The position numbers and the translations under genes are program-made. Of a stretch of 64,000 nucleotides of DNA, positions 1 through 64,000 are shown piece by piece. Within the stretch, counting starts at the first letter, position 1, and each line of letters begins with the position of its first letter. The notes below the pieces were generated by a model. The model was not told the origin of the DNA. It did no database searches and saw only the letters and a program-made list of their open reading frames with translations. The DNA lies in the IMG/VR virus record IMGVR_UViG_3300035145_003993, positions 124,001 through 188,000 of that record; one strand, 5' to 3'.

Positions 1-56
1 CATGATATTTTTCCTTAACTTATTTTTATGCTAATTATATCAAGTAAACTCATTTT

Positions 57-233
57 TTATATAAAACTTAAATTTTCTTTTTGAATACTTAAAATATGTT
101 TATTAACGTATATAGTACACCATTTAAGATTATCTGAGTTTATATAATCACTTTCAGAAAGAATTAAACAGATTTGACCTTTTAACTTTCCTTTTTTTAA
201 AATTCCAAGTTTATTAAATGCTTTACTATTCAT
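57..233 (-). CDS. Small hypothetical protein (58 aa), possible SH3/KOW-like beta-barrel
   Basis: Not in the ORF track; read manually as MNSKAFNKLGILKKGKLKGQICLILSE...LSFI*. Confidence 0.55.
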   Translation of the reverse strand: MNSKAFNKLGILKKGKLKGQICLILSESDYINSDNLKWCTIYVNKHILSIQKENLSFI

Positions 234-251
234 ACATTCTGTTTCGTCAAA
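222..251 (-). promoter_or_regulatory. Copy 1 of a 30-nt motif TTTGACGAAACA-N4-GTAT-N2-ATAGTAAA, possible sigma70-like promoter (TTGACG-N16-TAGTAA)
   Basis: Same motif and spacing as at 1778..1807; overlaps the ATG of the 57..233 ORF. Confidence 0.4.
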
Positions 252-257
252 TTTTCT

Positions 258-890
258 CTATCTTTTATTTCCTATAAATAAAAAAGATATTAATAATATA
301 AGTAAAGTCCAAATTGCATTTGGATTTTCTCTTTGATTACAACTATTATTATTTATTTCTTGAATATAATATTGATCTTTATCATAATTGTTTAATTCTT
401 TTTCATTATTATGTGATTCTAAATTGTTTTCATGTAATTTTTCTTTATTAATTTGACAACTTTGGCCCCATAAAGTTATACACTCATCTTCAAAATTTAA
501 AATTCCATCCCCATCAATATCATCATCACACATATCACCAAGTCCATCACCATCACTGTCTAATTGGTTTTCATTATAATCATATAGACAATTATCACAC
601 ATGTCACCAACACTGTCACCATCTCTGTCAAACTGATCTGTATTAGAATATCTCATACAATTATCAGAAGAGTCTTCTATTCCATCATCATCATAATCAT
701 CTGCATGTTGGTATGAGTCTCCTAAGTCTGTATTTGATATTAACACAGATCCTTTTCCGCCTCCACCTCCACCACTTTGCTCAGGTGTTCCACAGTCATT
801 ATAATTGTTATCGCATTCATAACTTTGGCTATATGATACATTATTAATAAAAATTAAAAAAGTTAAACAGACATAATTTAAATGATTCAT
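258..890 (-). CDS. Secreted thrombospondin type 3 (TSP3) repeat protein with MYXO-CTERM-like C-terminal anchor
   Basis: Signal peptide; DxDxDGxxDxxDNC repeats; C-terminal Cys, hydrophobic helix and basic tail (SCNQRENPNAIWTLLILLISFLFIGNKR). Confidence 0.8.
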   Translation of the reverse strand: MNHLNYVCLTFLIFINNVSYSQSYECDNNYNDCGTPEQSGGGGGGKGSVLISNTDLGDSYQHADDYDDDGIEDSSDNCMRYSNTDQFDRDGDSVGDMCDNCLYDYNENQLDSDGDGLGDMCDDDIDGDGILNFEDECITLWGQSCQINKEKLHENNLESHNNEKELNNYDKDQYYIQEINNNSCNQRENPNAIWTLLILLISFLFIGNKR

Positions 891-891
891 T

Positions 892-1719
892 TTAATATCC
901 TTTTATCAAGTGAATCCACCCAGGCAAATAAGAACTTCCATTTGAAGTAAATACTGCATTTTCGAATGCTTGTTTTGGATACTTCGTTACACCGTTATAA
1001 TCACCTGTACCATAGCCACATTTAAAACATCCACTCCATTTCCCTGCAGGATCATTGACATAATAGTTTTGACCATCAAATGATTTAACAACTAAAACAT
1101 GTCCTGAAGATGTGAAATAACCATGAACTATTGCGATATAGCCTTGAGACAAAGATATACGCAAATCTTCAGGAGAAGCATTTGTATATGTATTTATTGT
1201 ACTATTAGAAGCATAGTGTCTATAAATATAGTTTAAACCTGATGGTGATTGTGCCATATCTTTACCCCATCTAGAAAATATATCATCTGGATGAATATTA
1301 TATTGAAAGTAACTTAATACCATTGCAATTGAAGTATTTTGACATGTTGCATAAGGATAATGTTTATTGTTATATTGATTGTAATATGGAATAGAATTAT
1401 TATTTGAACTTTCTAATTGCTGTTGAGGTTGTTCTGACCAAAGTTGATGAGGCTTAGAATTTATATTACATAAAGTATATGCATCTCCTTCTTTAACACA
1501 CACACAAGGTCCTTCAACACAATCATATTGTTTTTCTTGAATATTGTATTCTACTGCATAATTTGAGTAAATACATTGATTATCGCATGAAGCTCCAACG
1601 TGTTTTGTTTCTGAATATGATTTATTTCTAAAATCAGTTTCATAACCTTGATAACTAGATAATTCATCTGAACAATTTAAAAGTAAAGATGAAAAAATTA
1701 ATAATAAAATATATTTCAT
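892..1719 (-). CDS. Lipoprotein with Cys-rich domain and C39-like cysteine peptidase domain
   Basis: Lipobox LLN-C; YYNQ...TCQNTSIAMVLSY (Cys), SGHVLVV (His), VNDPAG (Asp). Confidence 0.8.
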   Translation of the reverse strand: MKYILLLIFSSLLLNCSDELSSYQGYETDFRNKSYSETKHVGASCDNQCIYSNYAVEYNIQEKQYDCVEGPCVCVKEGDAYTLCNINSKPHQLWSEQPQQQLESSNNNSIPYYNQYNNKHYPYATCQNTSIAMVLSYFQYNIHPDDIFSRWGKDMAQSPSGLNYIYRHYASNSTINTYTNASPEDLRISLSQGYIAIVHGYFTSSGHVLVVKSFDGQNYYVNDPAGKWSGCFKCGYGTGDYNGVTKYPKQAFENAVFTSNGSSYLPGWIHLIKGY

Positions 1720-1741
1720 GATATCTCCTATATAACTACAA

Positions 1742-1749
1742 TATAAATA
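1742..1749 (-). promoter_or_regulatory. Candidate late-promoter motif TATTTATA
   Basis: About 22 nt upstream of the 1719 start; recurs at 9825, 15596 and 18216. Confidence 0.35.
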
Positions 1750-1777
1750 TATTCTTTAGTTTATAAACGTATTCTGT

Positions 1778-1807
1778 TTTACTATGTATACGTCTTGTTT
1801 CGTCAAA
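1778..1807 (-). promoter_or_regulatory. Copy 2 of the 30-nt TTTGACGAAACA...ATAGTAAA motif
   Basis: Intergenic, just downstream of a terminator, upstream of the C39 lipoprotein gene. Confidence 0.45.
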
Positions 1808-1831
1808 ATTCTGAGATCTTTTTTCGAATAC

Positions 1832-1856
1832 AAAAAAACCAGCAAAAAGCTGGCTT
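1832..1856 (-). terminator. Rho-independent terminator
   Basis: Minus strand AGCCAGC-TTTTT-GCTGGTT hairpin followed by a T run, immediately after the stop at 1861. Confidence 0.7.
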
Positions 1857-1860
1857 CTTA

Positions 1861-2058
1861 TTAAGTTGAAATTTTTTTTAAATTGTCTTTTAAAACAACA
1901 TCAATTCCTCCTGACGGGAAAAGTACAAAATATCTTTTTTGATTATTAACTATGTTTTTCTCAATTACTAATCTCTTAAACTCTGAAATGACTATGACTG
2001 GGCTTCCTCTAAAACTATAAAGATTTCCTATTATATTAGAATTTTCTTTTGCTTCCAT
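1861..2058 (-). CDS. Small hypothetical protein, SH3/KOW-like
   Basis: ORF track; IIGNLYSFRGSPVIVISE beta-rich pattern. Confidence 0.55.
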   Translation of the reverse strand: MEAKENSNIIGNLYSFRGSPVIVISEFKRLVIEKNIVNNQKRYFVLFPSGGIDVVLKDNLKKIST

Positions 2059-3328
2059 GAATAACCTTTATTACTGGAAAACGTAAAGAAAATTCTCCTT
2101 TTTGATTTTTAGACTCTTCAAAATATTGTACTGTAATTGTTTTGTTTAAAATATCATTTGGATTTTCAAATAAATGTTTTCTTTGTTCTATAGAGAATCC
2201 GCTACCTACTCTAACTATATTTCCTTTATGTTCAATAGATACCCCACTTAACATTTCTTCTTCTACTTCGACTCCATTTTTAATATATCTTATAGGACCA
2301 AAGAAAATGTCTTTTACTATGTATTCATTATCATAAAACGTTTTTATTTTTAAAATATCATTAGTTCTTTTTCCTTTATAAGGAGTACTTTTTCTAAGCA
2401 TTAAACCTTCCCAACCTTTTTCTGAAGATTTTTGTGTTAGCTCATTAATTTCTTCAAAACTTGAAACAGGTATTTGATCTAGAAAGTTTATATAGTTTAA
2501 TTTTTTACCTAAAAGAAGATTTTGTAAAGCAAAAACCCTTTGAGAAAAAGTACCTGTTTCACCATATCCTTTCGAAAACATTCGATAAGGAATAAAATCA
2601 AAAATTTGAAATAGACCGTTTTGAATAGTGTGATCTTTTCTTCCTATTTCTTTCATAATGTTTTGAAAGTCTTCATCACCATTTTTATCTACAATACACA
2701 TTTCTCCGTCATAAACAATGTTTTTAACACCTAAGTTTTCTAATTCCTTTTCTACCAAGGATAACGTATGAAATTGTTTTCCTGATCTTGCAAATGATTT
2801 TGCTTTCCCTTTTTCGTCCACAATAATAAGACAGCGAACACCATCGAGTTTTCTTGATACATACCAAACATCTTTCTTTAAATCTACTTTCTTTTTTGTT
2901 TTATCATTAAATTTATTAGCTAATGCCACGTTAAACGTAGGAATTAATCCTATATGAGCTTTATTAATTAATTTAACAGAAGCTCTAATTTTAAGATTTC
3001 TATTAAGTATTAAGTAAAGTAGATTTTTAAATTCAGGATTTTTTAAAATAAATCCGTTTGTTTCTTCTATTGCTTTATGACCTGTAATTAATTTTTCATT
3101 TAAAGAGTCTAACAGATTAAATATAGAATCAAATTTAGTATCTTTATTGCATAGATCTTTCCTTTTTTCTAAGTTTTTAGAAGTAATGTTATATTGCATA
3201 AAATTATTATACGTATAATATAAAATTCTTTGTAACTCTCTATCACAGTTTCTTAAAACTTTAATTTTATCATTAGTTGAATTAGAAGAATTCATTTCTT
3301 TAATAAAATCGTTAAATTTATTAATCAT
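2036..3328 (-). CDS. lig: ATP-dependent DNA ligase
   Basis: KLDGVR motif I, YDGE, FQIFD, EGLMLR, LKIK and C-terminal LRFP OB-fold motifs. Confidence 0.93.
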   Translation of the reverse strand: MINKFNDFIKEMNSSNSTNDKIKVLRNCDRELQRILYYTYNNFMQYNITSKNLEKRKDLCNKDTKFDSIFNLLDSLNEKLITGHKAIEETNGFILKNPEFKNLLYLILNRNLKIRASVKLINKAHIGLIPTFNVALANKFNDKTKKKVDLKKDVWYVSRKLDGVRCLIIVDEKGKAKSFARSGKQFHTLSLVEKELENLGVKNIVYDGEMCIVDKNGDEDFQNIMKEIGRKDHTIQNGLFQIFDFIPYRMFSKGYGETGTFSQRVFALQNLLLGKKLNYINFLDQIPVSSFEEINELTQKSSEKGWEGLMLRKSTPYKGKRTNDILKIKTFYDNEYIVKDIFFGPIRYIKNGVEVEEEMLSGVSIEHKGNIVRVGSGFSIEQRKHLFENPNDILNKTITVQYFEESKNQKGEFSLRFPVIKVIHGSKRKF

Positions 3329-3525
3329 GTTAATAACTCTATTATCTTTAATAAAGCAATATAAAATAATGTATATAATAATATTTCAGTTACACAAAGA
3401 ATTAATATTGCTGATATTATCATTAATGGGTTGTTTTTATAAAAATCATCATTCAGTTTTTTTTGATCGTAAAAAATAAATGAATTGATTAATAATATTA
3501 TTGTTATACCAATAAAATATAACAT
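3325..3525 (-). CDS. Small membrane protein (2 TM)
   Basis: Two hydrophobic stretches; start overlaps the upstream stop. Confidence 0.6.
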   Translation of the reverse strand: MLYFIGITIILLINSFIFYDQKKLNDDFYKNNPLMIISAILILCVTEILLYTLFYIALLKIIELLT

Positions 3526-3749
3526 TATTTAATTTTTGCTAAATCTGTTTCTGCTGATATTGCAACAGCTTCTAAAAATAGCTTTGAATTATAAGGAATT
3601 CTTTTATTAATTTTTTCACACTGAATATAGACATTCTCTACTCTTCTTAAAGCATCTTTTGGTGATGTAGATTTAAACACATCAAAAACAACACTCTTTT
3701 CGTATTCACCAAGTCCGTGTCTATCAATTGTTAACTTATAACGCATCAT
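3525..3749 (-). CDS. Hypothetical protein
   Basis: ORF track, with RBS. Confidence 0.6.
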   Translation of the reverse strand: MMRYKLTIDRHGLGEYEKSVVFDVFKSTSPKDALRRVENVYIQCEKINKRIPYNSKLFLEAVAISAETDLAKIK

Positions 3750-3766
3750 AATTTTTTTCCTTTTTA

Positions 3767-3898
3767 TTAGTTTGTGTATTGTTTTGCAGCGCTTTCTGCT
3801 TGATTAATAGTTTTATACTTTCCAATATAGGTCCAACCTTGTGACCATTTGTTTTGTGCTTTATGATATAATTTAAATTGATTATTTTCTTTAACCAT
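3767..3898 (-). CDS. Small hypothetical protein (43 aa)
   Basis: Not in the track; MVKENNQFKLYHKAQNKWSQGWTYIGKYKTINQAESAAKQYTN* fills the gap. Confidence 0.5.
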   Translation of the reverse strand: MVKENNQFKLYHKAQNKWSQGWTYIGKYKTINQAESAAKQYTN

Positions 3899-3955
3899 TT
3901 TAAATGTTTCAGTATTAAAATTATATAACATAAATATCTCTTTTATAAATAAAGT

Positions 3956-5227
3956 TTACATATTGATAACAATATCAGATTTATCATTATCAAAAGCTAG
4001 TTTGCAGTTTTTAGCTAATATCCAACATCTTCTCATTCTTTGTGAAGAAGGAGGTTTAGGTGCTCCTCCATCTGTTAGTATAATATAGCCATCGAATTTT
4101 TTTCTATTTTCTTGTGCATGTTTTGCAACAGCACTAAATGAAGTACCTCCTACCAAAGTTCTAGATATATTTGGTCTTTTGTTTTTCTTCCAGACAAATC
4201 CATTTTGATCATCTACCTTACTATCAAACTTGTATAAGAAAAAATCTGTTGACCTTGATAAATTATCTAATTCACTGTAGAATAAAGATAGTTCTTTATC
4301 ACTTACAGAACCACTTTCATCTATGTAAACTGCAATCATTGGTCTGTATATCTTTTTAGAACCGGGATGTATTCCGGGATATTTTCTATTTAATCTTCTT
4401 ATTGAAGATCTTCTTTCATCTTTTCTAGTAAATCCACAAAATCTTTTTAGTAAAGATTCCCAACTAATTTTAGAAGAAACAATCTTATAAATTTCAGATC
4501 TAGTTTCAGCTGGAATCGATCCCCAATTTCTTGATTCTGCTTCTTGTATTGCGTCTTTAATTAATTCTTTTAGTTTTCCTTTTAATAACTCTTTTTCTTC
4601 ATCAGACATATTATCCCATCCTTCATGATCATCGAAACCTATTTCAAATTTGTCTGATTCTTCTAAGAATTTTTTAATGTCTTTATTTTCCATTAATTTT
4701 TCAAAATAGTATTCTGAAGTTTTATTTCTTGGAAAACTTTCAATTAATGAAGATAGTTTTTCAAAATTATCTATTTCTTCTTGTGTTGCGTTTTTTCTTT
4801 GTGATTCATCTAAGAATAATTTTTTACCTGGAATTAGACCACCTTTTGGAAGTTCATGTTCAGGAATTGTAGAATTAATAGCTAAATCAGTTGAATAATT
4901 CCAGATTATATGAGGATCTTTTCTTCGGTCAGAAGTATGACCAAAAACTAAATGTAAACATTCATGTTTAAGTAATCCTGTTATTTCATGATTATTTAAG
5001 CCTGCTAGAAATTCTCTATTCCAATAAAGAGTTATATCATCATTTATACAAGTCACACCAGCTGTAGGTATTTGCGTTGTTTCTTCTTTATTTAATGACC
5101 TAAGAATTCTTGAGTAAAAAGGTTCATTCCAAAGAAAGTCAACAAGATGTTTTGTTAAATCAAATTTTTCAATTTCTAGTTCAGATACTTCGCGTTTTTT
5201 AAGAATGTTATTGTTATTTTTACTCAT
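3956..5227 (-). CDS. Metallopeptidase-like plus VWA-domain protein (MoxR partner)
   Basis: KHECLH HExxH motif; coiled-coil; IDESGS MIDAS, GGTSF, IILTDG. Confidence 0.85.
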   Translation of the reverse strand: MSKNNNNILKKREVSELEIEKFDLTKHLVDFLWNEPFYSRILRSLNKEETTQIPTAGVTCINDDITLYWNREFLAGLNNHEITGLLKHECLHLVFGHTSDRRKDPHIIWNYSTDLAINSTIPEHELPKGGLIPGKKLFLDESQRKNATQEEIDNFEKLSSLIESFPRNKTSEYYFEKLMENKDIKKFLEESDKFEIGFDDHEGWDNMSDEEKELLKGKLKELIKDAIQEAESRNWGSIPAETRSEIYKIVSSKISWESLLKRFCGFTRKDERRSSIRRLNRKYPGIHPGSKKIYRPMIAVYIDESGSVSDKELSLFYSELDNLSRSTDFFLYKFDSKVDDQNGFVWKKNKRPNISRTLVGGTSFSAVAKHAQENRKKFDGYIILTDGGAPKPPSSQRMRRCWILAKNCKLAFDNDKSDIVINM

Positions 5228-5237
5228 AATAATCCTC

Positions 5238-6320
5238 TTATTTGTTTAAAAGATTTCTGTTATTATTTACTATTTCAACAATATAGTTTCCAATTTCTTT
5301 GTGGAATTTTTGAATAGATTTAATATTCTTTCCTTTTGTTACACAAGACCAAAAATGAATCATCATCTCTTCAGAAATAATTTTTCCTAATTTTGCTGCA
5401 TTCTTAGCTTGAGATACTGTCCAATCATTAGTAGTAGAATGTTCACCTAATCTTTCAATTAAAGAGTTTATTCTATCATTAGACATTGCATCAATCTTTG
5501 GTTTACATTTATCGAAGCTTTTTAGCAATTCTTCGGGTGTTACAATAATTTCATATTTCTTAACAAAGTCAGTAAATTCAACTGCAGCTTCTTGACCAAT
5601 AAAACCAATTGATGTATTAAAAATATCAAATGTATCTTTATTAGATAAGAGATCAATATCATTATATTTTAAAACTTCGTCAAACCTTGCCCAAGAAGCT
5701 GGAGTTGGAAATACATTCCCAGGTTTAATTTTTTCTAAATTAACGTATAAATGAGAAGTTCTAGTTTTTAAAAATTCAATTATTAAATTATCTACATTTT
5801 TACTTTTTGCCCAATCAATCCAATCTTGTTTTGTTGGTTGTAAATCTATTGTCCAAAATCTTCTTAATAAAGCTGGATCCATTTCATTAACATCATATTC
5901 ATTACCATGATTAATAGCAGCAAATATTCTTGTTTCTGGGTGTATATCATAAGGGTTACCATTTTCATCATTTCCTAATTGTCTATCAAGAACAATTTGA
6001 AAGAAAGATTGTTGTACTGATGGTAATCCTCTATTAAATTCATCTAAGAATAATACAACTGGTTCATTACAAGCTCTTACAAACCAAGATGGCATGCAAA
6101 ATGTCATAATACCTTTTTCTTTCATTCCTTCAATATCAGGATAACCTTGAACATCACCTTCAGACATAATAGAAGCTCGAACATCTATTAAAGGTAGATT
6201 AATATCTTTAGATATTTGATTAACTAATGCTGATTTTCCTATGCCTGTACTTGCTCTCATAAGAACTGCATGGTGTGATGGTAGATTTTTAACAATTTTT
6301 AAAAAGCTTTTAATATTCAA
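5238..6320 (-). CDS. MoxR-like AAA+ ATPase
   Basis: Walker A ASTGIGKS, Walker B LFLDEFNR, AAIN, MDPALLRRF, PTPASW. Confidence 0.9.
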   Translation of the reverse strand: MNIKSFLKIVKNLPSHHAVLMRASTGIGKSALVNQISKDINLPLIDVRASIMSEGDVQGYPDIEGMKEKGIMTFCMPSWFVRACNEPVVLFLDEFNRGLPSVQQSFFQIVLDRQLGNDENGNPYDIHPETRIFAAINHGNEYDVNEMDPALLRRFWTIDLQPTKQDWIDWAKSKNVDNLIIEFLKTRTSHLYVNLEKIKPGNVFPTPASWARFDEVLKYNDIDLLSNKDTFDIFNTSIGFIGQEAAVEFTDFVKKYEIIVTPEELLKSFDKCKPKIDAMSNDRINSLIERLGEHSTTNDWTVSQAKNAAKLGKIISEEMMIHFWSCVTKGKNIKSIQKFHKEIGNYIVEIVNNNRNLLNK

Positions 6321-6365
6321 TTTAATGTCCTTTTTTAAAAGGTTAATGTTGTTTGATTACTTTTT

Positions 6366-6394
6366 ATTATACAATAAAATTTTTTAATTTACAC
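6366..6394 (-). promoter_or_regulatory. Phage promoter GTGTAAA-N16-TATAAT
   Basis: Exact consensus, upstream of the MoxR gene. Confidence 0.75.
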
Positions 6395-6402
6395 ATTTAA
6401 AA

Positions 6403-6738
6403 TTAAAATCTATATTGAACTGCGATTATTAATAGACTTAAAAAGATACATGTCAATGTTTTAAATGTAAATGGTGATTCACCTAAAAAGATGTATGACA
6501 ATACTGGATATACTAAATACGATAATCCAAAAAAAACAAATTTTGCAGACCAAACTGATCCTTGGTTTGAATTAACAAAATAAGTCCAAGAATAGAAATA
6601 AAGATAAGAAATAGGAATACTTAAAGTAACAATAAGAAAATGCATTTTATCTTTAAAAGCACTATTTATAAATTGAAGATTATGCTGAAAGAAAACAAGA
6701 GATGACCCAATAATATAAGCTAATAAAGCTTTTACCAT
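6403..6738 (-). CDS. Small 4-TM membrane protein, EamA/DMT-like
   Basis: Four hydrophobic segments; C-terminal LSYIFLGESPFTFKTLTCIFL. Confidence 0.65.
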   Translation of the reverse strand: MVKALLAYIIGSSLVFFQHNLQFINSAFKDKMHFLIVTLSIPISYLYFYSWTYFVNSNQGSVWSAKFVFFGLSYLVYPVLSYIFLGESPFTFKTLTCIFLSLLIIAVQYRF

Positions 6739-6740
6739 AA

Positions 6741-7490
6741 TTATTTAACACCCACTCTTGCGACTTCATTAAATCCTTCTTTTTTAAGATCAAGAAAGAA
6801 AGTCCAACCTGCTCCACCGAATCTATTTTTAATTGTTTCTAATACTCTTAAGCCTTTAAAATCTTCATCTTTTCTTTCAATAGAAAGATGTAACATTGCA
6901 TCAACCATATGTTTAAGTTTTTGAGATCCTGCCATGTTCCCGCTCTTATTAACTTGACCAATACAAATAATATTAACATAATGCTCTTTTGCATAGTCTG
7001 TTAAGATTTGTAAAGACCTTACAGCCGATTGTCCGTTAGTATGCTGTTCTCCGTATTTTCCATCATTTAAAGTTTGTAGCGAGTCAACTATTAAAAAGAA
7101 TGGTTTATTAGGAAATTTATTTCTTAAAGTATCACAATGTTTAATTAATCTAGGAACATAAGATTCTTGACCAGCAATAAATCCACTATTTAAATCAAGT
7201 CTTTCACAAGTCATTTTCACTTGATATAAACTTTCTTCTGCAGTATTAAATAAACATGTATAACCTTTTGATGTTAAAGCATTTGCAAGTGTTAACATCA
7301 AAGTTGTTTTACCTGCTCCTGGTTCACCAGTAAACAATGTCATTGTTGAAGGAGTAAAACCTTCTCCACCAAATGCTGCATCAATATAATCAATTCCACA
7401 AGGATGTCTTTCTCTCAATTTTGAGGGGATTGCAATATCTAGAATGTTTGTACCAAAAGTAATATTGTCTCTTTTGACATTAAGTTTCAT
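6741..7490 (-). CDS. radA: RadA/Sms-like RecA-family ATPase (core domain only)
   Basis: GEPGAGKT, IVDSLQ, GQVNKSG, LKHMVDAML and KNRFG motifs; no Zn finger or Lon domain. Confidence 0.8.
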   Translation of the reverse strand: MKLNVKRDNITFGTNILDIAIPSKLRERHPCGIDYIDAAFGGEGFTPSTMTLFTGEPGAGKTTLMLTLANALTSKGYTCLFNTAEESLYQVKMTCERLDLNSGFIAGQESYVPRLIKHCDTLRNKFPNKPFFLIVDSLQTLNDGKYGEQHTNGQSAVRSLQILTDYAKEHYVNIICIGQVNKSGNMAGSQKLKHMVDAMLHLSIERKDEDFKGLRVLETIKNRFGGAGWTFFLDLKKEGFNEVARVGVK

Positions 7491-7533
7491 TTTTTTATTC
7501 CTTATTGTTAGGATAAAGGTTTTGTATATTAAT

Positions 7534-7562
7534 ATTATAAATTAAATTAATTTATTTTGCAC
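7534..7562 (-). promoter_or_regulatory. Phage promoter variant GTGCAAA-N16-TATAAT
   Basis: One mismatch to the consensus. Confidence 0.65.
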
Positions 7563-7578
7563 TTTAAAAATCTTAAAT

Positions 7579-7899
7579 TCAAAATCTTCTTAAGAATTTA
7601 CCATCAATTTGTTTTACAGAATTTCCGATTAAGATAAAAAAACTATTTTTTTCTACTCTTTTAGAGAAATATTCAAAATTAGAAATGATTAAACCAATCT
7701 CGTTATTAGTTGTAACATTAACTAGTTCATTAACTTCAAAGTTCCATCTAATTACAGATGTTTTTTGTTTGAAGTTTTCTTTTTTAATTGTAGATTTAAT
7801 TACTTTAGGACTCTTTTTTCTAATGTTGTTAAGAGAATTTGAGTCTTTAGAAAGCATTTTCTTTTTAAGATCTCTAAGTTGATTTTTTGTTAATGACAT
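7579..7899 (-). CDS. Hypothetical protein, basic N-terminus plus SH3/KOW-like domain
   Basis: FEVNELVNVTTNNEIGLII. Confidence 0.6.
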   Translation of the reverse strand: MSLTKNQLRDLKKKMLSKDSNSLNNIRKKSPKVIKSTIKKENFKQKTSVIRWNFEVNELVNVTTNNEIGLIISNFEYFSKRVEKNSFFILIGNSVKQIDGKFLRRF

Positions 7900-7919
7900 T
7901 GTTTATTCTCCTTACATTA

Positions 7920-7948
7920 ATTATAACAATTTAATGTTGAATTTACAC
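7920..7948 (-). promoter_or_regulatory. Phage promoter GTGTAAA-N16-TATAAT
   Basis: Exact consensus. Confidence 0.75.
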
Positions 7949-8413
7949 AAATTTCCTCCTAATTGAATTAACATTAACAGTTTTTCCATATAAAGATAAA
8001 AGACCTTCTCTTACGTAAGACATAACACAGTCAGTCATATATTCTTCAAACTTATTTTCTTCAATTTTTAAATCTAATTCTTTAACTAATTGCCTTCCAT
8101 AATTCCAAGCTAATATTTCTTCATTGAGAGTATGAATATAAGACACTTTAGATTTAATTTTTTGAGGTGAATTTTTATTAAAACATGTGATATTTTGATA
8201 TCTTATGTTATTATCGATAATAGCATGTCCTGCTTCGTGTAGTAAACAAAATAATCTTTCACGATACCTTAAGTTTTTATTTATATAAATTAGATTTAAA
8301 CTTGGGTACCAAGCATCTTCAGCATTTGGCTGTTCAACAATACCTACATTGTAGTTATCTAATAAGTATGACGATAATTTTTTATAATATTCTTTATATT
8401 GCTTTGGAATCAT
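7943..8413 (-). CDS. HExxH metallopeptidase-like protein (ImmA/IrrE-like)
   Basis: LLHEAGH and EEILAW; likely start 8413 (GGAGG RBS) rather than 8458. Confidence 0.7.
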   Translation of the reverse strand: MIPKQYKEYYKKLSSYLLDNYNVGIVEQPNAEDAWYPSLNLIYINKNLRYRERLFCLLHEAGHAIIDNNIRYQNITCFNKNSPQKIKSKVSYIHTLNEEILAWNYGRQLVKELDLKIEENKFEEYMTDCVMSYVREGLLSLYGKTVNVNSIRRKFV

Positions 8414-8470
8414 GTTCCCTCCTGGGAGTATTATACAATAAAAAAAATTAAAATACATTTTAAATTTTTA

Positions 8471-8977
8471 TTATCTAATTGATTTTTTCTTAACAATCGA
8501 TGTTATTAATGATTTAAATTTATTTACATTTAAAACATAACCTGATTTGTAATTGTTGCTTTTTGAACATTTCTTTGAATTATTATAATAACATATAGCT
8601 TTATTCAAAGGCTTAAATTTATTAATATAATATTTTAAAGATTTTACACCATGATAATAAACGTCACATTTAGAAATCAATCCATCTCTTTTTGTCGCTG
8701 TAATTTTGTTCTCTTTATTTGGGCACCAAAACTCGTATTTTATTTGCATCGGTCCAATACATTTATATTTAGTTGGTTTTGACTGTTCAGTAAATCTAGA
8801 TTCTTCCCAAGCTACAGCTAAAGTAATTTCTACATTTAAATCATTTTTAATAGAAGATTCTATTAAAAGAGAACAAACAGTTAAGTTTTCTTCAGAAGGT
8901 TGTTTTCCTGTTAGTTTGTTGTAAATATCGTGACATAAATTATAATTTAAACTTGCTAATAGAATTAATTTAATCAA
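8471..8977 (-). CDS. Lytic transglycosylase (SLT-like)
   Basis: LAVAWEESRF catalytic Glu, GPMQI, AICYYN; N-terminal signal-like segment. Confidence 0.7.
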   Translation of the reverse strand: MIKLILLASLNYNLCHDIYNKLTGKQPSEENLTVCSLLIESSIKNDLNVEITLAVAWEESRFTEQSKPTKYKCIGPMQIKYEFWCPNKENKITATKRDGLISKCDVYYHGVKSLKYYINKFKPLNKAICYYNNSKKCSKSNNYKSGYVLNVNKFKSLITSIVKKKSIR

Positions 8978-9176
8978 AATATTTTTGTATATCTCCCTTA
9001 CGATATCTTACGGTTTCTGTTTTATTACCATCATTATATAAAACATCTATATAAACTCTTGCTTCAGAAGTTCCTCCGACTGTTAATTGGTTATTTCTTT
9101 CTGTTATGATATTAACAACAGTTCCGATCCTGTTCATAGTTTGAAAATAATAAACTTTATCACCTTTTTTTATCAT
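8970..9176 (-). CDS. Small SH3/KOW-like protein
   Basis: IKKGDKVYY...RIGTVVNI. Confidence 0.65.
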   Translation of the reverse strand: MIKKGDKVYYFQTMNRIGTVVNIITERNNQLTVGGTSEARVYIDVLYNDGNKTETVRYRKGDIQKYFD

Positions 9177-9202
9177 TGTGGTTCCTTTATAAATTATAGT
9201 TT

Positions 9203-9231
9203 ATAATAATATAAAAAAAATTAATTTACAC
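9203..9231 (-). promoter_or_regulatory. Phage promoter GTGTAAA-N16-TATTAT
   Basis: Consensus -35 with near-consensus -10. Confidence 0.7.
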
Positions 9232-9236
9232 TTTTA

Positions 9237-9803
9237 TTACCCAAATACACCACACTTAATTAAAGATTGTAATACATCAAGTAAAGCTTTTGTTGATGAT
9301 TCTTTACAAGTAGAACCAGTAAAATCCATTAAAGGACGCAAGCATTTTTCAATATCATCAGGATTAGTCATTAAATGTTGAGAGCAACTATCATATGAAT
9401 CTTTACAAGGCACATTTTGTATTGACTGTGATCTTATTTTATTATAATGGTCTAAAGACTCAGGGTGTGCGCAATGAAATTTAATATGGTCTACGTAATC
9501 CTGAGTTGTAACTTGATTATCGTTATCTAAATCAAAATGAGAATATAAGTCTTCAGGTGTAACATAGCCGTCATTATTAGGATCTAGATCATGATGTGTG
9601 TGTCCTTTTAATCCATCTAATTTTTTCGTTTCTAAATGATCATGATCATAATATTCTTCTTCAGAGTGTCCTGGACAATTACATGGATCACAATAGCATT
9701 CTCCACAAACTTCTTCACATTTACAAGGATTATATCCACATGCAAAACAAACATTTGAAGAAGCTTTGTCTAAAAATTCTTTTATAAGTTTTCTATCGTT
9801 CAT
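9237..9803 (-). CDS. Cys-rich, His/acid-rich, EF-hand-like protein
   Basis: CxxCxxxPCxC twice; DPNNDGYVTPED and DLDNDNQVTTQD loops. Confidence 0.65.
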   Translation of the reverse strand: MNDRKLIKEFLDKASSNVCFACGYNPCKCEEVCGECYCDPCNCPGHSEEEYYDHDHLETKKLDGLKGHTHHDLDPNNDGYVTPEDLYSHFDLDNDNQVTTQDYVDHIKFHCAHPESLDHYNKIRSQSIQNVPCKDSYDSCSQHLMTNPDDIEKCLRPLMDFTGSTCKESSTKALLDVLQSLIKCGVFG

Positions 9804-9814
9804 ATTAAAACCTT

Positions 9815-10990
9815 TCAGTATGAATATAAATATAACTTATCTTTGATCTTTTGTTGATTATCATGTGCTTGTTTTCTACTTAATCCTTTTTTAATACTTT
9901 CAGACATGATTCTTTGTGAATCTACAATATCTTCCATTAATTTACAATGACTTTCAGCATAATCTGTGATAAGATTAATATTTTTAATTACGTATTCTAA
10001 CCTTTTAATAGTAAAACATACAATATGAGCCGCATCTTTAAAAATAATTCTTTCTGAGGATGAGTGTGAAATATCTCTTTCAAGAAGTGTTGTACAGTTT
10101 TCAATTGCTGTTTGAAAATAAGATTTATATAACCTTGTAAGACCACAAATATTTTCTGTTAAGATAGGATTTTTTTTATGTGGCATTGCACTTGATCCTT
10201 TTTGCTTGGCTCTAAAAGGTTCAGCCATTTCATTTATTCCATCTAAACTGTAAATTCTTATATCATAAGAGATTTTTTCAATTGCAAGTACGAGCTGTAG
10301 TATGCCGTAAAAATAATCTAAGTAATGTTGTCTTGGAATAATTTGTGATGAAATAACAGGTTTAAGATCAAGTTGTTCTAAAGCTTTATGTTCACATTCA
10401 ACTGTATTAAAATAGTAATTCCCGGTAGCACCACTAAGTTTTCCTAAGCTTATTTTATCTTTAGATTCAAGTACTGAGTCATATCCTTTTCTCAAAAGAT
10501 GCAGCCAACGATATATTATATCATAATAAGTTTGTATTTCTGCAGCTTTTCCATGTGTTCTAGCAAGTATTCTGTTTTTCGATTCATCAGATTGTAACAG
10601 ATTTGACAAATGAAATATTAAACTACTTGCATAATCTAACACCACTTGTAGACTTTCTTTACACATTATTGATAAAGATGTATCAAGTATATCTGAAGAC
10701 GTTAAACCGTAATGAATCCATCTACCACTCTTGTCTGGAATAGACTCTTCTAACATTTGGACAAATGCTTGGACGTCATGATTAGTTTCTTCTTCTATTT
10801 CTTTCCAACGATTAATATTGATTTTAGCATTTTCTTTAATTACGTTGAATTCATCAGATGTAATTGTTGGATGAGTTATATTGTCTAATTGAGATTCAAG
10901 ATGAGCTAATTCTACTTTTAGCCAAGTGTTTAATTTATTTTCTGTTTTCCAAATATCATAAATTTCTTGAACTTTATATCTTGGTATCAT
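9815..10990 (-). CDS. purB: Adenylosuccinate lyase
   Basis: HYGLTSSDI, RTHGKAA, and the GSSAMPHKKNPILTENICGL signature. Confidence 0.93.
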   Translation of the reverse strand: MIPRYKVQEIYDIWKTENKLNTWLKVELAHLESQLDNITHPTITSDEFNVIKENAKININRWKEIEEETNHDVQAFVQMLEESIPDKSGRWIHYGLTSSDILDTSLSIMCKESLQVVLDYASSLIFHLSNLLQSDESKNRILARTHGKAAEIQTYYDIIYRWLHLLRKGYDSVLESKDKISLGKLSGATGNYYFNTVECEHKALEQLDLKPVISSQIIPRQHYLDYFYGILQLVLAIEKISYDIRIYSLDGINEMAEPFRAKQKGSSAMPHKKNPILTENICGLTRLYKSYFQTAIENCTTLLERDISHSSSERIIFKDAAHIVCFTIKRLEYVIKNINLITDYAESHCKLMEDIVDSQRIMSESIKKGLSRKQAHDNQQKIKDKLYLYSY

Positions 10991-11187
10991 TTTTCCTCTT
11001 TCGTTATTTTTTCTAGAAAGTCTGTAGGGATTTGTACTATTTCTTTATTTAATAAGATTTTAGATAGCGTTTTGCTTTCTTGATAAGAAGAATTTTTTCC
11101 ATAAGATATAAAAATCCCAACATCACATCTACTGTTTGAAAACTTATTTGTATTAAGAACAAGATCACCTTTAGTTAAGATGCCCAA
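10987..11187 (-). CDS. Small SH3/KOW-like protein
   Basis: LTKGDLV...DVGIFISY; sits between purA and purB. Confidence 0.55.
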   Translation of the reverse strand: MGILTKGDLVLNTNKFSNSRCDVGIFISYGKNSSYQESKTLSKILLNKEIVQIPTDFLEKITKEEK

Positions 11188-12371
11188 ACTATTTCTCCTC
11201 TTTTAGGACCAGTTGTAAAAGATATACGTTTTACACCAGTGTGGATTTCTATTGTATTTAATAATTCTTTAAATCCAGGATCAGTTGTTTTAACGCTGTT
11301 AATTCTAGTCATCGAATAGTTTCTTCCGTGTAAGAAGAAAGCAGGTTTCTCTATATGTGTCATCACGTCTGTTTTAACAACACACAAATGATCTACTCCA
11401 TTTTGTATAATAGCTAATTTAACTTCGTCTAAATCTAACCAACCACACTGTCTAGGACGCCCAGTTGTCGCACCAAACTCTTGACCAACTTCAGCTAATA
11501 TCTTTTCTTGACCATCTGTAATGATACTAGGAAAATTACCGCTACCTACCTTAGTTTTGTAAGATTTAATTACTCCTATTACTTCATCGATTTGCTTATG
11601 ATTTAATCCTGTAGAGTTGATTGCTCCACCTACAGAAGGTGAAGATGATGTAACGTCTGGATAGTTATCTGAAAATATGTTAAGGCCACTTCCTTGTGCA
11701 CCTTCTAAAAGAATATTATAATCTTTTTTATAATATTCGTGAAGAACATTTTCGTCACTTAGTTGATACATTCGCAAGATTGAAACCATATTTTCATATT
11801 CAGAAATCCAAGAATTAAATAGATCAAAGTCAGGTTTTAAGTCTTCTAAACTTTCACCGTCTTGTGCTCTTCTTTCTTGTAAGTCATAAAACCTTGATTG
11901 AATTTTAATGAGAGACTGTTCAGGCATATTTACAAAATCTTTAACCAAAATAGAGTCCCGAGCGTAAAAATCAGAGTATGCAGGACCAATTCCTTTTGCA
12001 GTCGTGCCTAGTCTTTTCTGATATTTGAGTCGATCAATTATTTTATGAGTTGGCTCAATTATAGGACAATATCCCGAAACTGAAAGATTTGAACCAGGTT
12101 TTACATTTAAGTCTGTTACTTCTTTGCAAAAGTCTTCTACATCTATAACACATCCTCTTGAAATAATGTTAATAACTTCTTTTGTTAAAACACCTACAGG
12201 AAGAATGTGTGTAACAAACTTATTACCTTTTCTATCGTAAACTGTATGACCAGCATTCCCTCCTCCTTGAAACCTTACAACGACGTCAGCCCAAGTTTGA
12301 ACTAAATCATCAACTACTCTACCTTTACCTTCGTCTCCATGTTGAAGACCTAAAACTAATTTTACTGGCAT
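11175..12371 (-). CDS. purA: Adenylosuccinate synthetase (canonical PurA, not PurZ)
   Basis: QHGDEGKG, RFQGGGNAGHT, GTTAKGIGPAY, LEGAQG, EFGATTGRPRQCGWLD. Confidence 0.93.
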   Translation of the reverse strand: MPVKLVLGLQHGDEGKGRVVDDLVQTWADVVVRFQGGGNAGHTVYDRKGNKFVTHILPVGVLTKEVINIISRGCVIDVEDFCKEVTDLNVKPGSNLSVSGYCPIIEPTHKIIDRLKYQKRLGTTAKGIGPAYSDFYARDSILVKDFVNMPEQSLIKIQSRFYDLQERRAQDGESLEDLKPDFDLFNSWISEYENMVSILRMYQLSDENVLHEYYKKDYNILLEGAQGSGLNIFSDNYPDVTSSSPSVGGAINSTGLNHKQIDEVIGVIKSYKTKVGSGNFPSIITDGQEKILAEVGQEFGATTGRPRQCGWLDLDEVKLAIIQNGVDHLCVVKTDVMTHIEKPAFFLHGRNYSMTRINSVKTTDPGFKELLNTIEIHTGVKRISFTTGPKRGEIVWAS

Positions 12372-12374
12372 AAT

Positions 12375-13436
12375 TTACTTTCTATTAAAAATATGTGGAT
12401 TACCTTCGATATGTGATGAAGAGCTTTGAACTCTAAAAACTGCATTTTCTCTAAGGTCATTTAAATTTTGAGCTCCGCTGTAAGACATTCCACTTTTAAC
12501 GTTTGACATAATTTCATTTAAAACTTCTTTAACAGATCCTTTAAAAGGTACATAAGAAGAAACGCCTTCAACTGAATTATATGTTCCTTTCCAGTCTTTT
12601 TGCGCTGCTTTAGAAGCCATACCATTATACTTTTTTGTTTTTTCACCTTCTTCGTTAAGAATCACTTCACCAGGTGTTTCTTCAGTTCCACTAAGAATAG
12701 AACCTAACATGACGAAATCTGCACCAGCGGCTAATGATTTAACAATATCACCACTATTTTTAATACCACCATCAGCAATAATATAAGAAGTTTTTTGATC
12801 TAATTTTTGTAACTCTAATTTAGCTTTGTAGCAATCAAGAACAGCTTGAAATGTTGGTATTCCGTGACCTGTTTGGATTCTAGTAGTACAAATACTACCA
12901 CTTCCGACCGAAGATCTTATTGCGTGAGCTCCAGCTTGAGTTAATCTTTTATATGCATGACCTGTTGCAATATTACCAGCAATTACAAACAAATGATCAT
13001 ATTCACTTCTGATAAACTCGATAGCATTTTCCATAAGTACATGATCACCATGTGCAATATCAATACAGACAATATTTAAATCATTTTTTACTAATTCAGA
13101 TAATCTTTCTTTATAATCTCCTGATGCTCCTATCGCTGCTGATTTGTAAAGATTATTATTTACTTTTGATAAAAGATTTACTTGATGATCTATAGAATTA
13201 TACCGATGTATAATTCCTAATCCACCTTGATCTATCATAGCATTAGACATATCATATTCTGTTACTGTAGACATAGGCGAACTAATAATTGGTATATTAA
13301 ACACTAAATCTTTTTTATTTTTATTTGTTGATACTTTAACAGATGTATCTATATTTTTCCTTGTTTTAAGGTTAGAATATTGTGGTTCTAAAATTACATC
13401 ATCAAAACTTAAAACTTTTTTATTTATAACTTTCAT
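12375..13436 (-). CDS. IMPDH/GMP reductase family enzyme without CBS domains; GMP reductase favoured
   Basis: [37 protein letters not shown]; no Arg-Tyr flap dyad. Confidence 0.85.
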
Positions 13437-13458
13437 TCATACCTCTTTAGTCTTAAAC

Positions 13459-13487
13459 ACTATAATAAATAAAATTTCTATTTACAC
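13459..13487 (-). promoter_or_regulatory. Phage promoter GTGTAAA-N16-TATAGT
   Basis: Upstream of the purine operon. Confidence 0.7.
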
Positions 13488-13494
13488 CAAAGAA

Positions 13495-14466
13495 TTACAT
13501 ATTAGTTAAAAAATCTTTTCTATATTTTAATAATGCTTTTTCTTTTGCTTTAGACTCTAACACTATATCAACTGTTTTCCCACAGCTGTTAAAAGGTTTA
13601 TAGTAATAGTTCGAATGTGCCGCTGCAGATCTTATTGATGGATCTTCAAATTCTTTTTTTCCGTTAGAATGATGACAAGTAGGTCTTATACTCTTTGGCC
13701 AAGAATCGTAAGCCATTTCGAAAGATTCTTGATAAGAAGCATCTTGAGGCCCTAATGAATAGTGATGAGAATCAAAAACGATTGGAACTTTTATTTTTTT
13801 ATAAATATTTTCATAAAGAAATTTTGCACTAAACATTGAAGGTCTATCATCATTTTCAACAGTTAGCCTTGATTGAACTGAAGGTGTGAGTTTTTTAAAA
13901 TTATTAATAAAGTTATTTGCAGCTAATTGTAAATCTCCACCACAAGAAGATCCTAAATGAATATTAATTTTCGACCAATGATTTTGATCTAAACCCATTA
14001 AATCGAATAACTCACCATGCATTTCTAAATCAACAATACAATTTTTTACTACATTTTCTTTTTCAGATGCTAAGCAATTAAATTGACCAGGATGAAAAGA
14101 AACTCTTTGATTAATAACTTTTGTATAATTACCTGCCATTTTAAGATAATGACAAATTTCTTCATAATCTGGTAAATCTTTAAGATTATATTCACTAGCC
14201 CATGGAGTTAAACAAGAAGAAATCCTAAAAACTTCAATATTATTTTTATAATTCCAATTAAAAATTGGAAGTAAGTCTTTAACATTTTGAAGAACAATTT
14301 TTGAAACGTATGGTAAACCTTTTTTTAAAAAGGTAGCTTTTCTCATTGTTCTAGAATTAAATATATCTTTTTCTCTTAATTCCATATTAAGACAAGCATA
14401 TCCAAACCTATTCATAATAAATGTTCCTTCGTTTAATAAAAATTTGAATTTTTTTATATTATACAA
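13495..14466 (-). CDS. uvsE: UV damage endonuclease
   Basis: RFGYAC, RVSFHPGQF, RLTVENDD, FDSHH, HSNYY, VLESKAKE; true start is probably the internal MNRFG. Confidence 0.9.
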   Translation of the reverse strand: MYNIKKFKFLLNEGTFIMNRFGYACLNMELREKDIFNSRTMRKATFLKKGLPYVSKIVLQNVKDLLPIFNWNYKNNIEVFRISSCLTPWASEYNLKDLPDYEEICHYLKMAGNYTKVINQRVSFHPGQFNCLASEKENVVKNCIVDLEMHGELFDLMGLDQNHWSKINIHLGSSCGGDLQLAANNFINNFKKLTPSVQSRLTVENDDRPSMFSAKFLYENIYKKIKVPIVFDSHHYSLGPQDASYQESFEMAYDSWPKSIRPTCHHSNGKKEFEDPSIRSAAAHSNYYYKPFNSCGKTVDIVLESKAKEKALLKYRKDFLTNM

Positions 14467-14487
14467 AAAAAAATTTATTATTTACAC
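14458..14487 (-). promoter_or_regulatory. Phage promoter GTGTAAA-N17-TATAAT
   Basis: Upstream of uvsE. Confidence 0.7.
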
Positions 14488-14496
14488 TAATTTTTA

Positions 14497-15564
14497 TTAA
14501 GGTTCTTCGTATATTTTTTTATCATATACAGGGTGATTATAAGATAAATCTAAAGCTTTAATACTCTTAGGACTAAGATTGTTATTCCTAAGATCAGCTT
14601 TATCGATTCCAACATTAGCCAAACTAAAGTCATGATATAAATTTTCTTTTGTGTGATTCACTAATCTATTAAGATCTTCGTATGTATTTAATAAAGATAA
14701 ATCTGATTCGTAATTAGGATTAAGATTATCAAACATGAAATATTCTGGATTTACATAATCTATAGTTCTTTTTTCTTTAATATTTTCAATCACGTCTATA
14801 AGTAATTCGTAATTAACTACATTTGTTGGAATCATAGAAAATCTAAATCTTTCTTCAATAAACTCTACTAAATATTTTAAAAAGTCGTCTGAAGCTCTGA
14901 CAAATCCTTCTGTATTATTTTGTAATTTAAAAATCGAACTTAATGTAGGAAAAATTTTCTTAATATCAGAAACAGAAAGACTTGAATCGAAGAAAGGAAC
15001 TTCGTTTTCATCAACACCATATATACGTTCAAGTTTTTCTGTAATGATCCATTCTGGATGAGGATCTAGATCGTATAAATAAGTTTTAGTAAAAAGTTGT
15101 GAAGATCCTTTTCCATACTGGCCTCGAGACACATTTAATTCTTTTAAATTAGAAATAGCACCTGCTTTATCCATGGATGCTTTTAATACAATATTATCAA
15201 CGTCGTTGATGTTAAAAACATATCTTTCCGCACCTTCAGCTATAAAATCTAATTCAAGTTCAGAAATTCCATATTTTTCAAGATAATATTGTCTATCTCT
15301 TAATCTATCTTCTCGATTGAATTCTAAATCCGGAATATTTTTTGTCTGTGAAAGAAGTAATAGTGTGTGTCCAAACTCATAAAAAGTATCTTGGCGTTTT
15401 TCATTTCCTTTATGCCAGTTTGAATATTCTGGGTCTAGAACTTCATTTTTTATCAACTTTAAATTTTCAGAAAGATTTTGTATAATACTATCATCTCTCA
15501 TATTAAGATCTTCATTTATATATTCTTTCCAAAGATTTATAAATACACTTTTATTATATATCAT
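14497..15564 (-). CDS. Protein-kinase-like fold protein with N-terminal leader
   Basis: AEGAERYVF (G-loop), IVLK, ELNV, WIITEKL, HDFSLANVG, KALDLSY. Confidence 0.6.
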   Translation of the reverse strand: MIYNKSVFINLWKEYINEDLNMRDDSIIQNLSENLKLIKNEVLDPEYSNWHKGNEKRQDTFYEFGHTLLLLSQTKNIPDLEFNREDRLRDRQYYLEKYGISELELDFIAEGAERYVFNINDVDNIVLKASMDKAGAISNLKELNVSRGQYGKGSSQLFTKTYLYDLDPHPEWIITEKLERIYGVDENEVPFFDSSLSVSDIKKIFPTLSSIFKLQNNTEGFVRASDDFLKYLVEFIEERFRFSMIPTNVVNYELLIDVIENIKEKRTIDYVNPEYFMFDNLNPNYESDLSLLNTYEDLNRLVNHTKENLYHDFSLANVGIDKADLRNNNLSPKSIKALDLSYNHPVYDKKIYEEP

Positions 15565-15595
15565 ATATTTTCCTTTTATAGTTATATAATAATTA

Positions 15596-15603
15596 TATTT
15601 ATA
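15596..15603 (+). promoter_or_regulatory. Candidate late-promoter motif TATTTATA
   Basis: 17 nt upstream of the + strand cluster start at 15620. Confidence 0.4.
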
Positions 15604-15619
15604 AAGTTAAAGAGATAAA

Positions 15620-15904
15620 ATGCTTCCATTTAAAGAAAAAATTATCGAAGAAAATGAAAATTTTATACTAGTTCAAAGAAACTTTATGTCAATGATGTCA
15701 GAAGAAGAATTAAATTGGCATAAGGATAAGGAAGAAAGAGAAGTATTTTTAGTTGAAGGCGATGGTTGGTATTTACAAATGGAAAATGAAATCCCTGTTT
15801 TAATGCAGAAAGGATCTGTTTTTAAAATACCTAAAGAAACATGGCATCGAATAATTAATAAAAACGGCACAAATTTAATAATCAATGTGAGAAAATATAA
15901 ATGA
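15620..15904 (+). CDS. Cupin-fold protein
   Basis: WHKDKEERE...IPKETWHRII. Confidence 0.7.
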   Translation: MLPFKEKIIEENENFILVQRNFMSMMSEEELNWHKDKEEREVFLVEGDGWYLQMENEIPVLMQKGSVFKIPKETWHRIINKNGTNLIINVRKYK

Positions 15905-16479
15905 GTTTTAATCTTTTAAAAGAAATGATAAAAGAAATTATTTTAGTTGAATCAAATAAACCTTCAAAAGAATTAGAAAAATCTAAGTATGCTTTACTTA
16001 ATGGTGAAAAAGTAGAGATTATTGCTGCTGATGGACCTGGTGAGTATTCGATTGTTAGAAAGAAAAATTCTGATAAGGGTGAAGATAAAGAAGAATTTGC
16101 TTTAATGAAAGATCTTAAACCTTTAAAAAACGTAAACGAAAGAAAAGATCCTAAAGTAGGAACAGGGAAAAAACCAAAAGGAAGTGACAGAAGATTATAT
16201 ACTGACGAAAATCCAAATGACACAGTAAGAGTAAAGTTTAGAACTGCTTCAGATATTAGAAAAACTTTGTCAAAAAAATCTTTTAAATCAAAATCTCACG
16301 CTAGACAGTCTCAAATTATTAATTTAATACATCAAAGAGTTAGAGCTGCTTATAAAAACGCTAAAGATCCTAAAGTAAAAGCTCGTCTTAAAAGGGCATA
16401 CGAATATGCATGTGAAAGAAAAGAAGCATCAAAAAGAAAAACTTTAAGAATTAAAAAGAAAAAGCGAGAATTAAATTGA
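15901..16479 (+). CDS. Basic phage protein with leader
   Basis: ATGA coupling; GTGKKPKGSDRRLYTDENP motif recalled from marine phage hypothetical proteins. Confidence 0.75.
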   Translation: MSFNLLKEMIKEIILVESNKPSKELEKSKYALLNGEKVEIIAADGPGEYSIVRKKNSDKGEDKEEFALMKDLKPLKNVNERKDPKVGTGKKPKGSDRRLYTDENPNDTVRVKFRTASDIRKTLSKKSFKSKSHARQSQIINLIHQRVRAAYKNAKDPKVKARLKRAYEYACERKEASKRKTLRIKKKKRELN

Positions 16480-16739
16480 ATTTTAAATTATTAGAAAACT
16501 TTATAAAAGAAGTAATTTTAGATGAAACTAAAAAGAAAAAATCTAAAAGAAAAAAGAAGAAAAAAAGACCTGGAAAAAAAGAGTATTATAAAGGGACTAA
16601 GGATAGTAATAAATCAATGGCTTATGAAATTAATAAGTGTAGTCCAAAAGGAAAACCAAAAGGTTGGAAAGCTCCTAAATCTTGTTATGATTATTGGGAT
16701 GCAGATAAAAAATACGACAAATCAAAAGGTAAAAAATGA
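16476..16739 (+). CDS. Small Lys-rich protein with leader
   Basis: TTG start overlapping the previous stop; leader shared with the next gene. Confidence 0.65.
   Translation: MNFKLLENFIKEVILDETKKKKSKRKKKKKRPGKKEYYKGTKDSNKSMAYEINKCSPKGKPKGWKAPKSCYDYWDADKKYDKSKGKK
16491..16559 (+). repeat. 69-nt direct repeat, copy 1
   Basis: 4 mismatches versus 16754..16822; encodes LENFIKE(V/I)ILDE(T/V)KKKKSKRKKK. Confidence 0.9.
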
Positions 16740-17077
16740 AAAACTTAATTATTTTAGAAAACTTTATAAAAGAAATAATTTTAGACGAAGTTAAAAAGAA
16801 AAAATCTAAAAGAAAAAAGAAGGAGAATTCTAAAAAATTATCTGAAAAGATTAAAACAACTTTAAGAAAAAAGGCAAAAGATTCAAATATGCCATTAGGT
16901 GCTTTAACTTCTGTATATAAAAAAGGATTAGCAGCTTGGCTAACAGGACATAGACAAGGAATTCCTCAACATCAATGGGCAATGGCAAGAGTTAATAGTT
17001 TTATTAGAGGAGGAAAAACTAGAAAAGTTGACAAAGCCGAATGGAAAAAGGTTCAGAATTTTAGAAAGAAGAAGTAA
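16736..17077 (+). CDS. Basic protein with leader and a conserved viral domain (DUF5824-like)
   Basis: LRKKAKDSNMPLGALTSVYKKGLAAWLTGHRQGIPQHQWAMARVNSF. Confidence 0.75.
   Translation: MKNLIILENFIKEIILDEVKKKKSKRKKKENSKKLSEKIKTTLRKKAKDSNMPLGALTSVYKKGLAAWLTGHRQGIPQHQWAMARVNSFIRGGKTRKVDKAEWKKVQNFRKKK
16754..16822 (+). repeat. 69-nt direct repeat, copy 2
   Basis: See copy 1. Confidence 0.9.
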
Positions 17078-17082
17078 AATAA

Positions 17083-17706
17083 ATGAAAAATTTATTGTTA
17101 GAAACAAATATAATCTCAGAAGGATTAAGATTTCATTTAATTGAAAATATAGGTGTTGAAAATAATATATATAGACCTGGTTCAATAAAATATTTTAATC
17201 TTTTTAGAGAAGTTAGAGACTTAAATAAAATAGGTTTATATAATCTTAGTTTAAAAGAAAAATACTATATTAATGAAACAGATATAGGTGAATGGGGATT
17301 TTATGGAAACAATTTAGTTCCTTTAGATTATCCTATTTTAGAAGGAGATGAGTCTTTAAAATCTAGTATTCCTGTTGAAATATTAAACGAAAAAAAGAAG
17401 AAAAAACCAAAGAAAAAAGGAAACTTCTATAAAGGAAAAAAAGTTCAATTAAATAAACCAAAAAGAGGTGGAAGAAAAAAATATTATGTATACGTCAGAA
17501 ACCCAGAAACAGGAAATATTAAAAAAGTAGAATGGGGAGCTAAAGGTATGTCTGTTGGTATTCATGATGAAGCAAGAAGAAAATCATTTGCAGCTCGTCA
17601 CAGATGTCATTTAACAAAAGATAAAACTACAGCAAGTTATTGGGCATGTAGAACGGGAAGATATCCGCATTTAACTGGCGGGAAAAAGAAATATACTTGG
17701 TGGTAA
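17083..17706 (+). CDS. Phage protein with leader and basic C-terminal domain
   Basis: KKYYVYVRNPETGNIKKVEWG...RRKSFAARHRC...YWAC motif recalled from large-phage hypothetical proteins. Confidence 0.75.
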   Translation: MKNLLLETNIISEGLRFHLIENIGVENNIYRPGSIKYFNLFREVRDLNKIGLYNLSLKEKYYINETDIGEWGFYGNNLVPLDYPILEGDESLKSSIPVEILNEKKKKKPKKKGNFYKGKKVQLNKPKRGGRKKYYVYVRNPETGNIKKVEWGAKGMSVGIHDEARRKSFAARHRCHLTKDKTTASYWACRTGRYPHLTGGKKKYTWW

Positions 17707-17707
17707 T

Positions 17708-18196
17708 TTATTCTTTGTCATATCCAACAAAATGTACACCTTTGAAATGATCTTTTAAAAATGAATTTAGTTTTTTATTCATATCGAAAGATTCAATAGG
17801 TTCATCATTTTTTTCATTTTGTATGTCTTTCCAAACATATGTTAAAAAATCTTCTTCTAGTTTATTGTCTAATATTTGTTGAATCTCTTTGTTAATTCTA
17901 AAGTTATCTAAAAAACTATTAGTCTTTTTTCCTTTTTTTGAAAAATTCCACATACCTAGTAGTATGTCTCCTACATTAGTAACAGTATCAACACCAGGTA
18001 ATACGCCTGCTATTGTTTTTGCTATTTTAAAAACTTGTTTATTTTTATTTTTTAGTTTTGCATTAGCTAAAAGAGCTCTTAAGTCTCCGTAAGTTTTTAT
18101 GTCTTCTATATTTTTAACTTTAAAATTAACTTTATTTTCTTCATTGATTTTTTGTATTTCAAGTCTTATATAGTTTTCTAATATATTTTTTTTCAT
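17708..18196 (-). CDS. Hypothetical protein with leader
   Basis: MKKNILENYIRLEIQKINEE; central amphipathic segment. Confidence 0.7.
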   Translation of the reverse strand: MKKNILENYIRLEIQKINEENKVNFKVKNIEDIKTYGDLRALLANAKLKNKNKQVFKIAKTIAGVLPGVDTVTNVGDILLGMWNFSKKGKKTNSFLDNFRINKEIQQILDNKLEEDFLTYVWKDIQNEKNDEPIESFDMNKKLNSFLKDHFKGVHFVGYDKE

Positions 18197-18215
18197 AAAA
18201 TAAAACCTTAATTTA

Positions 18216-18227
18216 TATTTATAAATA
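18216..18227. promoter_or_regulatory. Palindrome TATTTATAAATA, candidate bidirectional late promoter
   Basis: Perfect 12-nt palindrome between divergent genes 18196(-) and 18250(+). Confidence 0.4.
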
Positions 18228-18249
18228 AATATTACGTTTTAGGATAAAA

Positions 18250-18615
18250 ATGAAACCATATTATTACATTGCTGAAGTTGTTTCTGTTTATGATGGGGAT
18301 ACATGTACTTGTGTAGTTGATTTAGGATTTAAAACTTCAATAAGAATAAAGGTTCGTCTTATTGGGATTGATACGCCTGAAGTTAGAACAAAGGACAAAT
18401 CTGAAAAGGTGAGAGGATTAGAAACAAGAGACTGGCTCAGAGAAAAAATACTAAATAAAAAAGTTTTACTACATACTAAAGAAAGAGGAAAGTTTGGACG
18501 ATGGTTAGGAACTATTTGGTCTTTAGAACAAGATAAACCTGAGTTTGAAAACAGCTATAATAAAAAATTAATCAATGAAGGTTTTGCAAAAGAATATTGG
18601 GGTGGAAAAAGATGA
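18250..18615 (+). CDS. Thermonuclease (SNase family)
   Basis: VYDGDT, VRLIGIDTPE, GKFGRWLG. Confidence 0.9.
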   Translation: MKPYYYIAEVVSVYDGDTCTCVVDLGFKTSIRIKVRLIGIDTPEVRTKDKSEKVRGLETRDWLREKILNKKVLLHTKERGKFGRWLGTIWSLEQDKPEFENSYNKKLINEGFAKEYWGGKR

Positions 18616-19604
18616 AATATAGTTTAAAAGATCAATATAAAAGTTTGTTAAAAGAAGAACTTGCAATTGTAAAAAGATTAAGTCAAAATAATAAAACAGA
18701 ACTTTTCGATGTCGATCTATTTAAAAATGGTAATATTAAAGGTAAAAAAGTTGAAATATCAGATGAAGATAAAAATCTTTTAAAAATATATAATGATTAT
18801 TGTTCTGACTCTGATCTTAAATTAATTAATTTTATTAAAAATAACAAAGATAATATAAAATTTCGAATCAACATAAATGACATGAATGACAATAATATAG
18901 TGAATTATCTTAATCAAAATTTTAGTGAAACAATAAATTGGAATCCAAATAAAGTAAAAGATAAAGGCAGAGGAGAAGTTTCATTACATTTAGCATTTAA
19001 TTCTGATTTAAACTTTAAAGAGCCTGATTTTGTTTCTCACGATAATAAAAGAAAATTTTCTGTTAAATCATTTATAACAAACCAAGGAAACATTACTAAT
19101 GTTAGGTCTTCAAAAGACAATAGATTTATAGAAATATACGATAATAATAAAGAAATCAAATCTATATTTGATAATCAAAATTGGAACAACCTATTTTCAA
19201 TAACATCAGATTTTATAAAACAAAGTAGTAAAACTTATAATCCAATAGAATTTAAAAAAACAATTGAACATTTTGTTATAGAAAAAGATTTTTCAAAAGA
19301 AGAAATAATTTTAAAACTTAAAAAAATAAAAGAATTTTTAAACGAAATAAAAATAGAGTTAACAAAAGATCATGGTTCTGAATGTATTATTGGTATTGAC
19401 AAGAATAAACAATTTTTTATAGTTAATAGAGAAAATGCTATCGAAAAATTAGGTATATACAGAATTAATGGTAATGAAATTACTTACTATCATACAGATG
19501 ATACTAGAAGACTTACTTTTTCTAAGGTTATAGATATACTAATTAACGAAGTAAATCAACTTAAAGAGTCAAAGTTTAAAAGCGTATATAAACATTTATT
19601 TTAA
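18612..19604 (+). CDS. Hypothetical protein with leader, possible PD-(D/E)xK nuclease
   Basis: Start at the ATGA overlap, 18612; GRGE...EPDF...FSVKS. Confidence 0.55.
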   Translation: MKYSLKDQYKSLLKEELAIVKRLSQNNKTELFDVDLFKNGNIKGKKVEISDEDKNLLKIYNDYCSDSDLKLINFIKNNKDNIKFRININDMNDNNIVNYLNQNFSETINWNPNKVKDKGRGEVSLHLAFNSDLNFKEPDFVSHDNKRKFSVKSFITNQGNITNVRSSKDNRFIEIYDNNKEIKSIFDNQNWNNLFSITSDFIKQSSKTYNPIEFKKTIEHFVIEKDFSKEEIILKLKKIKEFLNEIKIELTKDHGSECIIGIDKNKQFFIVNRENAIEKLGIYRINGNEITYYHTDDTRRLTFSKVIDILINEVNQLKESKFKSVYKHLF

Positions 19605-19961
19605 AAGTCCCATATCTTTAAGATATTTTTCTGTAACTTTTCTATCTTTATCCCACGTTGTTAAGCCTTTTTTATTAAACCATTCTTTTTCAAAGTCATG
19701 CCATTCCATGTATTGTTCTTCTGGATGACTTCCGTTTAATCTTTTTTCTTTTTTTAAGTTTTCATACAAAAGCCTAATAAGAACTTTTTCTGCAATTTCT
19801 TGAATATCTTCATTTGCATATTTTGCTCTTACTGCAGAATCTGCTTTAGATTTTGATGTGTGACAAGATATTTTTTTATTACTATTCTTTTTAGTGATAA
19901 TATACTTACCTTTTTTACCTTGTGAGTTTTTGCATTTTCTTTTTTTAACTTTATAAGGCAT
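19596..19961 (-). CDS. Basic hypothetical phage protein
   Basis: Lys-rich N-terminus, SCHTSKSKA motif. Confidence 0.7.
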   Translation of the reverse strand: MPYKVKKRKCKNSQGKKGKYIITKKNSNKKISCHTSKSKADSAVRAKYANEDIQEIAEKVLIRLLYENLKKEKRLNGSHPEEQYMEWHDFEKEWFNKKGLTTWDKDRKVTEKYLKDMGLLK

Positions 19962-19962
19962 A

Positions 19963-20247
19963 TTAACACATCGATTTTTTAATAATATTTTTAATTTCTG
20001 TTATATTCATATTATTATCTAAACAAATTTTTGTAATTTTTGAAGTTAAATAATCATTTACAGTTGAAAGATCAGCACTACTTTTAGCTAGTTTATAATG
20101 ACACCATTGTGGTAAATCATCATGGTCACCTAAAATCATATATAAATTATATAAATCTCTTGACATAGTAATCAAAGTTGACTTTGCCATTTGGCCTTCT
20201 CTTGCATCAGATTTTTTATGTCCGTAATCTAAATTTATTCCTGTCAT
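19963..20247 (-). CDS. Hypothetical phage protein
   Basis: EGQMAKS...DDLPQWCHYKL motif recalled from large-phage hypothetical proteins. Confidence 0.7.
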   Translation of the reverse strand: MTGINLDYGHKKSDAREGQMAKSTLITMSRDLYNLYMILGDHDDLPQWCHYKLAKSSADLSTVNDYLTSKITKICLDNNMNITEIKNIIKKSMC

Positions 20248-20262
20248 TATATTTCTCCTTTT

Positions 20263-22017
20263 TTATTCTCCACAGGGTTGAATGATGCAAGAAGCATCAG
20301 GTAAATTTGAGTTGAGAACTTCTTCACAAGAATTACCTATTTTAAGATCTGGTGCCCAACTCCAGTTATTCATAATTATATATCCCGCATGTATAGGAAA
20401 ACCATTTAAATCGTAAGAAACTATTTCAGATAATTTTATATATCTACTAGTTTGTCTGTGAAACATTCCAAACCTTCCTCTAGGAATATATCCACTATAA
20501 CTAAATGTTGTTGATGAAGTATTTGAATTTACAATGGTTTGAGAAATACTTTCACTATTCCCTACAGAAACAACCTTTCCACTTGATATACTTTCTGACA
20601 TGTTCCATACACGTCCAGAAGATAATGAATTTGATTCTGAAAGGGTGTTCGAAGTATTATTTGATAAAATATATGAACCACTTAAAGAATGACTTCTAAC
20701 ATCATTTTGAACACTTCCAAATGTTTTTCCACTTTGATTAGATCCACTAGTTGAATATCCTCTAGAAGAAGAGTTAGACTCACTTTCAGAAGAAGAATTA
20801 GAATTACCCCATCCTTGAGAAACTCCAGCAGAAACTTCAACTTTCCCACTTGCTTTTGCTAAAAATGGTAAAGATCCTTCTCCACTTACACCGACTGTTG
20901 TTGATCCATTAACAGAAGTATTAGAGTTATTAGATTGACTTTGACTAGAAGATTCAGAATTAGATTCTCCTAAAGACCAAGACCAAGATTCTCCGTCTGT
21001 AGTATTAAAAGAAATATTATTACTTTCACCGCTAGATTCTGAATTGGTGAATGATTCACTTTGTGTTTCTGATTGAGATAATGAAGATGACAATACTGTA
21101 TTTTGAGTTTCACTTACACTAACACCTTCAGATATACTAGAAGAAGTATTAGAAGTAAAGCTATCACTCCAGTTTTTATTTATTGTAATTGAAACACTAT
21201 TTTGTTTAGTTTCTGATTGTGACTCTGAATAGTTTACTGTGTTACCAACAGATCCAGGTATACATCCAGTTACAGGAACAGGTTCATATGTTTCTGCTAA
21301 TTCATATTTTCCATAATGTTTAACTTCAATAGGATTAACTACTTTAATTGGTATAGCATTTTCTATATATTCATTATTGTCATTATAGGCAGTAATTCTT
21401 ATTAGAGCTATGTAAGATGAAATATCTTTAGGTACTTCTAAAAAAACATGTTCGATATAATCATTAGAGACAGCGGAACTAAATTCATTTGTATAACTTA
21501 AACTAGTATAAGGACTTGTTATATCATAATGTAATTTAATAGGAGAAAACTTAAAAGAATCAACATTAATATAAGTCTTAACTCCACCTAAAACATTTCC
21601 AGAAAGTGAATTACAATTTTCTTGATTACAAATTCCGCTAATAATAATAGATTTTTCTATATTTATCGGCAAACTTACAATAATTCTTTCATCTGATTCA
21701 AATGATAATTTATATCGTTTATAGAAAGGTATTTTTTTATTTAAAAATCTTTTTAATATTAATTTATCATTTAAAAGAAGAGGAGAATATTTTTCAATAA
21801 CATTATTATTACTGTCTTTTAGTTTTATTGTTTTTATGATTTTATTATTTTCTTTATTTTGTAAAGAATATTTTATTACTTCTCCTGATGTAATACTATT
21901 TTTTCCTATAATTTTTTCTTCTTTATCATAAGAAGATTGTGCACAGGAAGTAAAAAATAAATAAAAGATAAAGTAAAAAATTAATCTATTCATTTTCATG
22001 TGTATTTCTAAATTCAT
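20263..22017 (-). CDS. Lipoprotein with giant Ser/Thr-rich beta-hairpin, aerolysin/ETX-MTX2-like
   Basis: Lipobox FTS-C (likely start MNRLIF); 250-aa alternating S/T region centred on VGVSGEGSLPFLAKASGKVEVSAGVS. Confidence 0.65.
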   Translation of the reverse strand: MNLEIHMKMNRLIFYFIFYLFFTSCAQSSYDKEEKIIGKNSITSGEVIKYSLQNKENNKIIKTIKLKDSNNNVIEKYSPLLLNDKLILKRFLNKKIPFYKRYKLSFESDERIIVSLPINIEKSIIISGICNQENCNSLSGNVLGGVKTYINVDSFKFSPIKLHYDITSPYTSLSYTNEFSSAVSNDYIEHVFLEVPKDISSYIALIRITAYNDNNEYIENAIPIKVVNPIEVKHYGKYELAETYEPVPVTGCIPGSVGNTVNYSESQSETKQNSVSITINKNWSDSFTSNTSSSISEGVSVSETQNTVLSSSLSQSETQSESFTNSESSGESNNISFNTTDGESWSWSLGESNSESSSQSQSNNSNTSVNGSTTVGVSGEGSLPFLAKASGKVEVSAGVSQGWGNSNSSSESESNSSSRGYSTSGSNQSGKTFGSVQNDVRSHSLSGSYILSNNTSNTLSESNSLSSGRVWNMSESISSGKVVSVGNSESISQTIVNSNTSSTTFSYSGYIPRGRFGMFHRQTSRYIKLSEIVSYDLNGFPIHAGYIIMNNWSWAPDLKIGNSCEEVLNSNLPDASCIIQPCGE

Positions 22018-22246
22018 TTCTAATTTTTCTTTGACTTAACAAACACCAATTTAGAACTTGTTTAGATTGTTCATCTGTTAAACCATGCTCTTCAATTAAT
22101 TTTACTAAAGATAAATCCTGACAGAATTGTAATTCATCTTCTTCTATAAATTGACTTGATAATGATTTAGCAATTATTAAATTAATCGCGTCTATATTTT
22201 TGTTTCTTTTTGCCATAATAATTTGTTCTTTCTTGATTTTTCTCAT
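21986..22246 (-). CDS. Hypothetical protein
   Basis: ORF track; start may be internal (MAKRNK). Confidence 0.55.
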   Translation of the reverse strand: MRKIKKEQIIMAKRNKNIDAINLIIAKSLSSQFIEEDELQFCQDLSLVKLIEEHGLTDEQSKQVLNWCLLSQRKIRNEFRNTHENE

Positions 22247-22359
22247 ATTTATCTTGATTATAATTATTATAGCAATTATTACTTTTATTTATACTTTCTA
22301 CTTTTCTTTCCTTTTTAATAAAAAAAATATTCTTTACATAAAAGAAAAAATCAACCCAA

Positions 22360-22638
22360 TCAGCTTTGTTCATTTTTTGATTTCTTTTTTCTATTATATT
22401 TTCTTCTTTTTTTACTTTTCACGGGTTCTATAATATTTTTTTTTACATCTAATTCTTGGTTTACTTTATTTAATGCTATATCAAAAAAATCTTTTGGAGG
22501 TGGAAAAACTTTTCTTTCTCTTAAGAGAGAGCAAAATTCTTCATAAGTAATTTTATTGTTAGATTTTAAAAACAAATGTAAATTAAATTTTTTTCTTAAA
22601 CAAAATAAATTAAAATTAATTAAGTGATGATCCTTCAT
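22360..22638 (-). CDS. Hypothetical protein with basic C-terminus
   Basis: ORF track. Confidence 0.55.
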   Translation of the reverse strand: MKDHHLINFNLFCLRKKFNLHLFLKSNNKITYEEFCSLLRERKVFPPPKDFFDIALNKVNQELDVKKNIIEPVKSKKRRKYNRKKKSKNEQS

Positions 22639-22891
22639 TTTTTCTCTTCATTAATTCAATAACTGACTCCTGAAACTGGGGAGACTTAGCAATATTAAAT
22701 ATGTCTTCACTAGAGTGTTCCATTCCGTATTTTTTCGAAATGTTTGCTGCAATTTTAACAAAAGACCTATTAATTATATTTCTAACTGTTGAATGGTTCA
22801 TTTTATGACCACACTTTGTCATAATATTTGCAATATCGTATAAACCTAGACCTTCTTCATTTTTAACTGTTACATATTTTTTATTTTTCAA
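22616..22891 (-). CDS. HTH protein resembling detached sigma region 4.2
   Basis: [11 protein letters not shown]...[17 protein letters not shown]; TTG start overlaps the sigma stop by 11 nt. Confidence 0.65.
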
Positions 22892-23633
22892 GATATTTTC
22901 TCATTTCTTTAGTCACAGGAAAGTTTTTAATATTATTGTCGTTATTGTTAATTCCAAATCTAAGTCTAATTATTTTTTCTTCTTTAGGAGTTAATAAAGA
23001 TAAACTTTCTTCAACAATTTGATTTAGTTCTTTATGTTCTAAAGATTTTTCAGGATTCGAAAATATTGACTCATCTTCTATTTTATTTAAAACACTGAAT
23101 GTATTCGAATCACTATCTTCTCTTTCAATAGAAGAAATATTTTTATTTGACTTTAATGTGTATTTAACTTTTTTAGATGGTTCATCAACTAATTCAGATA
23201 TTTCTTCTATTGAAGGATTTCTTCCATTTTCTTCTTCAAATTTTAAAATTTCTTTTTTAATTTTAGAATTTAATAACCTTGAGTGAGTAGGAACTTTTAT
23301 ATTTGAAGATTTTTCATTTATATATTGTAATGCTGATTGTTTTATCCACCAGCAAGCGTATGTGCTAAATTTGTAACCTAACTCAGGATCAAATTTGTCA
23401 ACAGCTTTAAGAAGTCCTATTGTACTTTCTTGAATAAGATCATCAAAATCTAAACCATTTCTATGATATTTTTTTGCAATTGAAATAACTAATCGATAAT
23501 TTGACTCAATTAGCTTTTTTCTTGCTTTTTCATCACCTTTTTTAATTCTTCTTGATAATTCAATTTCCTCTTTTTTCTTTAATAAGGGATTTTCTTTAAT
23601 AACTTTAGAGAAACTAGAGTGAATATTAACCAT
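22881..23633 (-). CDS. Sigma-70 family factor (regions 1.2-4.1), lacking the region 4.2 HTH
   Basis: [55 protein letters not shown], then stop after 21 residues. Confidence 0.9.
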
Positions 23634-23672
23634 TAATTGTCCTTTAATTATATAGGTTTTTTGTTAATTATA

Positions 23673-23873
23673 CTATATATCAATTATAATTACACGCGAT
23701 TTTTCTTTTTCTTTTAATCTTTCATTAGGTACACGATCATAGTCGTATGGATTAGGAATTTCAATTCTTAACATTCTATCATTTTCATCATAGAAATTTT
23801 CTTTTTGTTTTTCATAAATAGATTTTTTAATTAAAAGGTCATCTATAATACTGATTTCAATTTTAGAATTCAT
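23673..23873 (-). CDS. Small hypothetical protein
   Basis: RMLRIEIP...SRVIIIDI. Confidence 0.55.
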   Translation of the reverse strand: MNSKIEISIIDDLLIKKSIYEKQKENFYDENDRMLRIEIPNPYDYDRVPNERLKEKEKSRVIIIDI

Positions 23874-23896
23874 AATTTTCCTTTCATGACTCTATA

Positions 23897-25528
23897 TTAA
23901 TACATATCATCTGATAGTTGAACTAATTGAACTCCTCCATGACCGTCATTACTATTTAAAACAATACACCCTACTGATATTAGACTATTACATACACTAA
24001 CTGCGTTTGATATTGCAGTTGCAGTAACTTTTTGTGGATCAATAATTCCTTCATCAATCATATCAACATACGATTCAGTACGAACATCATATCCATAATT
24101 CCAATCTCTATTGTTTTTTATCATTTCAATAATATAATCAACTGGTTTATCTCCATTTTGCAAAATCTTTTTCAATGGAGACATACATGCGTCAGAAACA
24201 ATTTTTGAAACAGTGCTATCTAGCAAGGATTCTTCTTTGCTTTCTTCTAAAAGATTTATTCCTGCTCTTGCCAAAGCAATCCCACCACCTGGCAAGAATC
24301 CACTTTCAATAGCAGCTTTCGTTGCATGAAGAGCATCATCGATTCTATCTACTAATTCTAATAACTCAGATTCTGTATGAGCTCCAATTGAAAGAACAGC
24401 AACAATACCTTTATTAATAATAAGCCTTTGTTTATAAAAGACTTCATCTTCCTTTGAAAGAGTTTTATCTTCTAATTTTTTCTCAACAGCCTTCGAAATT
24501 TCATCAGAGTTTTCACAAGAAGCACATTCAACAAAAAGAGTTGAATTATGATTTGTTTCGATCTTTTTAGAATTCCCTAAGTCTGAAAGGAGAACATTAG
24601 ACATTTCTCTTTCATCTAAATCATAGAAAACTTTTGTTCCTAAAGCTTTAGCGAGATCATTTAAAATTTGATTTCTTTTTTCACCATAAAATGGAGATCT
24701 AACTGCACAAACTTGCAAAGTACCTTTTGAAACATTAGCTAACAAAGATTGAATTACTTCTTGTTCATAGTCATTTGCAATAATAAATAAAGATTTTCCA
24801 GTTTGATGTATTTTTTCTAAAATCGGAAGAATTTGTGAAAGACTATTTAATTTACAACTTAGGATTAAAATTAAAGGATCATCTAAAACTGTTTTTGATT
24901 TTTCATTGTCATTAATAAAATAAGGTGAAACATATCCACGATCAATTTTAACACCACGAACTAATTTAAGCTCTGTATTTGTAGTTTTAGATTTTTCGAC
25001 TGTAACTAGTCCAGAAGAACCTACTTCTGACATTGCGTTAGCAATCAAGTTACCAATATATTCGTCACCGTTAGCACTAATTGTTGCAACTTGCCTTATT
25101 TCTTCATTAGAAGAAACTTTCTTTGATTTTTTAGATAATATTTCAACAACATCAGAAACCTTTTTATTTAAGTAAGAAGTGATTTCTGATGGTGATCCTA
25201 TTCCTGTTTGCAAAGCTTGAGATGCTCTAAAATATAATTCTTTAGCTAAAACAGTTGAAGTTGTACTTCCATCACCCGCTACAGTTGCTGTATTTTCGCT
25301 AGCTTGTTTTAAAAGTTTTGCGCCAAGATCTTCAACTCTATTTTGTAGAACAATACTTTTAGCTACTGTTGCACCATCTTTAGTTAAATGAGGAGGTTCG
25401 TTATTTTTTTCTATTAATACTAATTTACCTCTTGGTCCCATTGTGATTGAAACAGCATCACAAAGTTTTTTTACTCCACTTTTTAGATGATTTTGTGCTT
25501 CTTCATCAAAGTATATTAAGTCTGACAT
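23897..25528 (-). CDS. groEL: Chaperonin GroEL
   Basis: ITMGPRG, TKDGATVAK, AGDGSTT, RIDDALHATKAAIESGFLPGGG, GIIDP. Confidence 0.95.
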   Translation of the reverse strand: MSDLIYFDEEAQNHLKSGVKKLCDAVSITMGPRGKLVLIEKNNEPPHLTKDGATVAKSIVLQNRVEDLGAKLLKQASENTATVAGDGSTTSTVLAKELYFRASQALQTGIGSPSEITSYLNKKVSDVVEILSKKSKKVSSNEEIRQVATISANGDEYIGNLIANAMSEVGSSGLVTVEKSKTTNTELKLVRGVKIDRGYVSPYFINDNEKSKTVLDDPLILILSCKLNSLSQILPILEKIHQTGKSLFIIANDYEQEVIQSLLANVSKGTLQVCAVRSPFYGEKRNQILNDLAKALGTKVFYDLDEREMSNVLLSDLGNSKKIETNHNSTLFVECASCENSDEISKAVEKKLEDKTLSKEDEVFYKQRLIINKGIVAVLSIGAHTESELLELVDRIDDALHATKAAIESGFLPGGGIALARAGINLLEESKEESLLDSTVSKIVSDACMSPLKKILQNGDKPVDYIIEMIKNNRDWNYGYDVRTESYVDMIDEGIIDPQKVTATAISNAVSVCNSLISVGCIVLNSNDGHGGVQLVQLSDDMY

Positions 25529-25537
25529 TATTGTTGT

Positions 25538-25756
25538 TTATCCTTTCAACAAAGTCTTTTGTGTGTTTTCTGACAAAGACTCGTTTTTTGTCATTGTTGC
25601 GATTGAAGATGCACTAAGCATCCTTTTTTCATTAGTCAATACATCCTTGGCAAAATATAAATCACCTGATTGGATTGCAACCTCATTTTCACTAATGATA
25701 TTTTTATTTCTTAATTCTAACAAAATACTATTTGATAATACACTTTCAGTCGTCAT
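25538..25756 (-). CDS. Hypothetical protein (not GroES-like)
   Basis: ORF track. Confidence 0.6.
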   Translation of the reverse strand: MTTESVLSNSILLELRNKNIISENEVAIQSGDLYFAKDVLTNEKRMLSASSIATMTKNESLSENTQKTLLKG

Positions 25757-26594
25757 TATTTATATTCCTTTCTAAAGATTTAAAAGTTTGTATATACTTT
25801 TCCCATGACTTATCTTTTCCTATTATAGAATTAAATTTAAAATTTATAAATTCTTTTTTTAATAAGTCCCAATTAAAAATTTTATTTTCACTTAATACGA
25901 AGTTTTTTTCTTCATCAACTAAATCATGAAATTTTATCATAAATTTGTTTTTATTAAATTTTTCTCTATTATTTTCTTCTGTTAAAAAATTCTCTAATAA
26001 TTCTTTATTAGAAAGAAGCTTTTGAGCTTTTTTATTACCGATCCCGTTAAATCCTATAATATTATCTGATTTGTCTCCTACAAGAGATTTCCAATCAACA
26101 TAGTTGTATTCTGTTTTTTCTAGAAAACACTTTCTTACTGGATTATATAGTTTTATATTACTTGAAATTATTTGTATAAAGTCAGTATCTGATGAAACGA
26201 TTGTGACATTTTCGTTATGATGTTTTTGTGTTGCAATATGTGCTATGACATCATCACATTCATAGTCATCATGTTTAATAATTTTAAAAGGAAAATATTC
26301 TTTTAAAAGTCTTATAATTTCTTTTTTTTGTGACTGAAAATTGTCTTTATCGTGATAAACTCTTTGTCCTTTATAATCAGGAGAAATTTCTAATCTTTTT
26401 TTAGGAATACCTTCCAAAACAAAATAACAAACATCAGGATCGAATTTTTCTACTAAAGGTCTTAAACTTCTAAAAAAATTAAATATAGTTGAATAATCTC
26501 CTTTATTCATTCTAGAATAACGCGATCTATAAATTAAATTATATCCATCAAGAAGTAGTACTTTCATTATTGATTTCTTCTTTTTCTTTACCAT
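25746..26594 (-). CDS. 5'-3' exonuclease / flap endonuclease (PolI N-terminal, T4 RNase H-like)
   Basis: LLDGYNL, YKGQR, YECDDVIA, IVSSDTDF, LVGDKSDNIIG; true start MKVLLLD. Confidence 0.92.
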   Translation of the reverse strand: MVKKKKKSIMKVLLLDGYNLIYRSRYSRMNKGDYSTIFNFFRSLRPLVEKFDPDVCYFVLEGIPKKRLEISPDYKGQRVYHDKDNFQSQKKEIIRLLKEYFPFKIIKHDDYECDDVIAHIATQKHHNENVTIVSSDTDFIQIISSNIKLYNPVRKCFLEKTEYNYVDWKSLVGDKSDNIIGFNGIGNKKAQKLLSNKELLENFLTEENNREKFNKNKFMIKFHDLVDEEKNFVLSENKIFNWDLLKKEFINFKFNSIIGKDKSWEKYIQTFKSLERNINNDD

Positions 26595-27033
26595 TAATAA
26601 TACTAGTATTTAAAATATTTGTATTGTCAATAATATTTGCTGTTTGACCATTATCTAAATTAATCTTTATTTGATTATTTTTTATAATACTATTATTTGT
26701 CTCATTTTTACACTTTAAAGAATCTCTATTTAATTTTTCTTCCACTATATTAAAGAATTCTTCTTCGAGATTAATTGCACTTTCAATCATTTTACTAATA
26801 GAAGATTTTGCTCTTTCTAAAATAAATTCATTAACTTCATCTAAATCTTCAAAAGTATTATCTAACTTATCTATACTAATTTTTTTACCTTTTTTATTAG
26901 GTAATAAAACTTTATAATTAGTTACTTCACCTTCTAGATCTTTTATGACAATTTGCTCTACTATCTTTACAGGTATAATAGCTTGCTTGTCTTTTAAAAT
27001 AGTATATAAAATTTGCCCTACTTCATATGACAT
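26548..27033 (-). CDS. Hypothetical protein
   Basis: YEVGQILY beta-rich N-terminal domain. Confidence 0.65.
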   Translation of the reverse strand: MSYEVGQILYTILKDKQAIIPVKIVEQIVIKDLEGEVTNYKVLLPNKKGKKISIDKLDNTFEDLDEVNEFILERAKSSISKMIESAINLEEEFFNIVEEKLNRDSLKCKNETNNSIIKNNQIKINLDNGQTANIIDNTNILNTSIINGKEKEEINNESTTS

Positions 27034-27035
27034 TT

Positions 27036-27362
27036 TTATTTCTCTTTTATGTTTTTATTTATTTTATCATTTATTTTATTTCCAAGTTTTGATGCTTTAT
27101 TTAAAGGCATTAATCCTAATGCCTCCCTAACTTGGTCGTATAATTCTTCGCTTAATTTGCTTTTTAATTGCATCATATTTGCGTATGAATGTAAAACTAT
27201 TTCTCTTTCAACATCATCTTCTTCAATTTTTCTAGATTCATACATAAACAAAACAGAAGGCATGTTTTCTTCATTATTTAAATTAACAAAAGGAAGTCCT
27301 CCAGTTATTGTTTCCTCACCTTTACTAAAATCTTCATAACATATTTCTGGCTGTCTTTTCAT
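27036..27362 (-). CDS. Hypothetical protein
   Basis: ORF track, with RBS. Confidence 0.65.
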   Translation of the reverse strand: MKRQPEICYEDFSKGEETITGGLPFVNLNNEENMPSVLFMYESRKIEEDDVEREIVLHSYANMMQLKSKLSEELYDQVREALGLMPLNKASKLGNKINDKINKNIKEK

Positions 27363-27411
27363 ACAATATCCTTTTTTTGTCTATTATATGAAATATAATG
27401 TCTTATTAAAA

Positions 27412-29835
27412 TTATAATTTCATTTTTTTAATTTTATCATCTATTGTATTTTTGACCTGGACTCTTTTGATACTGTCTTTTAAATAATTATCTTTTATAA
27501 CACTGTTATTTTTAAAAACATATTCATTAAAATCTTGAAGCATTTTTTTCGTTTCAGAAAATGACGAATTATTAATTTCTTTTAATTTTTTCCCGTATTC
27601 TGATTTTTGAAAATCTTTTGGATCATAATCTATATCAAATAAATTTGTGTCTGATAGATATTTTAATCCGTCGATTTTTTCTAAATCTTCATATCTTTTA
27701 TCAAGTTCGTCATTTAAATTATTATATTTTTGTTCTGTCATTTTTTTATTATCATCATATAATTTAAGAACATTTTGATATTCTTTTGAAAATAAAGACT
27801 GAAAGTATTCAATCACTTTAATATACGTTTCAGCAATTTCTTTTTGAATAAAACCTTCAATATTAGATATTTCATCGTCGTCAGTACTTAAAATTTCGTT
27901 AATAAAGTCTTCGTTATTTTCTAATTCATTTATTTTCATAAAATTTGTATTTAACCAATTAAATATAGCAATATATTTTTCTTGATAACTCATTTCAAAA
28001 AATTTAAGACTAAAAATAATTCTATCAGTAATTATCTTCTCTAATTCTTGAAGATAATTGCTATTCTCTATTGAGTCTTTAAAAGTTTTATATGAACTTT
28101 CATTTTTAAAGTCTTCAAAATTGTGATCAATATTTTTTTTAAATAAATTTTTATCTTTACTCTTAATTTTAATATCATCTAATAATAAATTATAATATTG
28201 TTTTATATACGAATCAGAATCTTCTTGTATACTTTTTTTAATATTACTAATTTCTTCTTGTTTTAATTTATCGTCAGAATTTTTTAAATCGTCTATTTTT
28301 TCTTCGAAATTTTTTAATTCTTTTTTATATATATCTTTTTCGTCAATAAATATTTGATCAGTTAGATAGTCATTTATGTAACCTTTGAGATCATTATCTT
28401 TGATGTAATTTAAAAAACCTCCAATGTTATCTTGAATTTTATTTTGAATTAGTTCATTAAAAGTTTTATCTTGAATTTTATTTACTTTTTTAAAATCTGT
28501 ATTAGAAACAAGGCTTTTGTCTACACCATAATCAAGATTATATTCATTAACAGCTTTTACTAAAAGTAAGTCAATTATAATGCAAGAAGCAAGTCTATAT
28601 TGATCTTTATAATATTTATTTATTTTATCTAAATCTTCATCAGATTTTTCTATTTCAAAAGTTTTATTATTTAAATCTTTTTTTTCTGATTCAGAACTGT
28701 TTTCAATCTTATCTCCTAGATCATTAAATTTTTTATTAGTTTTTTCGTTTTTATTAACTTGTTTTAAAGATTCTGTTTTAAAGTCAAATTTCCCATCATT
28801 GATAATCTTTTGAATTTCTTCATTTTCTAAAAGAACTGCTACAGCTATAGAATTGGATAATTCTAGAATTAAAGAAGCAAATTTATCAATTTCAAAATCA
28901 TTACCAATATTTTCTTTTAATATAATATTTTTATTATTAATTTGCAAAACTTTTTTTAATCTATATGAAGACTCGTTCTTTTTTGTGTCAACTAAAGAAG
29001 TTTTTTTTATCGATTTTAAATAACTTTTAAGTTTCTCTAAGAATTTTTTTGATGTTTTGTTTTTTATAATGTTATAAGAAGTATAAGTTCGATTTTCTAA
29101 TACTTTTTTTATTAAATTGAAAGTTTCTTTGTCTTTTTTCTTAAGAACCTCGTTGTTCATAATATCAAAAAATTCTGGGTGAGCTTTTTTACTTAAAAAT
29201 AAATTTAATTTAGGTTTAAGTTTATTAACTTTTTGTATGTTTTTTCTTAAAAGTTGATCAATAATAGTTTTTGTAGGTGATTCTATTTTATTATCTTCAT
29301 TAGATATAAGTTCAATTTCATAAATCATCCAAAAGATTATAAGTTGATACATATCATGGTCAATATTATTGTATTTTGCATATAAATTTTTATTATACAA
29401 TTTCCCAGTTAAAAGATCAGATAAATTAATTTTGTCAAATATTGTTACACCTGGAACACTTAAAGCAAAAGTAGATAATTCTGAATTTGATATTCCTGCT
29501 TTGTTTAACATAGACTTTGTTGTATTGTCTATATTAGATATTGTTCTATCACTTGAATCAACAAAACTTACTCTTGCGTCTTTTAATGCTCTTTTAAAAT
29601 CTTCATCTGACATGTTTTTTAATATTTTTGCTCTAAAGGTAAGCCATCCAGATTTTATTGTGAATTTTGCTAATTGTGATAAAAACTTAGAACTATCACC
29701 CATAAATGAACTAACATCTCCAACAACGTCGGTTGTTATACCTTTTAATAATTCCTTATCAGAGCTGTCTTCTAAAATAATTTTTTTATTAAAAATCTTT
29801 AATACTTTATTTTTCATAGTGTTTATCTTCTTCAT
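27412..29835 (-). CDS. Large hypothetical protein (807 aa), possible virion/internal protein
   Basis: Long ORF; amphipathic N-terminal segment; helical K/E/N-rich body. Confidence 0.7.
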   Translation of the reverse strand: MKKINTMKNKVLKIFNKKIILEDSSDKELLKGITTDVVGDVSSFMGDSSKFLSQLAKFTIKSGWLTFRAKILKNMSDEDFKRALKDARVSFVDSSDRTISNIDNTTKSMLNKAGISNSELSTFALSVPGVTIFDKINLSDLLTGKLYNKNLYAKYNNIDHDMYQLIIFWMIYEIELISNEDNKIESPTKTIIDQLLRKNIQKVNKLKPKLNLFLSKKAHPEFFDIMNNEVLKKKDKETFNLIKKVLENRTYTSYNIIKNKTSKKFLEKLKSYLKSIKKTSLVDTKKNESSYRLKKVLQINNKNIILKENIGNDFEIDKFASLILELSNSIAVAVLLENEEIQKIINDGKFDFKTESLKQVNKNEKTNKKFNDLGDKIENSSESEKKDLNNKTFEIEKSDEDLDKINKYYKDQYRLASCIIIDLLLVKAVNEYNLDYGVDKSLVSNTDFKKVNKIQDKTFNELIQNKIQDNIGGFLNYIKDNDLKGYINDYLTDQIFIDEKDIYKKELKNFEEKIDDLKNSDDKLKQEEISNIKKSIQEDSDSYIKQYYNLLLDDIKIKSKDKNLFKKNIDHNFEDFKNESSYKTFKDSIENSNYLQELEKIITDRIIFSLKFFEMSYQEKYIAIFNWLNTNFMKINELENNEDFINEILSTDDDEISNIEGFIQKEIAETYIKVIEYFQSLFSKEYQNVLKLYDDNKKMTEQKYNNLNDELDKRYEDLEKIDGLKYLSDTNLFDIDYDPKDFQKSEYGKKLKEINNSSFSETKKMLQDFNEYVFKNNSVIKDNYLKDSIKRVQVKNTIDDKIKKMKL

Positions 29836-30079
29836 ATAATTTTAAACTAATACCATAATTATCAGAACAGTAATTAATTAAGCTTATTTCGAAGTCATTT
29901 AATGTATGTTTATACGATTGACTATTCCTAGTAGAAAAATATTTTCTAATTTTAGGTTGCGAATATCTCATAATATATTTTTTAACAATTAACCAATTGT
30001 CTTCTTTATATATATCTAATAACTCTTCAAGAAGTTCTATAATTGTTTCCTTATGGTTTTGATCTATAGTGTTAAACAT
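29807..30079 (-). CDS. Hypothetical protein
   Basis: ORF track. Confidence 0.6.
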   Translation of the reverse strand: MFNTIDQNHKETIIELLEELLDIYKEDNWLIVKKYIMRYSQPKIRKYFSTRNSQSYKHTLNDFEISLINYCSDNYGISLKLYEEDKHYEK

Positions 30080-31038
30080 TAAAATACTCCAAAATAATTT
30101 AGTTCAATACAATTATTATTTGATAAATCATCTATTTGTTTATTACTTTGAGTTATTTTAAAGTCTTGTAATAAAATATTTTTTTCTAAACCAGGTTCAT
30201 AAATTAAAATCGACTCTAGATTAGTAAGACTTTTTAAATAAGAAACGAACTCTTTATATAGTAGATATTGTATTAAACTTTTACAATCATTTTTTTTATT
30301 TAAATGACTTTGATTAAGAATAATATCTTTGCAGTAATTTGAAGAAATTTTATATTCATATTTAACGTTTAAATAATCATACAATTTAAAATCAAACTTT
30401 TCTTCATTAGTATTAAAACTATATGATTTATTCATAATGATTGATTTAAAATCATTAAAACAACTTAAATAAGATTTTAATTGATAACTTTCTGGGATTT
30501 TTATAAAAGAATTATTTAAACAATCATAAATATTAGATTTTGTTTCGTAAGAATTGTCAATTAAAATAGACCTATTATTTTTATTTGTAAAAGTTCCTTC
30601 TCTATTTTTATAATGACAAAAATTATAAATTCCTTCTAAATAAATTATATCTAAGTTAGAATCCCATAATATCGGAATAAATTTGGTTTCATTTTTTTTT
30701 ATATTGATTTGTTGCCAATAATTTTTATTTTTTGATTTATTAAACAATTCTAATATTATAGAAATAATTCTGTAGATGTTCGAATTAGTTTTGTAAAAGT
30801 TATTGATATTTTCGAGACTAATTCCTTTTATATCTCTTAGTTTTTGTGTTCTAAAGTCTATAACAAATTCAGATCTTTCTTTAGACCATCTTACTGGAAA
30901 TAACATGTTTGATGTAAATTCATAGCACTTCTTTTTTGAAATGATTCTTAATAAGTTTTTGTAAAAAACTAAACTTTTATTAATTGTATTAATTTGATTT
31001 AAATGATATGGTTTTGTAACATTAATAATTTCAAACAT
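30079..31038 (-). CDS. Hypothetical protein
   Basis: ORF track; coupled to the next gene. Confidence 0.65.
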   Translation of the reverse strand: MFEIINVTKPYHLNQINTINKSLVFYKNLLRIISKKKCYEFTSNMLFPVRWSKERSEFVIDFRTQKLRDIKGISLENINNFYKTNSNIYRIISIILELFNKSKNKNYWQQINIKKNETKFIPILWDSNLDIIYLEGIYNFCHYKNREGTFTNKNNRSILIDNSYETKSNIYDCLNNSFIKIPESYQLKSYLSCFNDFKSIIMNKSYSFNTNEEKFDFKLYDYLNVKYEYKISSNYCKDIILNQSHLNKKNDCKSLIQYLLYKEFVSYLKSLTNLESILIYEPGLEKNILLQDFKITQSNKQIDDLSNNNCIELNYFGVF

Positions 31039-31044
31039 CTACAA

Positions 31045-31752
31045 TTAAGAATTAATTTTTTTTAAAAATTCAATTATTTCTTTTTTCTCTTGGATAGACT
31101 CTTCGACTTCTGTATCGACATTACCTACCTTTATTACTGAAATTGGTGATGCCAATTTTTCTTCTGCTTTCTCTTTTGGCATATCTTGTAAATCTTCTAA
31201 TTGATCTTTTCTACTTTGTGATCTTTTTAATTCACTTTTTGTTGCTTCTGATTTTCCAATAATAATTTTTAAATCTTTAGGGCTATAAGCTGCTTTTCCG
31301 TTTACGTCAAGTAAAGTTATTTGTACGAGACCTTTTAAGAATACGTGTAAAGCCTTTTTTTCGTCACCTGTAAGCTTGTTAAAATATTTTTCTAAATCTT
31401 CATGAACACTTTTCTTAGAAAGAGAATGCGACGCTCTAAACTGATTTAGAATACTTTTAAGTTTATCAAAATTATCAGCATCTGCTAAGTTAATAGTAGA
31501 AGGAGATTCATCTGGAGTATCATCAATCATTTCTTCTTTATCGTCAACTCTTTCTTCTTTATTATCATCTCCTATTTCAGATGAGTCATTAGATTCTTCT
31601 TCATCTTCTTTGAGATTTTTTTCTAAATCTTGATGATAAGTTCCTCTACTTCTAGAGTCAGCAATAAATTCATTTTGATTTTCTTTAACTTTTTCCCAAG
31701 AGTTTTCTTCTTTTAATATTTCTTCAAGTTTGTTTAAAATATCAAAATTCAT
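31045..31752 (-). CDS. Acidic hypothetical protein with leader-like N-terminus
   Basis: ORF track. Confidence 0.7.
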   Translation of the reverse strand: MNFDILNKLEEILKEENSWEKVKENQNEFIADSRSRGTYHQDLEKNLKEDEEESNDSSEIGDDNKEERVDDKEEMIDDTPDESPSTINLADADNFDKLKSILNQFRASHSLSKKSVHEDLEKYFNKLTGDEKKALHVFLKGLVQITLLDVNGKAAYSPKDLKIIIGKSEATKSELKRSQSRKDQLEDLQDMPKEKAEEKLASPISVIKVGNVDTEVEESIQEKKEIIEFLKKINS

Positions 31753-31922
31753 TATTTATCCTCCCAGACAATTCTGTTTTGCCATCTTTCATTATACTGA
31801 GCATTTCGAAGTCTTCTTCTTTCGTCTTCTTCTCTAATATGATTTTCAATTTGACGTCTTTGTTGATTATCAATTTGTCTTTTATCTAGATCTTTTATAA
31901 ACTTATCAAATTCAAATTCCAT
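31752..31922 (-). CDS. Small charged protein (56 aa)
   Basis: Not in the track; MEFEFDKFIKDLDKRQ...IVWEDK*, TAATG overlap with the next gene. Confidence 0.6.
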   Translation of the reverse strand: MEFEFDKFIKDLDKRQIDNQQRRQIENHIREEDERRRLRNAQYNERWQNRIVWEDK

Positions 31923-31936
31923 TGTTATTTCCTTAT

Positions 31937-32287
31937 CTATTTGTATATAATTATTTTAATTTTATAATTATTTTCAAAAACGTTATATAATTTATATTTT
32001 AATAATGATTTTTTACCATTAAATATAGATTCTTCAAAGTCTTCTAACCCAATTGAAATGTTAATTTCTTTATTTATAAATAACTTCTGTAAAGACTTTT
32101 TATTAATTTTGAATGTAACCTTATATTTACTTTTTGAATTAACGTATGATAAAATAGAAAACTTTTCATTAAATAACTTAATCCATAGATTATTGTTATT
32201 AATATTAGAAGAAGAAAGATTATCTAAATCAATTATATCTTCTAGATCCTTAGACAAAAATAATCTTTCTTCTTCACTATTCTGCAT
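31937..32287 (-). CDS. Hypothetical protein
   Basis: ORF track. Confidence 0.55.
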   Translation of the reverse strand: MQNSEEERLFLSKDLEDIIDLDNLSSSNINNNNLWIKLFNEKFSILSYVNSKSKYKVTFKINKKSLQKLFINKEINISIGLEDFEESIFNGKKSLLKYKLYNVFENNYKIKIIIYK

Positions 32288-32624
32288 AATAATACATTAC
32301 ATCTTTTTTGATTTTGTCTATATCTTTTGAAGCTTCTAATTCTAGTTCTGAAACTCTTCCTGAATAAGAATGGATAATAATTCCTACAGATAATTTTCTA
32401 AATCTCAATTCAATATCAGCATCACATTCATTAGTATATTTTAGTATTTCTACAATAAATGACTCAAAAAACTTTACACTTTCAAACAAATATACTTTTT
32501 TTAATTTCTTCTCTTCGACATTTATCCATTTAGACTTTTTTACTTTTAAAGGTTTAAAACTGTCTTGAACCTTTAAATTAGAATTTTCATTTAAATAGTT
32601 TTGCATCAGGTTTTTTAAATACAT
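32277..32624 (-). CDS. Pterin-4a-carbinolamine dehydratase-like fold protein with leader
   Basis: W...KLKKVYLFESV..F...I.......D.EL....V.I.IHSYSGRVSELELE pattern; catalytic His-His absent. Confidence 0.55.
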   Translation of the reverse strand: MYLKNLMQNYLNENSNLKVQDSFKPLKVKKSKWINVEEKKLKKVYLFESVKFFESFIVEILKYTNECDADIELRFRKLSVGIIIHSYSGRVSELELEASKDIDKIKKDVMYYYAE

Positions 32625-32639
32625 TATTATTCCTTGAAT

Positions 32640-35600
32640 TTACTTTGTCTTTTTTCTAGACTTTCTAGTTTTAGGCAACTTAATAGTTTCTAAACCAAAC
32701 TCAGAATCTAAATAATCTGCAAAGTCTTTTCCAATTAATAAACTTCCATATAATTCTTTGTAATTTTCAAGAGCTTCCTTTGAATCTTTACCAATTTTAT
32801 CAAATACTTTTGGAATTAATACATCGAAATCTGTTCTATTTTTAAATTCTGATGATGCAAATGCTTTAATAATTGATTCATCAATATCACTATCAGACAT
32901 AGAATAAATGTGATTTATTAATTCATCTGCTGTTGTTTTAGTTAATATTTTTAGATCTTCATATACTGATCCAATGATTCCATTTGGACTAAACATATCA
33001 TCTAATAATTTTTCAACGTCTTTTCTATTAAATTCGCCACCAAAAAAACTTTTAAGCTGATCATCTTCATCCCTATTAGAATTTAATTTTTCTACTTTAC
33101 CTATAAGATATCCTTTTCCTGGATTTAAAAAATAATCTCTTTGACTATCTCTTGTACTTTTTGCAGATGATTTTGATATCCCTTTAGATCCGGAAGATCC
33201 TAGTCCCGATAGTTTTTGAACTACATTAGCAATTGAAACAAAAATATTTTGTCCTTCATCTTTTTTGATTTGCTCAATTCTTGGACTAGATGGACTTAAT
33301 CCTGGTGCAAGAATATCTTTTCCATAATGAGTATCAAAATATTCTTTAGTTGCTTTAATAATACTATTTTTTGTTCTTCCTTGGATTTTTTTCTTATAGA
33401 AATTATCAAGTAAACCTATAACATATAAAGAAAAACCTGATTGATTTCCAAGAGAAGCTTCAAGAACTAAGTAAGAAGAAAAACCTTTATCATTTTTCGA
33501 TAAATCCTTTAGTAATTCATTATAACTAGCTTCATCATCATCTGATAGTATTTTAATAGAATTTATTTTTTCTGAAATTTCTTGTGCGACAGAATCATCT
33601 CTAGCTTCATCAAAATATCTTTGGAGTAATTTAGTATCTGTTAATATTTTACTAATTTCTGAAAAGTAATCTGAAACGTCTTCTAGTTTCTTTGATCTTT
33701 TGTATTTTCCTTGTAATTCTAATTGTTTTAATTGTGAAGAAGAAATAGCCACATCTGCTTCGTCTTCGTTTTTAGAAGGAACTCTTACGAATGATTTATC
33801 ATCAATCAAATCAAGCTTAACCAAACGTTCAGTCCATCTATCTGCTGCTGCAGAATATATTCGAGCTTTTTCATCTGGATTACATGAATAAAACAACTCT
33901 TGAGACCAAGCCTTTTGAGCTAATTGTCTAACACCTGCTCCACTTGCAAACTGGCCATAGGACATATGAGAAATATCAACGTCAGTAAGGTTTTCTTTTT
34001 TATCAAGACCAAACTTAGAAACATGTTCTTGTGTCTTTTTAATTACATCATCTATAGATGCATAATTGTCATATAAGTCTCTATAGAACTTTCTTTTTTT
34101 ATCTACATTAATAATATTAATTTTATCTTTGTATGATAGTCTTTCTAGAATTTCTTTAATTTCATTTTCTTCTTCTTCACTCAAATCTTCAGCAGGAATA
34201 GTGTCTGGTATATTAATAATATTACCAAATTCATCTTCTTCGATTGGATTAAAAATATCTGGATTAACTCTTTCTGTAGATTTCTTATATAAATCATTTA
34301 AACGTTTAATATCATCAGAAATTTGTTTCATATATTTCTGAAGTTCGAAAACAGTTAATGATAAATTTCTATTTTTACTAGAATAATCTTCTAATTCTTT
34401 TGTAACATTAATTTCTTCTTCAATATAAAAATTGTCATCTTGATCAGGATCATCAGATATTCTTTTATCAAATTCAATATTTTGCTGTTTAAGCTTTTCT
34501 AATTCATCGTCAGATAATCTAGGTTCTAAATCAAAATCAGCAGTATATTCTTGATTTAAAGGGTACATAATATCTAATTCTTGTTTGAGTTCTTGAATAC
34601 TTTTATTTCTAGAAGAACCAGATCTAGACCATAGTCTTAATAGTACTTGTTCTCTAATTAAATCACTTTCTAAGTCAAAGTCGCCTCTAGATAATTCTTC
34701 TTTAACATCTACAATAATTGATCTTATTTCTTCACTAGACAAACTTTTTCCAAGACCGACACTTCTTCTAAAACTCGAAACAGCGTTTTTAAGATTTAAT
34801 TTTTGCGCTTTGTCTAGGGAAGAAATCATTCTGTCTTTTTCTGAATCACTAATTCCTAACATCATATTAGACTGAGATTCGAGTGTTAAATAAACTTCTA
34901 TTGACATTATTATCCAAAGTTTTCTTTTTGCTAATAGAGATAAATCATTTTCTTGACTAACACCCGAATTTTTGAGCTTATTTGAAACATAAACAACTAA
35001 TTGATCCCAAGGTTGTAATACAGCAGACTTTTGACCGGCAACATATTTACCTGTTCCCGTAAAACCTAAAGCTTTTGCTATTTTGTTATTTGAAGGACCT
35101 TTTGAAAATCTTTTTTGTTCTTTAGATTTAACTTTTTTATAAATAGATTCAACAGGTTGTGATAAACTAGGTGCTGGTTTTAAATCACTATCAGGCAAAT
35201 CATCTAAATCTATTTCTGAAAAGTCTTCTTCGTCTTTTTTCTGTTGAACGCTATCTAAATCTTCAGATCCAAATTCATCGTCTAATTGTTGTTGAATCAT
35301 TTCTAGTTCTTCTTGAGAAGGACCCTCAATATTATCTAAACTTCTTCTTCTTCTTCTTGAAGTTCTTGATTCTAATAAATCAATTTTATCTTCTATTGAT
35401 TTAATTAATATATTCTCTAGTTTTAAATCTAATTCTTTGTTAACATAGTTAACTTTATCTAATTCTTCGTTAATTAAAGAGTCAAAGTCTCTAATACTTT
35501 TTGAATATTTTAAATCAATAGATTCTTTTATTTCTTTAATAAAATCATTCGTGATATTATTTTTCAAAAATTCAAAAATATATTTTTCATTTGGAAGATC

Positions 35601-35774
35601 TCCATTAGTTAAATTTAAAGATCTAACTAAACATTTGAATTCTTCAAAAAGAACTTTATTTTTATTTAAATCACTCTCGCTTAATCTTGAAAGAGCATAA
35701 AACTTTCTTTGATAATCTTTGTTTTTAAAAGAAAGAAGTTTATTAACTCTATATTTTAGTTTGTTATTCGTCAT
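32640..35774 (-). CDS. Large hypothetical protein (1044 aa)
   Basis: Long ORF; acidic blocks, SRRRRRS run and basic tail. Confidence 0.75.
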   Translation of the reverse strand: MTNNKLKYRVNKLLSFKNKDYQRKFYALSRLSESDLNKNKVLFEEFKCLVRSLNLTNGDLPNEKYIFEFLKNNITNDFIKEIKESIDLKYSKSIRDFDSLINEELDKVNYVNKELDLKLENILIKSIEDKIDLLESRTSRRRRRSLDNIEGPSQEELEMIQQQLDDEFGSEDLDSVQQKKDEEDFSEIDLDDLPDSDLKPAPSLSQPVESIYKKVKSKEQKRFSKGPSNNKIAKALGFTGTGKYVAGQKSAVLQPWDQLVVYVSNKLKNSGVSQENDLSLLAKRKLWIIMSIEVYLTLESQSNMMLGISDSEKDRMISSLDKAQKLNLKNAVSSFRRSVGLGKSLSSEEIRSIIVDVKEELSRGDFDLESDLIREQVLLRLWSRSGSSRNKSIQELKQELDIMYPLNQEYTADFDLEPRLSDDELEKLKQQNIEFDKRISDDPDQDDNFYIEEEINVTKELEDYSSKNRNLSLTVFELQKYMKQISDDIKRLNDLYKKSTERVNPDIFNPIEEDEFGNIINIPDTIPAEDLSEEEENEIKEILERLSYKDKINIINVDKKRKFYRDLYDNYASIDDVIKKTQEHVSKFGLDKKENLTDVDISHMSYGQFASGAGVRQLAQKAWSQELFYSCNPDEKARIYSAAADRWTERLVKLDLIDDKSFVRVPSKNEDEADVAISSSQLKQLELQGKYKRSKKLEDVSDYFSEISKILTDTKLLQRYFDEARDDSVAQEISEKINSIKILSDDDEASYNELLKDLSKNDKGFSSYLVLEASLGNQSGFSLYVIGLLDNFYKKKIQGRTKNSIIKATKEYFDTHYGKDILAPGLSPSSPRIEQIKKDEGQNIFVSIANVVQKLSGLGSSGSKGISKSSAKSTRDSQRDYFLNPGKGYLIGKVEKLNSNRDEDDQLKSFFGGEFNRKDVEKLLDDMFSPNGIIGSVYEDLKILTKTTADELINHIYSMSDSDIDESIIKAFASSEFKNRTDFDVLIPKVFDKIGKDSKEALENYKELYGSLLIGKDFADYLDSEFGLETIKLPKTRKSRKKTK

Positions 35775-36148
35775 TATTTTTGACCTTTATTAATAATTTG
35801 TGTTGCTGATTTCCAAATTTTTTCTGCTAAATCATCTGAAATGTCTTTATTATCATCTAATATTGATATCATAGCAGAAGATAACTCAACAGATTTCGGG
35901 ACATAATTTTTATCTCTTACATTATGATTTTTTTTTAACATTGATACAGAGACAAAGTCATCTGCTGTAAGAGGAGTATTTAATTCTAAGTCTAGTTCTT
36001 TTTGATCTCCGTTTAATTTAGATCCTGTAGTATCAAACATTGTTGTTCGACTGCTTGTAAATCCATCTGGAAACATTTCTTTTATGCTATTTTCAAACAA
36101 AATGTTTTTAACAATATCTCTAAGATCTTTTTTTGTCAAGTTACTCAT
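35774..36148 (-). CDS. Hypothetical protein with leader
   Basis: MSNLTKKDLRDIVKNILFEN. Confidence 0.65.
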   Translation of the reverse strand: MSNLTKKDLRDIVKNILFENSIKEMFPDGFTSSRTTMFDTTGSKLNGDQKELDLELNTPLTADDFVSVSMLKKNHNVRDKNYVPKSVELSSAMISILDDNKDISDDLAEKIWKSATQIINKGQK

Positions 36149-36195
36149 ATTACTATAGCCTTATTTTTATAATAATTATTTAATGTAAAAAGATT

Positions 36196-36513
36196 TTAGT
36201 GATATTTTATTTTATTTTCAAATCCTTCTTCATTAAGGACTATACTTTCTAAAACTAAATTAAGTATATTTATTGAATAAGAAAGACTTGATATATCTTT
36301 TTGTAATAAAAAGTTATTCTCTTCTATAGCATTAATTCTTTTTTTTAAAAAAATATTTTCTTCTTGAAGAGAATTTAATTCTTTTTTGTTTTCTTCTATT
36401 TGATTATTAAGATTATTAAGACTTTGTAATACTTCAAAAAAATTATTAATATTTTTTTTAATCTTTTTTAAATGGTGAATTTTCTTCGATTGCACTGTAC
36501 AAGTCCTTTTCAT
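36196..36513 (-). CDS. Coiled-coil hypothetical protein
   Basis: Heptad pattern; start uncertain. Confidence 0.5.
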   Translation of the reverse strand: MKRTCTVQSKKIHHLKKIKKNINNFFEVLQSLNNLNNQIEENKKELNSLQEENIFLKKRINAIEENNFLLQKDISSLSYSINILNLVLESIVLNEEGFENKIKYH

Positions 36514-36760
36514 TAATATCTTTAAGATTGTTTACTTTTTTATTTTTTAATTCATCAATTCTTTCGTGAACAAGTTCTTTTAAGTAAAGATCGTCATTAA
36601 CATATTTTTCGGCCATTAATCTAAAAAATTTTTGCATTGACATTTCATCTAAAAAAAGCTTTGTCCTAAGTTTCTTGTGTAATTCTCCAGGAAACTCAAC
36701 ATGAATTGTTTTATTATTAATAATTTTTTTGACTTGTTTATTTAATCGTTTATTTTTCAT
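36458..36760 (-). CDS. Ribbon-helix-helix-like DNA-binding protein
   Basis: KTIHVEFPGELHKKLRTKLFLDEMSMQKFFRLMAEKY. Confidence 0.6.
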   Translation of the reverse strand: MKNKRLNKQVKKIINNKTIHVEFPGELHKKLRTKLFLDEMSMQKFFRLMAEKYVNDDLYLKELVHERIDELKNKKVNNLKDINEKDLYSAIEENSPFKKD

Positions 36761-37548
36761 TATCCTTGTTTAACTGCACCTGTTGCTGTATTATGTTTTG
36801 TGTTGTCTAAAACATGTTCAGGATATTCAATACCAAATTTACTATAAAGTTCTTTGTGATATAAATCATCAAATTCTTGAACATTTTTTTCTATATTATC
36901 TCCACTATTTAATACTAATACATTTTTAGCTGCTTGTTTAACAATAAGTTCTTTAGCAAAAAGTTTATCAAAATTTTTATATGCTTTTATAGCTGCTTTA
37001 ACATACTCTTTGACATCTGCTTCTTTTTCACTTATTTTTTTTACTAATGATGTACCTTGAGAAACAACATTATCTAAAGATTTAATAGAACTCTCTAAAT
37101 TTTCTACAGAGTCTTCTAGATCTTTTTCTGATTCTTCAAATATAAAATAATTTTTTAATGAATTTTTTCCAATTTTGAAGTTTTCATCTAGTTGACTTTC
37201 TATATAATCTTCAATTTTATTTATTTCTTCACCATTGATATGCTTCTTTTGCTCTTTTTCTAATTTATTTATTTTTTTTGTAAGAGTTTCAACAGCTGCA
37301 ATACTATAACCAATATCTTGAGTTTCTTGTTCACTTTTGTCAACAGGGTCTTCAGTGATATCTTCGTTAGAAGTCTCAGAACTTTCATCGGGAGTCTCAG
37401 AACCTTCATCGGGAGTCTCAGAACCTTCACCATCTTCGTCAGGCATATCAAAAGAAGGATTTTCATCTTCTTCTACTAATAAACTTTTAAGACTTAAAAA
37501 ACTATTTTTTTCTGTTAACACTTTATCAACTTTATTTAAAAAATTCAT
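36760..37548 (-). CDS. Acidic hypothetical protein
   Basis: ORF track; contains a short tandem repeat. Confidence 0.7.
   Translation of the reverse strand: MNFLNKVDKVLTEKNSFLSLKSLLVEEDENPSFDMPDEDGEGSETPDEGSETPDESSETSNEDITEDPVDKSEQETQDIGYSIAAVETLTKKINKLEKEQKKHINGEEINKIEDYIESQLDENFKIGKNSLKNYFIFEESEKDLEDSVENLESSIKSLDNVVSQGTSLVKKISEKEADVKEYVKAAIKAYKNFDKLFAKELIVKQAAKNVLVLNSGDNIEKNVQEFDDLYHKELYSKFGIEYPEHVLDNTKHNTATGAVKQG
37372..37434. repeat. 3 x 21-nt tandem repeat encoding EGSETPD-EGSETPD-ESSETSN
   Basis: agtctcagaac(c/t)ttca unit seen three times. Confidence 0.85.
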
Positions 37549-37557
37549 TATAACACC

Positions 37558-38280
37558 TTACAATATTTGTGATATTTTATCTGCTTTTTTAATTCTATCT
37601 TCAATAACTGACCATTTAAGTTCTTTCATCATTGCGAATACATACATTTTTCTATTTTTTAAATAGTCCCTATAATAACTGTGTTCCCAACAATCCATTA
37701 CAATAACTGGTATCATTCCAATCATTACATTTAAACTATGTAAATCTATAATAGTATTAACATATCTTTTAAGATATATGTCATAATAAGTAACTGCCCA
37801 ACCATTTCTAGCTGAAAGACAACATGCAATAAAATCTTCTTGCCACGCATCAAAACTTCCAAAGTCTCTAGCAAGCCTCATATAGCTTAATGAATTCATA
37901 GTAATATTACTATTTAAATCAGAAATATTTTCAAAATATAATCCATGAAGAAATGCTGCATTGTGATTATATGTTTCGTCTACTTTTAAGCTTCTAAATG
38001 ATGAATGATTTAAATTAGCTAAAGATTTATCAACGCCATCAAGATTAGCAGAAATTTCATTTAATTGTTTAGCATAACCTTCTAATAATTCTTGATGAGA
38101 TTTTTTAGTTTTTGAAGATAAAAGTTCAGTCTGTAAATCAAACTTTCCTGCTTCAATAACATAAGCCTCTGATAGAAGACTTTTTGGATTACTTGTTTCT
38201 TTCTTATTGTTTTTATTCAATCCATTTTCGCTCAAAGATGAATCTACAGCTTCTTTAATAATTTTATCTAAATTTTTCAT
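37558..38280 (-). CDS. Fe/Mn superoxide dismutase-like protein with N-terminal leader
   Basis: SHQELLEGY, FLHGLYF, DFGSFDAW, GWAV and DCWEHSYY metal-ligand motifs. Confidence 0.8.
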   Translation of the reverse strand: MKNLDKIIKEAVDSSLSENGLNKNNKKETSNPKSLLSEAYVIEAGKFDLQTELLSSKTKKSHQELLEGYAKQLNEISANLDGVDKSLANLNHSSFRSLKVDETYNHNAAFLHGLYFENISDLNSNITMNSLSYMRLARDFGSFDAWQEDFIACCLSARNGWAVTYYDIYLKRYVNTIIDLHSLNVMIGMIPVIVMDCWEHSYYRDYLKNRKMYVFAMMKELKWSVIEDRIKKADKISQIL

Positions 38281-38738
38281 AAACTAAAATTGTCCTCAAA
38301 TTCTTTAATAGGTACGTCTAAATATTCTTCGTTAGAGTCTATATCATATACATTTGATTTTATATCAACATTAAAAGACTTTTTATATTTAACTTTTTTA
38401 TTAGGTGGAAAAATTTCACCTTTATTATTTTTACTAGGTTTCTTAGATTCTTTATCTTTTTCGTTTATTTGATAATAAGATTTTGACATTTCTAAACTAT
38501 CAAGGCCTTCACCCGGAAATAGTAATCTAACAAAAAATTCACCACCTTTTTCAATAACATTAATTACTGTATATAAAAAACCCGCTTTGTCTTTAACTTT
38601 TAAACCTCTAGCAGAAGCTATTAAGTCATTATCATCTTTGTCTCTAACTTCAATTTCATTTAAATTTAAATAATGATCAATTCTTTTTTCATATTCTTCT
38701 TTTAAAAGATCAAATATTTGATTACTATTATTTTTCAT
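38277..38738 (-). CDS. Hypothetical protein
   Basis: ORF track; ATGA coupling to the SOD-like gene. Confidence 0.65.
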   Translation of the reverse strand: MKNNSNQIFDLLKEEYEKRIDHYLNLNEIEVRDKDDNDLIASARGLKVKDKAGFLYTVINVIEKGGEFFVRLLFPGEGLDSLEMSKSYYQINEKDKESKKPSKNNKGEIFPPNKKVKYKKSFNVDIKSNVYDIDSNEEYLDVPIKEFEDNFSL

Positions 38739-38837
38739 TTAATTTATCTTTCTTGTGTAATACGCTAATAGAAAGCATACTAAAATTATATATATTATAT
38801 ATTAATTATATTTGTTTATTTAATCAATACAGGTAAA

Positions 38838-39254
38838 TTATTCTTTGTATTGTTCAACAATAATAGAAGACTGTTTAAGAATACAAACTCCTGACATATC
38901 TCTATATTCTTCTTTGTATACAACCTTCTTGATTCCACTATTAATAATTGCCATAGCACAGTTTTCGCAAGGACTTAATGTTATATACATTACCTTATCT
39001 TTTGGATTATTATAATCAAGTTTTAAAAGAGCATTTATTTCAGCATGCAACAATCCGCTACATCCAGGTTCACTAGATTTAGGTTCGTTTAGCATTCCAG
39101 AAGCTCGTCCATTATATCCTAAAGAAAGTACTTGTGTGTTATCTGACGTTACTATAAGTGCTCCAACTTTAAAATCTGGATGATGACTTCTTTGTGCAAT
39201 TGTTTCTGTCATTTTCATCCATATTTTATCCCATGAGGGCCTATTTATATTCAT
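38838..39254 (-). CDS. dCMP deaminase
   Basis: KVGALIV, GYNG, LHAEINA, SPCENC. Confidence 0.9.
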   Translation of the reverse strand: MNINRPSWDKIWMKMTETIAQRSHHPDFKVGALIVTSDNTQVLSLGYNGRASGMLNEPKSSEPGCSGLLHAEINALLKLDYNNPKDKVMYITLSPCENCAMAIINSGIKKVVYKEEYRDMSGVCILKQSSIIVEQYKE

Positions 39255-39275
39255 AACTATTTTCTCCGAGGTTTT

Positions 39276-39752
39276 ATGTCTTATTTGTTATTAGAAAATT
39301 ATATTAAATCTATTATAGAAAAAAATACAATTAAAGAACTACATGTTTTTGATTTTGATATGACTTTATACAATCATAATAAAAAAGATTGGTTTGAAGA
39401 TGTCATGTTAAATTTAAAAAAATCTTTAAAAGATCCAAGTGTAAGAGTTATTTTATGCACAGCAAGAGAAAAAAGCGAAAATTTTATATTAAAAACTGAG
39501 AAGTTGCTTTCTACACGTAAAATGTCTCTTGAAGACTTTAATGAGTGTTATTTTAAATCAATACATAGAAAAGAAAAAACTCCGATTTATAAATCTAATG
39601 TCATTTTAGATGAAGTTAGTTCTAACACTAATATTGTAAAAGTAAAGTTTTGGGATGATCGTGAAGATACTCTTAATCAAGTTAAAAAAGATTTAAAAAA
39701 ATATAACGAAAATATAATTTATATTCCTGTTAATCCTTTAAAAATTGCATAA
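39276..39752 (+). CDS. HAD-superfamily phosphatase with leader
   Basis: VFDFDMTL, LCTAR, FWDDR. Confidence 0.8.
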   Translation: MSYLLLENYIKSIIEKNTIKELHVFDFDMTLYNHNKKDWFEDVMLNLKKSLKDPSVRVILCTAREKSENFILKTEKLLSTRKMSLEDFNECYFKSIHRKEKTPIYKSNVILDEVSSNTNIVKVKFWDDREDTLNQVKKDLKKYNENIIYIPVNPLKIA

Positions 39753-40592
39753 ATCTTTTTTCCAAGATAATATTTTTCTTTCAAGTTTTAAACTTTTATC
39801 TTTTTCATTTGCGTCTTTCAAAGTTATTCTATTCCAAGGGTATAATTTTCCTGTATTAGAAGAAGTAGATATTGTTTCTATTCCTTTAATAGAATATAAA
39901 TAAATTTTACTGTCATCAATTTCAACGTTTCTTTTAAATTTTAAAACTTTTGGTGGTCTTCCCATTTCAGACATTTCACTATCTTGTATTAATAATTCTT
40001 TACTAGTCCAAGGAATTGCAAATTTAATTGCGTCTTCTTTATAAGGAGTTACATAAGAGTATTTATTTAAGCAATTAAATCTACTTTGACTTCCATGATA
40101 ATATACTCTTTTCGAAATTTCAGGTATATAATATTGAGGTTTTACTTTAAAAGGAATAAAAATATGGATTTCTTTTTTATCATCGGGACAAGAAAACCAT
40201 AGTTTGTAAGCATCTGCAAATCCTTGTATTCCTTTACAGAATATTTTTTCTTTTCTCGCAACGAATAAAAATAAACATTTTTCAATTTCATTAGGTAAAA
40301 GTTTAAAGTAATATGAATATTCTCTTCTCTGTAATATTTGATCAGGGCTAGATTCGTTTGTTGCATTAAAAAAAGAAGCTCTTAGAAAAGATGTATTTTT
40401 TTCATGATAAGGAAAATATTTTCTAATCTCTTTTTCAGCTAATTTAAGTCTATGTCCTTCTATGACTTTATCGTATCTTAAAGGTCTTAAAACTTTTTTA
40501 TATTTTTTGTCTTTTGAAATAAACCAAATATCTGATGTTAGAAACTTTGTACCTAAGTTTTTAATTTCAATAGGGACATTAATTTTTTTCAT
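39738..40592 (-). CDS. Possible ADP-ribosyltransferase-fold protein
   Basis: YYHGSQ...YSYVTP..EDAIKFA...IYLYSI. Confidence 0.5.
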   Translation of the reverse strand: MKKINVPIEIKNLGTKFLTSDIWFISKDKKYKKVLRPLRYDKVIEGHRLKLAEKEIRKYFPYHEKNTSFLRASFFNATNESSPDQILQRREYSYYFKLLPNEIEKCLFLFVARKEKIFCKGIQGFADAYKLWFSCPDDKKEIHIFIPFKVKPQYYIPEISKRVYYHGSQSRFNCLNKYSYVTPYKEDAIKFAIPWTSKELLIQDSEMSEMGRPPKVLKFKRNVEIDDSKIYLYSIKGIETISTSSNTGKLYPWNRITLKDANEKDKSLKLERKILSWKKDLCNF

Positions 40593-40637
40593 TATTTCTC
40601 TTTTTATTATGTTTTAATTTTATTTTAAATTATTATA

Positions 40638-41498
40638 TTAAGACAATATTGCTTTGACATAATCTTTAATTAATTTGTGAGCATTTATAACTGTTTTACC
40701 TTGTACTCTTGACATCGTTAAAGAGTTAATAATCATGTTTCTATTAGCCAAACTAAGTTGATCAGGTGAAAGTATAAACTGCCTAAAACATTCTGCAAAA
40801 AACTCTCTTTCATCTGTAGATCCATATTCTGAAGGCATGTGTTTCATAATTGACTCAATCATGTTTTCTATTTTAGATAATGGTGTAAACTTATCAGATA
40901 ACTCATAATCTTTACAAATTTGAGAAGAAATACTAGAAAAGCCACCTTCAGAATTATTATCAAGAAAGTCAGCAAAATCATAAAATGATTCTTCAGCATC
41001 GTTTAAAAGTTTTTCGTTTCTTTCATCATCATTATTGTTTTCTATTATATCTTTTATAGACTTAAGCTCTCTAATAATATTTGTATAAGTTTCTCCTATT
41101 AATGTTATATACTCACTTGAATCTGATGAAACAAAATTAACGTGTATACAATGACCTATTTCATGTACTAAAGTGTTTATAAGTTGTTCTTCATTTTTAA
41201 ATTTACTTAAATCAAAAACAATAGCTTTAATATCAGTTTCTAAAAAAGCTTTCCAGTTATGTAAAGCTGATTTAAAATTTTTATCAATTTCAGCTCTTTC
41301 TTTATTACCCTTAACAATGACAAGACTTTTAAACAATTCTGATAATGGTGTGTTTATTCTGAACTGTTTAAATTTAATATTAACGTTTTCTAACCCACTA
41401 ATCAAATTATTTGTCATATAAAAATCATCTTCTGCATTTTTTGAAAAATAAACTTTTATACCATAATAGTTTTCTATTCTCGTAAATTCAATATTCAT
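40638..41498 (-). CDS. Zincin metallopeptidase-like protein
   Basis: VHEIGHCIH and YGSTDEREFFAECF. Confidence 0.75.
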   Translation of the reverse strand: MNIEFTRIENYYGIKVYFSKNAEDDFYMTNNLISGLENVNIKFKQFRINTPLSELFKSLVIVKGNKERAEIDKNFKSALHNWKAFLETDIKAIVFDLSKFKNEEQLINTLVHEIGHCIHVNFVSSDSSEYITLIGETYTNIIRELKSIKDIIENNNDDERNEKLLNDAEESFYDFADFLDNNSEGGFSSISSQICKDYELSDKFTPLSKIENMIESIMKHMPSEYGSTDEREFFAECFRQFILSPDQLSLANRNMIINSLTMSRVQGKTVINAHKLIKDYVKAILS

Positions 41499-42103
41499 AT
41501 ATCACCTAACTTGATTAAATGTCTAATTAAATTATTATCTTTCTCTTTAAAAGTCGTATAATGTTTTGCACAACGTGGCTCGTACATTCCTTTTGAACCA
41601 ACTCTCTCTTCAGCAGATGCATTATTTATATCAAACATAGCTTCAGTAAAATAAGCATCTTGATCACAATCAGTACAGACTGCTGGGCATATTTCTATTT
41701 TTGTTGCCCAAGGCATTATATTTTTTATATTCTCAAAAGGTACCTCGTTTGCGTCTAATTGAATTGATGACACAATTATATTAATACCTTTACGATATAA
41801 AGAAATTAAAACAGAATCAATATCATGTATCATAAATGCTTCATCTACAGCAATCACTGTATTCGAATTATACATGTCTTCATTGACATAGCACAATATT
41901 TCTTCAGCATGATTAATACAAAATGCAGGATATGTTGCTCCTGTATGTGTGCTTATAGCTTCTTTCGTATAACGATTATCTCTTTTAGCTTTAAATGCTA
42001 TTACTTTACGACCTTTATATAAAGATCGGTCTATATCTGACATTAGTTTTGTCGTTTTAGATCCGAACATAGGCCCTGTATATATTTTAAATGTTGGATT
42101 CAT
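41495..42103 (-). CDS. tdk: Thymidine kinase (type II)
   Basis: GPMFGSKT, VDEAFM, CxxC...YEPRCxxH zinc site. Confidence 0.92.
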   Translation of the reverse strand: MNPTFKIYTGPMFGSKTTKLMSDIDRSLYKGRKVIAFKAKRDNRYTKEAISTHTGATYPAFCINHAEEILCYVNEDMYNSNTVIAVDEAFMIHDIDSVLISLYRKGINIIVSSIQLDANEVPFENIKNIMPWATKIEICPAVCTDCDQDAYFTEAMFDINNASAEERVGSKGMYEPRCAKHYTTFKEKDNNLIRHLIKLGDI

Positions 42104-42201
42104 CTTCTATTTCTACTATCTTTATCATTTTCAATAACTTCTAATATCTCATTTTTACTAAATTTTTCTGGATTTAAAATTTCTTTAGACACTTTTTCCT
42201 T

Positions 42202-43092
42202 TCAAGGTACGATATAAGCTGACCTAATATTAATTGTAAGTTCGATATCTACATCTTCTGGTAAAGAAATCTCACCAGCCGCTCTTACACTAAGTATCTT
42301 AAGAAATTCATAATCTGTCCATAAATCTTTTAAAACATTAGACTGTTTAAGAGTTACATCAACATTTAAAGATTGATTTCTCCAAAGAAGATGAACGAAT
42401 GAAATATTTTTATTTCCAGAATATGAAAAATTCCTATTATCTAATTTATTTTTTTTGCGTGAATTACTTAAACCTGATCTTTCTAGAAATATTCTATTAG
42501 ATAATTTATCTATAATTTGATTATAATATTTATTTTTTTCGGGATTATTTAATATTGTGTAATCAATATTATTGATGTCGATTTTTTCTTTACATTTTAT
42601 GTCTAATAGTTCATTTTTTCCGCTCTTTATCACTAAAGATTTTATTAATTCTTGCGTAGGAATTTCGTTTAAAGAATTAATAAAAGAAATAGATTTTTGG
42701 CAATTTTCTTCAAGATTTTCACTTTCTATAAGTAAAACATTTGGATAATATTTTAAATTTGATTTAAGCAAATCTTCATAATATTTTCTTACTATTAGTA
42801 TGCTATTTTCATCTTGACATTCATCACCTCTGATTTTTAATCTTTCTAAGATTGTTTTTTCACTAGGTAATAAAACAATATAAAGTATGTCAAGTCTATT
42901 TAGTTCTTTTAAAAGTTTATCATACCAAATCGATTCTATTCCTCTATCATAGAGTTTTGAATAAACAATCATTGACATACAACTTCTATCTTGAATATTA
43001 TAGATATAACCTGTTTCTTTATGAATTTTATTAAATAATGTAGTTTTACCACTACAGTCAGGTCCTTCAATAATAATATGTTGAAATCTCAT
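42202..43092 (-). CDS. Thymidylate-kinase-like domain fused to a degenerate thymidylate-synthase-fold domain
   Basis: IIEGPDCSGKTT, QDRS; C-terminus DNR...ISFVHLLWRNQSLNVDVTLKQSNV..DLWTD...IRSAYIV. Confidence 0.7.
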   Translation of the reverse strand: MRFQHIIIEGPDCSGKTTLFNKIHKETGYIYNIQDRSCMSMIVYSKLYDRGIESIWYDKLLKELNRLDILYIVLLPSEKTILERLKIRGDECQDENSILIVRKYYEDLLKSNLKYYPNVLLIESENLEENCQKSISFINSLNEIPTQELIKSLVIKSGKNELLDIKCKEKIDINNIDYTILNNPEKNKYYNQIIDKLSNRIFLERSGLSNSRKKNKLDNRNFSYSGNKNISFVHLLWRNQSLNVDVTLKQSNVLKDLWTDYEFLKILSVRAAGEISLPEDVDIELTINIRSAYIVP

Positions 43093-43112
43093 TTAAAACC
43101 TTTTTATATTTT

Positions 43113-43141
43113 ATTGTATTAACTAATATGTATATTTACAT
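43113..43141 (-). promoter_or_regulatory. Phage promoter variant ATGTAAA-N16-TACAAT
   Basis: Upstream of the kinase operon. Confidence 0.55.
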
Positions 43142-43155
43142 ACAAAGGAAAAACA

Positions 43156-43365
43156 ATGTACCAAATTTTAGAAAATTATATACAACTTGTATTTGAAAAC
43201 GAAAAAAATAAAAACAAAACGTTTAAAGATATACTTAATAGTTTAAAAAATAGTCAAAATCCTAAAAAGGTACTAAGAAATACAGATCCTATAGAAAGAA
43301 ATACAGATCAAATAGGATTTGACCAATTAATTAAAAAATCTAGTAATTCTAATCAAACGCGTTAA
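43156..43365 (+). CDS. Short leader-bearing ORF, possible remnant
   Basis: MYQILENYIQLVFENE; RBS present; overlaps the dnaE stop. Confidence 0.45.
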   Translation: MYQILENYIQLVFENEKNKNKTFKDILNSLKNSQNPKKVLRNTDPIERNTDQIGFDQLIKKSSNSNQTR

Positions 43366-46300
43366 TCTTTTTAAGCTTAGCTAAACTTGATGACATACCC
43401 CAGTTAACATCATTACTAATATCAGCCAACCAAGTTGTAAATTCAATTTCACCTTCCATATCTCCCCATACTCGAAGCCATCCACTTCGATTATCAATAT
43501 CGACGCATTTCCATCTCATAAATGATTTACCGTTTTTAGTTGTTTTTCTAATAACTTCTGTAACAGTAAACCATCCAATTCCACGCTCACCTTTTGGTAT
43601 ATCAAAAATACTATTGATTTGCTTCTGTTTTAGTTTTTTAACTAAGCTTGGTGGAAACAATAAATCGTCATTTGCATCATTACTGAGTTCAAAATAGTTT
43701 TTAATTTTAGTACTTCTTGACCAATCACTAACAACTCTGTATTGTGAGATTAACTTTTCGACAATTGGAATGATTTCTTCACCATTTTTATTTGCTTTTT
43801 TAATAGCAGTTTTTGTCATTCCAAAGCTTCCTTTCTTTAAAATCATATAATTATCCAAGATTAAATCATGCATTTGTTTGTGATTGTCTAGTGTTCCATC
43901 TTGAAATTCTTGGAGTGACTTAAATGCTTCCATCTTTGTTAGTGATGAAAAAGCTGTTTTATTCATTTTTGAATGTTTCCATTCTCCTTCTTTATTGTAA
44001 AAAAGATCTTGTAAATTATTATATGGTCTATTTACAAATATTTCTTCAACAGCTTTGTCACCTACTCCTTTAAGAGATGTCAACGGAGGAACAAACGATT
44101 TTAAATCTTCTGAATATTCCCATTGAGATCCTGAGTGATTTATATCAATTGCTGATATGTCATATCCTAGTGCCTTAATTTCTGCAATTACTTTGGACAT
44201 TCCTTTAGGATTACCATTTTCTGATTGTAAAACAGTTGCTAGCCAGTCTGTTTCGTAGTGTGTATGAAGCCACGCAGCGTAATATGAGTCGATTGCATAA
44301 GAAACAGCATGACTTTTATTGAAACCGTAAACAGCAAAACCTTCTATTTCTTCCCAAAGTTTTTTAGATATATGTTCGGGTACATCATTAATTTCTTTTG
44401 CACCTTTAATAAACTTTTCTCTTGCAATTGTTTTTTCATCTTTTTTATTTCCCATTGTTGCGAGATTATTCTTAACAAGGGTTTTTCTCAGCTTATCAGC
44501 TTCACCTGGATCAAAACCTGATAGTTTTTGTGCAAGTAACATAAATTGCTCTTGAAATACAACGTAAGAAAATGTTGGTCCTAAAACTTCTTCGATAATC
44601 GGATGATCGTATTTAATTTGTTCTGCGTTTTGTTTAGATTTAACATATTTTTTATGAACATTAGCTTTAAGAGGTCCAGGACGATAAATAGCAGTTAAAG
44701 CTGCTAATTCTTCAATACTTTCTGGTTTAGCTTCTAATGAAAAGTTTCTAGCTCCTGTATTTGTAAATTGGAATATTCCTACAAATCTTCCATCATGATA
44801 TACATGCTTCCAGACATCTTGATCATTTTGTTCGTGAAATCTACAATTTAAATGTTTATCAAAGAATTTTTTAGCATCACTAAATTGTGGATTATTATTA
44901 CCCTCCTTTTTAAGGATTCTATAAATACAATTTTCAATATCTTTTAATAAGGATAAACCTAAGAAATCAAATTTAATAAAACCATTATCTTCTAAGTTTC
45001 TAAAATTTAATCCTTCTGACCATGGTGTTTGTAATTCTCCTCTTACACCTACGATAGGCATAGTTGTTTCTAAATGTTCAGGATCAGCTACTAACACACC
45101 CCCTGCATGACGACCAATTGCTCTATTCTGCATAAACAAAGAAGCAATATGAGTTTCAACTTCAGGATATCTTTCCATAAAATCTTTATATTCTGGAGAA
45201 TACTTTTTACAATCTTCATGCTTAAGAACAAAAACAGATTTTTCTTGATCGTCACCTTTTGCCATTTTCATAACTTGATCGTGAAGAGGACCAGTTACTT
45301 TATTTACTTCATCATACGGAATATCATAAAACTTAGATATATCTTTAATAAGAGACTTAAGCTTTAAAGTATTAAAGTTAGAAACAGGAATAACAGCATC
45401 GTTTCCATATAATTCTTTTGCAGCATTAATTAACTCATCACGATCACCAGCATCTGTATCAATATCAGGCCATGAAACCCTATGCCTTCCTAAGAATCTT
45501 GCCCAAAGAAGATCGTATGGAAGAGGGTCAACTTGTGTAATGCCTAATAAATAATTAACTAAAGAGCCAGCTCCTGATCCTCTTCCTGGCCCTAATAAAG
45601 TTTTCTTTTCAGCCTTCTTAAAAATTTCATACATCGTAATAAAATATGCTTCGTGACCAAGATACTTTATATCTGATAATTCTTCTTTAGCACGATCAAC
45701 ATAAACTTGGTTTGTATGAAAACCATGGCTAACGAGTGAATCTTTAACTAAAGAAGATAAGTGTTGAAAAGGAGTTTTATTTGGAACGTTTATTGTAGGT
45801 AGTTTAACTCCTGTATCAATCCAAGTATCTTCAAATTCATTCCAAACGATATCATGAGTTCGATTAATAGCATCACGAACTAATTCTTCATTACCTTTAT
45901 AAAATTCATAAGTAGGATATGAATCAAGAAATTCTTCCCACATTTGAGAAGCATTTTTTGGATATAATTCACACTTAAGATCTTCAAATTCTGGAAGAGA
46001 AAGATTATCTCTTTTTCCTAACCAACCAAGTTTTTTATATAATTCTCGAGCTTGCCATTTTTCATTTGAAGGGTAATGTGAATCTGCTGTACAAATAAGA
46101 GGAATACCTGTTAATTTATGGTGTTCTATAAGATAATCATTAACAGTATGCTGTTTTTCTAATTTATTAAACTGTAATTCAAGTTTAAAATTGTTTTCTC
46201 CAACACAAGAAACAAACCTATCTGTTAGATTTAATAATTCTTTCTGAATTTGTTCACGTGATTGATTATGAACTTCACCTCTTAAAATACGATTACTATA

Positions 46301-46444
46301 AATACCACCAAGGCAGTTGTGCACTAAAATATTGTTAGCAAAAAAATTGTGATTACCTTCAACAGTAATGTCGTAAACGTCAGAAGTCTCATCTATTTCT
46401 TCAATAATTTCAACTTCAATAAATTTTGTTTGAATGTCTTTCAA
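43349..46444 (-). CDS. dnaE: DNA polymerase III alpha, C-terminal part, preceded by a C-intein
   Basis: IntC ending VHN|C; GPGRGSGAGS, PDIDTD, GRHAGG, KFDFLG, YGFNKSHA. Confidence 0.95.
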   Translation of the reverse strand: MKDIQTKFIEVEIIEEIDETSDVYDITVEGNHNFFANNILVHNCLGGIYSNRILRGEVHNQSREQIQKELLNLTDRFVSCVGENNFKLELQFNKLEKQHTVNDYLIEHHKLTGIPLICTADSHYPSNEKWQARELYKKLGWLGKRDNLSLPEFEDLKCELYPKNASQMWEEFLDSYPTYEFYKGNEELVRDAINRTHDIVWNEFEDTWIDTGVKLPTINVPNKTPFQHLSSLVKDSLVSHGFHTNQVYVDRAKEELSDIKYLGHEAYFITMYEIFKKAEKKTLLGPGRGSGAGSLVNYLLGITQVDPLPYDLLWARFLGRHRVSWPDIDTDAGDRDELINAAKELYGNDAVIPVSNFNTLKLKSLIKDISKFYDIPYDEVNKVTGPLHDQVMKMAKGDDQEKSVFVLKHEDCKKYSPEYKDFMERYPEVETHIASLFMQNRAIGRHAGGVLVADPEHLETTMPIVGVRGELQTPWSEGLNFRNLEDNGFIKFDFLGLSLLKDIENCIYRILKKEGNNNPQFSDAKKFFDKHLNCRFHEQNDQDVWKHVYHDGRFVGIFQFTNTGARNFSLEAKPESIEELAALTAIYRPGPLKANVHKKYVKSKQNAEQIKYDHPIIEEVLGPTFSYVVFQEQFMLLAQKLSGFDPGEADKLRKTLVKNNLATMGNKKDEKTIAREKFIKGAKEINDVPEHISKKLWEEIEGFAVYGFNKSHAVSYAIDSYYAAWLHTHYETDWLATVLQSENGNPKGMSKVIAEIKALGYDISAIDINHSGSQWEYSEDLKSFVPPLTSLKGVGDKAVEEIFVNRPYNNLQDLFYNKEGEWKHSKMNKTAFSSLTKMEAFKSLQEFQDGTLDNHKQMHDLILDNYMILKKGSFGMTKTAIKKANKNGEEIIPIVEKLISQYRVVSDWSRSTKIKNYFELSNDANDDLLFPPSLVKKLKQKQINSIFDIPKGERGIGWFTVTEVIRKTTKNGKSFMRWKCVDIDNRSGWLRVWGDMEGEIEFTTWLADISNDVNWGMSSSLAKLKKINAFD
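46316..46444 (-). mobile_element. Split intein C-fragment (43 aa) of DnaE
   Basis: VYDITVEGNHNFFANNILVHN followed by Cys+1. Confidence 0.93.
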
Positions 46445-46463
46445 AATTATTCCTTTTTATTAG

Positions 46464-46492
46464 AATATAATACAATTAGTTAATATTTACAC
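46464..46492 (-). promoter_or_regulatory. Phage promoter GTGTAAA-N16-TATATT for the dnaE C-fragment
   Basis: -35 lies in the last codons of the endonuclease gene. Confidence 0.65.
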
Positions 46493-47426
46493 TTTCATTA
46501 ATTAAATCAATTGTATTATCAATTTCATTTTCCCATATAATCAAGTAGTTATAGTTTCTTTTTTTTGCTATCTTCATTTTGTAAGAATCAGCATTCCAAA
46601 TATCACCTGCTTTTATTTTTCCTCTTGGGAAATCAAGAATGCTATTTTCATTATATAGAGAAGGGTGTGCGTGCCAAAATAGACCATGGCATTCAATGAT
46701 TAAATTAAACTTTGGCAGATAAAAATCATATATGTAACATCTTTTGTTGTATAATAATTCATCTTTTGTCAAATTAATTCGATATTGAATAGAATAGTCA
46801 ATGTTATTTTCTCTTAATAATCTTTCAATTCTTTTTTCTGTTTTAGGTTGTGATGTTTTTTTAAGAGCACCAATTGCACCTTTAACAGCTCTTTCTGAAA
46901 TTATTGCATTTGCATTATCCTTACTTAATCCTTTCTTAAGCCAAAACTCAATGCAAAATGGAGAATTTGATCGTTTATAGTTAGATAAACTTTCTTTTGC
47001 ATCTTCAATATTTTCCGTTTTTTCTATCCAATACTCTAAAGTTTGTTTTTGGTTGTAAGGTTTACCTGACTTTTTTCTAGTTTTAACTGTTCCTTTTTGT
47101 CCTTTTAAAGAAGTCTTCAAATAGTAACTTTCAATTTCTTTTATTGAAGTGTTTTTTGGAAATTTAAACTGACTTCTGAATGCTGTTGAAGTTTTTTGAT
47201 TATCTACATGAAGCTTAAAACCGATTTTGTCTTTTAAAAGAATAGAAAAAGTTTGCTGTGATATATTTAACTCATTAAAGCATTTTCTATTGTCACGATT
47301 AATCATTTGATATAACATTGAAAACGAGTAAAGTTTATTAATAAAACCTTGTATTTCTTCTTTTGAGTAATAAGAAAAAAGTATTTCTTCTCTAATTTTC
47401 CATATATTTGTTTTTTTTGTTTTCAT
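46476..47426 (-). mobile_element. Free-standing Vsr-like homing endonuclease between the dnaE halves
   Basis: C-terminal YDFYLPKFNLIIECHGLFWH...IIWE; repeated EYWIEK/EFWLKKG segments. Confidence 0.85.
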
Positions 47427-47463
47427 TATATTATCCTCCTAGGCACATATTATATATTCTGCT

Positions 47464-48381
47464 TCAGAGGTTAATATTAATAATTATATCACCTTTAACA
47501 ATATCTTTTGTATCAATCCATCCTTTGTCTTTAACAAGAACACGATGATCAGGTGTAAGTTTGATTTCGTTACCTTCTTTGTCTTTAATTCTCATAAGCT
47601 TAGCACCTCCTCGGGTTTTGTCACCCCAGATTACTTTTTTAAATTCAGCTTTGCTAGTATATTCATTATAAGAAAGAACTTGGATTTCTTCACCTTTATT
47701 AAATCTTTCTACAACTTCTTTAATAGATAGATTTCCAGATGAAGTTTGTAAAGTTGTGTCAGGATGAAGACAAGCTGTAGATATGTGTAATCCTTCACCA
47801 TGTTCTTGAAGCATTTGAAAATCAATACGTGGGTATCTATAAAAACCATATTTATACGATTTTTTAACTAAAGTAAATAAATTGTGAAGACCTTTTTGGT
47901 TTTTTGCTGTAACTACCAAATGATATCTTCTTTTCCACTCATCTTTAAGGATATCAACATTTTTTGTTTCATCTTCGTCTTCAACAACTAATCCGCCACT
48001 TTCATCATCTGCGTCAATATCAACTTTTTCTTTTGATTTCCTTTCAGCAGCAGCGGCAGATTTTGCGTCTTTTACTGCTTGTTTGTGAGCAGCATATTCT
48101 TCAGACCATTGTTGAAGTGAAGGAACAAAATAAAATTCAACTCCATAAATTTGTCTATAATTCCTTCCTGATTTTTGCATTCTAATTGTATGAGATCTTG
48201 CATGAGCAAGACCATTACCGTTACCATGGTCTGTTAGTGCCCATGCATCCATACCCTGAGATTCAGACAAAACAAAATCAATATGATCAGATGGGTATCC
48301 TAATCCATCGAATGTTGAAAACGTGCTGTGTGCATGAAGACCGACAAATCTATCTGGTGGTGTTATTAAATCAATAGACAA
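47464..48381 (-). CDS. dnaE: DNA polymerase III alpha, N-terminal PHP domain plus N-intein
   Basis: LHAHSTFSTFDG, ALTDHG, IYGVEFY, YHLVV, ISTA|CLHPDT. Confidence 0.95.
   Translation of the reverse strand: MSIDLITPPDRFVGLHAHSTFSTFDGLGYPSDHIDFVLSESQGMDAWALTDHGNGNGLAHARSHTIRMQKSGRNYRQIYGVEFYFVPSLQQWSEEYAAHKQAVKDAKSAAAAERKSKEKVDIDADDESGGLVVEDEDETKNVDILKDEWKRRYHLVVTAKNQKGLHNLFTLVKKSYKYGFYRYPRIDFQMLQEHGEGLHISTACLHPDTTLQTSSGNLSIKEVVERFNKGEEIQVLSYNEYTSKAEFKKVIWGDKTRGGAKLMRIKDKEGNEIKLTPDHRVLVKDKGWIDTKDIVKGDIIININL
47467..47772 (-). mobile_element. Split intein N-fragment (102 aa) of DnaE
   Basis: Block A CLHPDT, block B LTPDHRVL, GW...GD. Confidence 0.93.
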
Positions 48382-48409
48382 ATTATATACCTTTCTTTTT
48401 TTATTTATT

Positions 48410-48658
48410 TTATTTTTCTGATTTTAAAATGTTAATAACTTTTATATCACGAGTTTTAATATCATATATTTTATTACTATTTACATCAAGCATTTTATAA
48501 CTAAAAAATCTTTTATTTCCGTATTTTGTTTTATTTTCAAATAAAAAATTTCTATCTAAAACCAAAGCTGTTCTCGGACCTGAAAATTGATTTCTAAATA
48601 TTTTATGTTCAAATGTTACAAGATCAGAAACTTCTAATCCTTTTGAATAAGAAGACAT
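48410..48658 (-). CDS. Small SH3/KOW-like protein
   Basis: LEVSDLVTF...TALVLD. Confidence 0.6.
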   Translation of the reverse strand: MSSYSKGLEVSDLVTFEHKIFRNQFSGPRTALVLDRNFLFENKTKYGNKRFFSYKMLDVNSNKIYDIKTRDIKVINILKSEK

Positions 48659-48705
48659 ATAAATTCCTTATTTTTATATTTCATTTAAATGTTTTTTTAT
48701 AGTTT

Positions 48706-48734
48706 ATTATATTTATTAAATAATTAATTTACAC
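48706..48734 (-). promoter_or_regulatory. Phage promoter GTGTAAA-N16-TATAAT
   Basis: Exact consensus, upstream of the dnaE-N operon. Confidence 0.75.
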
Positions 48735-48758
48735 TTAAAAAATACAATAAGGTTTATA

Positions 48759-48857
48759 ATGAAAACTAAAGAAATATTAAGAGAATGGAATTTATTTTTA
48801 AAAAATATATTGAGACTCTTATTTCTTAAATATTGTATTATACTAATCGTTCAATAA
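48759..48857 (+). pseudogene. Leader-only stub (32 aa)
   Basis: MKTKEILREWNLFLKN..., runs into the photolyase 3' end. Confidence 0.3.
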
Positions 48858-50021
48858 TTTTAAAGTTCTTTCTTGATTAAATCTCATAACTTTTCCATAT
48901 TGTAATTTAAAACTTTCAACACAGTTTACAATATTATTTGGACTTTGAGCATCTTCACAGTGTGTATTAAAAAAATCAATTAAAGTTTCTAATGATTTTA
49001 AACCTCCACCAAGATTCCAATAACATTCTCCTGCGAACCACATTCTAGATCTATTAGGCATCCACCTATTTTTAATACACTGTTTTATTTCTTTGTTAAG
49101 GTAATCATTTTTTGTATTTCCATTCATAATATCTTTTTTTGATAAAACGGGAGTAAAAGTATTATTTAATAAATTGTTATAAGACTTTTCATCTAAAAGT
49201 TTTTTTGAAATACTATCTACACTATCTAAAAAACTTATTTCTTTAATTCTACATTTTCTAATACAAATTTCTCTAAATGCTAATTGTCTAAGAATAGGTA
49301 TAATTGGATTATCCTTTTCAATAAACCTTGGAGAAAGTGATAAAACTAAATGTGTTATTACCCTTGGATCAATTAAACCATGATGTAAAAATTTAGAAAG
49401 TTTTGTACTTCCTTCTCTTTCATTTCTTGTTTTATGATAAGATAAAACCTTTTCTTTGAATCTTTTTAAAATGTTACAAACATTTTTATGAGTTTTCAAA
49501 GATAAATTATGATTAATTTTATATAATTCGCCTATACTCCCAAAATCATTTATTTTATTATAATTACAAAATATTTCTTCTTTCTTTAGTCTATTTTTTG
49601 TCCAATAGATCCATCTACTTTTTGCTGTCATTTTTGTACAAGACTCAATATAAGAGTCAGAATCGACTTCTTCTACATTAATATTATTAAATTTTAATTT
49701 TTCTGAAAAAAGAGGTTTATCGTAATATACTTTTTCGATATTTTCATTTTTACAAAAATCTTCAATTAATGCAACAGGATTTTTTGATTTAATTATTTTA
49801 AGATTTAAATCATAATTTTCTTTTAATCTGCTTGAAAAATAATTTAATGATTCGTAATAAAATAGATTATTATTATTTTTATAATAATTTTTATTATTAT
49901 CATTTAAATAATAATTTGAAATATATACAACACAAATATTTTTATAAGAAGATATAGCTTTTTTAAAAATAAAACTGTTTGTTCTAAAAGAATGATCAAT
50001 TATAATTAGACATTTAGACAT
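48843..50021 (-). CDS. Divergent photolyase/cryptochrome-like protein, shortened C-terminus
   Basis: STKLSKFLHHGLI, LRQLAFREI, WMPNRSRM, EDAQSPNN. Confidence 0.75.
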   Translation of the reverse strand: MSKCLIIIDHSFRTNSFIFKKAISSYKNICVVYISNYYLNDNNKNYYKNNNNLFYYESLNYFSSRLKENYDLNLKIIKSKNPVALIEDFCKNENIEKVYYDKPLFSEKLKFNNINVEEVDSDSYIESCTKMTAKSRWIYWTKNRLKKEEIFCNYNKINDFGSIGELYKINHNLSLKTHKNVCNILKRFKEKVLSYHKTRNEREGSTKLSKFLHHGLIDPRVITHLVLSLSPRFIEKDNPIIPILRQLAFREICIRKCRIKEISFLDSVDSISKKLLDEKSYNNLLNNTFTPVLSKKDIMNGNTKNDYLNKEIKQCIKNRWMPNRSRMWFAGECYWNLGGGLKSLETLIDFFNTHCEDAQSPNNIVNCVESFKLQYGKVMRFNQERTLKLLND

Positions 50022-50055
50022 ATAAACTCTTTTTATTAATTATTATTTATTTTTT

Positions 50056-50084
50056 AATATAATCATTATTATTCTTATTTACAC
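50056..50084 (-). promoter_or_regulatory. Phage promoter GTGTAAA-N16-TATATT
   Basis: Downstream member of a tandem pair. Confidence 0.65.
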
Positions 50085-50089
50085 ATAAA

Positions 50090-50118
50090 ACTATAATTAA
50101 TTAATATTTAATTTACAC
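50090..50118 (-). promoter_or_regulatory. Phage promoter GTGTAAA-N16-TATAGT
   Basis: Upstream member of a tandem pair. Confidence 0.65.
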
Positions 50119-50136
50119 GCAAAAGTATGGTATAAG

Positions 50137-50367
50137 CTAAGTCTCAGATTTAGTTACCCACAGACCGTCTTGATTTTCTAAATCCATTGTTTCTCTAGAC
50201 GATCCATTTAAGTAAACAATTAGACCTTTAACAAAGTAATGATCTTGAATAATTTCTGTAACTAAACAGTTATTTTTTATCCTTTCACCATAAAAAAATA
50301 TATCAATCATGTCACCTTCTTTTAACTGTGATACTTCGTGTATTTCATTTTTATAATTACTGGACAT
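50137..50367 (-). CDS. Small SH3/KOW-like protein
   Basis: LKEGDMIDIF...CLVTEI. Confidence 0.6.
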   Translation of the reverse strand: MSSNYKNEIHEVSQLKEGDMIDIFFYGERIKNNCLVTEIIQDHYFVKGLIVYLNGSSRETMDLENQDGLWVTKSET

Positions 50368-51538
50368 TGATTTTAGGTTTTCCCCATCTAAGTGTTATTT
50401 GTGTATTGTTATTTAACATGTTTGTGCAAATATTAAAAGGTTCTACGTCATAGAATTTTAAAATCTTATAAAGATCATCATACAAATAATCTATTCCTTC
50501 TTCCAAGATTTGGGTACCATTAAAAACATTTAAATCACCTTCAGCAATTACAGGACCTATCCTACACATTATCTCTTCTATAATTGCATTAAATGCTGAT
50601 TCAACTTGATTTGCATTAACAACGAAAGAGAATTCATTAGGAATTGTATTGAGTGTGTTTCCGCTTATAGACTGTAGTGCGCTTGTATTTGCATTGTCTA
50701 CACCTAAAGTATATACAGTAATACAAGGATCTATTGCTGTAGAGTAAATGCAATTGTTATCATTAATATTTCTTATGTTGTTTTGAACAAAAGACTGAGA
50801 AGGCCCTGATCCTTCATTTGGCGATCCATCTGATATTAAGAGAATGTAATAAGACTCGTAGTTTGTCGTCTGTATTTGTGTCATTGCTTCTTGTAAAGGT
50901 GCTATAAAGTTTGTTCCACCTCCCGGACTTCTATTATTAACAATTGAAAGAACAGATTGCTTATGCTGTTGATTTTTTCCTATACTTGAAGAAACTATTA
51001 TATTACTATTGTATAATATAACAGAGTAACTTAAATTAAAATCAGAGTTAACAAATTGACTAACTGTATCTCTAAGTTGAACTATTCTGTTTCCACTCAT
51101 TGAACCACTATAATCTAAAAGCATTATTACAGCTGCATCTATTAAGTCAACGTCATGAACTTCTTCAGGGACAGTTATTATAACTGACTTGGTAGTTTGT
51201 CCGCGTCCTGGGTTATAAGAAGAAGTTATTCCGTATTTTCTATTACAATAGTTTTCAACACTACACTCTAGTCCTAGATCTATACATTGAAAGTTTGGTG
51301 TAACGTTAGTTGAAAGTGACGAAGCGCAATTATTTAAAAAATTAGGTGTACAAATTTCTTCAGTACTATTTGTCTCAATAATAGAAATTCCTAGATTTAC
51401 ACTACAAGAATCTAAAACTTGTTTTTCTTCCAATATGTTTAAAGATATTCTACCGTATTGTATTGTTATAAATGCTAAAGTTGATAACACAGCAGACAAT
51501 AACATAATAGTTAGTGCTGCAAATCCTTTGTTTTTCAT
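50357..51538 (-). CDS. TadG/PilY-like pilin-leader protein with VWA domain
   Basis: KG|FAAL prepilin-like N-terminus and TM helix; LDYSGSM MIDAS, GGTNF, LISDG, VYTLGV. Confidence 0.7.
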   Translation of the reverse strand: MKNKGFAALTIMLLSAVLSTLAFITIQYGRISLNILEEKQVLDSCSVNLGISIIETNSTEEICTPNFLNNCASSLSTNVTPNFQCIDLGLECSVENYCNRKYGITSSYNPGRGQTTKSVIITVPEEVHDVDLIDAAVIMLLDYSGSMSGNRIVQLRDTVSQFVNSDFNLSYSVILYNSNIIVSSSIGKNQQHKQSVLSIVNNRSPGGGTNFIAPLQEAMTQIQTTNYESYYILLISDGSPNEGSGPSQSFVQNNIRNINDNNCIYSTAIDPCITVYTLGVDNANTSALQSISGNTLNTIPNEFSFVVNANQVESAFNAIIEEIMCRIGPVIAEGDLNVFNGTQILEEGIDYLYDDLYKILKFYDVEPFNICTNMLNNNTQITLRWGKPKINVQ

Positions 51539-51581
51539 GATTTATCTCTCCATATATTATAATATAAGGATTTGTTTTAAA

Positions 51582-52352
51582 TTACAAATTAGACTTTTTT
51601 AGATAAATAAGATGTCTTGTACCATGATAATTTTTATTTTCTATATTATCAATAGTCCAGTAATGATTTGTTTTTTTAATGTTTCTATAAAAATCTTTCA
51701 TTAATAAAACGTCTATATTAACGCCTTGATTTTTTAATATATCAACAGCTAATAAGTTTGAATTAAATTTTCTATCTCTACGAATAGCCTTTAATTCAAC
51801 ATATTTATCTTCATCAGGATGGTAAAAATCTGGCGTATATTGCTTGTCTCTTCCTGCATAATTTACAGTAAAAGTTTTATGTTCATAAATATAAGGCTTA
51901 TTTGTTGCTTCGCACCATCTTGCATAATCTGCCTCTAATCCTGATTTGAAAAAATAATTACTTGGTAAATCTCTTCTAAATCCTAATCTTCCATTTGAAG
52001 GTATTTCGTGTAAACCACTACTTTGAGCTTTATATTGGCAATCTTTACTACAATATTTAGTAGCTTGTCCTATTGGCTTTTGATATGATTTTCCACAAAA
52101 ATTACAATTTAAATCGATTCTTTCATGACGATTTTCTTTTAAATAACATTCTCGTCTACAATATTTTTTATCTCTTTTAGCTTTAAATTTATTGTTACAA
52201 GAAAGACAATTTTTATAAACATATTTTGAAGAATTTTTGTCTTTACAGACCTTTGAACAAAACTTTGATGAAGAAGCTCTTGATGCTGGTTTTTTATAAA
52301 TAGATTTACACTCTTGACACGTTAACTCTACTTGATTACTTTTTCTAGGCAT
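51582..52352 (-). CDS. Zinc-finger-repeat PD-(D/E)xK endonuclease, probably free-standing homing type
   Basis: Three CxxC...(F/Y)CSxxC-type repeats; FKSGLE...YTPDF...VELK. Confidence 0.75.
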   Translation of the reverse strand: MPRKSNQVELTCQECKSIYKKPASRASSSKFCSKVCKDKNSSKYVYKNCLSCNNKFKAKRDKKYCRRECYLKENRHERIDLNCNFCGKSYQKPIGQATKYCSKDCQYKAQSSGLHEIPSNGRLGFRRDLPSNYFFKSGLEADYARWCEATNKPYIYEHKTFTVNYAGRDKQYTPDFYHPDEDKYVELKAIRRDRKFNSNLLAVDILKNQGVNIDVLLMKDFYRNIKKTNHYWTIDNIENKNYHGTRHLIYLKKSNL

Positions 52353-52417
52353 AGTTTATCTCCTTATAAAGTAATTATCTTACAGTACAGATAGTTGTCA
52401 TAACAAATTATTTATTT

Positions 52418-52627
52418 TTATAAGACATTAAAAGACATTATATTGTAAGGAACAATTTCAATTTCATTATTAATTAACAAGTAAATCATTGCATAAAAAT
52501 TATTATCTTTTTTAATGTCTATTACTAAACCTACTTTTTCTTTTTCGTTCGAATATAAAAAATTATATTTAATTATTTGACCTATTTTTAAATCTAAAAT
52601 TAATTTTTTATTATTCTTAAACTCCAA
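52418..52627 (-). CDS. Small SH3/KOW-like protein
   Basis: LKIGQIIKY...KVGLVIDI. Confidence 0.6.
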   Translation of the reverse strand: MEFKNNKKLILDLKIGQIIKYNFLYSNEKEKVGLVIDIKKDNNFYAMIYLLINNEIEIVPYNIMSFNVL

Positions 52628-53411
52628 TGACTTGTCTTTCTTTTACCCAATGTGTAGTTCTATTATCTGGAGTTATTTCTTTAATTACTTTATATTTGTT
52701 ATAATCTCTTTTTCTACCATAAACAACAAAACCTTGTGTAGCAGAACCAGATTCACCGTCAAAAGTATAATAGCTTTGAATTGTAGCTCCTTGCTGGTTG
52801 TATGACTTATTTATTACAAATCTAATTGCTTTGTCTAGTGTTACTAGGTTTTCGTCTGTTAAATCTTTTATAAAAGAATAAGGATTAATACATGAATACC
52901 ATAAAGACTCTGCTTTAATATAATTTCCAATTCCAGAAATTATATTTTGATTCATTAGAACACAACATATATTTTTATGATTATACTTTCTTAAAATATT
53001 GACAAAATTATTAGGTGGATTAGAAAGCATATCAGGACCTATAGACTTAAGTTTTTTTTCTAAGTCTAATCTTTTTTTAATTTGAAAAGTGCCAAAATTT
53101 CTGGTGTCATTAAAGTAAAGAGTATCATTCTCATAGAAAGTAAACTCTATTCTTGAATGTTTTGACTTTTCTCGAGACCAATTACCAGTCATTCCTAAAG
53201 TATTAAAAACAATTACATCACCTAAATCCATCCAGATGAACTTACCTTTGCAATTAAAGGATTCAATTTCTTTACCAAATAAAGATTTTATTCCTGGTAT
53301 TGGCTTTTTTACATATCGTCCACTCAATACATTAACAGATTTAATCATATAGTATCTAAAGTTTTGATTTAGTCTTTCAACAAATAGTTTAACTTCAGGT
53401 CCCTCTGGCAT
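52617..53411 (-). CDS. Fpg/Nei DNA glycosylase with zincless finger
   Basis: MPEGPEV, GKFIW, LGMTG, LYFNDTRNFG, GIGNYIKAE; no C-terminal Cys cluster. Confidence 0.92.
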   Translation of the reverse strand: MPEGPEVKLFVERLNQNFRYYMIKSVNVLSGRYVKKPIPGIKSLFGKEIESFNCKGKFIWMDLGDVIVFNTLGMTGNWSREKSKHSRIEFTFYENDTLYFNDTRNFGTFQIKKRLDLEKKLKSIGPDMLSNPPNNFVNILRKYNHKNICCVLMNQNIISGIGNYIKAESLWYSCINPYSFIKDLTDENLVTLDKAIRFVINKSYNQQGATIQSYYTFDGESGSATQGFVVYGRKRDYNKYKVIKEITPDNRTTHWVKERQVIGV

Positions 53412-53415
53412 ATTG

Positions 53416-53628
53416 TTAGTCCTTTAAAATAGATTTATTAACTTCTGGATCATCAATTTCAGTGTTTACAACATTCTTTTCAAAAACACCTTTTTTAGGT
53501 AATGTTTGATCATGAATTTTATTAGCTAAATCATTTTTACCTATCCAGCTTAAAATTTCCATTAAAGGATGAGCAATGATATTATGTACTGCATAATTTT
53601 TAAAAAATTTTTCATATTTAAGATTCAC
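53416..53628 (-). CDS. Small hypothetical protein
   Basis: VHNIIAHPLME...IHDQTLP. Confidence 0.6.
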   Translation of the reverse strand: MNLKYEKFFKNYAVHNIIAHPLMEILSWIGKNDLANKIHDQTLPKKGVFEKNVVNTEIDDPEVNKSILKD

Positions 53629-53938
53629 TAAATACCTCTAATATATCTTCATCTCTAAAATATACTTTTTCATTATTTTCTCCTAATGCAACGTAATAGC
53701 CTAAAGGAAAATTCTTTGTTTGAAAATGTATAGGAATTGCTGTTATTTTTTCATTAGATTCTTTATCAATAAATGATATTAAATAAGACTTTTCGAAAAA
53801 AAATCTTCTTTCAACCATTGTGTTATAAAGATCTTCGTATTTTGCTTTTTTATAGTGTTTTGTATCTTTAAAAGACCAAAATTTAAGTGTATCTTTATTC
53901 AATCGCGTCTTCATAAGGTTCTTCAATAAATTCACCAT
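53618..53938 (-). CDS. Hypothetical protein
   Basis: ORF track; start probably MKTRLN. Confidence 0.55.
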   Translation of the reverse strand: MVNLLKNLMKTRLNKDTLKFWSFKDTKHYKKAKYEDLYNTMVERRFFFEKSYLISFIDKESNEKITAIPIHFQTKNFPLGYYVALGENNEKVYFRDEDILEVFSES

Positions 53939-54344
53939 TTTCTACTATTCTGTCAAGGTAATCTTCTAATTGTTCAAATGAAGTACAGACCTTAATACCA
54001 CTTCTTGCTAACATTAAATTAAATTTAGCACCTTCAGGTAAACCTGCACAAAAATAAATAATAGGTTTGTTAAATGCAAAAGCATAACCAGCTTCCCAAA
54101 TTGTTCCAATATCTTTGTCTCTAGTGTTTACTAACAAAAAGTCAGCTGTTTGAATGTGGTGAAGATTACCTGTAAAAGTTTCGTCTTGCACACTTTTTGG
54201 TGCATTTGGAGGACAAATAAAAATTCTGCGAGGTGAAGCTAATTCAAAATTATTTGATCGATCATCAAAAATTTTTTCAAGTTGAGTAAGTTCTTCGTCT
54301 TGTGTAGGATTAAACCAACCACTAGCTAAATAAATCTTTTTCAT
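53895..54344 (-). CDS. Nucleoside 2-deoxyribosyltransferase / dNMP N-glycosidase family
   Basis: IYLASGWF, ADF...DIGTIWEAGYA...KP; start MKKIYL at 54344. Confidence 0.88.
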   Translation of the reverse strand: MKKIYLASGWFNPTQDEELTQLEKIFDDRSNNFELASPRRIFICPPNAPKSVQDETFTGNLHHIQTADFLLVNTRDKDIGTIWEAGYAFAFNKPIIYFCAGLPEGAKFNLMLARSGIKVCTSFEQLEDYLDRIVENGEFIEEPYEDAIE

Positions 54345-54425
54345 TAAAATATTCCTTTTATAATAATTTTTTCTAAGTTTGTAATTGTTTTTCAATAAAG
54401 TTTACTATTTTTAATAACTTTAAAA

Positions 54426-55391
54426 TTAATTGTTGAATTGTTTTTTAACTTGATTTATGGCTCTTACATCATCATTCCACATCCTTGTAAAGATTTTTTC
54501 TTCACCAGATTTATTGCCGTTTAATTCTTCGCGGCGACAAGGGTAAATTGAATCTTCTTCATTGAATTCAAACAAATCGTTTTTAGGCTCTGGATGATAT
54601 AAATTAGTTCCTTTTGAAGTAAAAGTACCATCTGCTTGTTTAACTCTAAATGTTCTAACATAATGCATGTCAGGTTTTTCAAAATCTAAGCAAGTTGCAA
54701 CTTCAGGAATTCTTTCAACAACTAGTCTTGCTATTTTAGTAGCAATAATATTATCAACCTCAGGCTGAATTTGTACATCTTGTCTTTGTTTAATAAGACC
54801 AATTAAATCTTTTAAATTAAACCTTGCAATATAAAATGTTTCGATAGATTTTGGCATAATAACTCTAGCGTCCATTAAAGAAATTAGTTTTGAATCTACC
54901 ATATCAGAATATAATTGTTTTGCAGCAGCAGCAACTTCAATAAATCTATGGTAAAAATCAGAATTTTCAATAGACTCTGGAACTAAAATATTATCGTGTC
55001 GTAGGTCTCTATCACCTGTGCATTGAGCAGCAAATGATCCTGCTCTGTGTCTAATTAAGTGTGTTACGGTTTGAGTATCAATACCACTTATCCTAAAAGT
55101 AAATCCTAAACATTCCATAGGCGTTGGTAAGGCTCTAAAATTTAGTACGTCTTGAAGGTTTTGTGAGGCCTCTTCAGGTGAAGCATTATTAAAGTCAGTT
55201 TCAAAAGGTCGATCAGCCCATGTTGCCTTGGTCATATTCCAAGCTATTTCTTGTGCTTGCTTTTGTGTTGGAGCATCAATCACTTCAATTTTAAGTGATT
55301 CTAAATTGTTAATATAGTTTGTAACAGGAACTTCGTTAAACTTTAAAAGCATAGGAAGTTGAATCTTATCTAAATCATTATTAATTGGCAA
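54426..55391 (-). CDS. Divergent ThyX-like flavoprotein
   Basis: RHRAGSFAAQC (Cys at the RHRx7S position), DARVIMP, NLKDL...QR. Confidence 0.8.
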   Translation of the reverse strand: MPINNDLDKIQLPMLLKFNEVPVTNYINNLESLKIEVIDAPTQKQAQEIAWNMTKATWADRPFETDFNNASPEEASQNLQDVLNFRALPTPMECLGFTFRISGIDTQTVTHLIRHRAGSFAAQCTGDRDLRHDNILVPESIENSDFYHRFIEVAAAAKQLYSDMVDSKLISLMDARVIMPKSIETFYIARFNLKDLIGLIKQRQDVQIQPEVDNIIATKIARLVVERIPEVATCLDFEKPDMHYVRTFRVKQADGTFTSKGTNLYHPEPKNDLFEFNEEDSIYPCRREELNGNKSGEEKIFTRMWNDDVRAINQVKKQFNN

Positions 55392-55418
55392 ATTTTTTCT
55401 CCTTGTTATTTACCATTC

Positions 55419-55447
55419 ATTATAAAATTAAAAATTTTATTTTACAC
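55419..55447 (-). promoter_or_regulatory. Phage promoter GTGTAAA-N16-TATAAT
   Basis: Exact consensus, upstream of the ThyX-like gene. Confidence 0.75.
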
Positions 55448-56116
55448 TAAATTATTCTTTTTACTAATCATATCTTCTAATTGTTCTAGTAAAACAATAT
55501 TTTCTTTAAAAATTAAATTTTCTTTTTTTATTTTTGCAACTGCTTCATCAAATGTTAATTTATTTAAATCTTGATATGTTTTTAACACTTCATAATCACT
55601 ATCTAATTCTGCTTTAATTGAATCAGACCTTTGTATGTCTATGTAAAAAATATTTCTATTAATTGCATATTGTATTTCTTTAACTAAATTTAAAAATATA
55701 TCTTTTTTAAATGAAAAAATATTTTCTATATTAAGATTAGTAATAGAAGAATATTCAATTATTCCTTCATCATTTTTTTTGTCTGACTGAAAATAGAGTT
55801 TGCAATATTTATTTTTAATAAAAAAGAAAGAATAAGAATTTACTATTTGTAAATCGATTTCAATTGTAAATTCATCGCAAAAATCTAAAGAGTGATTAAA
55901 GTTTGTTTGATATTTTTTACTAAATAACTGTGTATAGTTGCTTGTAAACGTTAAGTACATTATTCCTGGATCAATAACTAAAGTCATATTTCCAGTTTGA
56001 ATGAGACCTAAAGAATAAATAATATCGTATTCGATTGTGTCCCAAACTTTACTTAAAAATTCATAAGATCTAAATTTCTTGTTAGTATAAAAATCTAGAT
56101 CTTCATGAAAAAACAT
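55442..56116 (-). CDS. Hypothetical protein
   Basis: ORF track. Confidence 0.6.
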   Translation of the reverse strand: MFFHEDLDFYTNKKFRSYEFLSKVWDTIEYDIIYSLGLIQTGNMTLVIDPGIMYLTFTSNYTQLFSKKYQTNFNHSLDFCDEFTIEIDLQIVNSYSFFFIKNKYCKLYFQSDKKNDEGIIEYSSITNLNIENIFSFKKDIFLNLVKEIQYAINRNIFYIDIQRSDSIKAELDSDYEVLKTYQDLNKLTFDEAVAKIKKENLIFKENIVLLEQLEDMISKKNNLV

Positions 56117-56117
56117 T

Positions 56118-56504
56118 TTAATAACCTTTTTGTAGCCTTTTTCTAATTATTTCGTCTTTAATATTAAATGCATTATAAAATTCATTAACATCAACGCCGA
56201 TTAAAATCATTAATGAGAAAAAATAATTAAAAGCATCTACTATTTCTTCTAAAAATTCATCTCTATCAATTTCAGGCATATCTGTTTCTCGATGAGGCTT
56301 CCAATTTTTTAAATGTTGAAGTGCCTCAAACATTTCTTCAACTCCTTTTAAAGCTGTTTCACGTAATAAATTTTGATTTTCTTTTTTTGAAATATCTACA
56401 GGCCATTCGTTTGTATAAGAATCAGGAAACTTATCTTGAATAAGTTTCATAAACGATTGTCTTTTATTAAAGATTTCAACAAGTTTATCATTTTCTAATG
56501 TCAT
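56118..56504 (-). CDS. All-alpha NTP pyrophosphatase (dimeric dUTPase/MazG-like)
   Basis: EEMFEAL...WKPH...EEIVDAFNYF. Confidence 0.85.
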   Translation of the reverse strand: MTLENDKLVEIFNKRQSFMKLIQDKFPDSYTNEWPVDISKKENQNLLRETALKGVEEMFEALQHLKNWKPHRETDMPEIDRDEFLEEIVDAFNYFFSLMILIGVDVNEFYNAFNIKDEIIRKRLQKGY

Positions 56505-56506
56505 AT

Positions 56507-56737
56507 TTATTGTACTTTTTCTTCTTGAGTTTCGCTTAACTTTTCTTGTGAATTAGATAACATTTTATTAATTTGTTCGTTAAAAATTTCTTGATATTGT
56601 TCGTTAACTGTAAGTTTGTTTTCTTCATTAATTTCTAATGATACCATCCTGAGATGGTCAACAATGTCTGTTCCAGTTAAGATTGCCATTTGAATTAGTT
56701 TAGCAATATGTGCTATTGTAGTATCATGTAATAACAA
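56507..56737 (-). CDS. Hypothetical protein
   Basis: ORF track. Confidence 0.6.
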   Translation of the reverse strand: MLLHDTTIAHIAKLIQMAILTGTDIVDHLRMVSLEINEENKLTVNEQYQEIFNEQINKMLSNSQEKLSETQEEKVQ

Positions 56738-56747
56738 AATTTTCTCC

Positions 56748-57110
56748 TTAAATTACTACTGGTGATTTGCTTAATTTTTGTGTTATAATATCTGAATCGT
56801 GATCTAATGCTTTAAGCATAGAAATACCTTCTATCGTTTTAATTGATTTTAAAACTGTTATGAATTTATCTTTTCCTTCAACAAATTTTTCAATATATGA
56901 AACGTTTAATTCAATTATTCTATGACCATTTGAAGATACAATATCTGAAACTGGTCTTGTTTGTCTGACTGTTACGATTCCTGGTAAGGCCCTCATGTCA
57001 GTCATAATATCAAGAACTGTAGGGTCTTCTCTATCTTCTATTTTAATTCTACATCTAATTAAAGTATTAATTAAGTCTTCATGTCTTTCAACGAGTAATT
57101 TTTTCTTCAT
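56748..57110 (-). CDS. Hypothetical protein
   Basis: ORF track, GGAG RBS. Confidence 0.65.
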   Translation of the reverse strand: MKKKLLVERHEDLINTLIRCRIKIEDREDPTVLDIMTDMRALPGIVTVRQTRPVSDIVSSNGHRIIELNVSYIEKFVEGKDKFITVLKSIKTIEGISMLKALDHDSDIITQKLSKSPVVI

Positions 57111-57145
57111 TAATAATCTCCTTTATAATGTAGTAATTATTTCTT

Positions 57146-57868
57146 TTACTCGTGATTATTAATATAACTGTTAACAGTTTCTGGCCAAAGATCTTTAATA
57201 ATATCTAACATTCTAAATGCTAATTGTTGAATTTCCCATTGAGCTCCTTCATGTGTTCTTAAATTTATAAACTTTAATATGTTATTTAAATTCGCAGAAG
57301 CGTAATATTCTGTATAAAGATTTTGTGGTAAAATTCCACGCGCTTGTTCTCTGCATATACCATTGTTTACTAAATCATCAAATAATTTTAAAGAATTTTT
57401 GTGATAATTTTTAATAACATTCGATGCTTTAGTTTTAATTTTAACGCTACTTACTGCAGAGTCAATTTCTAATATAGGATCAATTAATTCATCTTGATTT
57501 GAAGATTGTCTATTTGATTTGTGTTGAGTTCTAAATTGATTAGGTTCATAAAATTCTATATTAGAATCTGTATATCTTCTAGAGATTTCGTTGTATGACC
57601 AAGTTCTGTGTCTATGATGTTGTGATCGAACAAATAATGGAACTTTAATTCTAAAAGTTGCAAAATTATGTTCTAAAGTAGATGTATGTTTATGTTTAAT
57701 TAAATAATTAATTAACTTTTTATCTTTATTATCAAGACTTTCTTTGTGAACTCCGAATGATACCCTTGCTGAATTTACTATTGTAATATCTTCGCCAACA
57801 TATTGAACTAATTCTATTTTTCCTATGCCATCTTCATACAGATTTTTTTCAATAGTATCTATTTTCAA
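57146..57868 (-). CDS. thyX: Flavin-dependent thymidylate synthase
   Basis: NSARVS, HTSTLEH, RHRTWSYNEISRRY, EQARGILP. Confidence 0.95.
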   Translation of the reverse strand: MKIDTIEKNLYEDGIGKIELVQYVGEDITIVNSARVSFGVHKESLDNKDKKLINYLIKHKHTSTLEHNFATFRIKVPLFVRSQHHRHRTWSYNEISRRYTDSNIEFYEPNQFRTQHKSNRQSSNQDELIDPILEIDSAVSSVKIKTKASNVIKNYHKNSLKLFDDLVNNGICREQARGILPQNLYTEYYASANLNNILKFINLRTHEGAQWEIQQLAFRMLDIIKDLWPETVNSYINNHE

Positions 57869-57873
57869 ATTTA

Positions 57874-58638
57874 TTATCCTTCACTTTTTTGATTATTTAA
57901 TGGCTTTTCAAAGTGATAAAAAGCTCCTCCTGTGTGACCGTCGTGAATTAGAGTTGCAAAACACCTTGCAACAGGACCACCTAATTTATCCTTAAGTTTT
58001 TTATAAAAAGGATGATTTTTAATTTCTTTTGGAATTCTCCACGAAGAAGATGTAGAATATCCTGTATCATATTTAATAAAGTCAAACCCTGTATCTGTAC
58101 CTAGCTTAATAAAATTTTCATGAACTGGAAAGTTAACATGTCCAATTTTATGTTCCTTTTCAGGTGAATGAAATTGTGTGTCTTGTGTATTCATTGGGAA
58201 TCCTAGTACCATTCTCCCACCAGGTCGAAGAACTCTATAAAGCTCTTTCATAATATATGGATAATTGTGGTCTTCAATATGTTCAAAAACTTCTGACGAA
58301 ACCATGATATCAAACATTTCGTCACTATATGGGAGTCCTGTTGTGATATCATGTTGCTTTAATTGAAATTTGTTACTTTGCTTAGACCAAGCCATATCGA
58401 TATATTTTTGTTGATAGTCAATACCATAATACTCAGTAAAAACAAAAAGACTTTTCATAAATGTCCAGAGTCTACCATTATAACATCCAATATCAAGAAG
58501 TTTTGGCTGATTTTTTCCATCATATCCATTTGAAGAGCACCACTTACGAACAGCTTCAACTAAATAATTTTGAGAAAAAACAATAAATTGACAATCAATT
58601 AAAGTTTGTGGGTGAGACTTTTTTTGTATCGCAGCCAT
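57874..58638 (-). CDS. Class I SAM-dependent methyltransferase
   Basis: LLDIGCYNG, FDIMVSSEVFEH, RVLRPGG. Confidence 0.88.
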   Translation of the reverse strand: MAAIQKKSHPQTLIDCQFIVFSQNYLVEAVRKWCSSNGYDGKNQPKLLDIGCYNGRLWTFMKSLFVFTEYYGIDYQQKYIDMAWSKQSNKFQLKQHDITTGLPYSDEMFDIMVSSEVFEHIEDHNYPYIMKELYRVLRPGGRMVLGFPMNTQDTQFHSPEKEHKIGHVNFPVHENFIKLGTDTGFDFIKYDTGYSTSSSWRIPKEIKNHPFYKKLKDKLGGPVARCFATLIHDGHTGGAFYHFEKPLNNQKSEG

Positions 58639-58688
58639 ATGGTTACATACCTTTCTTATTTTTTATAATTTTATTAATTTGTTTTATT

Positions 58689-58717
58689 ATTATATTAATA
58701 TTAGTTTTATTTTACAC
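58689..58717 (-). promoter_or_regulatory. Phage promoter GTGTAAA-N16-TATAAT
   Basis: Exact consensus, upstream of the methyltransferase-thyX operon. Confidence 0.75.
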
Positions 58718-58723
58718 TAAAAA

Positions 58724-59506
58724 TTAATCAATATTGTAATATAATTTTTCTGCCCAAGGTATAACATCCCATTTTTTTGCTGAAATGTTGTGGTGTCCTA
58801 CAATACTATATTTAGAAGCTTCTTTCACAGACATTACATCTAAACTTTCACAAACTGGTTTGTCTGTGAGATTAGTTGCTTCTCTTAATGATTGTAAAAA
58901 TTGTTTGCAAACATCTGCAAAATCGTCACCAATCATTACTAATTTTCTTCCTTTTACTCTATTATCTGGTATTTTACAAACTTGAAGTGATGCATCTGGG
59001 TACCAATTTTTAGTTTTTTCCCAATATTTTTCATCTGGATGCATGCAAATATCAATACCAATAGAGTATTTATTAAATTTTCCTGCATGATAAGCAGCTA
59101 AACCTGTATCTAAGCATTGTAAAATTTCATATTCACCTGTTTTATGATTTCTTCCAATTAAAAAATGTGAAGAAACGTGTCTTCCTCTTGCAAGATTAAA
59201 AACATTATAACAGTGTCTAGAATTTAATCCTCCCCAATGTACACAAATAGATGTAGGATCAGATTTTCTTTTATACCAATTTTTTGTACCATCATCAAGT
59301 TCGTATAAAGGCGCAGACCAATCAATTTCTAAAGGAGAATCAATTGGAACGACTTTTCCCATATGCATTATGATAGGCATCCCATAATATTGTCTAACTG
59401 CTCTATGAGTTGCTGGTCCATATATACCATCTGCTTTAACACCTACTTCTTGTTGAAGTGATATTACATATTCTTTGTTTTTATTTAAAGTACTAAACTG
59501 TTCCAT
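58724..59506 (-). CDS. Endolysin: PG-binding domain plus N-acetylmuramoyl-L-alanine amidase (type 2)
   Basis: LQQEVGVKADGIYGPAT; VHW, SSHFLI, YHAG, SIGIDI, GHHN...D. Confidence 0.88.
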   Translation of the reverse strand: MEQFSTLNKNKEYVISLQQEVGVKADGIYGPATHRAVRQYYGMPIIMHMGKVVPIDSPLEIDWSAPLYELDDGTKNWYKRKSDPTSICVHWGGLNSRHCYNVFNLARGRHVSSHFLIGRNHKTGEYEILQCLDTGLAAYHAGKFNKYSIGIDICMHPDEKYWEKTKNWYPDASLQVCKIPDNRVKGRKLVMIGDDFADVCKQFLQSLREATNLTDKPVCESLDVMSVKEASKYSIVGHHNISAKKWDVIPWAEKLYYNID

Positions 59507-59928
59507 TATCTATTATTACCTTCAATTCTATCTTTAATTCTATCTTTAATTATTTCTTCCTTGTTAGGATAAGATTTTATAACTATTTTAAGACATTTTT
59601 CTGTTAATTTTATTAAAGATTTTACATCATCATCAGTTATAGGTTCATTTTTATTTTTTTTAAAACTTTTTTTAAGTTTAAAAAGACTTTCATCATCTGT
59701 AGACATTTCTAAATATTCTAAATAAGAATTAATATTTAACAATAATGAATTAATCATTCTGTCTGCAGATTCTGGTGTTTTTAAACTTAGTTTAACAAAT
59801 CCTATAGCTTCATCATAGTCTAAATCCATCTGCTTTTCACTAATTTCTGTAATGATTTCTTTATTTGGCAAATTTTCATCTAGTAGAAATTGTCTCCATT
59901 GATTAAACATTTCGTATATATTTTTCAT
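59506..59928 (-). CDS. Hypothetical protein with leader
   Basis: MKNIYEMFNQWRQFLLDEN. Confidence 0.65.
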   Translation of the reverse strand: MKNIYEMFNQWRQFLLDENLPNKEIITEISEKQMDLDYDEAIGFVKLSLKTPESADRMINSLLLNINSYLEYLEMSTDDESLFKLKKSFKKNKNEPITDDDVKSLIKLTEKCLKIVIKSYPNKEEIIKDRIKDRIEGNNR

Positions 59929-59939
59929 AAATAATCCTT

Positions 59940-60926
59940 TTAATAATCTAAATTTTCTTCGTAATCATCATATTCATCAGAATCACCAAATTCAGTAAAT
60001 GCAGTTGCTGTATTTAAAACATATTTTCCTAAGACATTTTGTAAGTCTTCTGTTCCAACTTCATTTTTTGCTCTATTTATCATATCCTCATTGATATTAC
60101 TACCGTCGAGAGCGCCACAAATTTTCAAAGATCCAAGAGCTGTCATTAGATTTATTATTTCGTCACTTGCATTTTGAGTTCTTAGAAAATTAATTTTTTC
60201 TTGAACGCTATCTTTAATTCTTTTCTTTTCAGAAGGTTTTACATTATAGACACCTCCTTGAGAAAATAAATCGTTTTCATCTTCAGACTGCTCTAAATTT
60301 AGTGGCTGTCTAAAGAAACTAATAACATCATCATTTTTTCCTGAAATGACATTTTGACTCCACTCTTCTAGGCTATCAAATTTATTAATACCTAAATCAC
60401 CTTCAATATCATCTTTATTTAAGCTCAATTCTTCATAGACATCATCTGATAAGTTTAAAGAATTTGACAGTAATTCTTGAAATAAAAGAACTAAAGGATT
60501 TTCTTGATTTTCTTGATTTATAGGATTAGAATCGATTCCAAAAACAGATTTAATAGCAGATAATTCTTTGTCTGTAAGTTGTTTAAAATCATTATTATTA
60601 ATCCTTCTAGTAAAAGAATCTTTAACGCTATTAGGAATACTATTAGGATTGCCAATCTCTTTTGCTGTGTTTACTATAGCTGTTTCTTCGTTAGGTTTTA
60701 ATTTAGTATTTTTCCCTATTTGAGTTCCTAAAATACCTGTTGTTCCTATTGCTAATATTAATATTTTTTCTAATGGTGTTGTATTAGAAACGAATTTTTT
60801 TATATTTTTTAAAAAATTTTCGTCTATTCTATTATTTTTATTTAAAATACTTTCAAATATATAGTCTATTTCATCGTAGTAAAATATTTGATTTTTAATA
60901 TAACTTTCTAATAATTGATTTGTCAT
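59940..60926 (-). CDS. Hypothetical protein with leader and one hydrophobic helix
   Basis: MTNQLLESYIKNQI; ILILAIGTTGILG. Confidence 0.7.
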   Translation of the reverse strand: MTNQLLESYIKNQIFYYDEIDYIFESILNKNNRIDENFLKNIKKFVSNTTPLEKILILAIGTTGILGTQIGKNTKLKPNEETAIVNTAKEIGNPNSIPNSVKDSFTRRINNNDFKQLTDKELSAIKSVFGIDSNPINQENQENPLVLLFQELLSNSLNLSDDVYEELSLNKDDIEGDLGINKFDSLEEWSQNVISGKNDDVISFFRQPLNLEQSEDENDLFSQGGVYNVKPSEKKRIKDSVQEKINFLRTQNASDEIINLMTALGSLKICGALDGSNINEDMINRAKNEVGTEDLQNVLGKYVLNTATAFTEFGDSDEYDDYEENLDY

Positions 60927-60959
60927 ATAATATTCTTTCTATTAAATTTATAATAAATA

Positions 60960-61565
60960 TTATTCTAAATCAAAACTTACAGAAACTTTTCCTTTTAATC
61001 GTGGTATTCTTAATTGCTGGACTATATTGTGTTCTTTTGCCTCTTCAGCTTCTAAAAACCAATCTGCGTGACCTTTGTCATGAATTAAGTTTAAGAAATA
61101 ATCATCCGGCTTTCCACAATTTCGTGCCATCATAGTATATAATTTTTTATTTAATCGTTCAGACTCGCGTGCATCAGCTTTAAGTTCTTCAACTTTACCA
61201 AAAGCCATTGAAGAAACATCATGAATCATTAGTACAGAATCTTTGTCCATAAATCGTAAACCTTCGTCACCAAAAGAAGCTAATAAAGCTCCACATGACA
61301 TTGCTTTTCCTTTAACAATAGTTGCTACAGGAATTGTTGATGATTTAATTGTAGCTATCATTGATAATAGTGAATAAGCTTGACCTCCAAATGAATCAAT
61401 AACAATAGGTATAATTTTTTGCCCAGTATTTTGAGCAGCACTAACGAGAGTTGAAAATTCGCTAGCAGACTCTTCAGTAAATTCATTTACAGTTATAACT
61501 ACAGGATCGTTTCTTAGCTCAAGATCCTTGATTAGTGGAGATATCTCAGCAACAAAATTAATCAT
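60960..61565 (-). CDS. clpP: ClpP-family protease
   Basis: IDSFGG, AMSCG (catalytic Ser), LMIHD, DWFLEAEEA. Confidence 0.88.
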   Translation of the reverse strand: MINFVAEISPLIKDLELRNDPVVITVNEFTEESASEFSTLVSAAQNTGQKIIPIVIDSFGGQAYSLLSMIATIKSSTIPVATIVKGKAMSCGALLASFGDEGLRFMDKDSVLMIHDVSSMAFGKVEELKADARESERLNKKLYTMMARNCGKPDDYFLNLIHDKGHADWFLEAEEAKEHNIVQQLRIPRLKGKVSVSFDLE

Positions 61566-61809
61566 TTAACATTCCTCTCAAAGAATCAATTGTCATTAAT
61601 CCAACTTTTCTTGACACTTCTTTGTCATCAACTACCTTAATAAATGTAGGAACATTCATAACATGATATTTACATGACTTAACAGTATCTTCAGATATAT
61701 CAATAATCTCAATTGATAATTCGTTTTTAATATTTTCTGTTAGTCTATTTTTCATTTGCTTACACGGCCCACACCAAGGAGCACTAAAAAATAAAATTTT
61801 TGTATTCAT
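61558..61809 (-). CDS. trxA: Thioredoxin
   Basis: WCGPC, VPTF. Confidence 0.92.
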   Translation of the reverse strand: MNTKILFFSAPWCGPCKQMKNRLTENIKNELSIEIIDISEDTVKSCKYHVMNVPTFIKVVDDKEVSRKVGLMTIDSLRGMLND

Positions 61810-61866
61810 AAACCACCTTTTTAATTTTTATATATTATATTAATAAAAAGTTTTTTTTATTAATTA

Positions 61867-62832
61867 TTAAGCTATATTTTCCCAACCCCAACTGTCACCA
61901 CTCATACCATCAGCATTATAGTCTGTAACAGTTCCTTCGAAGAAGTTTTTAAAACTGTCACCATTAATAATCCAGTCTAACCAATCTAGCGGATTATGTT
62001 TGACTTTAAAATTAGGCTTTAAACCTAACTGAATTAAGCGACGGTCTGCAAGATATCTGATGTATTGCTTAACCTCTTCTTTGTCTAATCCTTCAATATG
62101 ACCCATTTCATAAGCTAAATCAATAACTTTGTCTTCTAATTTTACAGCTTGACGATACATTTTATAAATTGATTTTTTAAATTCGTCATTTACAATTCGT
62201 GGATGTTCTTTTACAAACTCTCTAAATAGATGAGTCATGCCTTGAACGTGCATCGTCTCGTCGCGGATAGACCATTCAACGATTTCACACATTCCTTTCA
62301 TTTTTCCAAACCTTTGGTAATTTAATAACATTACAAATGCTGAAAATAGACTCATTCCTTCATTACACGCAGACTGCGCAAGAGCTAGTCCTAGTCCTTT
62401 TTTAGTACTTACATCGTTTTGTTGCATGAACTCAATTTTATCACTCATTTCTTTATATTCAAGAAACGCGCCATATTCTTCTTCAGACAATCCTAGTGTA
62501 TCGTTCAAGAGAGCATAGCTTCTTTGATGTGTGCCTTCACGATTTGCAAAACTTAATAGCATACTCCTAATTTCATTATTTTTAAACTTAGGAATAAACA
62601 GATCACAATAATTACCACCTACTTGCACATCACTTTGTGTAAATAGTCTAAGAATTTGTGTAATATGGTTTTTTTCTTCTAAAGATATTTTTCCACCTTT
62701 CCACTGATTGACATCTTCAGCTAACTTTGCTTCCCAACTTCCCCAGTGAATCTTTTCATGACTTTCTGCGATTTCCATTGCCCAAGCATACTTGAAGGGC
62801 TTATATGTTGTATTGTATTTTAGTAATGACAT
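61867..62832 (-). CDS. nrdB: Ribonucleotide reductase class Ia beta subunit
   Basis: FTQSD, EGTHQRSY, EGMSLFSAF, DETMH, YIRYLADRRL. Confidence 0.95.
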   Translation of the reverse strand: MSLLKYNTTYKPFKYAWAMEIAESHEKIHWGSWEAKLAEDVNQWKGGKISLEEKNHITQILRLFTQSDVQVGGNYCDLFIPKFKNNEIRSMLLSFANREGTHQRSYALLNDTLGLSEEEYGAFLEYKEMSDKIEFMQQNDVSTKKGLGLALAQSACNEGMSLFSAFVMLLNYQRFGKMKGMCEIVEWSIRDETMHVQGMTHLFREFVKEHPRIVNDEFKKSIYKMYRQAVKLEDKVIDLAYEMGHIEGLDKEEVKQYIRYLADRRLIQLGLKPNFKVKHNPLDWLDWIINGDSFKNFFEGTVTDYNADGMSGDSWGWENIA

Positions 62833-62865
62833 ACGTTTAACCTTTGTAAAAACCTTGTATAATAA

Positions 62866-63927
62866 TTATCCTTGACAGCTTAAACATTCATCAGGATCAG
62901 CGAAATCTTGTAACTTATCTTGCTTAACCTTCTGACTAACCTTTTCAGCTGAAGCTCCTGCGTTTGTCCTTAGATAATATAATCCTTTTAACTTCTTTTT
63001 CCAAGCTCTAATATGTACTGCATTAACATAAGATTTATCAGTACCAGCGGGAAAGAATAAATTAACACTTTGACCTTGGCAAATAAATTCTTGTCTATCA
63101 CCTGCGTGATCTATAATCCATCTTTGATCTAATTCAAATGCTGTTTTAAATACTTCTTTATGCCAATCTGACATGTATTCAAGGTGTTGAACAGATCCTT
63201 CTGCTAAGATAATAGATTTCCATTGTTCATTCATCCAAGATTCAATATCAATTTTTTCTACATTGTCAGCATACTCTCTTAAAACTTTTTCTAAGTGATG
63301 ATTTTTCACTAAATAAGAACCTACTCTTGTTCTATGTGTATATGCATTACTTTTCCAAGGTTCAATAGATGGTGAAGTCCCTGCAATAATAGAAGAATTA
63401 GCATTTGGAGCAATTGCTAATAGATGAGAATTCCTAACTCCGTAACCAGATCCATCAGGACATTCACCTTTTTTAATCGCCAACTCTTTTGTACGCTGTT
63501 TTGCTTTTTCTTTAATTAATGAGAATATATTAATATTTGTTGCTTTTGCAATCCCTGATTCAAACGGAATATTTTTTGATTGAAGATAGGAGTGAAATCC
63601 CATTGCACCTAAACCAAGTGATCTTTCTCTCATAGCGGAAAATTTTGCTTTGTGCAAATAGTCAGGAGCATTTTCAATAAAAAATTGTAGGACGTTATCT
63701 AAATACTCTATTAAATCTTCAACAATATTTGTGTCTTTCCATTCATCAAACTTTTCAACATTTAGTGAGCTTAAACAACATACTGCACTTCTTTCAGGAG
63801 ATGTTGCCAAATGGATCTCATTACAATTGTGAACGAGCATGTTATTTGCAAAAAAATTTTTATTGTCTTTAACAGTTATGTCAAAAACAGGTTCTTTTGT
63901 TTCTCTTTTAATTATTTTTAATCCCAT
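62866..63927 (-). CDS. nrdA: Ribonucleotide reductase alpha subunit, C-terminal part, preceded by a C-intein
   Basis: VHN|CNEI, VCCLSSLN, RSLGLG, AIAPNANSS, ICQGQS, GLYYLR, C-terminal CxxC. Confidence 0.93.
   Translation of the reverse strand: MGLKIIKRETKEPVFDITVKDNKNFFANNMLVHNCNEIHLATSPERSAVCCLSSLNVEKFDEWKDTNIVEDLIEYLDNVLQFFIENAPDYLHKAKFSAMRERSLGLGAMGFHSYLQSKNIPFESGIAKATNINIFSLIKEKAKQRTKELAIKKGECPDGSGYGVRNSHLLAIAPNANSSIIAGTSPSIEPWKSNAYTHRTRVGSYLVKNHHLEKVLREYADNVEKIDIESWMNEQWKSIILAEGSVQHLEYMSDWHKEVFKTAFELDQRWIIDHAGDRQEFICQGQSVNLFFPAGTDKSYVNAVHIRAWKKKLKGLYYLRTNAGASAEKVSQKVKQDKLQDFADPDECLSCQG
63826..63927 (-). mobile_element. Split intein C-fragment (34 aa) of NrdA
   Basis: VFDITVKDNKNFFANNMLVHN|C, with its own ATG after an upstream in-window stop. 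Confidence 0.88.
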
Positions 63928-63940
63928 ATTTTCTACCTTT

Positions 63941-64000
63941 TATCCATTCTTCACTGTTAAGTGCATCGATTTCTTTTTTGCTCATTTGTTTTGAAACTTT
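63941..64000 (-). CDS. 3' end of an upstream ORF (endonuclease or NrdA-N/IntN), truncated by the window
   Basis: ...KVSKQMSKKEIDALNSENG*. Confidence 0.5.

What the first reader, a model, noticed from the sequence alone, without database searches (positions are those of the whole stretch)
6366..58717. Recurrent phage promoter GTGTAAA-N16-TATAAT with a non-canonical -35
Seen: 13 copies, all on the coding strand upstream of replication, repair, metabolism or small orphan genes. Starts are 6366, 7534, 7920, 9203, 13459, 14458, 43113, 46464, 48706, 50056, 50090, 55419 and 58689; 12 of 13 have a 16-nt spacer. The -10 is sigma70-like but the -35 is not TTGACA. Inference: it defines an early/middle regulon, possibly read by the phage's own sigma system.
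Basis: partly seen in the sequence, partly recalled or inferred. Interest (0 to 1): 0.6.

Follow-up and report, generated by a model that had tools for sequence, protein, structure and literature searches.

The report
Phage promoter family with GTGTAA box
The repeated GTGTAA-17 bp-TATAAT sites are real promoters of the early and replication genes of an uncultured 211-kb marine-type phage, are shared by its relatives, and may be read by an unusual two-piece phage sigma factor, although that last point is unproven.

Summary
With at most one mismatch, GTGTAAA-N16-TATAAT occurs 14 times in the window against 0.59 expected. Thirteen of these lie on the minus, coding strand, 17-90 nt before start codons.

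The window is part of a 211-kb phage contig. A position-weight scan finds 47 sites genome-wide against about 1 in shuffles. Thirty-three stronger copies lie outside the window before small early-type ORFs. Fourteen lie before replication, repair and nucleotide genes and the phage sigma gene. None lies in the virion block. GTGTAA is the only hexamer enriched 17 bp upstream of TATAAT, and TTGACA never occurs there.

Relatives with 27-54% GC keep a (G/T)TG(T/C)A box, often at orthologous positions with diverged spacers.

The clade's sigma factor stops after region 4.1. A separate 87-aa zinc-type protein carries a sigma-4.2 helix-turn-helix with an invariant, altered recognition helix. An outgroup phage with an intact sigma has no such motif.

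"Early/middle regulon" is supported. "Read by the phage's own sigma system" is plausible (about 0.5), but the sigma gene itself sits behind such a promoter. No start site could be mapped and the host is unknown.

The parts
6366..6394 (-). Promoter GTGTAAA-N16-TATAAT, 46 nt before the AAA-ATPase gene (5238-6320)
   Evidence: Exact match; PWM score 22.5. Orthologous sites lie before the same gene in G001, G005 and G006, with the boxes kept and the spacers diverged. Gene identity: phrog_1297.
7534..7562 (-). Promoter variant GTGCAAA-N16-TATAAT before the RecA/DnaB-like ATPase gene (6741-7490)
   Evidence: (score 16.5). Orthologous sites in G001, G005 and G006. Gene.
7920..7948 (-). Promoter before a 106-aa ORF (7579-7899)
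   Evidence: Exact match; score 20.3.
8430..8458 (-). Weak variant ATGTAT-N17-TATAAT before a 156/171-aa ORF; candidate
   Evidence: Score 13.2. The G001 orthologue has a strong GTGTAA site, score 23.1, at the same distance.
9203..9231 (-). Promoter with -10 TATTAT before a 68-aa ORF (8970-9176)
   Evidence: (score 19.8).
13459..13487 (-). Promoter with -10 TATAGT before the IMPDH/GMP-reductase-like gene (12375-13436)
   Evidence: Gene: PF00478.
14458..14487 (-). Promoter with a spacer one base longer, before the UvdE UV-endonuclease gene (13495-14466)
   Evidence: (score 19.7). Gene: PF03851.
22266..22294 (-). Candidate GTATAAA-N16-TATAAT, 20 nt before an 86-aa ORF (21986-22246)
   Evidence: One-mismatch match. 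Not examined further.
23667..23695 (-).
   Evidence: Score 20.8. A GTGTAA(C)-type site precedes the sigma gene in relatives of 33-40% GC. The -35 box overlaps the conserved end of the upstream ORF.
22881..23633 (-). Phage sigma factor, 250 aa: regions 1.2, 2, 3 and 4.1, with no region 4.2 helix-turn-helix
   Evidence: Pfam hits PF00140, PF04542 and PF04539, with no PF04545. The alignment to SigA ends at RLRFG. The same truncation is seen in 21 of 24 homologues checked.
26684..26713 (-).
   Evidence: Score 17.4. Orthologous sites in G001 and G006. Gene.
43113..43141 (-). Weak variant ATGTAAA-N16-TACAAT before a P-loop/thymidylate-kinase-like gene (42202-43092)
   Evidence: The position is kept in G001 as TTGTAA-N17-TATAAT. 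Gene: weak Pfam hits.
46464..46492 (-). Promoter with -10 TATATT, 20 nt before the C-terminal piece of dnaE (43349-46444)
   Evidence: (score 18.7). Gene.
48706..48734 (-). Promoter before an 82-aa ORF (48410-48658)
   Evidence: Exact match; score 21.8.
50056..50118 (-). Two tandem promoters (50056-50084 and 50090-50118) before a 392-aa ORF (48843-50021)
   Evidence: (scores 19.3 and 12.8). One orthologous site in G001.
55419..55447 (-). Promoter before the ThyX-type thymidylate synthase gene (54426-55391)
   Evidence: Exact match. G001 keeps both boxes and the leader, but the spacer differs. Gene: PF02511.
58689..58717 (-). Promoter before a methyltransferase gene (57874-58638)
   Evidence: Exact match. 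Orthologous site in G001. Gene.

Best explanation
The sites are genuine promoters of one family, consensus aaGTGTAA-N17-TATAAT. They drive the pre-replicative genes of a 211-kb phage that has no RNA polymerase of its own and therefore uses the host core enzyme.

Two sub-classes share the same two boxes. About 33 copies outside the window (genome 88.7-121.4 kb) add a conserved CATAAGG at about +1 and precede small early-type ORFs. The 14 or more copies in and just beyond the window lack that box and precede replication, repair and nucleotide genes and the phage sigma gene.

The -10 is read by region 2 of a sigma-70-family factor. The -35-like GTGTAA box sits exactly where sigma region 4.2 would bind. 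I infer that it is read by a phage-encoded sigma-4.2-type helix-turn-helix: the 87-aa zinc-type protein at genome 72782-73045. This protein would work with the phage's region-4.2-less sigma as a two-piece sigma.

The host primary sigma can probably start these promoters at a lower level, because T-34, G-33 and A-30 are kept, the -10 is perfect and the spacer is 17 bp. That would solve the start-up problem and give a positive loop that draws polymerase to phage DNA.

Shown: the motif, its statistics, its positions, its conservation, and the domain content of the two proteins. Inferred: who binds the box, and the order of events.
For: Motif statistics:
- 47 sites score at least 14, against about 1 in Markov shuffles. 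46 of 47 are co-oriented with local genes, and the median distance from -10 to start codon is 49 nt.
- GTGTAA is the only hexamer enriched 17 bp upstream of the 714 TATAAT in the genome (28 against 0.26 expected). TTGACA occurs 0 times.
- Canonical sigma-70 matches are not enriched: 72 found against 69.6 in shuffles.

Distribution:
- No site lies in the 1-88 kb block, which holds major head, portal and terminase.

Conservation:
- Boxes are kept and spacers diverged before the same genes in G001, G005 and G006.
- Related boxes are enriched in every relative analysed that has the truncated sigma, from 27 to 54% GC: G001 GTGTA[AT], G005 GTGCAA, G006 GTG[TC]AA, G007 GTGTA[GA], G004 CTGTAAAA, G009 TGTAAA.
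- The -10 differs in G007 (TAAATT) and G006 (TATACT).
- G008, an outgroup with an intact 401-aa sigma, shows no enriched box.

Proteins:
- The sigma lacks region 4.2 in 21 of 24 homologues checked.
- The 87-aa protein has PF04545 and aligns to Taq and E. coli sigma region 4.2, with TRERIRQIE replaced by an invariant TRMRVCQIE.
- It is present in G001, G003, G004, G005 and G007, always divergent from phoH. It forms a family of 82 clusters, all 77-97 aa.
- No gp55, AsiA, MotA or phage RNA polymerase was found.
Against:
- The strongest copies precede early-looking genes, which in known phages are read by the unmodified host holoenzyme.
- Relatives were found through the sigma gene, so the co-occurrence of sigma and motif is partly by construction.
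- Only one outgroup was analysed.
- The recognition helix of the 87-aa protein is invariant while the box varies at -35 and -32, so there is no covariation.
- In G004 the TGTAA core sits 2 bp further upstream.
- The complex prediction could not be run.
- The zinc-type N-terminal part has only a modest model (pLDDT 74) and no structural match.
- No start site could be read.
Confidence: 0.5

Rival explanations
1. The host primary sigma alone reads all these promoters, as with T4 early promoters. GTGTAA is then a clade-specific or host-specific version of the -35 box. The region-4.2-less phage sigma serves only late promoters that lack a -35 box, much as T4 gp55 does. The 87-aa protein has another role, for example shutting off host or early transcription.
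For: - The box sits at the exact -35 position with the optimal 17-bp spacer and keeps T-34, G-33 and A-30. The -10 is the sigma-70 consensus with T-12 invariant.
- Early and middle sub-classes share both boxes, which argues for one holoenzyme that is present from time zero.
- The sigma gene is itself behind such a promoter.
- No gp55-type late sigma was found, so the phage sigma is free to be the late factor.
- Virion genes lack the box.
- T4 early promoters are read by the unmodified host sigma-70 polymerase, yet their alignments show additional regions of consensus of their own (PMC2988021).
Against: - G-35, T-32 and A-31 are mismatches to TTGACA yet nearly invariant in 41 sites, and TTGACA is never used.
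- The same box recurs in phages of 27-54% GC, whose hosts probably differ.
- It is paired with the variant -10 boxes TAAATT and TATACT in G007 and G006.
- No late motif could be defined that would show what the phage sigma reads.
- The host is unknown, so its own promoters could not be checked.
Confidence: 0.33
2. GTGTAA is the site of a separate activator or repressor, a sigma-appropriation-like or class II activator arrangement. That factor would work on host sigma-70 polymerase, and the phage sigma would play no part at these sites.
For: - A 450-bp non-coding stretch at genome 88,250-88,700 carries six GTGTAA boxes in both orientations without any -10, as expected for a free-standing protein-binding site.
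- T4 middle promoters show the precedent: a phage box plus a host -10 (PMC2988021).
Against: - No AsiA or MotA homologue was found.
- The spacing is that of a -35 box (17 bp), not the 12 bp of a MotA box.
- The only conserved candidate DNA binder identified is itself a sigma-4.2 homologue.
Confidence: 0.12
3. The sites are not promoters. They are remnants of a spreading repeat, or a chance pattern in AT-rich DNA.
For: - Several early-class copies share 60 nt or more of near-identical sequence, which looks like duplication.
- The genome is 27% GC, so TATAAT alone is common: 714 copies.
Against: - The enrichment is far above shuffles.
- The sites show strict strand and position rules.
- In the window and between orthologous sites the spacers differ while the boxes are kept.
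Confidence: 0.03

Closest known systems
T4 early promoters (host sigma-70, with added phage-specific consensus)
   Same: Many strong copies lie before small early genes. The -10 is a perfect TATAAT and the layout is -35/-10. The phage has no polymerase of its own. The major head protein here is gp23-like (PMC2988021).
   Different: According to PMC2988021, T4 early promoters are excellent matches to the host -35, TGn and -10 elements. Here the -35 box matches TTGACA in only 3 of 6 positions, TGn is not general, and a CATAAGG box sits at about +1.
T4 middle promoters and sigma appropriation (MotA box plus host -10, AsiA/MotA)
   Same: A phage-specific upstream box is joined to a sigma-70-type -10, before replication and nucleotide-metabolism genes (PMC2988021).
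   Different: The MotA box is centred at -30, 12 bp from the -10. Here the box lies at -35 with a 17-bp spacer. No AsiA or MotA homologue is present.
Two-subunit sigma SigO-RsoA of Bacillus subtilis
   Same: The sigma-2 and sigma-4 functions lie on two separate polypeptides that together direct initiation (PMC8103513).
   Different: Here the large piece carries regions 1.2 to 4.1 of a primary-type sigma. The small piece is only the 4.2 helix-turn-helix behind a four-cysteine module. Partnership between them is not shown.
Phage sigma cascades (SPO1 gp28 and gp33/34; T4 gp55)
   Same: A phage-encoded sigma-family protein redirects the host core enzyme to phage-specific promoters (own knowledge; gp55 annotation).
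   Different: Those factors read -10 and -35 boxes unlike the host's. Here the -10 is the host consensus and only the -35 differs. No gp55 homologue is present.

Membership tests
Bacterial sigma-70-type (-35/-10) promoter | -10 hexamer TATAAT-like, with A at -11 and T at -7 | tested here: met
   T, A and T are invariant at -12, -11 and -7 in 41 sites. TATAAT is exact in 28.
Bacterial sigma-70-type (-35/-10) promoter | -35 hexamer close to TTGACA | tested here: not met
   GTGTAA matches in 3 of 6 positions. TTGACA occurs 0 times 14-20 bp upstream of any TATAAT. The canonical scan shows no enrichment.
Bacterial sigma-70-type (-35/-10) promoter | Spacer of 17 +/- 1 bp between the hexamers | tested here: met
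   The spacer is 17 bp in 24 of the GTGTAA...TAnnnT pairs, against about 2 expected. There are few at 16 or 18.
Bacterial sigma-70-type (-35/-10) promoter | Transcription starts 5-9 nt downstream of the -10 | tested here: inconclusive
   Only assembled contigs of metatranscriptome runs were available. They break at the repeated promoters, as do DNA contigs. Two adapter-joined ends lie 20 and 23 nt after -10 boxes.
T4-type middle promoter (sigma appropriation) | Upstream box centred near -30, 12 +/- 1 bp from the -10 | tested here: not met
   The box lies 17 bp from the -10.
T4-type middle promoter (sigma appropriation) | AsiA and MotA encoded by the phage | tested here: not met
   PF09010 and PF09158 give no match in the 211-kb contig, which is 84% complete.
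Two-subunit sigma factor | Sigma-2 and sigma-4 DNA-reading parts on separate proteins | tested here: met
   The 250-aa protein has regions 1.2, 2 and 3 and ends after 4.1. The 87-aa protein has only PF04545, matching region 4.2.
Two-subunit sigma factor | The two proteins bind each other and together direct initiation | not testable with these tools
There is no biochemical data. Co-occurrence in G001, G003, G004, G005 and G007 is the only support.

The most novel reading that the evidence does not exclude
A widespread clade of uncultured marine and aquatic large phages uses a split primary-type sigma factor. One piece is a sigma truncated after region 4.1. The other is a free-standing zinc-bound region-4.2 module with a changed recognition helix (TRMRVCQIEK). 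Together they read a private -35 box, (G/T)TG(T/C)A, next to a host-like -10. This would let the phage own nearly all of its pre-replicative promoters while sharing the host core enzyme.
Probability: 0.35. Interest if true: 0.75.

Novelty: new variant of a known kind. Interest (0 to 1): 0.6.

Why it matters
If the box is read by a phage-made region-4.2 module, this is a new way of retargeting bacterial RNA polymerase. It would lie between sigma replacement (SPO1, T4 gp55) and sigma appropriation (T4 AsiA/MotA). It would also give a natural, orthogonal -35 reader-and-box pair for synthetic circuits.

Even on the plain reading, the motif provides a ready annotation key for a large group of uncultured phages: at least 44 IMG/VR contigs and 82 protein clusters of the small protein. 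It separates pre-replicative from virion genes without any culture.

Tried and rejected
- **Near-identical phage records:** none in the phage collection.
- **Host identity:** A scan of bacterial genomes with the sigma found only bacterial RpoD-type genes at 30-40% identity and no binned phage contigs. The head protein points only to distant T4-like phages of varied hosts. Strong Shine-Dalgarno use (59% of genes against 6% at random) argues against a Bacteroidota host but names none.
- **Start-site mapping:** three metatranscriptome runs hold a 90-95% relative of the early region. They are kept only as contigs that break at the repeated promoters, as the DNA run does.
- **Late promoter:** k-mer enrichment (TATAAATA 7 against 0.7 expected), lists of TATA-type octamers and G000/G001 footprints gave no clean motif. 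A TAATGCC lead fell apart.
- **Covariation:** none was found between the -35 or -10 variants and residues of the small protein or of sigma region 2.4.
- **First fold** of the small protein from 6 sequences was poor, pLDDT 59.
- **Literature:** a search for the motif found nothing. The 'moraphage' paper describes another lineage without sigma or polymerase data of use here.
- **Rfam:** only three tRNAs outside the window.


Full report
**1. The observation**

The 13 sites are present at the stated coordinates. All lie on the minus strand, which carries almost all genes of this window.
- Six sites match GTGTAAA-N15-18-TATAAT exactly, against 0.04 expected.
- With the spacer fixed at 16 and one mismatch allowed there are 14 matches against 0.59 expected. 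Thirteen are on the minus strand.
Site 14458 has a spacer one base longer. Site 43113 has two mismatches, but its position is kept in a relative.

**2. The wider picture**

The window is bases 124,001-188,000 of a single 211,364-bp virus contig with 27.4% GC. CheckV estimates it to be 84% complete.

A two-block weight matrix with a 16-18 bp spacer finds 47 sites scoring at least 14. Markov shuffles of the genome give about one.
- 46 of 47 sites point the same way as the local genes.
- The median distance from the -10 to the start codon is 49 nt.
- 33 sites lie at 88.7-121.4 kb on the plus strand, before ORFs of mostly 50-250 aa.
- 14 sites lie at 130-197 kb on the minus strand.
- None lies in the first 88 kb, which holds the major head, portal and large terminase genes.

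In an unbiased test I counted every hexamer lying 17 bp upstream of the 714 TATAAT in the genome. Only GTGTAA stands out, with 28 against 0.26 expected. TTGACA occurs 0 times at any spacer from 14 to 20. The standard sigma-70 scan finds no excess over shuffles, 72 against 69.6.

**3. Two sub-classes**

Both classes share aaGTGTAA-N17-TATAAT.
- The early-type class usually has C or T after GTGTAA and a conserved a(t/a)a(t/c)CATAAGG directly after the -10. This places CATAAGG at about the start site.
- The window class has GTGTAAA(A/T) and no such box.

Genes behind the window sites are:
- an AAA ATPase and a RecA/DnaB-like ATPase;
- UvdE and an IMPDH/GMP-reductase-like protein;
- the sigma factor and a 5'-3' exonuclease;
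- the C-terminal piece of DnaE;
- ThyX and a methyltransferase;
- several small ORFs.

This supports an early/middle (pre-replicative) regulon. The timing itself is inferred from gene content.

**4. Conservation**

The sigma gene retrieved 44 related IMG/VR loci.

In the close relative G001 (239.5 kb) the same architecture recurs: GTGTA[AT]-N17-TATAAT in 34 copies, with CCATAAGG in its early block. Promoters lie before the same genes in G001, G005 and G006. The two boxes are kept while the spacer sequences differ, as expected for sites under selection.

More distant relatives have their own versions:

| Genome | -35-like box | -10 box |
|---|---|---|
| G005 | GTGCAA | TATAAT |
| G006 | GTG[TC]AA | TATACT or TATAAT |
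| G007 | GTGTA[GA] | TAAATT or TACATT |
| G007, second set | TTGTAA | TATAAT |
| G004 | tcTGTAAAA | TGG-TATAAT, followed by ATAAGG |
| G009 (54% GC) | TGTAAA | TAnnnT |

G008 is a 427-kb outgroup whose sigma is intact. It shows no enriched box.

**5. Candidate readers**

- The phage has no recognisable RNA polymerase, gp55, AsiA or MotA.
- Its one sigma (window 22881-23633) has regions 1.2, 2 and 3. It aligns to primary sigmas up to RLRFG in region 4.1 and then ends in a short tail.
- 21 of 24 homologues checked end the same way, often with an NFP(I/V)T tail motif. The three most distant ones have a normal region 4.2.
- A separate 87-aa protein (genome 72782-73045) carries only Sigma70_r4. Its residues 50-82 align to region 4.2 of Taq SigA and E. 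coli sigma-70, but the recognition helix reads TRMRVCQIEK instead of TRERIRQIEAK.
- This protein occurs in G001, G003, G004, G005 and G007, always divergent from phoH.
- It forms a family of 82 clusters, all 77-97 aa. Four cysteines and the whole recognition helix are invariant.
- A model built from 49 sequences (pLDDT 74) matches solved sigma region 4 structures only over the helix-turn-helix.

**6. Weighing the readings**

For a phage-encoded reader of the box:
- Three positions that disagree with TTGACA are nearly invariant.
- The canonical box is never used.
- The box is a trait of a clade spanning 27-54% GC.
- It pairs with non-host -10 variants in two relatives.
- The clade has exactly the protein one would need.

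Against it:
- The sigma gene is itself behind such a promoter.
- The strongest copies precede early-type genes.
- Both sub-classes share the same boxes. This most simply means a single holoenzyme that is present from the start of infection.
- The association of sigma with motif is partly by construction.
- No covariation was found.

A mixed model reconciles these points: host sigma starts the promoters, and the phage pair then takes them over. It is inference. I put the phage-reader model at about 0.5, host sigma alone at about 0.33, a separate activator at about 0.12, and 'not promoters' at about 0.03.

**7. What could not be done**

- Public RNA data for this clade were available only as contigs, which break at the repeated promoters. 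No start site could be read, and transcription itself is not shown. I kept to the 6,000-letter limit for that call.
- The host remains unknown.
- No late promoter motif could be defined.
- Only table 11 was used.

**8. Comparison and novelty**

A phage-specific promoter consensus and phage sigma factors are both well known (T4, SPO1; PMC2988021). So is a sigma split into two proteins (SigO-RsoA; PMC8103513).

Three things are new here:
- the box itself;
- its use for nearly all pre-replicative promoters of a large uncultured clade;
- its association with a primary-type sigma cut after region 4.1 plus a free-standing zinc-type region-4.2 protein.

I rate this a new variant of a known kind.

Noticed in passing
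window 43349-48381 (-): dnaE is in pieces. 47464-48381 has a PHP domain plus the N part of an intein. 46476-47426 is a 316-aa ORF with no Pfam hit. 43349-46444 starts with the C part of an intein and continues as Pol III alpha. This may be a split intein or an intein interrupted by a free-standing ORF. A promoter site sits in the 31-nt gap before the last piece.
   Followed up: partly
window 9815-13436 (-): A run of purine-nucleotide genes: a lyase (fumarate/adenylosuccinate lyase family), an adenylosuccinate-synthetase-like protein and an IMPDH/GMP-reductase-like protein. I did not test whether the synthetase is a PurZ-type enzyme for 2-aminoadenine DNA.
   Followed up: no
genome 88,250-88,700 (L051:8250-8700), outside the window: A CA-rich non-coding stretch between the leftward genes and the early block. 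It carries six GTGTAA boxes in both orientations without a -10, and a GC-rich palindrome. A similar stretch lies at the same place in G001, 205.5-206.25 kb. It could be a binding array, an origin or a terminus.
   Followed up: partly
genome 88.7-121.4 kb (L051, L052); also G001, G004, G005: A conserved CATAAGG (ATAAGG) box 5-6 nt after the -10 of the early-class promoters. In this genome and in G001 it is followed by CA-rich leaders such as TCCAATnAATCAAnCAACC. It is kept in relatives with only 40% sigma identity but is absent from G006, G007 and G009. Its function is unknown.
   Followed up: partly
window 23897-25528 (-): A GroEL-type chaperonin gene (PF00118) lies next to the sigma gene.
   Followed up: no
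G007 (IMGVR_UViG_3300020473_000010), several sites: This relative has two promoter sets in the same gene region: GTGTA[GA]-N17-TAAATT/TACATT with a conserved aaaacc upstream, and TTGTAA-N17-TATAAT. This hints at two holoenzymes there.
   Followed up: partly
genome 72715-72781, between phoH and the 87-aa gene: The gene for the small sigma-4.2-like protein is always divergent from phoH. It has its own conserved upstream stretch, TAAAATCTTTCTTT...TATAAT, with a deviant -35 region.
   Followed up: partly
genome 113,444-115,905 (L052:13444-15905): Three tRNA genes lie in the early/plus-strand block. There are none in the window.
   Followed up: no
window 27412-35774 (-) and 20263-22017 (-): Large ORFs of 807, 1044 and 584 aa have no Pfam or PHROG match. 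They lie in a stretch of the window without GTGTAA promoters.
   Followed up: no

Follow-up and report, generated by a model that had tools for sequence, protein, structure and literature searches.

The window, i.e. the whole stretch of 64,000 nucleotides analysed here, is a section of a 211-kb uncultured T4-like phage genome with a GC content of 27%. A number of its genes encode proteins that begin with an amphipathic leader ending in (I/L)-x-Glu; we put the leader proteins at about two dozen (~25) genome-wide, about 12–18 of them within the window. Every leader peptide quoted in a preliminary description of this DNA turned out to be the N-terminus of an ORF at its place, its minus-strand coordinates being sometimes the low end of the gene (e.g. 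17708 for 17708–18196(−)). The leader genes of the window are given below (arrow, boundary at the end of the leader; G010, a related phage genome; leader types as described in the next section).

9237–9803 (−): Cys-rich acidic protein of 188 aa, a possible member; its N-terminus MNDRKLIKEFLD is kept in G010
14497–15564 (−): probable W-type member, 355 aa, leader ..INLWKEYINE↓D
15901–16479 (+): core leader MSFNLLKEMIKEIILVE, 192 aa, net charge +26
16476–16739 (+): core leader MNFKLLENFIKEVILDE, 87 aa, the leader followed by a Lys/Arg-rich protein (40% K+R)
16736–17077 (+): core leader MKNLIILENFIKEIILDE and a basic DUF5824 domain, 113 aa
17083–17706 (+): basic protein (+22) of 207 aa, a probable member with the short leader MKNLLLE(T)
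17708–18196 (−): core leader MKKNILENYIRLEIQKINE, 162 aa, orphan cargo
31045–31752 (−): protein of 235 aa, a possible member; its N-terminus MNFDILNKLEEILKEE is kept in G010
32277–32624 (−): protein of 115 aa, a possible member; its N-terminus MYLKNLMQNYLNE↓N is kept in G010
35774–36148 (−): probable second-type member, 124 aa, leader ..LTKKDLRDIVKNILFE↓N
37558–38280 (−): Fe/Mn superoxide dismutase (SOD), N-terminal extension of 20–35 aa, leader MKNLDKIIKEAVDSSLSE
39276–39752 (+): core leader MSYLLLENYIKSIIEKNTIKE, 158 aa
43156–43365 (+): core leader MYQILENYIQLVFE, 69 aa
59506–59928 (−): probable W-type member, 140 aa, leader ..NQWRQFLLDE↓N
59940–60926 (−): core leader MTNQLLESYIKNQI...IFE, 328 aa, acidic orphan cargo

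The genes starting at 15901, 16476, 16736 and 17083 form a plus-strand operon whose four products have net charges of +20 to +26; the orthologue of its last gene, 17083, starts MRNKLLLEN. Behind its leader the 192-aa protein of 15901 has a small beta-barrel, then a disordered basic region and a helical domain resembling DUF5824; in the AF2 model residues 3–18 form an N-terminal helix, and a second, short helix lies between it and the beta-barrel. In 39276 the leader runs directly into the HAD motif-I strand (VFDFDMT), while the SOD consists of the leader, a variable linker, the sequence LSE↓AYV and the SOD fold. Among the probable members, the ILFEN of 36148 is kept in the G010 orthologue, the motif of 15564 is conserved in its G010 orthologue as NVWKDFLNE↓S, the gene also having a paralogue at genome positions 83810–84790, and a search for an orthologue of 59928 found none. 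The SNase homologue at 18250–18615 carries no leader. Of the cargo labels given previously, SOD, HAD and basic/DUF5824 were recovered, but neither Pfam nor PHROGs gave a PCD-like, kinase-like or nuclease-like assignment for the listed genes.

Leader families and chance matches

The leaders had been described as one shared leader. A core family does recur, but the genome holds at least three types rather than a single family, and the two non-core types recur in related phages. The core type, (L/I)LE(N/S)(Y/F)I, comprises seven genes in the window (starts at 15901+, 16476+, 16736+, 18196−, 39276+, 43156+ and 60926−) and one outside it (genome 86041–86886(−)). A strict regular expression of the core motif matched eight times among 278 ORFs, compared with 0.36 expected from residue shuffles; seven of the eight matches lie at residues 4–8, and the first 10 residues hold seven where 0.023 are expected (binomial p = 1.8e-9). 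An HMM of the eight core leaders, scanned over the genome as had been proposed, set its members (≥13 bits) clearly apart from everything else (≤6.4 bits). Core leaders carry (I/L)-L-E at the very start and another at the end, giving two candidate cut sites. The second type is MKITESKLRSIIRKVIAE-like with the pattern K(I/L)TE..LR..I(R/K)..I.E; its HMM, built from related contigs only, hit the N-termini of three proteins encoded outside the window, with E from 3e-5 to 6e-4, and gave a borderline 8.1 bits with window gene 36148. The third type, W..FLNE-like, has the pattern W(R/K).(F/Y)(L/I).E, which 59928 and 15564 match weakly.

The leaders might be a compositional artefact: at 27% GC the residues K, N, I, L and E are frequent at N-termini, so that (I/L)-x-E and amphipathic patterns would arise there by chance. 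The generic pattern Φ-x-x-Φ-Φ-x-E (Φ, hydrophobic) was compared with expectation. Within the window 26 matches start in the first 24 residues while 8.1 are expected, a 3.2-fold enrichment, so roughly one third of these matches are expected by chance; the excess of ~18 fits the earlier count of about 17 leader proteins. Of the 278 ORFs, 104 have the bare [IL]-x-E among their first 24 residues, and the apparent leader of UvdE arises from a TTG-extended ORF. A compositional origin remains a valid account of some of the weakest candidates (9803, 31752, 32624 and 37548), and the N-terminus of 9803 matched the leader HMMs no better than noise. For the core set it is refuted by the motif counts, and as a general explanation we regard it as extremely improbable: the structural third of the same genome is not enriched in the generic pattern (ratio 1.07), HMMs from other genomes pick up N-termini here, and the leaders are conserved in orthologues.

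Members of one diverged paralogous family, with the leader as its conserved N-terminal domain, would also produce recurring N-termini. True paralogues do occur, i.e. 16476 with 16736, 15564 with the gene at genome 83810, and 15901 with 16736 (DUF5824 in common), and many members lie in arrays. However, once the first 25 residues were removed from 22 of the proteins, only one similar pair was left among them. Furthermore, SOD and HAD are cellular enzyme folds that bear the leader as an added extension, and the same cargo bears different leaders across genomes, which makes common descent of the whole proteins very unlikely.

Leader exchange among related phages

Related contigs carry arrays of adjoining genes with near-identical leaders and different cargo. 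Comparison of this genome with G010 revealed conserved second-type leaders on unrelated cargo, the BLAST alignments extending over 20–38 aa only, as well as cargo homologues with different leader types (W-type in our gene at 85372, MILENYIKEVLLFE in G010). The gene at 15901 is split in two in G010, with a leader on each part. The SOD leader is conserved in 17 viral orthologues, in which leader and variable linker end in (I/L/V)-x-E ahead of the enzyme domain, the boundary reading (I/L/V)(S/N/K)E↓(A/S)YV. In ~120 DUF5824 homologues the leader stands directly before the conserved domain (..LL.E↓A/K, a basic run, DPKxGTG), and a leader with a cleavage-type site at the cargo boundary was also found in 51 viral loci, while gp40 of podophage HTVC033P has the homologous domain without a leader. 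At the sequence level these comparisons show that the leader is a portable module, one leader occurring on unrelated cargo and homologous cargo occurring with different leaders.

Leader swapping and cargo turnover could also mean that the conserved 5' ends serve as handles for recombination or gene conversion, short DNA homologies by which phages swap gene cassettes, the peptide being a by-product. The 42-nt MNLQESIRRILREE-coding segment, present in 10 copies on three contigs, fits such a role, as it is nearly identical in DNA, rare codons included, between differing flanks. However, synonymous changes are plentiful in the other leader types, whose peptide pattern is kept, and in this genome codon pairs for identical residues differ in 47 of 162 cases (72.5 expected at random), indicating that there is no fixed DNA element. 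The upstream DNA is not conserved, and the SOD leaders have diverged, yet their helix pattern and x-E boundary are kept. A DNA handle would also leave unexplained the N-terminal Φ-Φ-x-E logic that the leaders have in common with T4 substrates. We consider it quite unlikely that the peptide is a by-product; recombination at leaders is itself compatible with targeting, a function that it accompanies at the T-even IP loci.

Head genes and promoter motif

The genome encodes a gp21-type prohead protease (Peptidase_S77, PF03420, 99.8 bits; genome 9180–9623(−)) that is 39% identical to T4 gp21 and keeps the conserved His- and Ser-containing motifs GEL(N/D)HP and SSRG (GELDHP and SSRGVGS align with GELNHP and SSRGLGS). 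Its major capsid protein is gp23-type (PF07068, 270 bits). Some 59 N-terminal residues precede VLRE↓SS, 18 residues ahead of the conserved IVRRVF block, suggesting that an N-terminal propeptide is cut off at this site. The leader motifs are also carried by small proteins encoded beside the protease and scaffold, examples being MAKVSRSMLKSIVKECLVELLAE↓G, an internal LKEYIEELILSE and the repeated KVTPE(L/Y)..(I/L)..E. With 39% identity in the protease and 34% in the aligned C-terminal part of the capsid protein, the lineage belongs to the distant marine "far-T4" group. Among six near-complete leader-bearing records, five have an S77 protease and the sixth a gp23-type capsid protein; in one 465-kb relative with leader-like genes S77 was not detectable.

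The motif TATAAAT(A/T) lies upstream of 6 of 10 leader transcription units compared with 6 of the 128 remaining ones (p = 2e-5); the scaffold-like gene has it upstream as well. In G010 it precedes 3 of 10 leader units, the capsid gene and the scaffold-like gene; 4 of 10 units here and 7 of 10 there are without it. The motif is not over-represented over the window as a whole, and a search with T4 gp55 found no gp55 late sigma factor. Examples in the window are:

15596–15603 (−): promoter motif TATAAATA, 32–39 nt upstream of the start of 14497–15564
18216–18223 (−): T4-late-type promoter motif TATAAATA, 20–27 nt upstream of the start of 17708–18196
60945–60952 (−): promoter motif TATAAATT, 19–26 nt upstream of the start of 59940–60926

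These surroundings bear on the possibility that the tagged proteins share a different fate in the infected cell, one without head loading. The tag might be a docking helix for a common partner, e.g. an adaptor or the GroEL that the phage encodes, or a propeptide that blocks the activity of the proteins until late infection, when the protease appears. It is clearly portable and under protein-level selection, some of the cargo enzymes (SOD, HAD) have obvious cytoplasmic roles, and several coexisting leader types could mean several fates. Nevertheless, the tag is found together with T4-type heads and is missing in the podophage homologue, its motifs recur in proteins of the head-assembly module, the promoter motif is shared with scaffold and capsid genes, and the leader end fits a gp21 site. 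S77 proteases, moreover, are known to work inside proheads, as established for T4 (see also PMC5694885). We judge a fate outside the head to be rather unlikely.

Comparison with T4 and other loading systems

In T4 (AF158101) the internal proteins IPII and IPIII start MKTYQEFIAE and IPI starts MKTFKEF...ITE; the head proteins gp24, gp22 and gp21 start MAKINELLRE, MLKEQLIAE and MNEPQLLIE. In the T4 leader, residues 4 and 7 are important to targeting, and processing involves residues 8 and 10 (PMC9026906). The Φ-x-x-Φ-Φ-x-E spacing of T4 is also seen in LENFIKE, LKEMIKE and VIAE; LENFIKE and T4 YQEFIAE have F, I, E and the spacing in common over the 7–10 residues compared, a length too short for homology to the T4 capsid-targeting sequence (CTS) to be demonstrable. 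The T4 CTS, carried by IPI, IPII, IPIII and Alt and cut by gp21, resembles the leaders described here in several further respects: the S77 protease and gp23 capsid families, an N-terminal propeptide of 10–20 residues with the same hydrophobic spacing and an (I/L)-x-Glu end, an identical or similar leader on unrelated cargo that includes very basic small proteins, genes scattered among metabolic genes, and cargo turnover between relatives. Unlike T4, with ~4–5 leader genes, this phage has ~25, with at least three leader types in its genome and more in relatives. Its leaders are often longer (15–40 aa, some with a linker), and recognisable enzymes (SOD, HAD) are among the cargo. We know of no precedent in T4 for packaging of a SOD or a HAD phosphatase.

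We lean, with modest confidence, towards the view that the leaders are a greatly expanded variant of the T4 CTS system. During prohead assembly the amphipathic N-terminal helix (hydrophobic at i, i+3 and i+4, then x-Glu) would dock the new protein onto the scaffolding core, and the gp21-type S77 protease would cut after the (I/L/V)-x-Glu that closes the leader or the linker behind it. The mature cargo would then stay in the head with the DNA and enter the next cell with it. The four very basic, presumably DNA-associated proteins may be analogous to T4's internal proteins, and other cargo would include enzymes (Fe/Mn-SOD, HAD phosphatase) and many orphans. A literature search found no paper with proteomic or biochemical data on this phage or any relative. 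The preliminary description had already proposed a T4-like packaging signal, and every prerequisite of it that can be checked in sequence is present; the leader set is nevertheless heterogeneous, part of the looser list is expected by chance and half of the cargo labels were not reproduced. Its observation of leaders is partly confirmed, and its packaging interpretation appears partly supported. More tentatively, the widespread and abundant marine far-T4 group might have turned the CTS into a general loading system, with interchangeable leaders, at least two dozen co-injected proteins and leaders that act as exchange points of cargo genes. If true, the co-injected cargo would range from DNA-coating basic proteins to enzymes such as superoxide dismutase and phosphatase.

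Cleavage of head-internal proteins is known from other phages. In the giant phages phiKZ, 201phi2-1 and SPN3US more than 10 of them are cleaved by the prohead protease after x-Glu, and their propeptides are thought to target them into the prohead (PMC5694885). Those propeptides, unlike the leaders here, are mostly longer than 100 residues with no short shared leader; the published sites are ALE and SLE, and the genomes are not close relatives of this phage. In phage P1, a myovirus, several non-structural proteins of the Dar system (DarA, DarB, Hdf and others) are loaded into the head to be injected, and the published abstracts mention no common short N-terminal leader (PMC9024508, PMC12810830). 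Head type and protease of P1 differ from those of this phage.

Encapsulin cargo-loading peptides are likewise short and portable, and send enzymes, often of oxidative stress, into a protein shell with the HK97 fold; most are C-terminal, their motif differs and they are not removed by cleavage, and their shell is a cellular nanocompartment rather than a virion. The likeness is an analogy only. We rejected an encapsulin signal, which should have an encapsulin shell gene beside it and a GSL-type motif at the C-terminus (or N-terminus), as the leaders are peptides of another kind, amphipathic N-terminal helices with x-E at the end, and the sole identified shell gene is for a phage gp23-type capsid. 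Sec, Tat and lipoprotein signal peptides have a positive n-region, an uninterrupted hydrophobic core of at least 10 residues and a signal-peptidase site; these were rejected as well, the leaders being amphipathic with an acidic residue every 3–4 positions. True lipoprotein-like signals occur elsewhere in the window, e.g. at 892–1719, and look unlike the leaders.

Recurrence of the leaders at N-termini

The preliminary description held that about 17 unrelated proteins of the window share a short amphipathic leader ending in (I/L)-x-Glu, and all the peptides that it quoted were found as ORF N-termini where it had placed them. The strict motif [ILV]LE[NSTDK][YFM]I matched 8 times in 278 ORFs, against 0.36 matches expected from shuffles, and in 7 of these 8 it lay at residues 4-8 (binomial p = 1.8e-9). 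Scanning of the genome with a leader HMM yielded eight core members at 13 bits or more, everything else scoring 6.4 bits or less. Seven of the core-leader genes lie in the window; they are listed here together with the leader-bearing SOD gene.

Leader genes of the window and recognizable cargo
15901-16479, plus: core leader; 192-aa protein with DUF5824 at its C-terminus
16476, plus: core leader
16736, plus: core leader; DUF5824 protein
18196, minus: core leader (gene 17708-18196)
39276-39752, plus: core leader; HAD phosphatase, its DxDxT strand directly after the leader
43156, plus: core leader
60926, minus: core leader
37558-38280: Fe/Mn-SOD, its fold beginning 20-35 residues later than in solved SODs

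Comparison of 22-mers among different proteins gave 22 N-terminal pairs scoring at least 35, versus 2-9 pairs for internal or C-terminal segments, and clustering of the N-terminal 22-mers revealed six leader genes that form a second array at 83.8-88 kb of the genome. Together with related contigs, this array defines two more leader types, K(I/L)TE..LR..I(R/K)..I.E (second type) and W(R/K).(F/Y)(L/I).E (W type). An HMM of the second type, trained on other contigs only, detected three N-termini in the genome (E 3e-5 to 6e-4), and window gene 36148 was borderline (8.1 bits). Genes 59928 and 15564 are weak W-type matches, and the W motif of 15564 is kept in the orthologue of G010, a 239,550-bp genome that is the nearest complete relative. 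HMMs of the MNLQENI..MMG and MIKLIDIL types, built from relatives, had no match in the genome.

The generic pattern Phi-x-x-Phi-Phi-x-E (Phi, hydrophobic), starting within the first 24 residues, occurred 50 times genome-wide versus 21.4 expected (p = 9e-8) and 26 times in the window versus 8.1 expected; the observed/expected ratio was 1.07 for the genome's structural third. The window excess of about 18 agrees with the count of about 17 proposed earlier, and about a third of the individual loose matches will be due to chance. Compositional chance as an explanation of the leaders applies only to such weak candidates, and we regard it as extremely improbable. Two candidates were set aside: 36760-37548 as a supported member, its N-terminus differing in G010, and UvdE (13495-14466, minus), whose apparent leader is a 17-codon TTG extension, the Pfam match and the G010 orthologue placing the true start at an internal ATG (MNRFGYAC).

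Cargo proteins and exchange of leaders among relatives

The cargo labels SOD, HAD and basic protein stood up to analysis; those of PCD-, kinase- and nuclease-like proteins could not be reproduced. Each of the four proteins encoded by the operon at 15901-17706 (plus) carries a net charge of +20 to +26, and the other leader cargoes are orphans; searches of PHROGs and Pfam gave no matches for most leader proteins and small head-module proteins. In the AF2 model of the 192-aa protein, an N-terminal helix (residues 3-18) and a short second helix (23-27) are followed by a small beta-barrel, a basic disordered stretch and a confident helical hairpin. A fold search with this model returned nothing significant (best E 0.26, an SH3/Tudor-like barrel), and a protein atlas search with the 162-aa protein returned unnamed viral clusters only. 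That the leader proteins are one diverged family is highly improbable, given that removal of the first 25 residues left just one similar pair among 22 candidates. The 188-aa protein of 9237-9803 (minus), which is kept in G010, is acidic and Cys-rich, contains repeats of the CxxC type and matches the EF-hand below threshold.

No isolate phage matched the leader operon in a megablast search. For the DUF5824 portion of the 192-aa protein, viral contigs yielded 51 relatives and metagenomes over 4,800 (E <= 0.001). Nearly all of the best 120 homologues carry a leader M..L(E/K).YI.E.LL.E, then A/K/S, a Lys/Arg run and an invariant DPKxGTGKKPKGS. More distant loci bear other leaders, e.g. MNLQESIRRILREELLNE followed by S, MIKLIDILFE followed by N, or MYLSRNSLRSLILES..LNE followed by S, which likewise end in Phi-x-E right before the domain; gp40 of the podophage HTVC033P has the domain without a leader. 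The DNA flanking DUF5824 loci contains arrays of up to a dozen adjoining genes with the same first 10-20 residues and different downstream sequence. A DUF5824-like basic domain is also C-terminal in large proteins of related contigs (L038, L040, L042, L047, L031, L034), among them protein-kinase-like (635-645 aa) and cytidylyltransferase-like (1,236 aa) proteins and others of 579 and 778 aa. On three contigs (L020, L013, L035) MK(I/Y/F/V)(I/V)ITE(S/N)(K/Q) recurs as the N-terminus of numerous small genes, which often lie on the other strand from the leader arrays.

Comparison with G010 showed that the three second-type leaders are kept on unrelated cargoes, the alignments spanning 20-38 residues only. 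The G010 homologues of the cargoes of 85372 (which has a W-type leader in our phage) and 86041 carry the leader MILENYIKEVLLFE instead, and the 192-aa gene corresponds to two G010 genes with a leader on each. Peptide-pattern scans of viral contigs found no relatives of the 328-aa, HAD, 124-aa and 140-aa proteins, and six-frame searching of four near-complete relatives turned up orthologues of just two of these proteins, in each case in G010.

In this genome the sequence preceding the leader ATGs is not conserved, and codons of identical leader residues differ in 47 of 162 pairs (72.5 expected with random codon choice), which together rule out a DNA-level repeat in this genome. Most leader types in relatives likewise show free synonymous change. 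Since the leader codons vary synonymously and the upstream DNA is unconserved, selection acts on the peptide. For MNLQESIRRILREE, a 42-nt coding segment is nearly identical in DNA among 10 gene copies on three contigs (L013, L020, L027), rare codons (CTA, TCC, AGG) being retained and the surroundings all different, which points to leaders as sites of gene conversion or cassette exchange. Recent exchange of this kind is thus also taking place; that the leader is itself a recombination handle we consider quite improbable.

Head-processing genes and the proposed role of the leaders

The IMG/VR source record (211,364 bp, 27% GC, estimated 84% complete), whose bases 124,001-188,000 make up the window, encodes a prohead protease, Peptidase_S77 (99.8 bits), with 39% identity to T4 gp21, in which GELDHP/SSRGVGS aligns with GELNHP/SSRGLGS of T4, and a major capsid protein of the gp23 family (PF07068, 270 bits). 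The window itself contains replication and nucleotide-metabolism genes. By capsid protein the closest isolates are Flavobacterium phage immuto, Rhodothermus phage RM378 and Microcystis phage Mel-JY01, and we therefore regard the phage as a distant 'far-T4' phage. In its capsid protein, VLRE followed by SS is located 18 residues ahead of the conserved IVRRVF block. The capsid propeptide (genome 2434-4242, minus) has LLENQ where T4 gp23 has IFENQ; its resemblance to the core-leader start LLEN(Y/F) may be a coincidence or a hint of leader origin. Among six near-complete records with leaders, five encode S77, and the remaining one (465 kb) has a capsid of the gp23 type. The cultured phage immuto (vB_FspM_immuto, NC_055915) has both S77 (120 bits) and a gp23-type capsid, and three or more leader genes lie within its first 50 kb. 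In our phage, leader-type motifs also occur in the genes that separate the protease gene from that of the scaffold-like protein (505 aa).

Leader genes of immuto and head-module proteins with leader-type motifs
Immuto, 1803-2318: leader gene
Immuto, 24569-24994: leader gene, MIKLIDLLTES..
Immuto, 25061-25456: leader gene, ..FKRMQFLAGIITES..
Head module, 141 aa: N-terminus MAKVSRSMLKSIVKECLVELLAE followed by G; first 26 residues identical in G010
Head module, 95 aa: contains KVTPELIKEMVSEE
G010, 109,658-109,894, near its head module: 78-aa protein different from the 95-aa one, with two copies of the related KVTPEYLNRLIKEEYS
Head module, 291 aa: LKEYIEELILSE, internal

All gp21 substrates read in T4 (AF158101) share an N-terminal Phi-Phi-x-E logic: MKTYQEFIAE in IPII/III, MAKINELLRE in gp24, MLKEQLIAE in gp22, MNEPQLLIE in gp21 and MEGLIE in gp67. 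In T4 IPIII, residues 4 and 7 are used for targeting, residues 8 and 10 for processing (PMC9026906). The spacing in LENFIKE, LKEMIKE and KVIAE equals that of the T4 substrates. The viral SOD orthologues (n = 17) have a conserved leader M..L..IIK.A....L.E, a linker of variable length, (I/L/V)(S/N/K)E followed by (A/S)YV, and the SOD domain, the same layout as T4 IPI with MKTFKEF, a linker and ITE followed by A.

The sequence TATAAAT(A/T), which is the T4 late-promoter consensus, precedes 6 of 10 leader transcription units versus 6 of 128 others (Fisher p = 2e-5), and it precedes the scaffold-like gene as well. In G010 it is found at the capsid and scaffold-like genes and at 3 of 10 leader units (p = 0.03). 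Because the motif is not enriched over the whole window and no gp55 was found in the genome with T4 gp55 as query, we treat it as supporting evidence only.

From these sequence comparisons we favor, with modest confidence, the view that the leaders are a greatly expanded and diversified capsid-targeting and processing system of the T4 type, predicting that their proteins reside in virions and are cleaved. A leader that tags proteins for another fate, e.g. as a helix that docks to a partner or as an activation peptide timed by the protease, is unlikely, if the least so of the alternatives. The T4 capsid targeting sequence is well known (PMC3012670, PMC9026906, PMC5694885) and searches for DUF5824, leader strings and such sequences in marine phages found no publication on these leaders in the library searched. 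If the leaders load heads, a large, fast-changing protein set, far beyond T4's handful, would be delivered to the host at infection. Many orphan genes of abundant ocean viruses would then gain a 'virion-delivered' function (DUF5824 alone has the >4,800 matches), ejected proteins could be predicted from metagenomes by a simple sequence rule, several natural leader types would be usable for packaging foreign proteins in phage heads, and a targeting signal would be shown to double as a module boundary in gene exchange.

Other promoters and genes

Divergent from leader gene 17708-18196 is a staphylococcal-nuclease homologue without leader (18250-18615, plus), and overlapping TATAAATA motifs are present on both strands of the 53-nt intergenic region. 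The phage encodes a sigma-70-family factor (22881-23633, minus; regions 1.2, 2 and 3) and a GroEL-type chaperonin (23897-25528, minus). Promoters of one highly regular class consist of (A)GTGTAA, a gap of about 17 nt and TATAATA, often with CATAAGG before the start codon; they occur at 89-123 kb of the genome, a region that directly precedes the window, and at window positions 5238, 6741, 48410 and 57874. They head about 30 small plus-strand genes, which are probably early genes.

Two separate pieces encode the DnaE-type DNA polymerase III alpha in the region 47464-48381, 46476-47426 and 43349-46444 (all minus). The first has the PHP domain and ends in an N-terminal intein half, the second begins with the C-terminal half and continues with the remainder of the polymerase, and an unrelated 316-aa ORF lies between them, an arrangement that looks like a split, trans-splicing intein in a phage polymerase. 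The ORF of the ribonucleotide reductase large subunit (62866-63927, minus) likewise has the C-terminal portion of an intein splicing domain at its start, the upstream part lying beyond the window.

What the first reader, a model, noticed from the sequence alone, without database searches (positions are those of the whole stretch)
9815..13487. Purine operon that may convert guanine nucleotides to adenine nucleotides
Seen: one promoter drives a GuaB/GuaC-family gene, then purA and purB. The GuaB/C flap ([22 protein letters not shown]) lacks the Arg-Tyr dyad. Known: IMPDH needs that dyad, GMP reductase lacks it, and GMP->IMP->adenylosuccinate->AMP is a complete route. Inference: this very AT-rich phage converts a G-rich host pool into AMP, which would fit a GC-rich myxobacterial host.
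Basis: partly seen in the sequence, partly recalled or inferred. Interest (0 to 1): 0.75.

Follow-up and report, generated by a model that had tools for sequence, protein, structure and literature searches.

The report
Phage operon predicted to turn GMP into AMP
An uncultured, very AT-rich marine jumbo phage carries three back-to-back genes that most likely convert guanine nucleotides into adenine nucleotides, but the first enzyme's activity is inferred from sequence and the claimed GC-rich myxobacterial host has no support.

Summary
On the minus strand lie a 353-aa IMPDH/GMPR-family gene (12375-13436), purA (11175-12371), a 66-aa ORF, and purB (9815-10990), separated by gaps or overlaps of 3 to 13 nt.

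The first enzyme keeps the Cys-Thr-Glu catalytic residues and has no CBS domain. Its flap is 10 residues shorter than in IMPDH, and the missing stretch includes the Arg-Tyr dyad. All 120 homologues inspected share this conserved short flap. PurA and PurB keep their catalytic residues.

The module is syntenic in all 23 close viral contigs, including a complete 239.5-kb genome. That genome lacks GMP synthase, phosphoribosyltransferases and PurM/PurL-type de novo purine enzymes. So GMP to IMP to adenylosuccinate to AMP is the best reading (about 0.65).

Caveats:
- The enzyme sits in a mostly viral clade outside both canonical GuaB and canonical GuaC.
- It fails every curated cut-off and is closest overall to bacterial IMPDH.
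- Its activity is untested.

The single-promoter claim is unverified. The GC-rich myxobacterial host is unsupported: relatives are marine, the genome is 27% GC, and GC3 is 15% with only three tRNAs. The same genome also encodes dCMP deaminase, ThyX and ribonucleotide reductase, so both purine and pyrimidine pools may be shifted towards A and T.

The parts
13437..13494 (-). 58-nt gap between uvdE and the GMPR-like gene. It holds a sigma70-like TTGGTG-17-TATTAT, an AAGAGG ribosome-binding site 5 nt before the ATG, and a conserved 15-mer TCTTTGGTGTAAATA (13479-13493). Possible promoter, not shown.
   Evidence: Sequence read. The 15-mer is kept in the 8 closest relatives and occurs once in the genome. 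The promoter scan is not above chance.
12375..13436 (-). CBS-less, dyad-less IMPDH/GMPR-family enzyme, 353 aa; predicted GMP reductase. Cys183 and Thr185 lie in GSGSICTTR, Glu290 in VEG, and the short flap is residues 270-291.
11175..12371 (-). Adenylosuccinate synthetase (PurA), 398 aa, GTP-type, with a roughly 30-residue C-terminal deletion.
   Evidence: PF00709 316.8 bits. PurA models score 306 bits and PurZ 120. D13, K16, N38, H41, T129, R143, Q224, T239, R303, R305, K331 and D333 are kept.
10987..11187 (-). Conserved 66-aa ORF of unknown function between purA and purB. It is dispensable in at least one strain.
   Evidence: Homologous 60-75-aa ORFs lie at the same place in relatives. A variant in the source sample replaces 10993-11182 with 35 nt. 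No family match.
9815..10990 (-). Adenylosuccinate lyase (PurB), 391 aa, lacking about 45 C-terminal residues.
   Evidence: TIGR00928 303 bits and PF00206. His91, His171, Ser295 and the GSSAMPHKKNP signature are kept.
38838..39254 (-). dCMP/cytidine deaminase. Context: the C-to-U/T counterpart in the same genome.
   Evidence: PF00383 81 bits.
57146..57868 (-). Flavin-dependent thymidylate synthase ThyX. Context only. A second ThyX-like gene lies at 54426-55391.
   Evidence: PF02511 161.9 and 65.5 bits.
62866..63927 (-). C-terminal part of the ribonucleotide reductase large subunit, after an intein. Context only; the gene runs on beyond the window.
   Evidence: PF02867 and Intein_splicing.

Best explanation
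The three genes form a phage-encoded purine interconversion route. The CBS-less, dyad-less enzyme acts as a GMP reductase (GMP + NADPH to IMP + NH3). PurA then condenses IMP with aspartate at the cost of GTP, and PurB releases fumarate to give AMP. Guanine nucleotides freed from host RNA and DNA are thereby turned into the adenine nucleotides that a 27% GC genome needs in about 2.65-fold excess over G. Together with the phage's dCMP deaminase, ThyX and ribonucleotide reductase, this would shift the infected cell's nucleotide pool towards A and T.

Shown: gene identities, conserved catalytic residues, loss of the IMPDH hydrolysis dyad, strict synteny, and absence of other purine genes.

Inferred: the GMP reductase activity, the cofactor, co-transcription, and the pool-rebalancing purpose.
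For: Active site:
- Cys183, Thr185 and Glu290 are kept. These are the residues shown to be needed in E. coli GMP reductase (PMC2525682).
- The Arg-Tyr dyad that IMPDH uses to hydrolyse E-XMP* (PMC9375230) is deleted along with 10 flap residues.
- All 7 canonical GuaB sequences in my set have DRY[FG]Q (4 other CBS-bearing representatives lack it). Every CBS-less protein, including E. coli and S. aureus GuaC, lacks it.
- All 120 homologues inspected share this conserved short flap (alignment A1).

Partner enzymes:
- PurA and PurB keep their catalytic residues.

Synteny:
- uvdE, GMPR-like, purA, purB are in the same order in all 23 close viral contigs.
- A second, distant viral lineage also places a short PurA within 5 kb of its GMPR-like gene.

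No other purine genes:
- No GMP synthase in the window's genome or in a complete 239.5-kb relative with terminal repeats.
- No phosphoribosyltransferase or PurM/PurL-type enzyme in either. The trio is therefore a closed linear path only if step one is GMP to IMP.

Cellular paralogues:
- In four bacterial genomes the CBS-less paralogue coexists with one canonical GuaB and no canonical GuaC.

Precedent:
- Mycobacterial GuaB1 is IMPDH-like in sequence but is an NADPH-dependent GMP reductase (PMC9790621).

Expression and context:
- Marine metatranscriptome contigs 96-97% identical cover all three genes.
- dCMP deaminase, ThyX and RNR lie in the same genome.
Against: - No curated model is passed: IMPDH TIGR01302 scores 278.5 against a cut-off of 481.5, and GMP reductase NF003470 scores 228 against 397.
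- By overall sequence and predicted fold the protein is nearer to bacterial IMPDH catalytic domains (240 bits; Foldseek 38-40% identity) than to solved GMP reductases (177 bits).
- In the tree it lies in neither GuaC clade, and deep nodes are weak.
- IMPDH keeps a slow Thr/Glu water-activation route (PMC2525682), so residual IMPDH chemistry is not excluded.
- No member of this clade has been assayed, to my knowledge.
- RNA-library contigs may contain carried-over DNA.
Confidence: 0.65

Rival explanations
1. The first enzyme is a minimal IMP dehydrogenase that hydrolyses E-XMP* through the ancestral Thr/Glu route. The module would then push host IMP into both branches, XMP/GMP and AMP, boosting purine supply in general rather than converting G to A.
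For: - The closest solved relatives by sequence and fold are bacterial IMPDHs.
- IMPDH-like motifs are present: ADGGI, YNGMAS, and a C-terminal EGNPH resembling ESHPH.
- The best NCBIfam hit is IMPDH.
- A Thr321/Glu431 water-activation route exists in IMPDH (PMC2525682).
Against: - The Arg-Tyr dyad and 10 flap residues are gone in every family member.
- All 7 canonical GuaB sequences sampled keep the dyad.
- There is no GuaA in this genome or in a complete relative, and no phage route that makes IMP.
- The canonical GuaB clade excludes the phage clade with 100/100 support.
Confidence: 0.1
2. The module acts on deoxynucleotides released from degraded host DNA (dGMP to dIMP to succinyl-dAMP to dAMP), feeding DNA synthesis without passing through ribonucleotide reductase.
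For: - The phage PurA relative PurZ uses dGMP (known from the Z-genome pathway, from memory).
- The phage is a large DNA virus with high demand for dATP.
- Nothing in the sequence forbids deoxy substrates outright.
Against: - Asp222 of the conserved ADGG motif is kept; by my recollection the equivalent Asp binds the ribose hydroxyls in IMPDH and GMPR.
- PurA Arg303, which contacts the IMP 2'-OH in E. coli PurA by my recollection, is kept.
- The PurZ model is missed by a wide margin, 120 against 300 bits.
- The phage encodes its own ribonucleotide reductase.
Confidence: 0.08
3. The module is mainly a takeover or counter-defence device. It would lower GTP and (p)ppGpp, or refill adenine nucleotides after host systems that destroy ATP or dATP, rather than matching pools to genome composition.
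For: - The chemistry is the same as in the best explanation, so all enzyme evidence applies.
- PurA also consumes GTP.
- Standalone GMPR-like genes are widespread in marine phages of varied composition (PMC7029224).
Against: - There is no adjacent defence or anti-defence signature.
- My literature searches found no report linking phage PurA or GMPR to counter-defence.
- The co-occurrence with dCMP deaminase and ThyX fits composition matching more simply.
Confidence: 0.12

Closest known systems
Bacterial GMP reductase GuaC (E. coli type 1, Bacillus/Staphylococcus type 2), EC 1.7.1.7
   Same: About 350 aa with no CBS domain. Catalytic Cys, Thr and Glu are present. The flap is short, has no Arg-Tyr dyad, and the [ST]Y-x-x-x-EG stretch aligns with GuaC EY-R-A-A-EG.
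   Different: - About 31-32% identity, and it fails the GuaC equivalogue cut-offs.
- It forms a separate, mostly viral clade.
- The flap is 3 residues shorter.
- It has ADGGI rather than SDGGC, and an IMPDH-like C-terminal EGNPH motif.
Bacterial IMP dehydrogenase GuaB (catalytic domain)
   Same: Best overall sequence and fold match: 38-40% identity, TM about 0.85. Shared motifs around the Cys loop, ADGGI and the C-terminus.
   Different: No CBS/Bateman domain, a 10-residue flap deletion that removes the Arg-Tyr dyad, and a position outside the GuaB clade with 100/100 support.
Mycobacterial GuaB1 and trypanosomatid GMP reductases (IMPDH-like GMPRs)
   Same: They show that an IMPDH-like backbone can be an NADPH-dependent GMP reductase (PMC9790621, PMC13249884).
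   Different: Those enzymes carry CBS domains and are allosterically regulated by ATP and GTP. The phage enzyme has none, so it would be unregulated.
CBS-less paralogues in Legionella (PDB 3r2g, deposited as IMPDH), Bdellovibrionota, Melainabacteria, Cloacimonadota and Myxococcota
   Same: CBS-less and dyad-less, 35-49% identical. They coexist with one canonical GuaB and no canonical GuaC.
   Different: Their flap has GuaC length (…EWKTAEG). They are not next to purA or purB. I found no assay of any of them.
Phage PurZ/PurB pathway for 2-aminoadenine (Z) genomes
   Same: A phage-encoded PurA-family synthetase paired with adenylosuccinate lyase chemistry.
   Different: Here the synthetase keeps Asp13 and the whole PurA residue set, and scores 306 bits on PurA against 120 on PurZ (cut-off 300). 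The product would be ordinary AMP.
Annotated 'GMP reductase' genes of phages (Xanthomonas jumbo phage XacN1; deep-ecotype pelagimyophages)
   Same: A phage-borne IMPDH/GMPR-family gene read as a nucleotide-metabolism auxiliary gene (PMC7029224).
   Different: XacN1's gene is a canonical type-1 GuaC, sister to E. coli GuaC in the tree, and stands alone. No cultured phage in the collection searched has the GMPR-purA-purB trio.

Membership tests
GMP reductase (GuaC) | Catalytic Cys, Thr and Glu (E. coli C186, T188, E289) | tested here: met
   Cys183 and Thr185 in GSGSICTTR and Glu290 in VEG. All are invariant in alignments A1 to A3.
GMP reductase (GuaC) | Short flap without the IMPDH Arg-Tyr dyad, and no CBS subdomain | tested here: met
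   The flap is 10 aa shorter than in GuaB and 3 aa shorter than in E. coli GuaC. There is no CBS hit.
GMP reductase (GuaC) | Score at or above the curated equivalogue cut-off (NF003470, NF003966, TIGR01305, TIGR01306) | tested here: not met
   228/397, 212.5/344, 208.8/492 and 178.3/466 bits.
GMP reductase (GuaC) | Placement inside a canonical GuaC clade | tested here: not met
   The window clade (100/99) sits in a mostly viral clade, apart from the E. coli/XacN1 and S. aureus GuaC branches. Deep nodes are weak.
GMP reductase (GuaC) | NADPH-dependent reductive deamination of GMP to IMP | not testable with these tools
   Needs an enzyme assay or genetic complementation.
IMP dehydrogenase (GuaB) | Arg-Tyr catalytic dyad on a long mobile flap | tested here: not met
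   The SDRYFQ segment is deleted. All 7 canonical GuaB sequences in the set have DRY[FG]Q.
IMP dehydrogenase (GuaB) | Bateman (2 x CBS) regulatory domain | tested here: not met
   A single uninterrupted PF00478 match over residues 9-348, with no PF00571.
IMP dehydrogenase (GuaB) | Equivalogue cut-off (TIGR01302) and placement in the GuaB clade | tested here: not met
   278.5 against 481.5 bits. The GuaB clade, at 100/100 support, excludes it.
Adenylosuccinate synthetase (PurA) | Catalytic and ligand-binding residues: D13, K16, H41, Q224, R303, R305, and K331/D333 for GTP | tested here: met
   13 of 14 checked positions are identical to E. coli PurA; the other is S414T. PF00709 scores 316.8 bits. 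The residue list comes from my own knowledge of E. coli PurA.
Adenylosuccinate synthetase (PurA) | Curated equivalogue cut-off | tested here: not met
   NF002223 scores 306.5 against 402. The C-terminal third is shortened.
PurZ (succino-amino-deoxyadenylate synthase) | NF038379 cut-off and loss of the PurA Asp13 | tested here: not met
   120.3 against 300 bits. The GDEGKG motif with Asp13 is kept.
Adenylosuccinate lyase (PurB) | Catalytic His/Ser and the GSSxMPxKxNP signature loop | tested here: met
   His91, His171, Ser295 and GSSAMPHKKNP are kept.
Adenylosuccinate lyase (PurB) | Equivalogue cut-off and a full-length C-terminal domain | tested here: not met
   TIGR00928 scores 303.1 against 326.2 and matches profile positions 1-382 of 436. 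About 45 C-terminal residues are missing, as in all relatives.

The most novel reading that the evidence does not exclude
The trio works directly on deoxynucleotides from degraded host DNA (dGMP to dIMP to dAMP). That would give an AT-rich phage a reductase-independent shortcut from host G to phage A, carried out by a virus-specific lineage of dyad-less enzymes that arose from an IMPDH-like backbone independently of cellular GuaC.
Probability: 0.08. Interest if true: 0.8.

Novelty: new variant of a known kind. Interest (0 to 1): 0.5.

Why it matters
Phages are known to carry nucleotide-metabolism genes. A complete, conserved three-step route from guanine to adenine nucleotides has not been described in the literature I could search.

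If the first enzyme is a GMP reductase, three things follow:
- A cosmopolitan group of marine jumbo phages reshapes the purine balance of its host to fit a 27% GC genome. This would mirror the familiar dCMP deaminase plus thymidylate synthase route on the pyrimidine side.
- A large, mostly viral, unassayed clade of the IMPDH/GMPR family would gain a function. At least 406 viral contigs carry it, and some copies hold inteins in the catalytic loop.
- It would be a second case, after mycobacterial GuaB1, where an IMPDH-like sequence is a reductase. That bears on how databases name these proteins; JGI calls this family 'IMP dehydrogenase'.

Tried and rejected
- **Z-genome (PurZ) reading of the PurA homologue.** Rejected: Asp13 and the PurA residue set are kept, and the PurZ model is far below cut-off.
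- **GuaB3-type protein.** Rejected: only 81 bits on TIGR01304.
- **Canonical GuaB or GuaC membership.** Rejected by cut-offs and by the tree.
- **Near relatives among cultured phages.** None found by megablast or tblastn. Most 'phage' hits are host contamination.
- **Close cellular relatives.** None with a single-protein scan. The A2 alignment was too diverse to search with. A3 found only homologues of 49% identity or less.
- **Gene context of cellular CBS-less paralogues.** No purA, purB or guaA within 5 kb.
- **Promoter proof.** The consensus scan is not above chance, and the conserved 15-mer is unique in the genome, so no phage-wide promoter motif emerged.
- **Host identification.**
  - Atlas taxa and cluster names gave only weak hints: one 'Flavobacteriia' MAG label, Bacteroidota among PurA neighbours, and a SAR11 single-cell contig for the more distant lineage.
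- **Fold comparison.** It could not separate IMPDH from GMPR, because the Cys loop and flap are modelled with low confidence.
- **Literature.** Searches for a described phage GMPR-purA-purB module found nothing relevant.
Full report
**What the window is.** The 64-kb window is bases 124001-188000 of a single 211,364-bp contig. IMG/VR classes the contig as a linear viral genome, about 84% complete. It is 27.4% GC. It encodes a DnaE-type polymerase, GroEL, an ATP-dependent ligase and other proteins that match phage families. It is therefore an uncultured jumbo bacteriophage. No cultured phage in the collection resembles it at the DNA level, and the polymerase is only about 30% identical to any other.

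**The observation.**
- All genes lie on the minus strand: a 353-aa IMPDH/GMPR-family protein (12375-13436), PurA (11175-12371), a 66-aa ORF (10987-11187) and PurB (9815-10990).
- The junctions are a 3-nt gap, a 13-nt overlap and a 4-nt overlap.
- Upstream, after a 58-nt gap, lies a UV-damage endonuclease gene, uvdE. Downstream, after 11 nt, lies a Cys-rich EF-hand protein.
- Pfam and NCBIfam confirm the three enzyme families.

**The first enzyme: residues.** I aligned it with E. coli GuaB and GuaC from the annotated K-12 record, S. aureus GuaB and GuaC, and phage and cellular homologues.
- It has no CBS domain.
- It keeps the catalytic Cys183 and Thr185 (GSGSICTTR) and Glu290 (VEG).
- Its flap is 10 residues shorter than in IMPDH. 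The missing stretch is the SDRYFQ segment that carries the Arg-Tyr dyad.
- That dyad activates water to hydrolyse the covalent E-XMP* intermediate in IMPDH (PMC9375230).
- Cys, Thr and Glu are the residues shown by mutation to be needed in E. coli GMP reductase. The flap that carries the hydrolase function is thought to be a later addition specific to IMPDH (PMC2525682).
- All 7 canonical GuaB sequences I sampled have DRY[FG]Q (4 other CBS-bearing representatives lack it). Every CBS-less one, including both reference GuaCs, lacks it.
- The short flap GMASKxAQKxWKG[ST]Y[NS]S[IV]EG is a strongly conserved consensus across the 120 closest database homologues. Many of its positions are invariant or nearly so in alignment A1.

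**The first enzyme: family placement.**
- It passes no curated cut-off. IMPDH scores 278.5 against 481.5 bits, and GMP reductase 228 against 397.
- By overall sequence and predicted fold its nearest solved relatives are bacterial IMPDH catalytic domains (240 bits, 38-40% identity). Human GMPR2 scores 177 bits.
- In a maximum-likelihood tree of 78 sequences, the window's clade (support 100/99) lies within a larger, mostly viral group (99 in the quick tree).
- That group is separate from the canonical GuaB clade (100/100) and from the long GuaC branches. Deep nodes are weak and the tree is unrooted.
- So it is not a member of GuaB, and not a member of either canonical GuaC group. It is a distinct dyad-less lineage.
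- Overall likeness to IMPDH does not decide function. Mycobacterial GuaB1 is IMPDH-like and carries CBS domains, yet it is an NADPH-dependent GMP reductase (PMC9790621; PMC13249884).

**PurA and PurB.**
- PurA keeps 13 of 14 catalytic and binding positions of E. coli PurA. These include Asp13, His41, Arg303, Arg305 and the guanine-specific Lys331 and Asp333.
- It is not a PurZ: 120 bits against a cut-off of 300.
- PurB keeps His91, His171, Ser295 and the GSSAMPHKKNP loop.
- Both are shortened at the C-terminus, and the relatives share this. That is why they fall just under the equivalogue cut-offs.

**Conservation and context.**
- The protein database holds a large family of 350-358-aa homologues at 62-96% identity, mostly from marine metagenomes.
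- In metagenome contigs of up to 256 kb, and in all 23 close IMG/VR contigs, the order uvdE, GMPR-like, purA, (small ORF), purB, EF-hand gene is kept.
- In all, 406 viral contigs carry a relative.
- In a second lineage, 46-51% identical, the gene usually stands alone. In eight loci a short PurA of about 330 aa lies within 5 kb, so the pairing has arisen or persisted twice.
- Neither the window's genome nor a complete 239.5-kb relative with terminal repeats encodes GMP synthase.
- Neither encodes a phosphoribosyltransferase or a PurM/PurL-type enzyme.
- The three genes are thus the phage's whole purine toolkit. They form a closed path only if the first step is GMP to IMP.
- The nearest cellular homologues (35-49%) are CBS-less paralogues in Bdellovibrionota, Legionellales, Melainabacteria, Cloacimonadota, Myxococcota and others.
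- In four such genomes the paralogue coexists with one canonical GuaB and no canonical GuaC. That fits a reductase role but does not prove it.

**Expression and promoter.**
- The 58-nt gap upstream holds TTGGTG-17-TATTAT and a good ribosome-binding site.
- A 15-mer over the -35-like element is kept in the eight closest relatives.
- The -35 matches only 3 of 6 positions. Promoter-like hits are at chance level in this AT-rich DNA, and the motif is not repeated elsewhere in the genome.
- Contigs from three marine metatranscriptome runs of one sample are 96-97% identical to the window. They cover all three genes and bridge the uvdE/GMPR-like, GMPR-like/purA and purB/EF-hand junctions.
- This is compatible with transcription, and with read-through from uvdE. 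DNA carry-over cannot be excluded, and a contig is not a single transcript.
- 'One promoter drives the operon' therefore remains unverified.

**Host.** I found nothing that points to a myxobacterium or to a GC-rich host.
- The source run is a wetland metagenome, and the other holders are seawater and marine samples.
- The genome is 27.4% GC with a third-codon-position GC of 15.5%. The three genes share this (13-19%), so they are long-term residents of an AT-rich lineage.
- Only three tRNAs are present. By inference, this would poorly support such codon use in a host with GC-rich codons.
- Weak hints favour AT-rich marine bacteria:
  - One close homologue is filed under a Flavobacteriia MAG.
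  - Bacteroidota appear among the PurA neighbours.
  - A homologue from the more distant lineage sits on a SAR11 single-cell contig.
- The host remains unknown.
- An AT-rich host would not refute the pathway. The phage needs A:G of about 2.65. By inference from general knowledge, ribosomal RNA, a large nucleotide store, is roughly balanced in A and G in any host.

**Wider picture.** The same genome encodes a dCMP/cytidine deaminase, ThyX (plus a second ThyX-like gene) and a ribonucleotide reductase. C-to-T and G-to-A conversions may therefore act together to fit the pool to an AT-rich genome. This is inference.

**Verdict.**
- GMP to AMP conversion is the best explanation (about 0.65).
- The main rival is a dyad-less IMPDH (about 0.1).
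- A deoxynucleotide variant and a takeover or counter-defence purpose are not excluded.
- Phage 'GMP reductase' genes are already annotated, in XacN1 and in pelagimyophages (PMC7029224).
- I found no description of the complete three-gene route or of this viral enzyme clade.
- I rate it a new variant of a known kind, of moderate interest. One enzyme assay would settle it.

Noticed in passing
window 43349-46444 (-) and 62866-63927 (-): The DnaE-type polymerase ORF begins inside an intein C-terminal splicing region. The ribonucleotide reductase large subunit is also split by an intein. Both replication genes appear to be intein-bearing.
   Followed up: partly
proteins P0121, P0135, P0139 (metagenomic homologues of window 12375-13436): Some homologues of the GMPR-like enzyme (493-722 aa) carry Hint/LAGLIDADG inteins inserted in the catalytic Cys loop, near residue 178-180. 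Inteins usually sit in genes that are under strong selection in phages.
   Followed up: partly
window 38838-39254, 57146-57868, 54426-55391 (all -): dCMP/cytidine deaminase, ThyX and a second, divergent ThyX-like gene. ThyA is absent. Together they form a pyrimidine C-to-T route in the same genome as the purine module.
   Followed up: partly
window 10987-11187 (-); source-sample variant joint 10993 to 11182: The 66-aa ORF between purA and purB is conserved in relatives as a 60-75-aa ORF sharing a GDLV…LSxILLxKxIVxxPT pattern. One strain in the source metagenome replaces it with 35 nt. Its function is unknown.
   Followed up: partly
L001 7064-7720 (also L019 and L031): Some relatives carry an extra ORF of about 218 aa between the GMPR-like gene and purA. 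It has no Pfam or NCBIfam match.
   Followed up: partly
window 13479-13493 (-): The 15-mer TCTTTGGTGTAAATA in the uvdE/GMPR-like gap is conserved in the eight closest relatives but occurs only once in the genome. It is a possible regulatory site.
   Followed up: partly
window 9237-9803 (-): A 188-aa protein with a Cys-rich N-terminus and two EF-hand-like DxDxDG loops always follows purB in relatives (34-76% identity). Whether it belongs to the module is unknown.
   Followed up: no
L041, L044, L045, L058, L062, L069, L079, L083: In a second viral lineage (GMPR-like 46-51% identical), a short PurA of about 330 aa lies within 5 kb, with no purB within 8 kb. It scores 275-282 bits on PurA models and 131 on PurZ. 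Two of these proteins have GDCGKG in place of GDEGKG.
   Followed up: partly
L095-L174; genomes G001-G005: Cellular CBS-less, dyad-less paralogues are concentrated in predatory or host-dependent bacteria such as Bdellovibrionota, Halobacteriovorax, Legionellales and Vampirovibrionia/Melainabacteria. In four genomes examined they accompany one canonical GuaB and no GuaC. The Legionella homologue has a solved structure, deposited as IMPDH (3r2g).
   Followed up: partly
window 3956-6320 (-) and 50357-51538 (-): A MoxR-like AAA ATPase sits next to a VWA/metallopeptidase (DUF2201) protein, and there is a further VWA protein. These are pairs of unknown role in this phage.
   Followed up: no
G000 113443-115906 (outside the window): Only three tRNA genes were found in the 211-kb contig: Met-CAT, Thr-TGT and Lys-TTT.
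   Followed up: no
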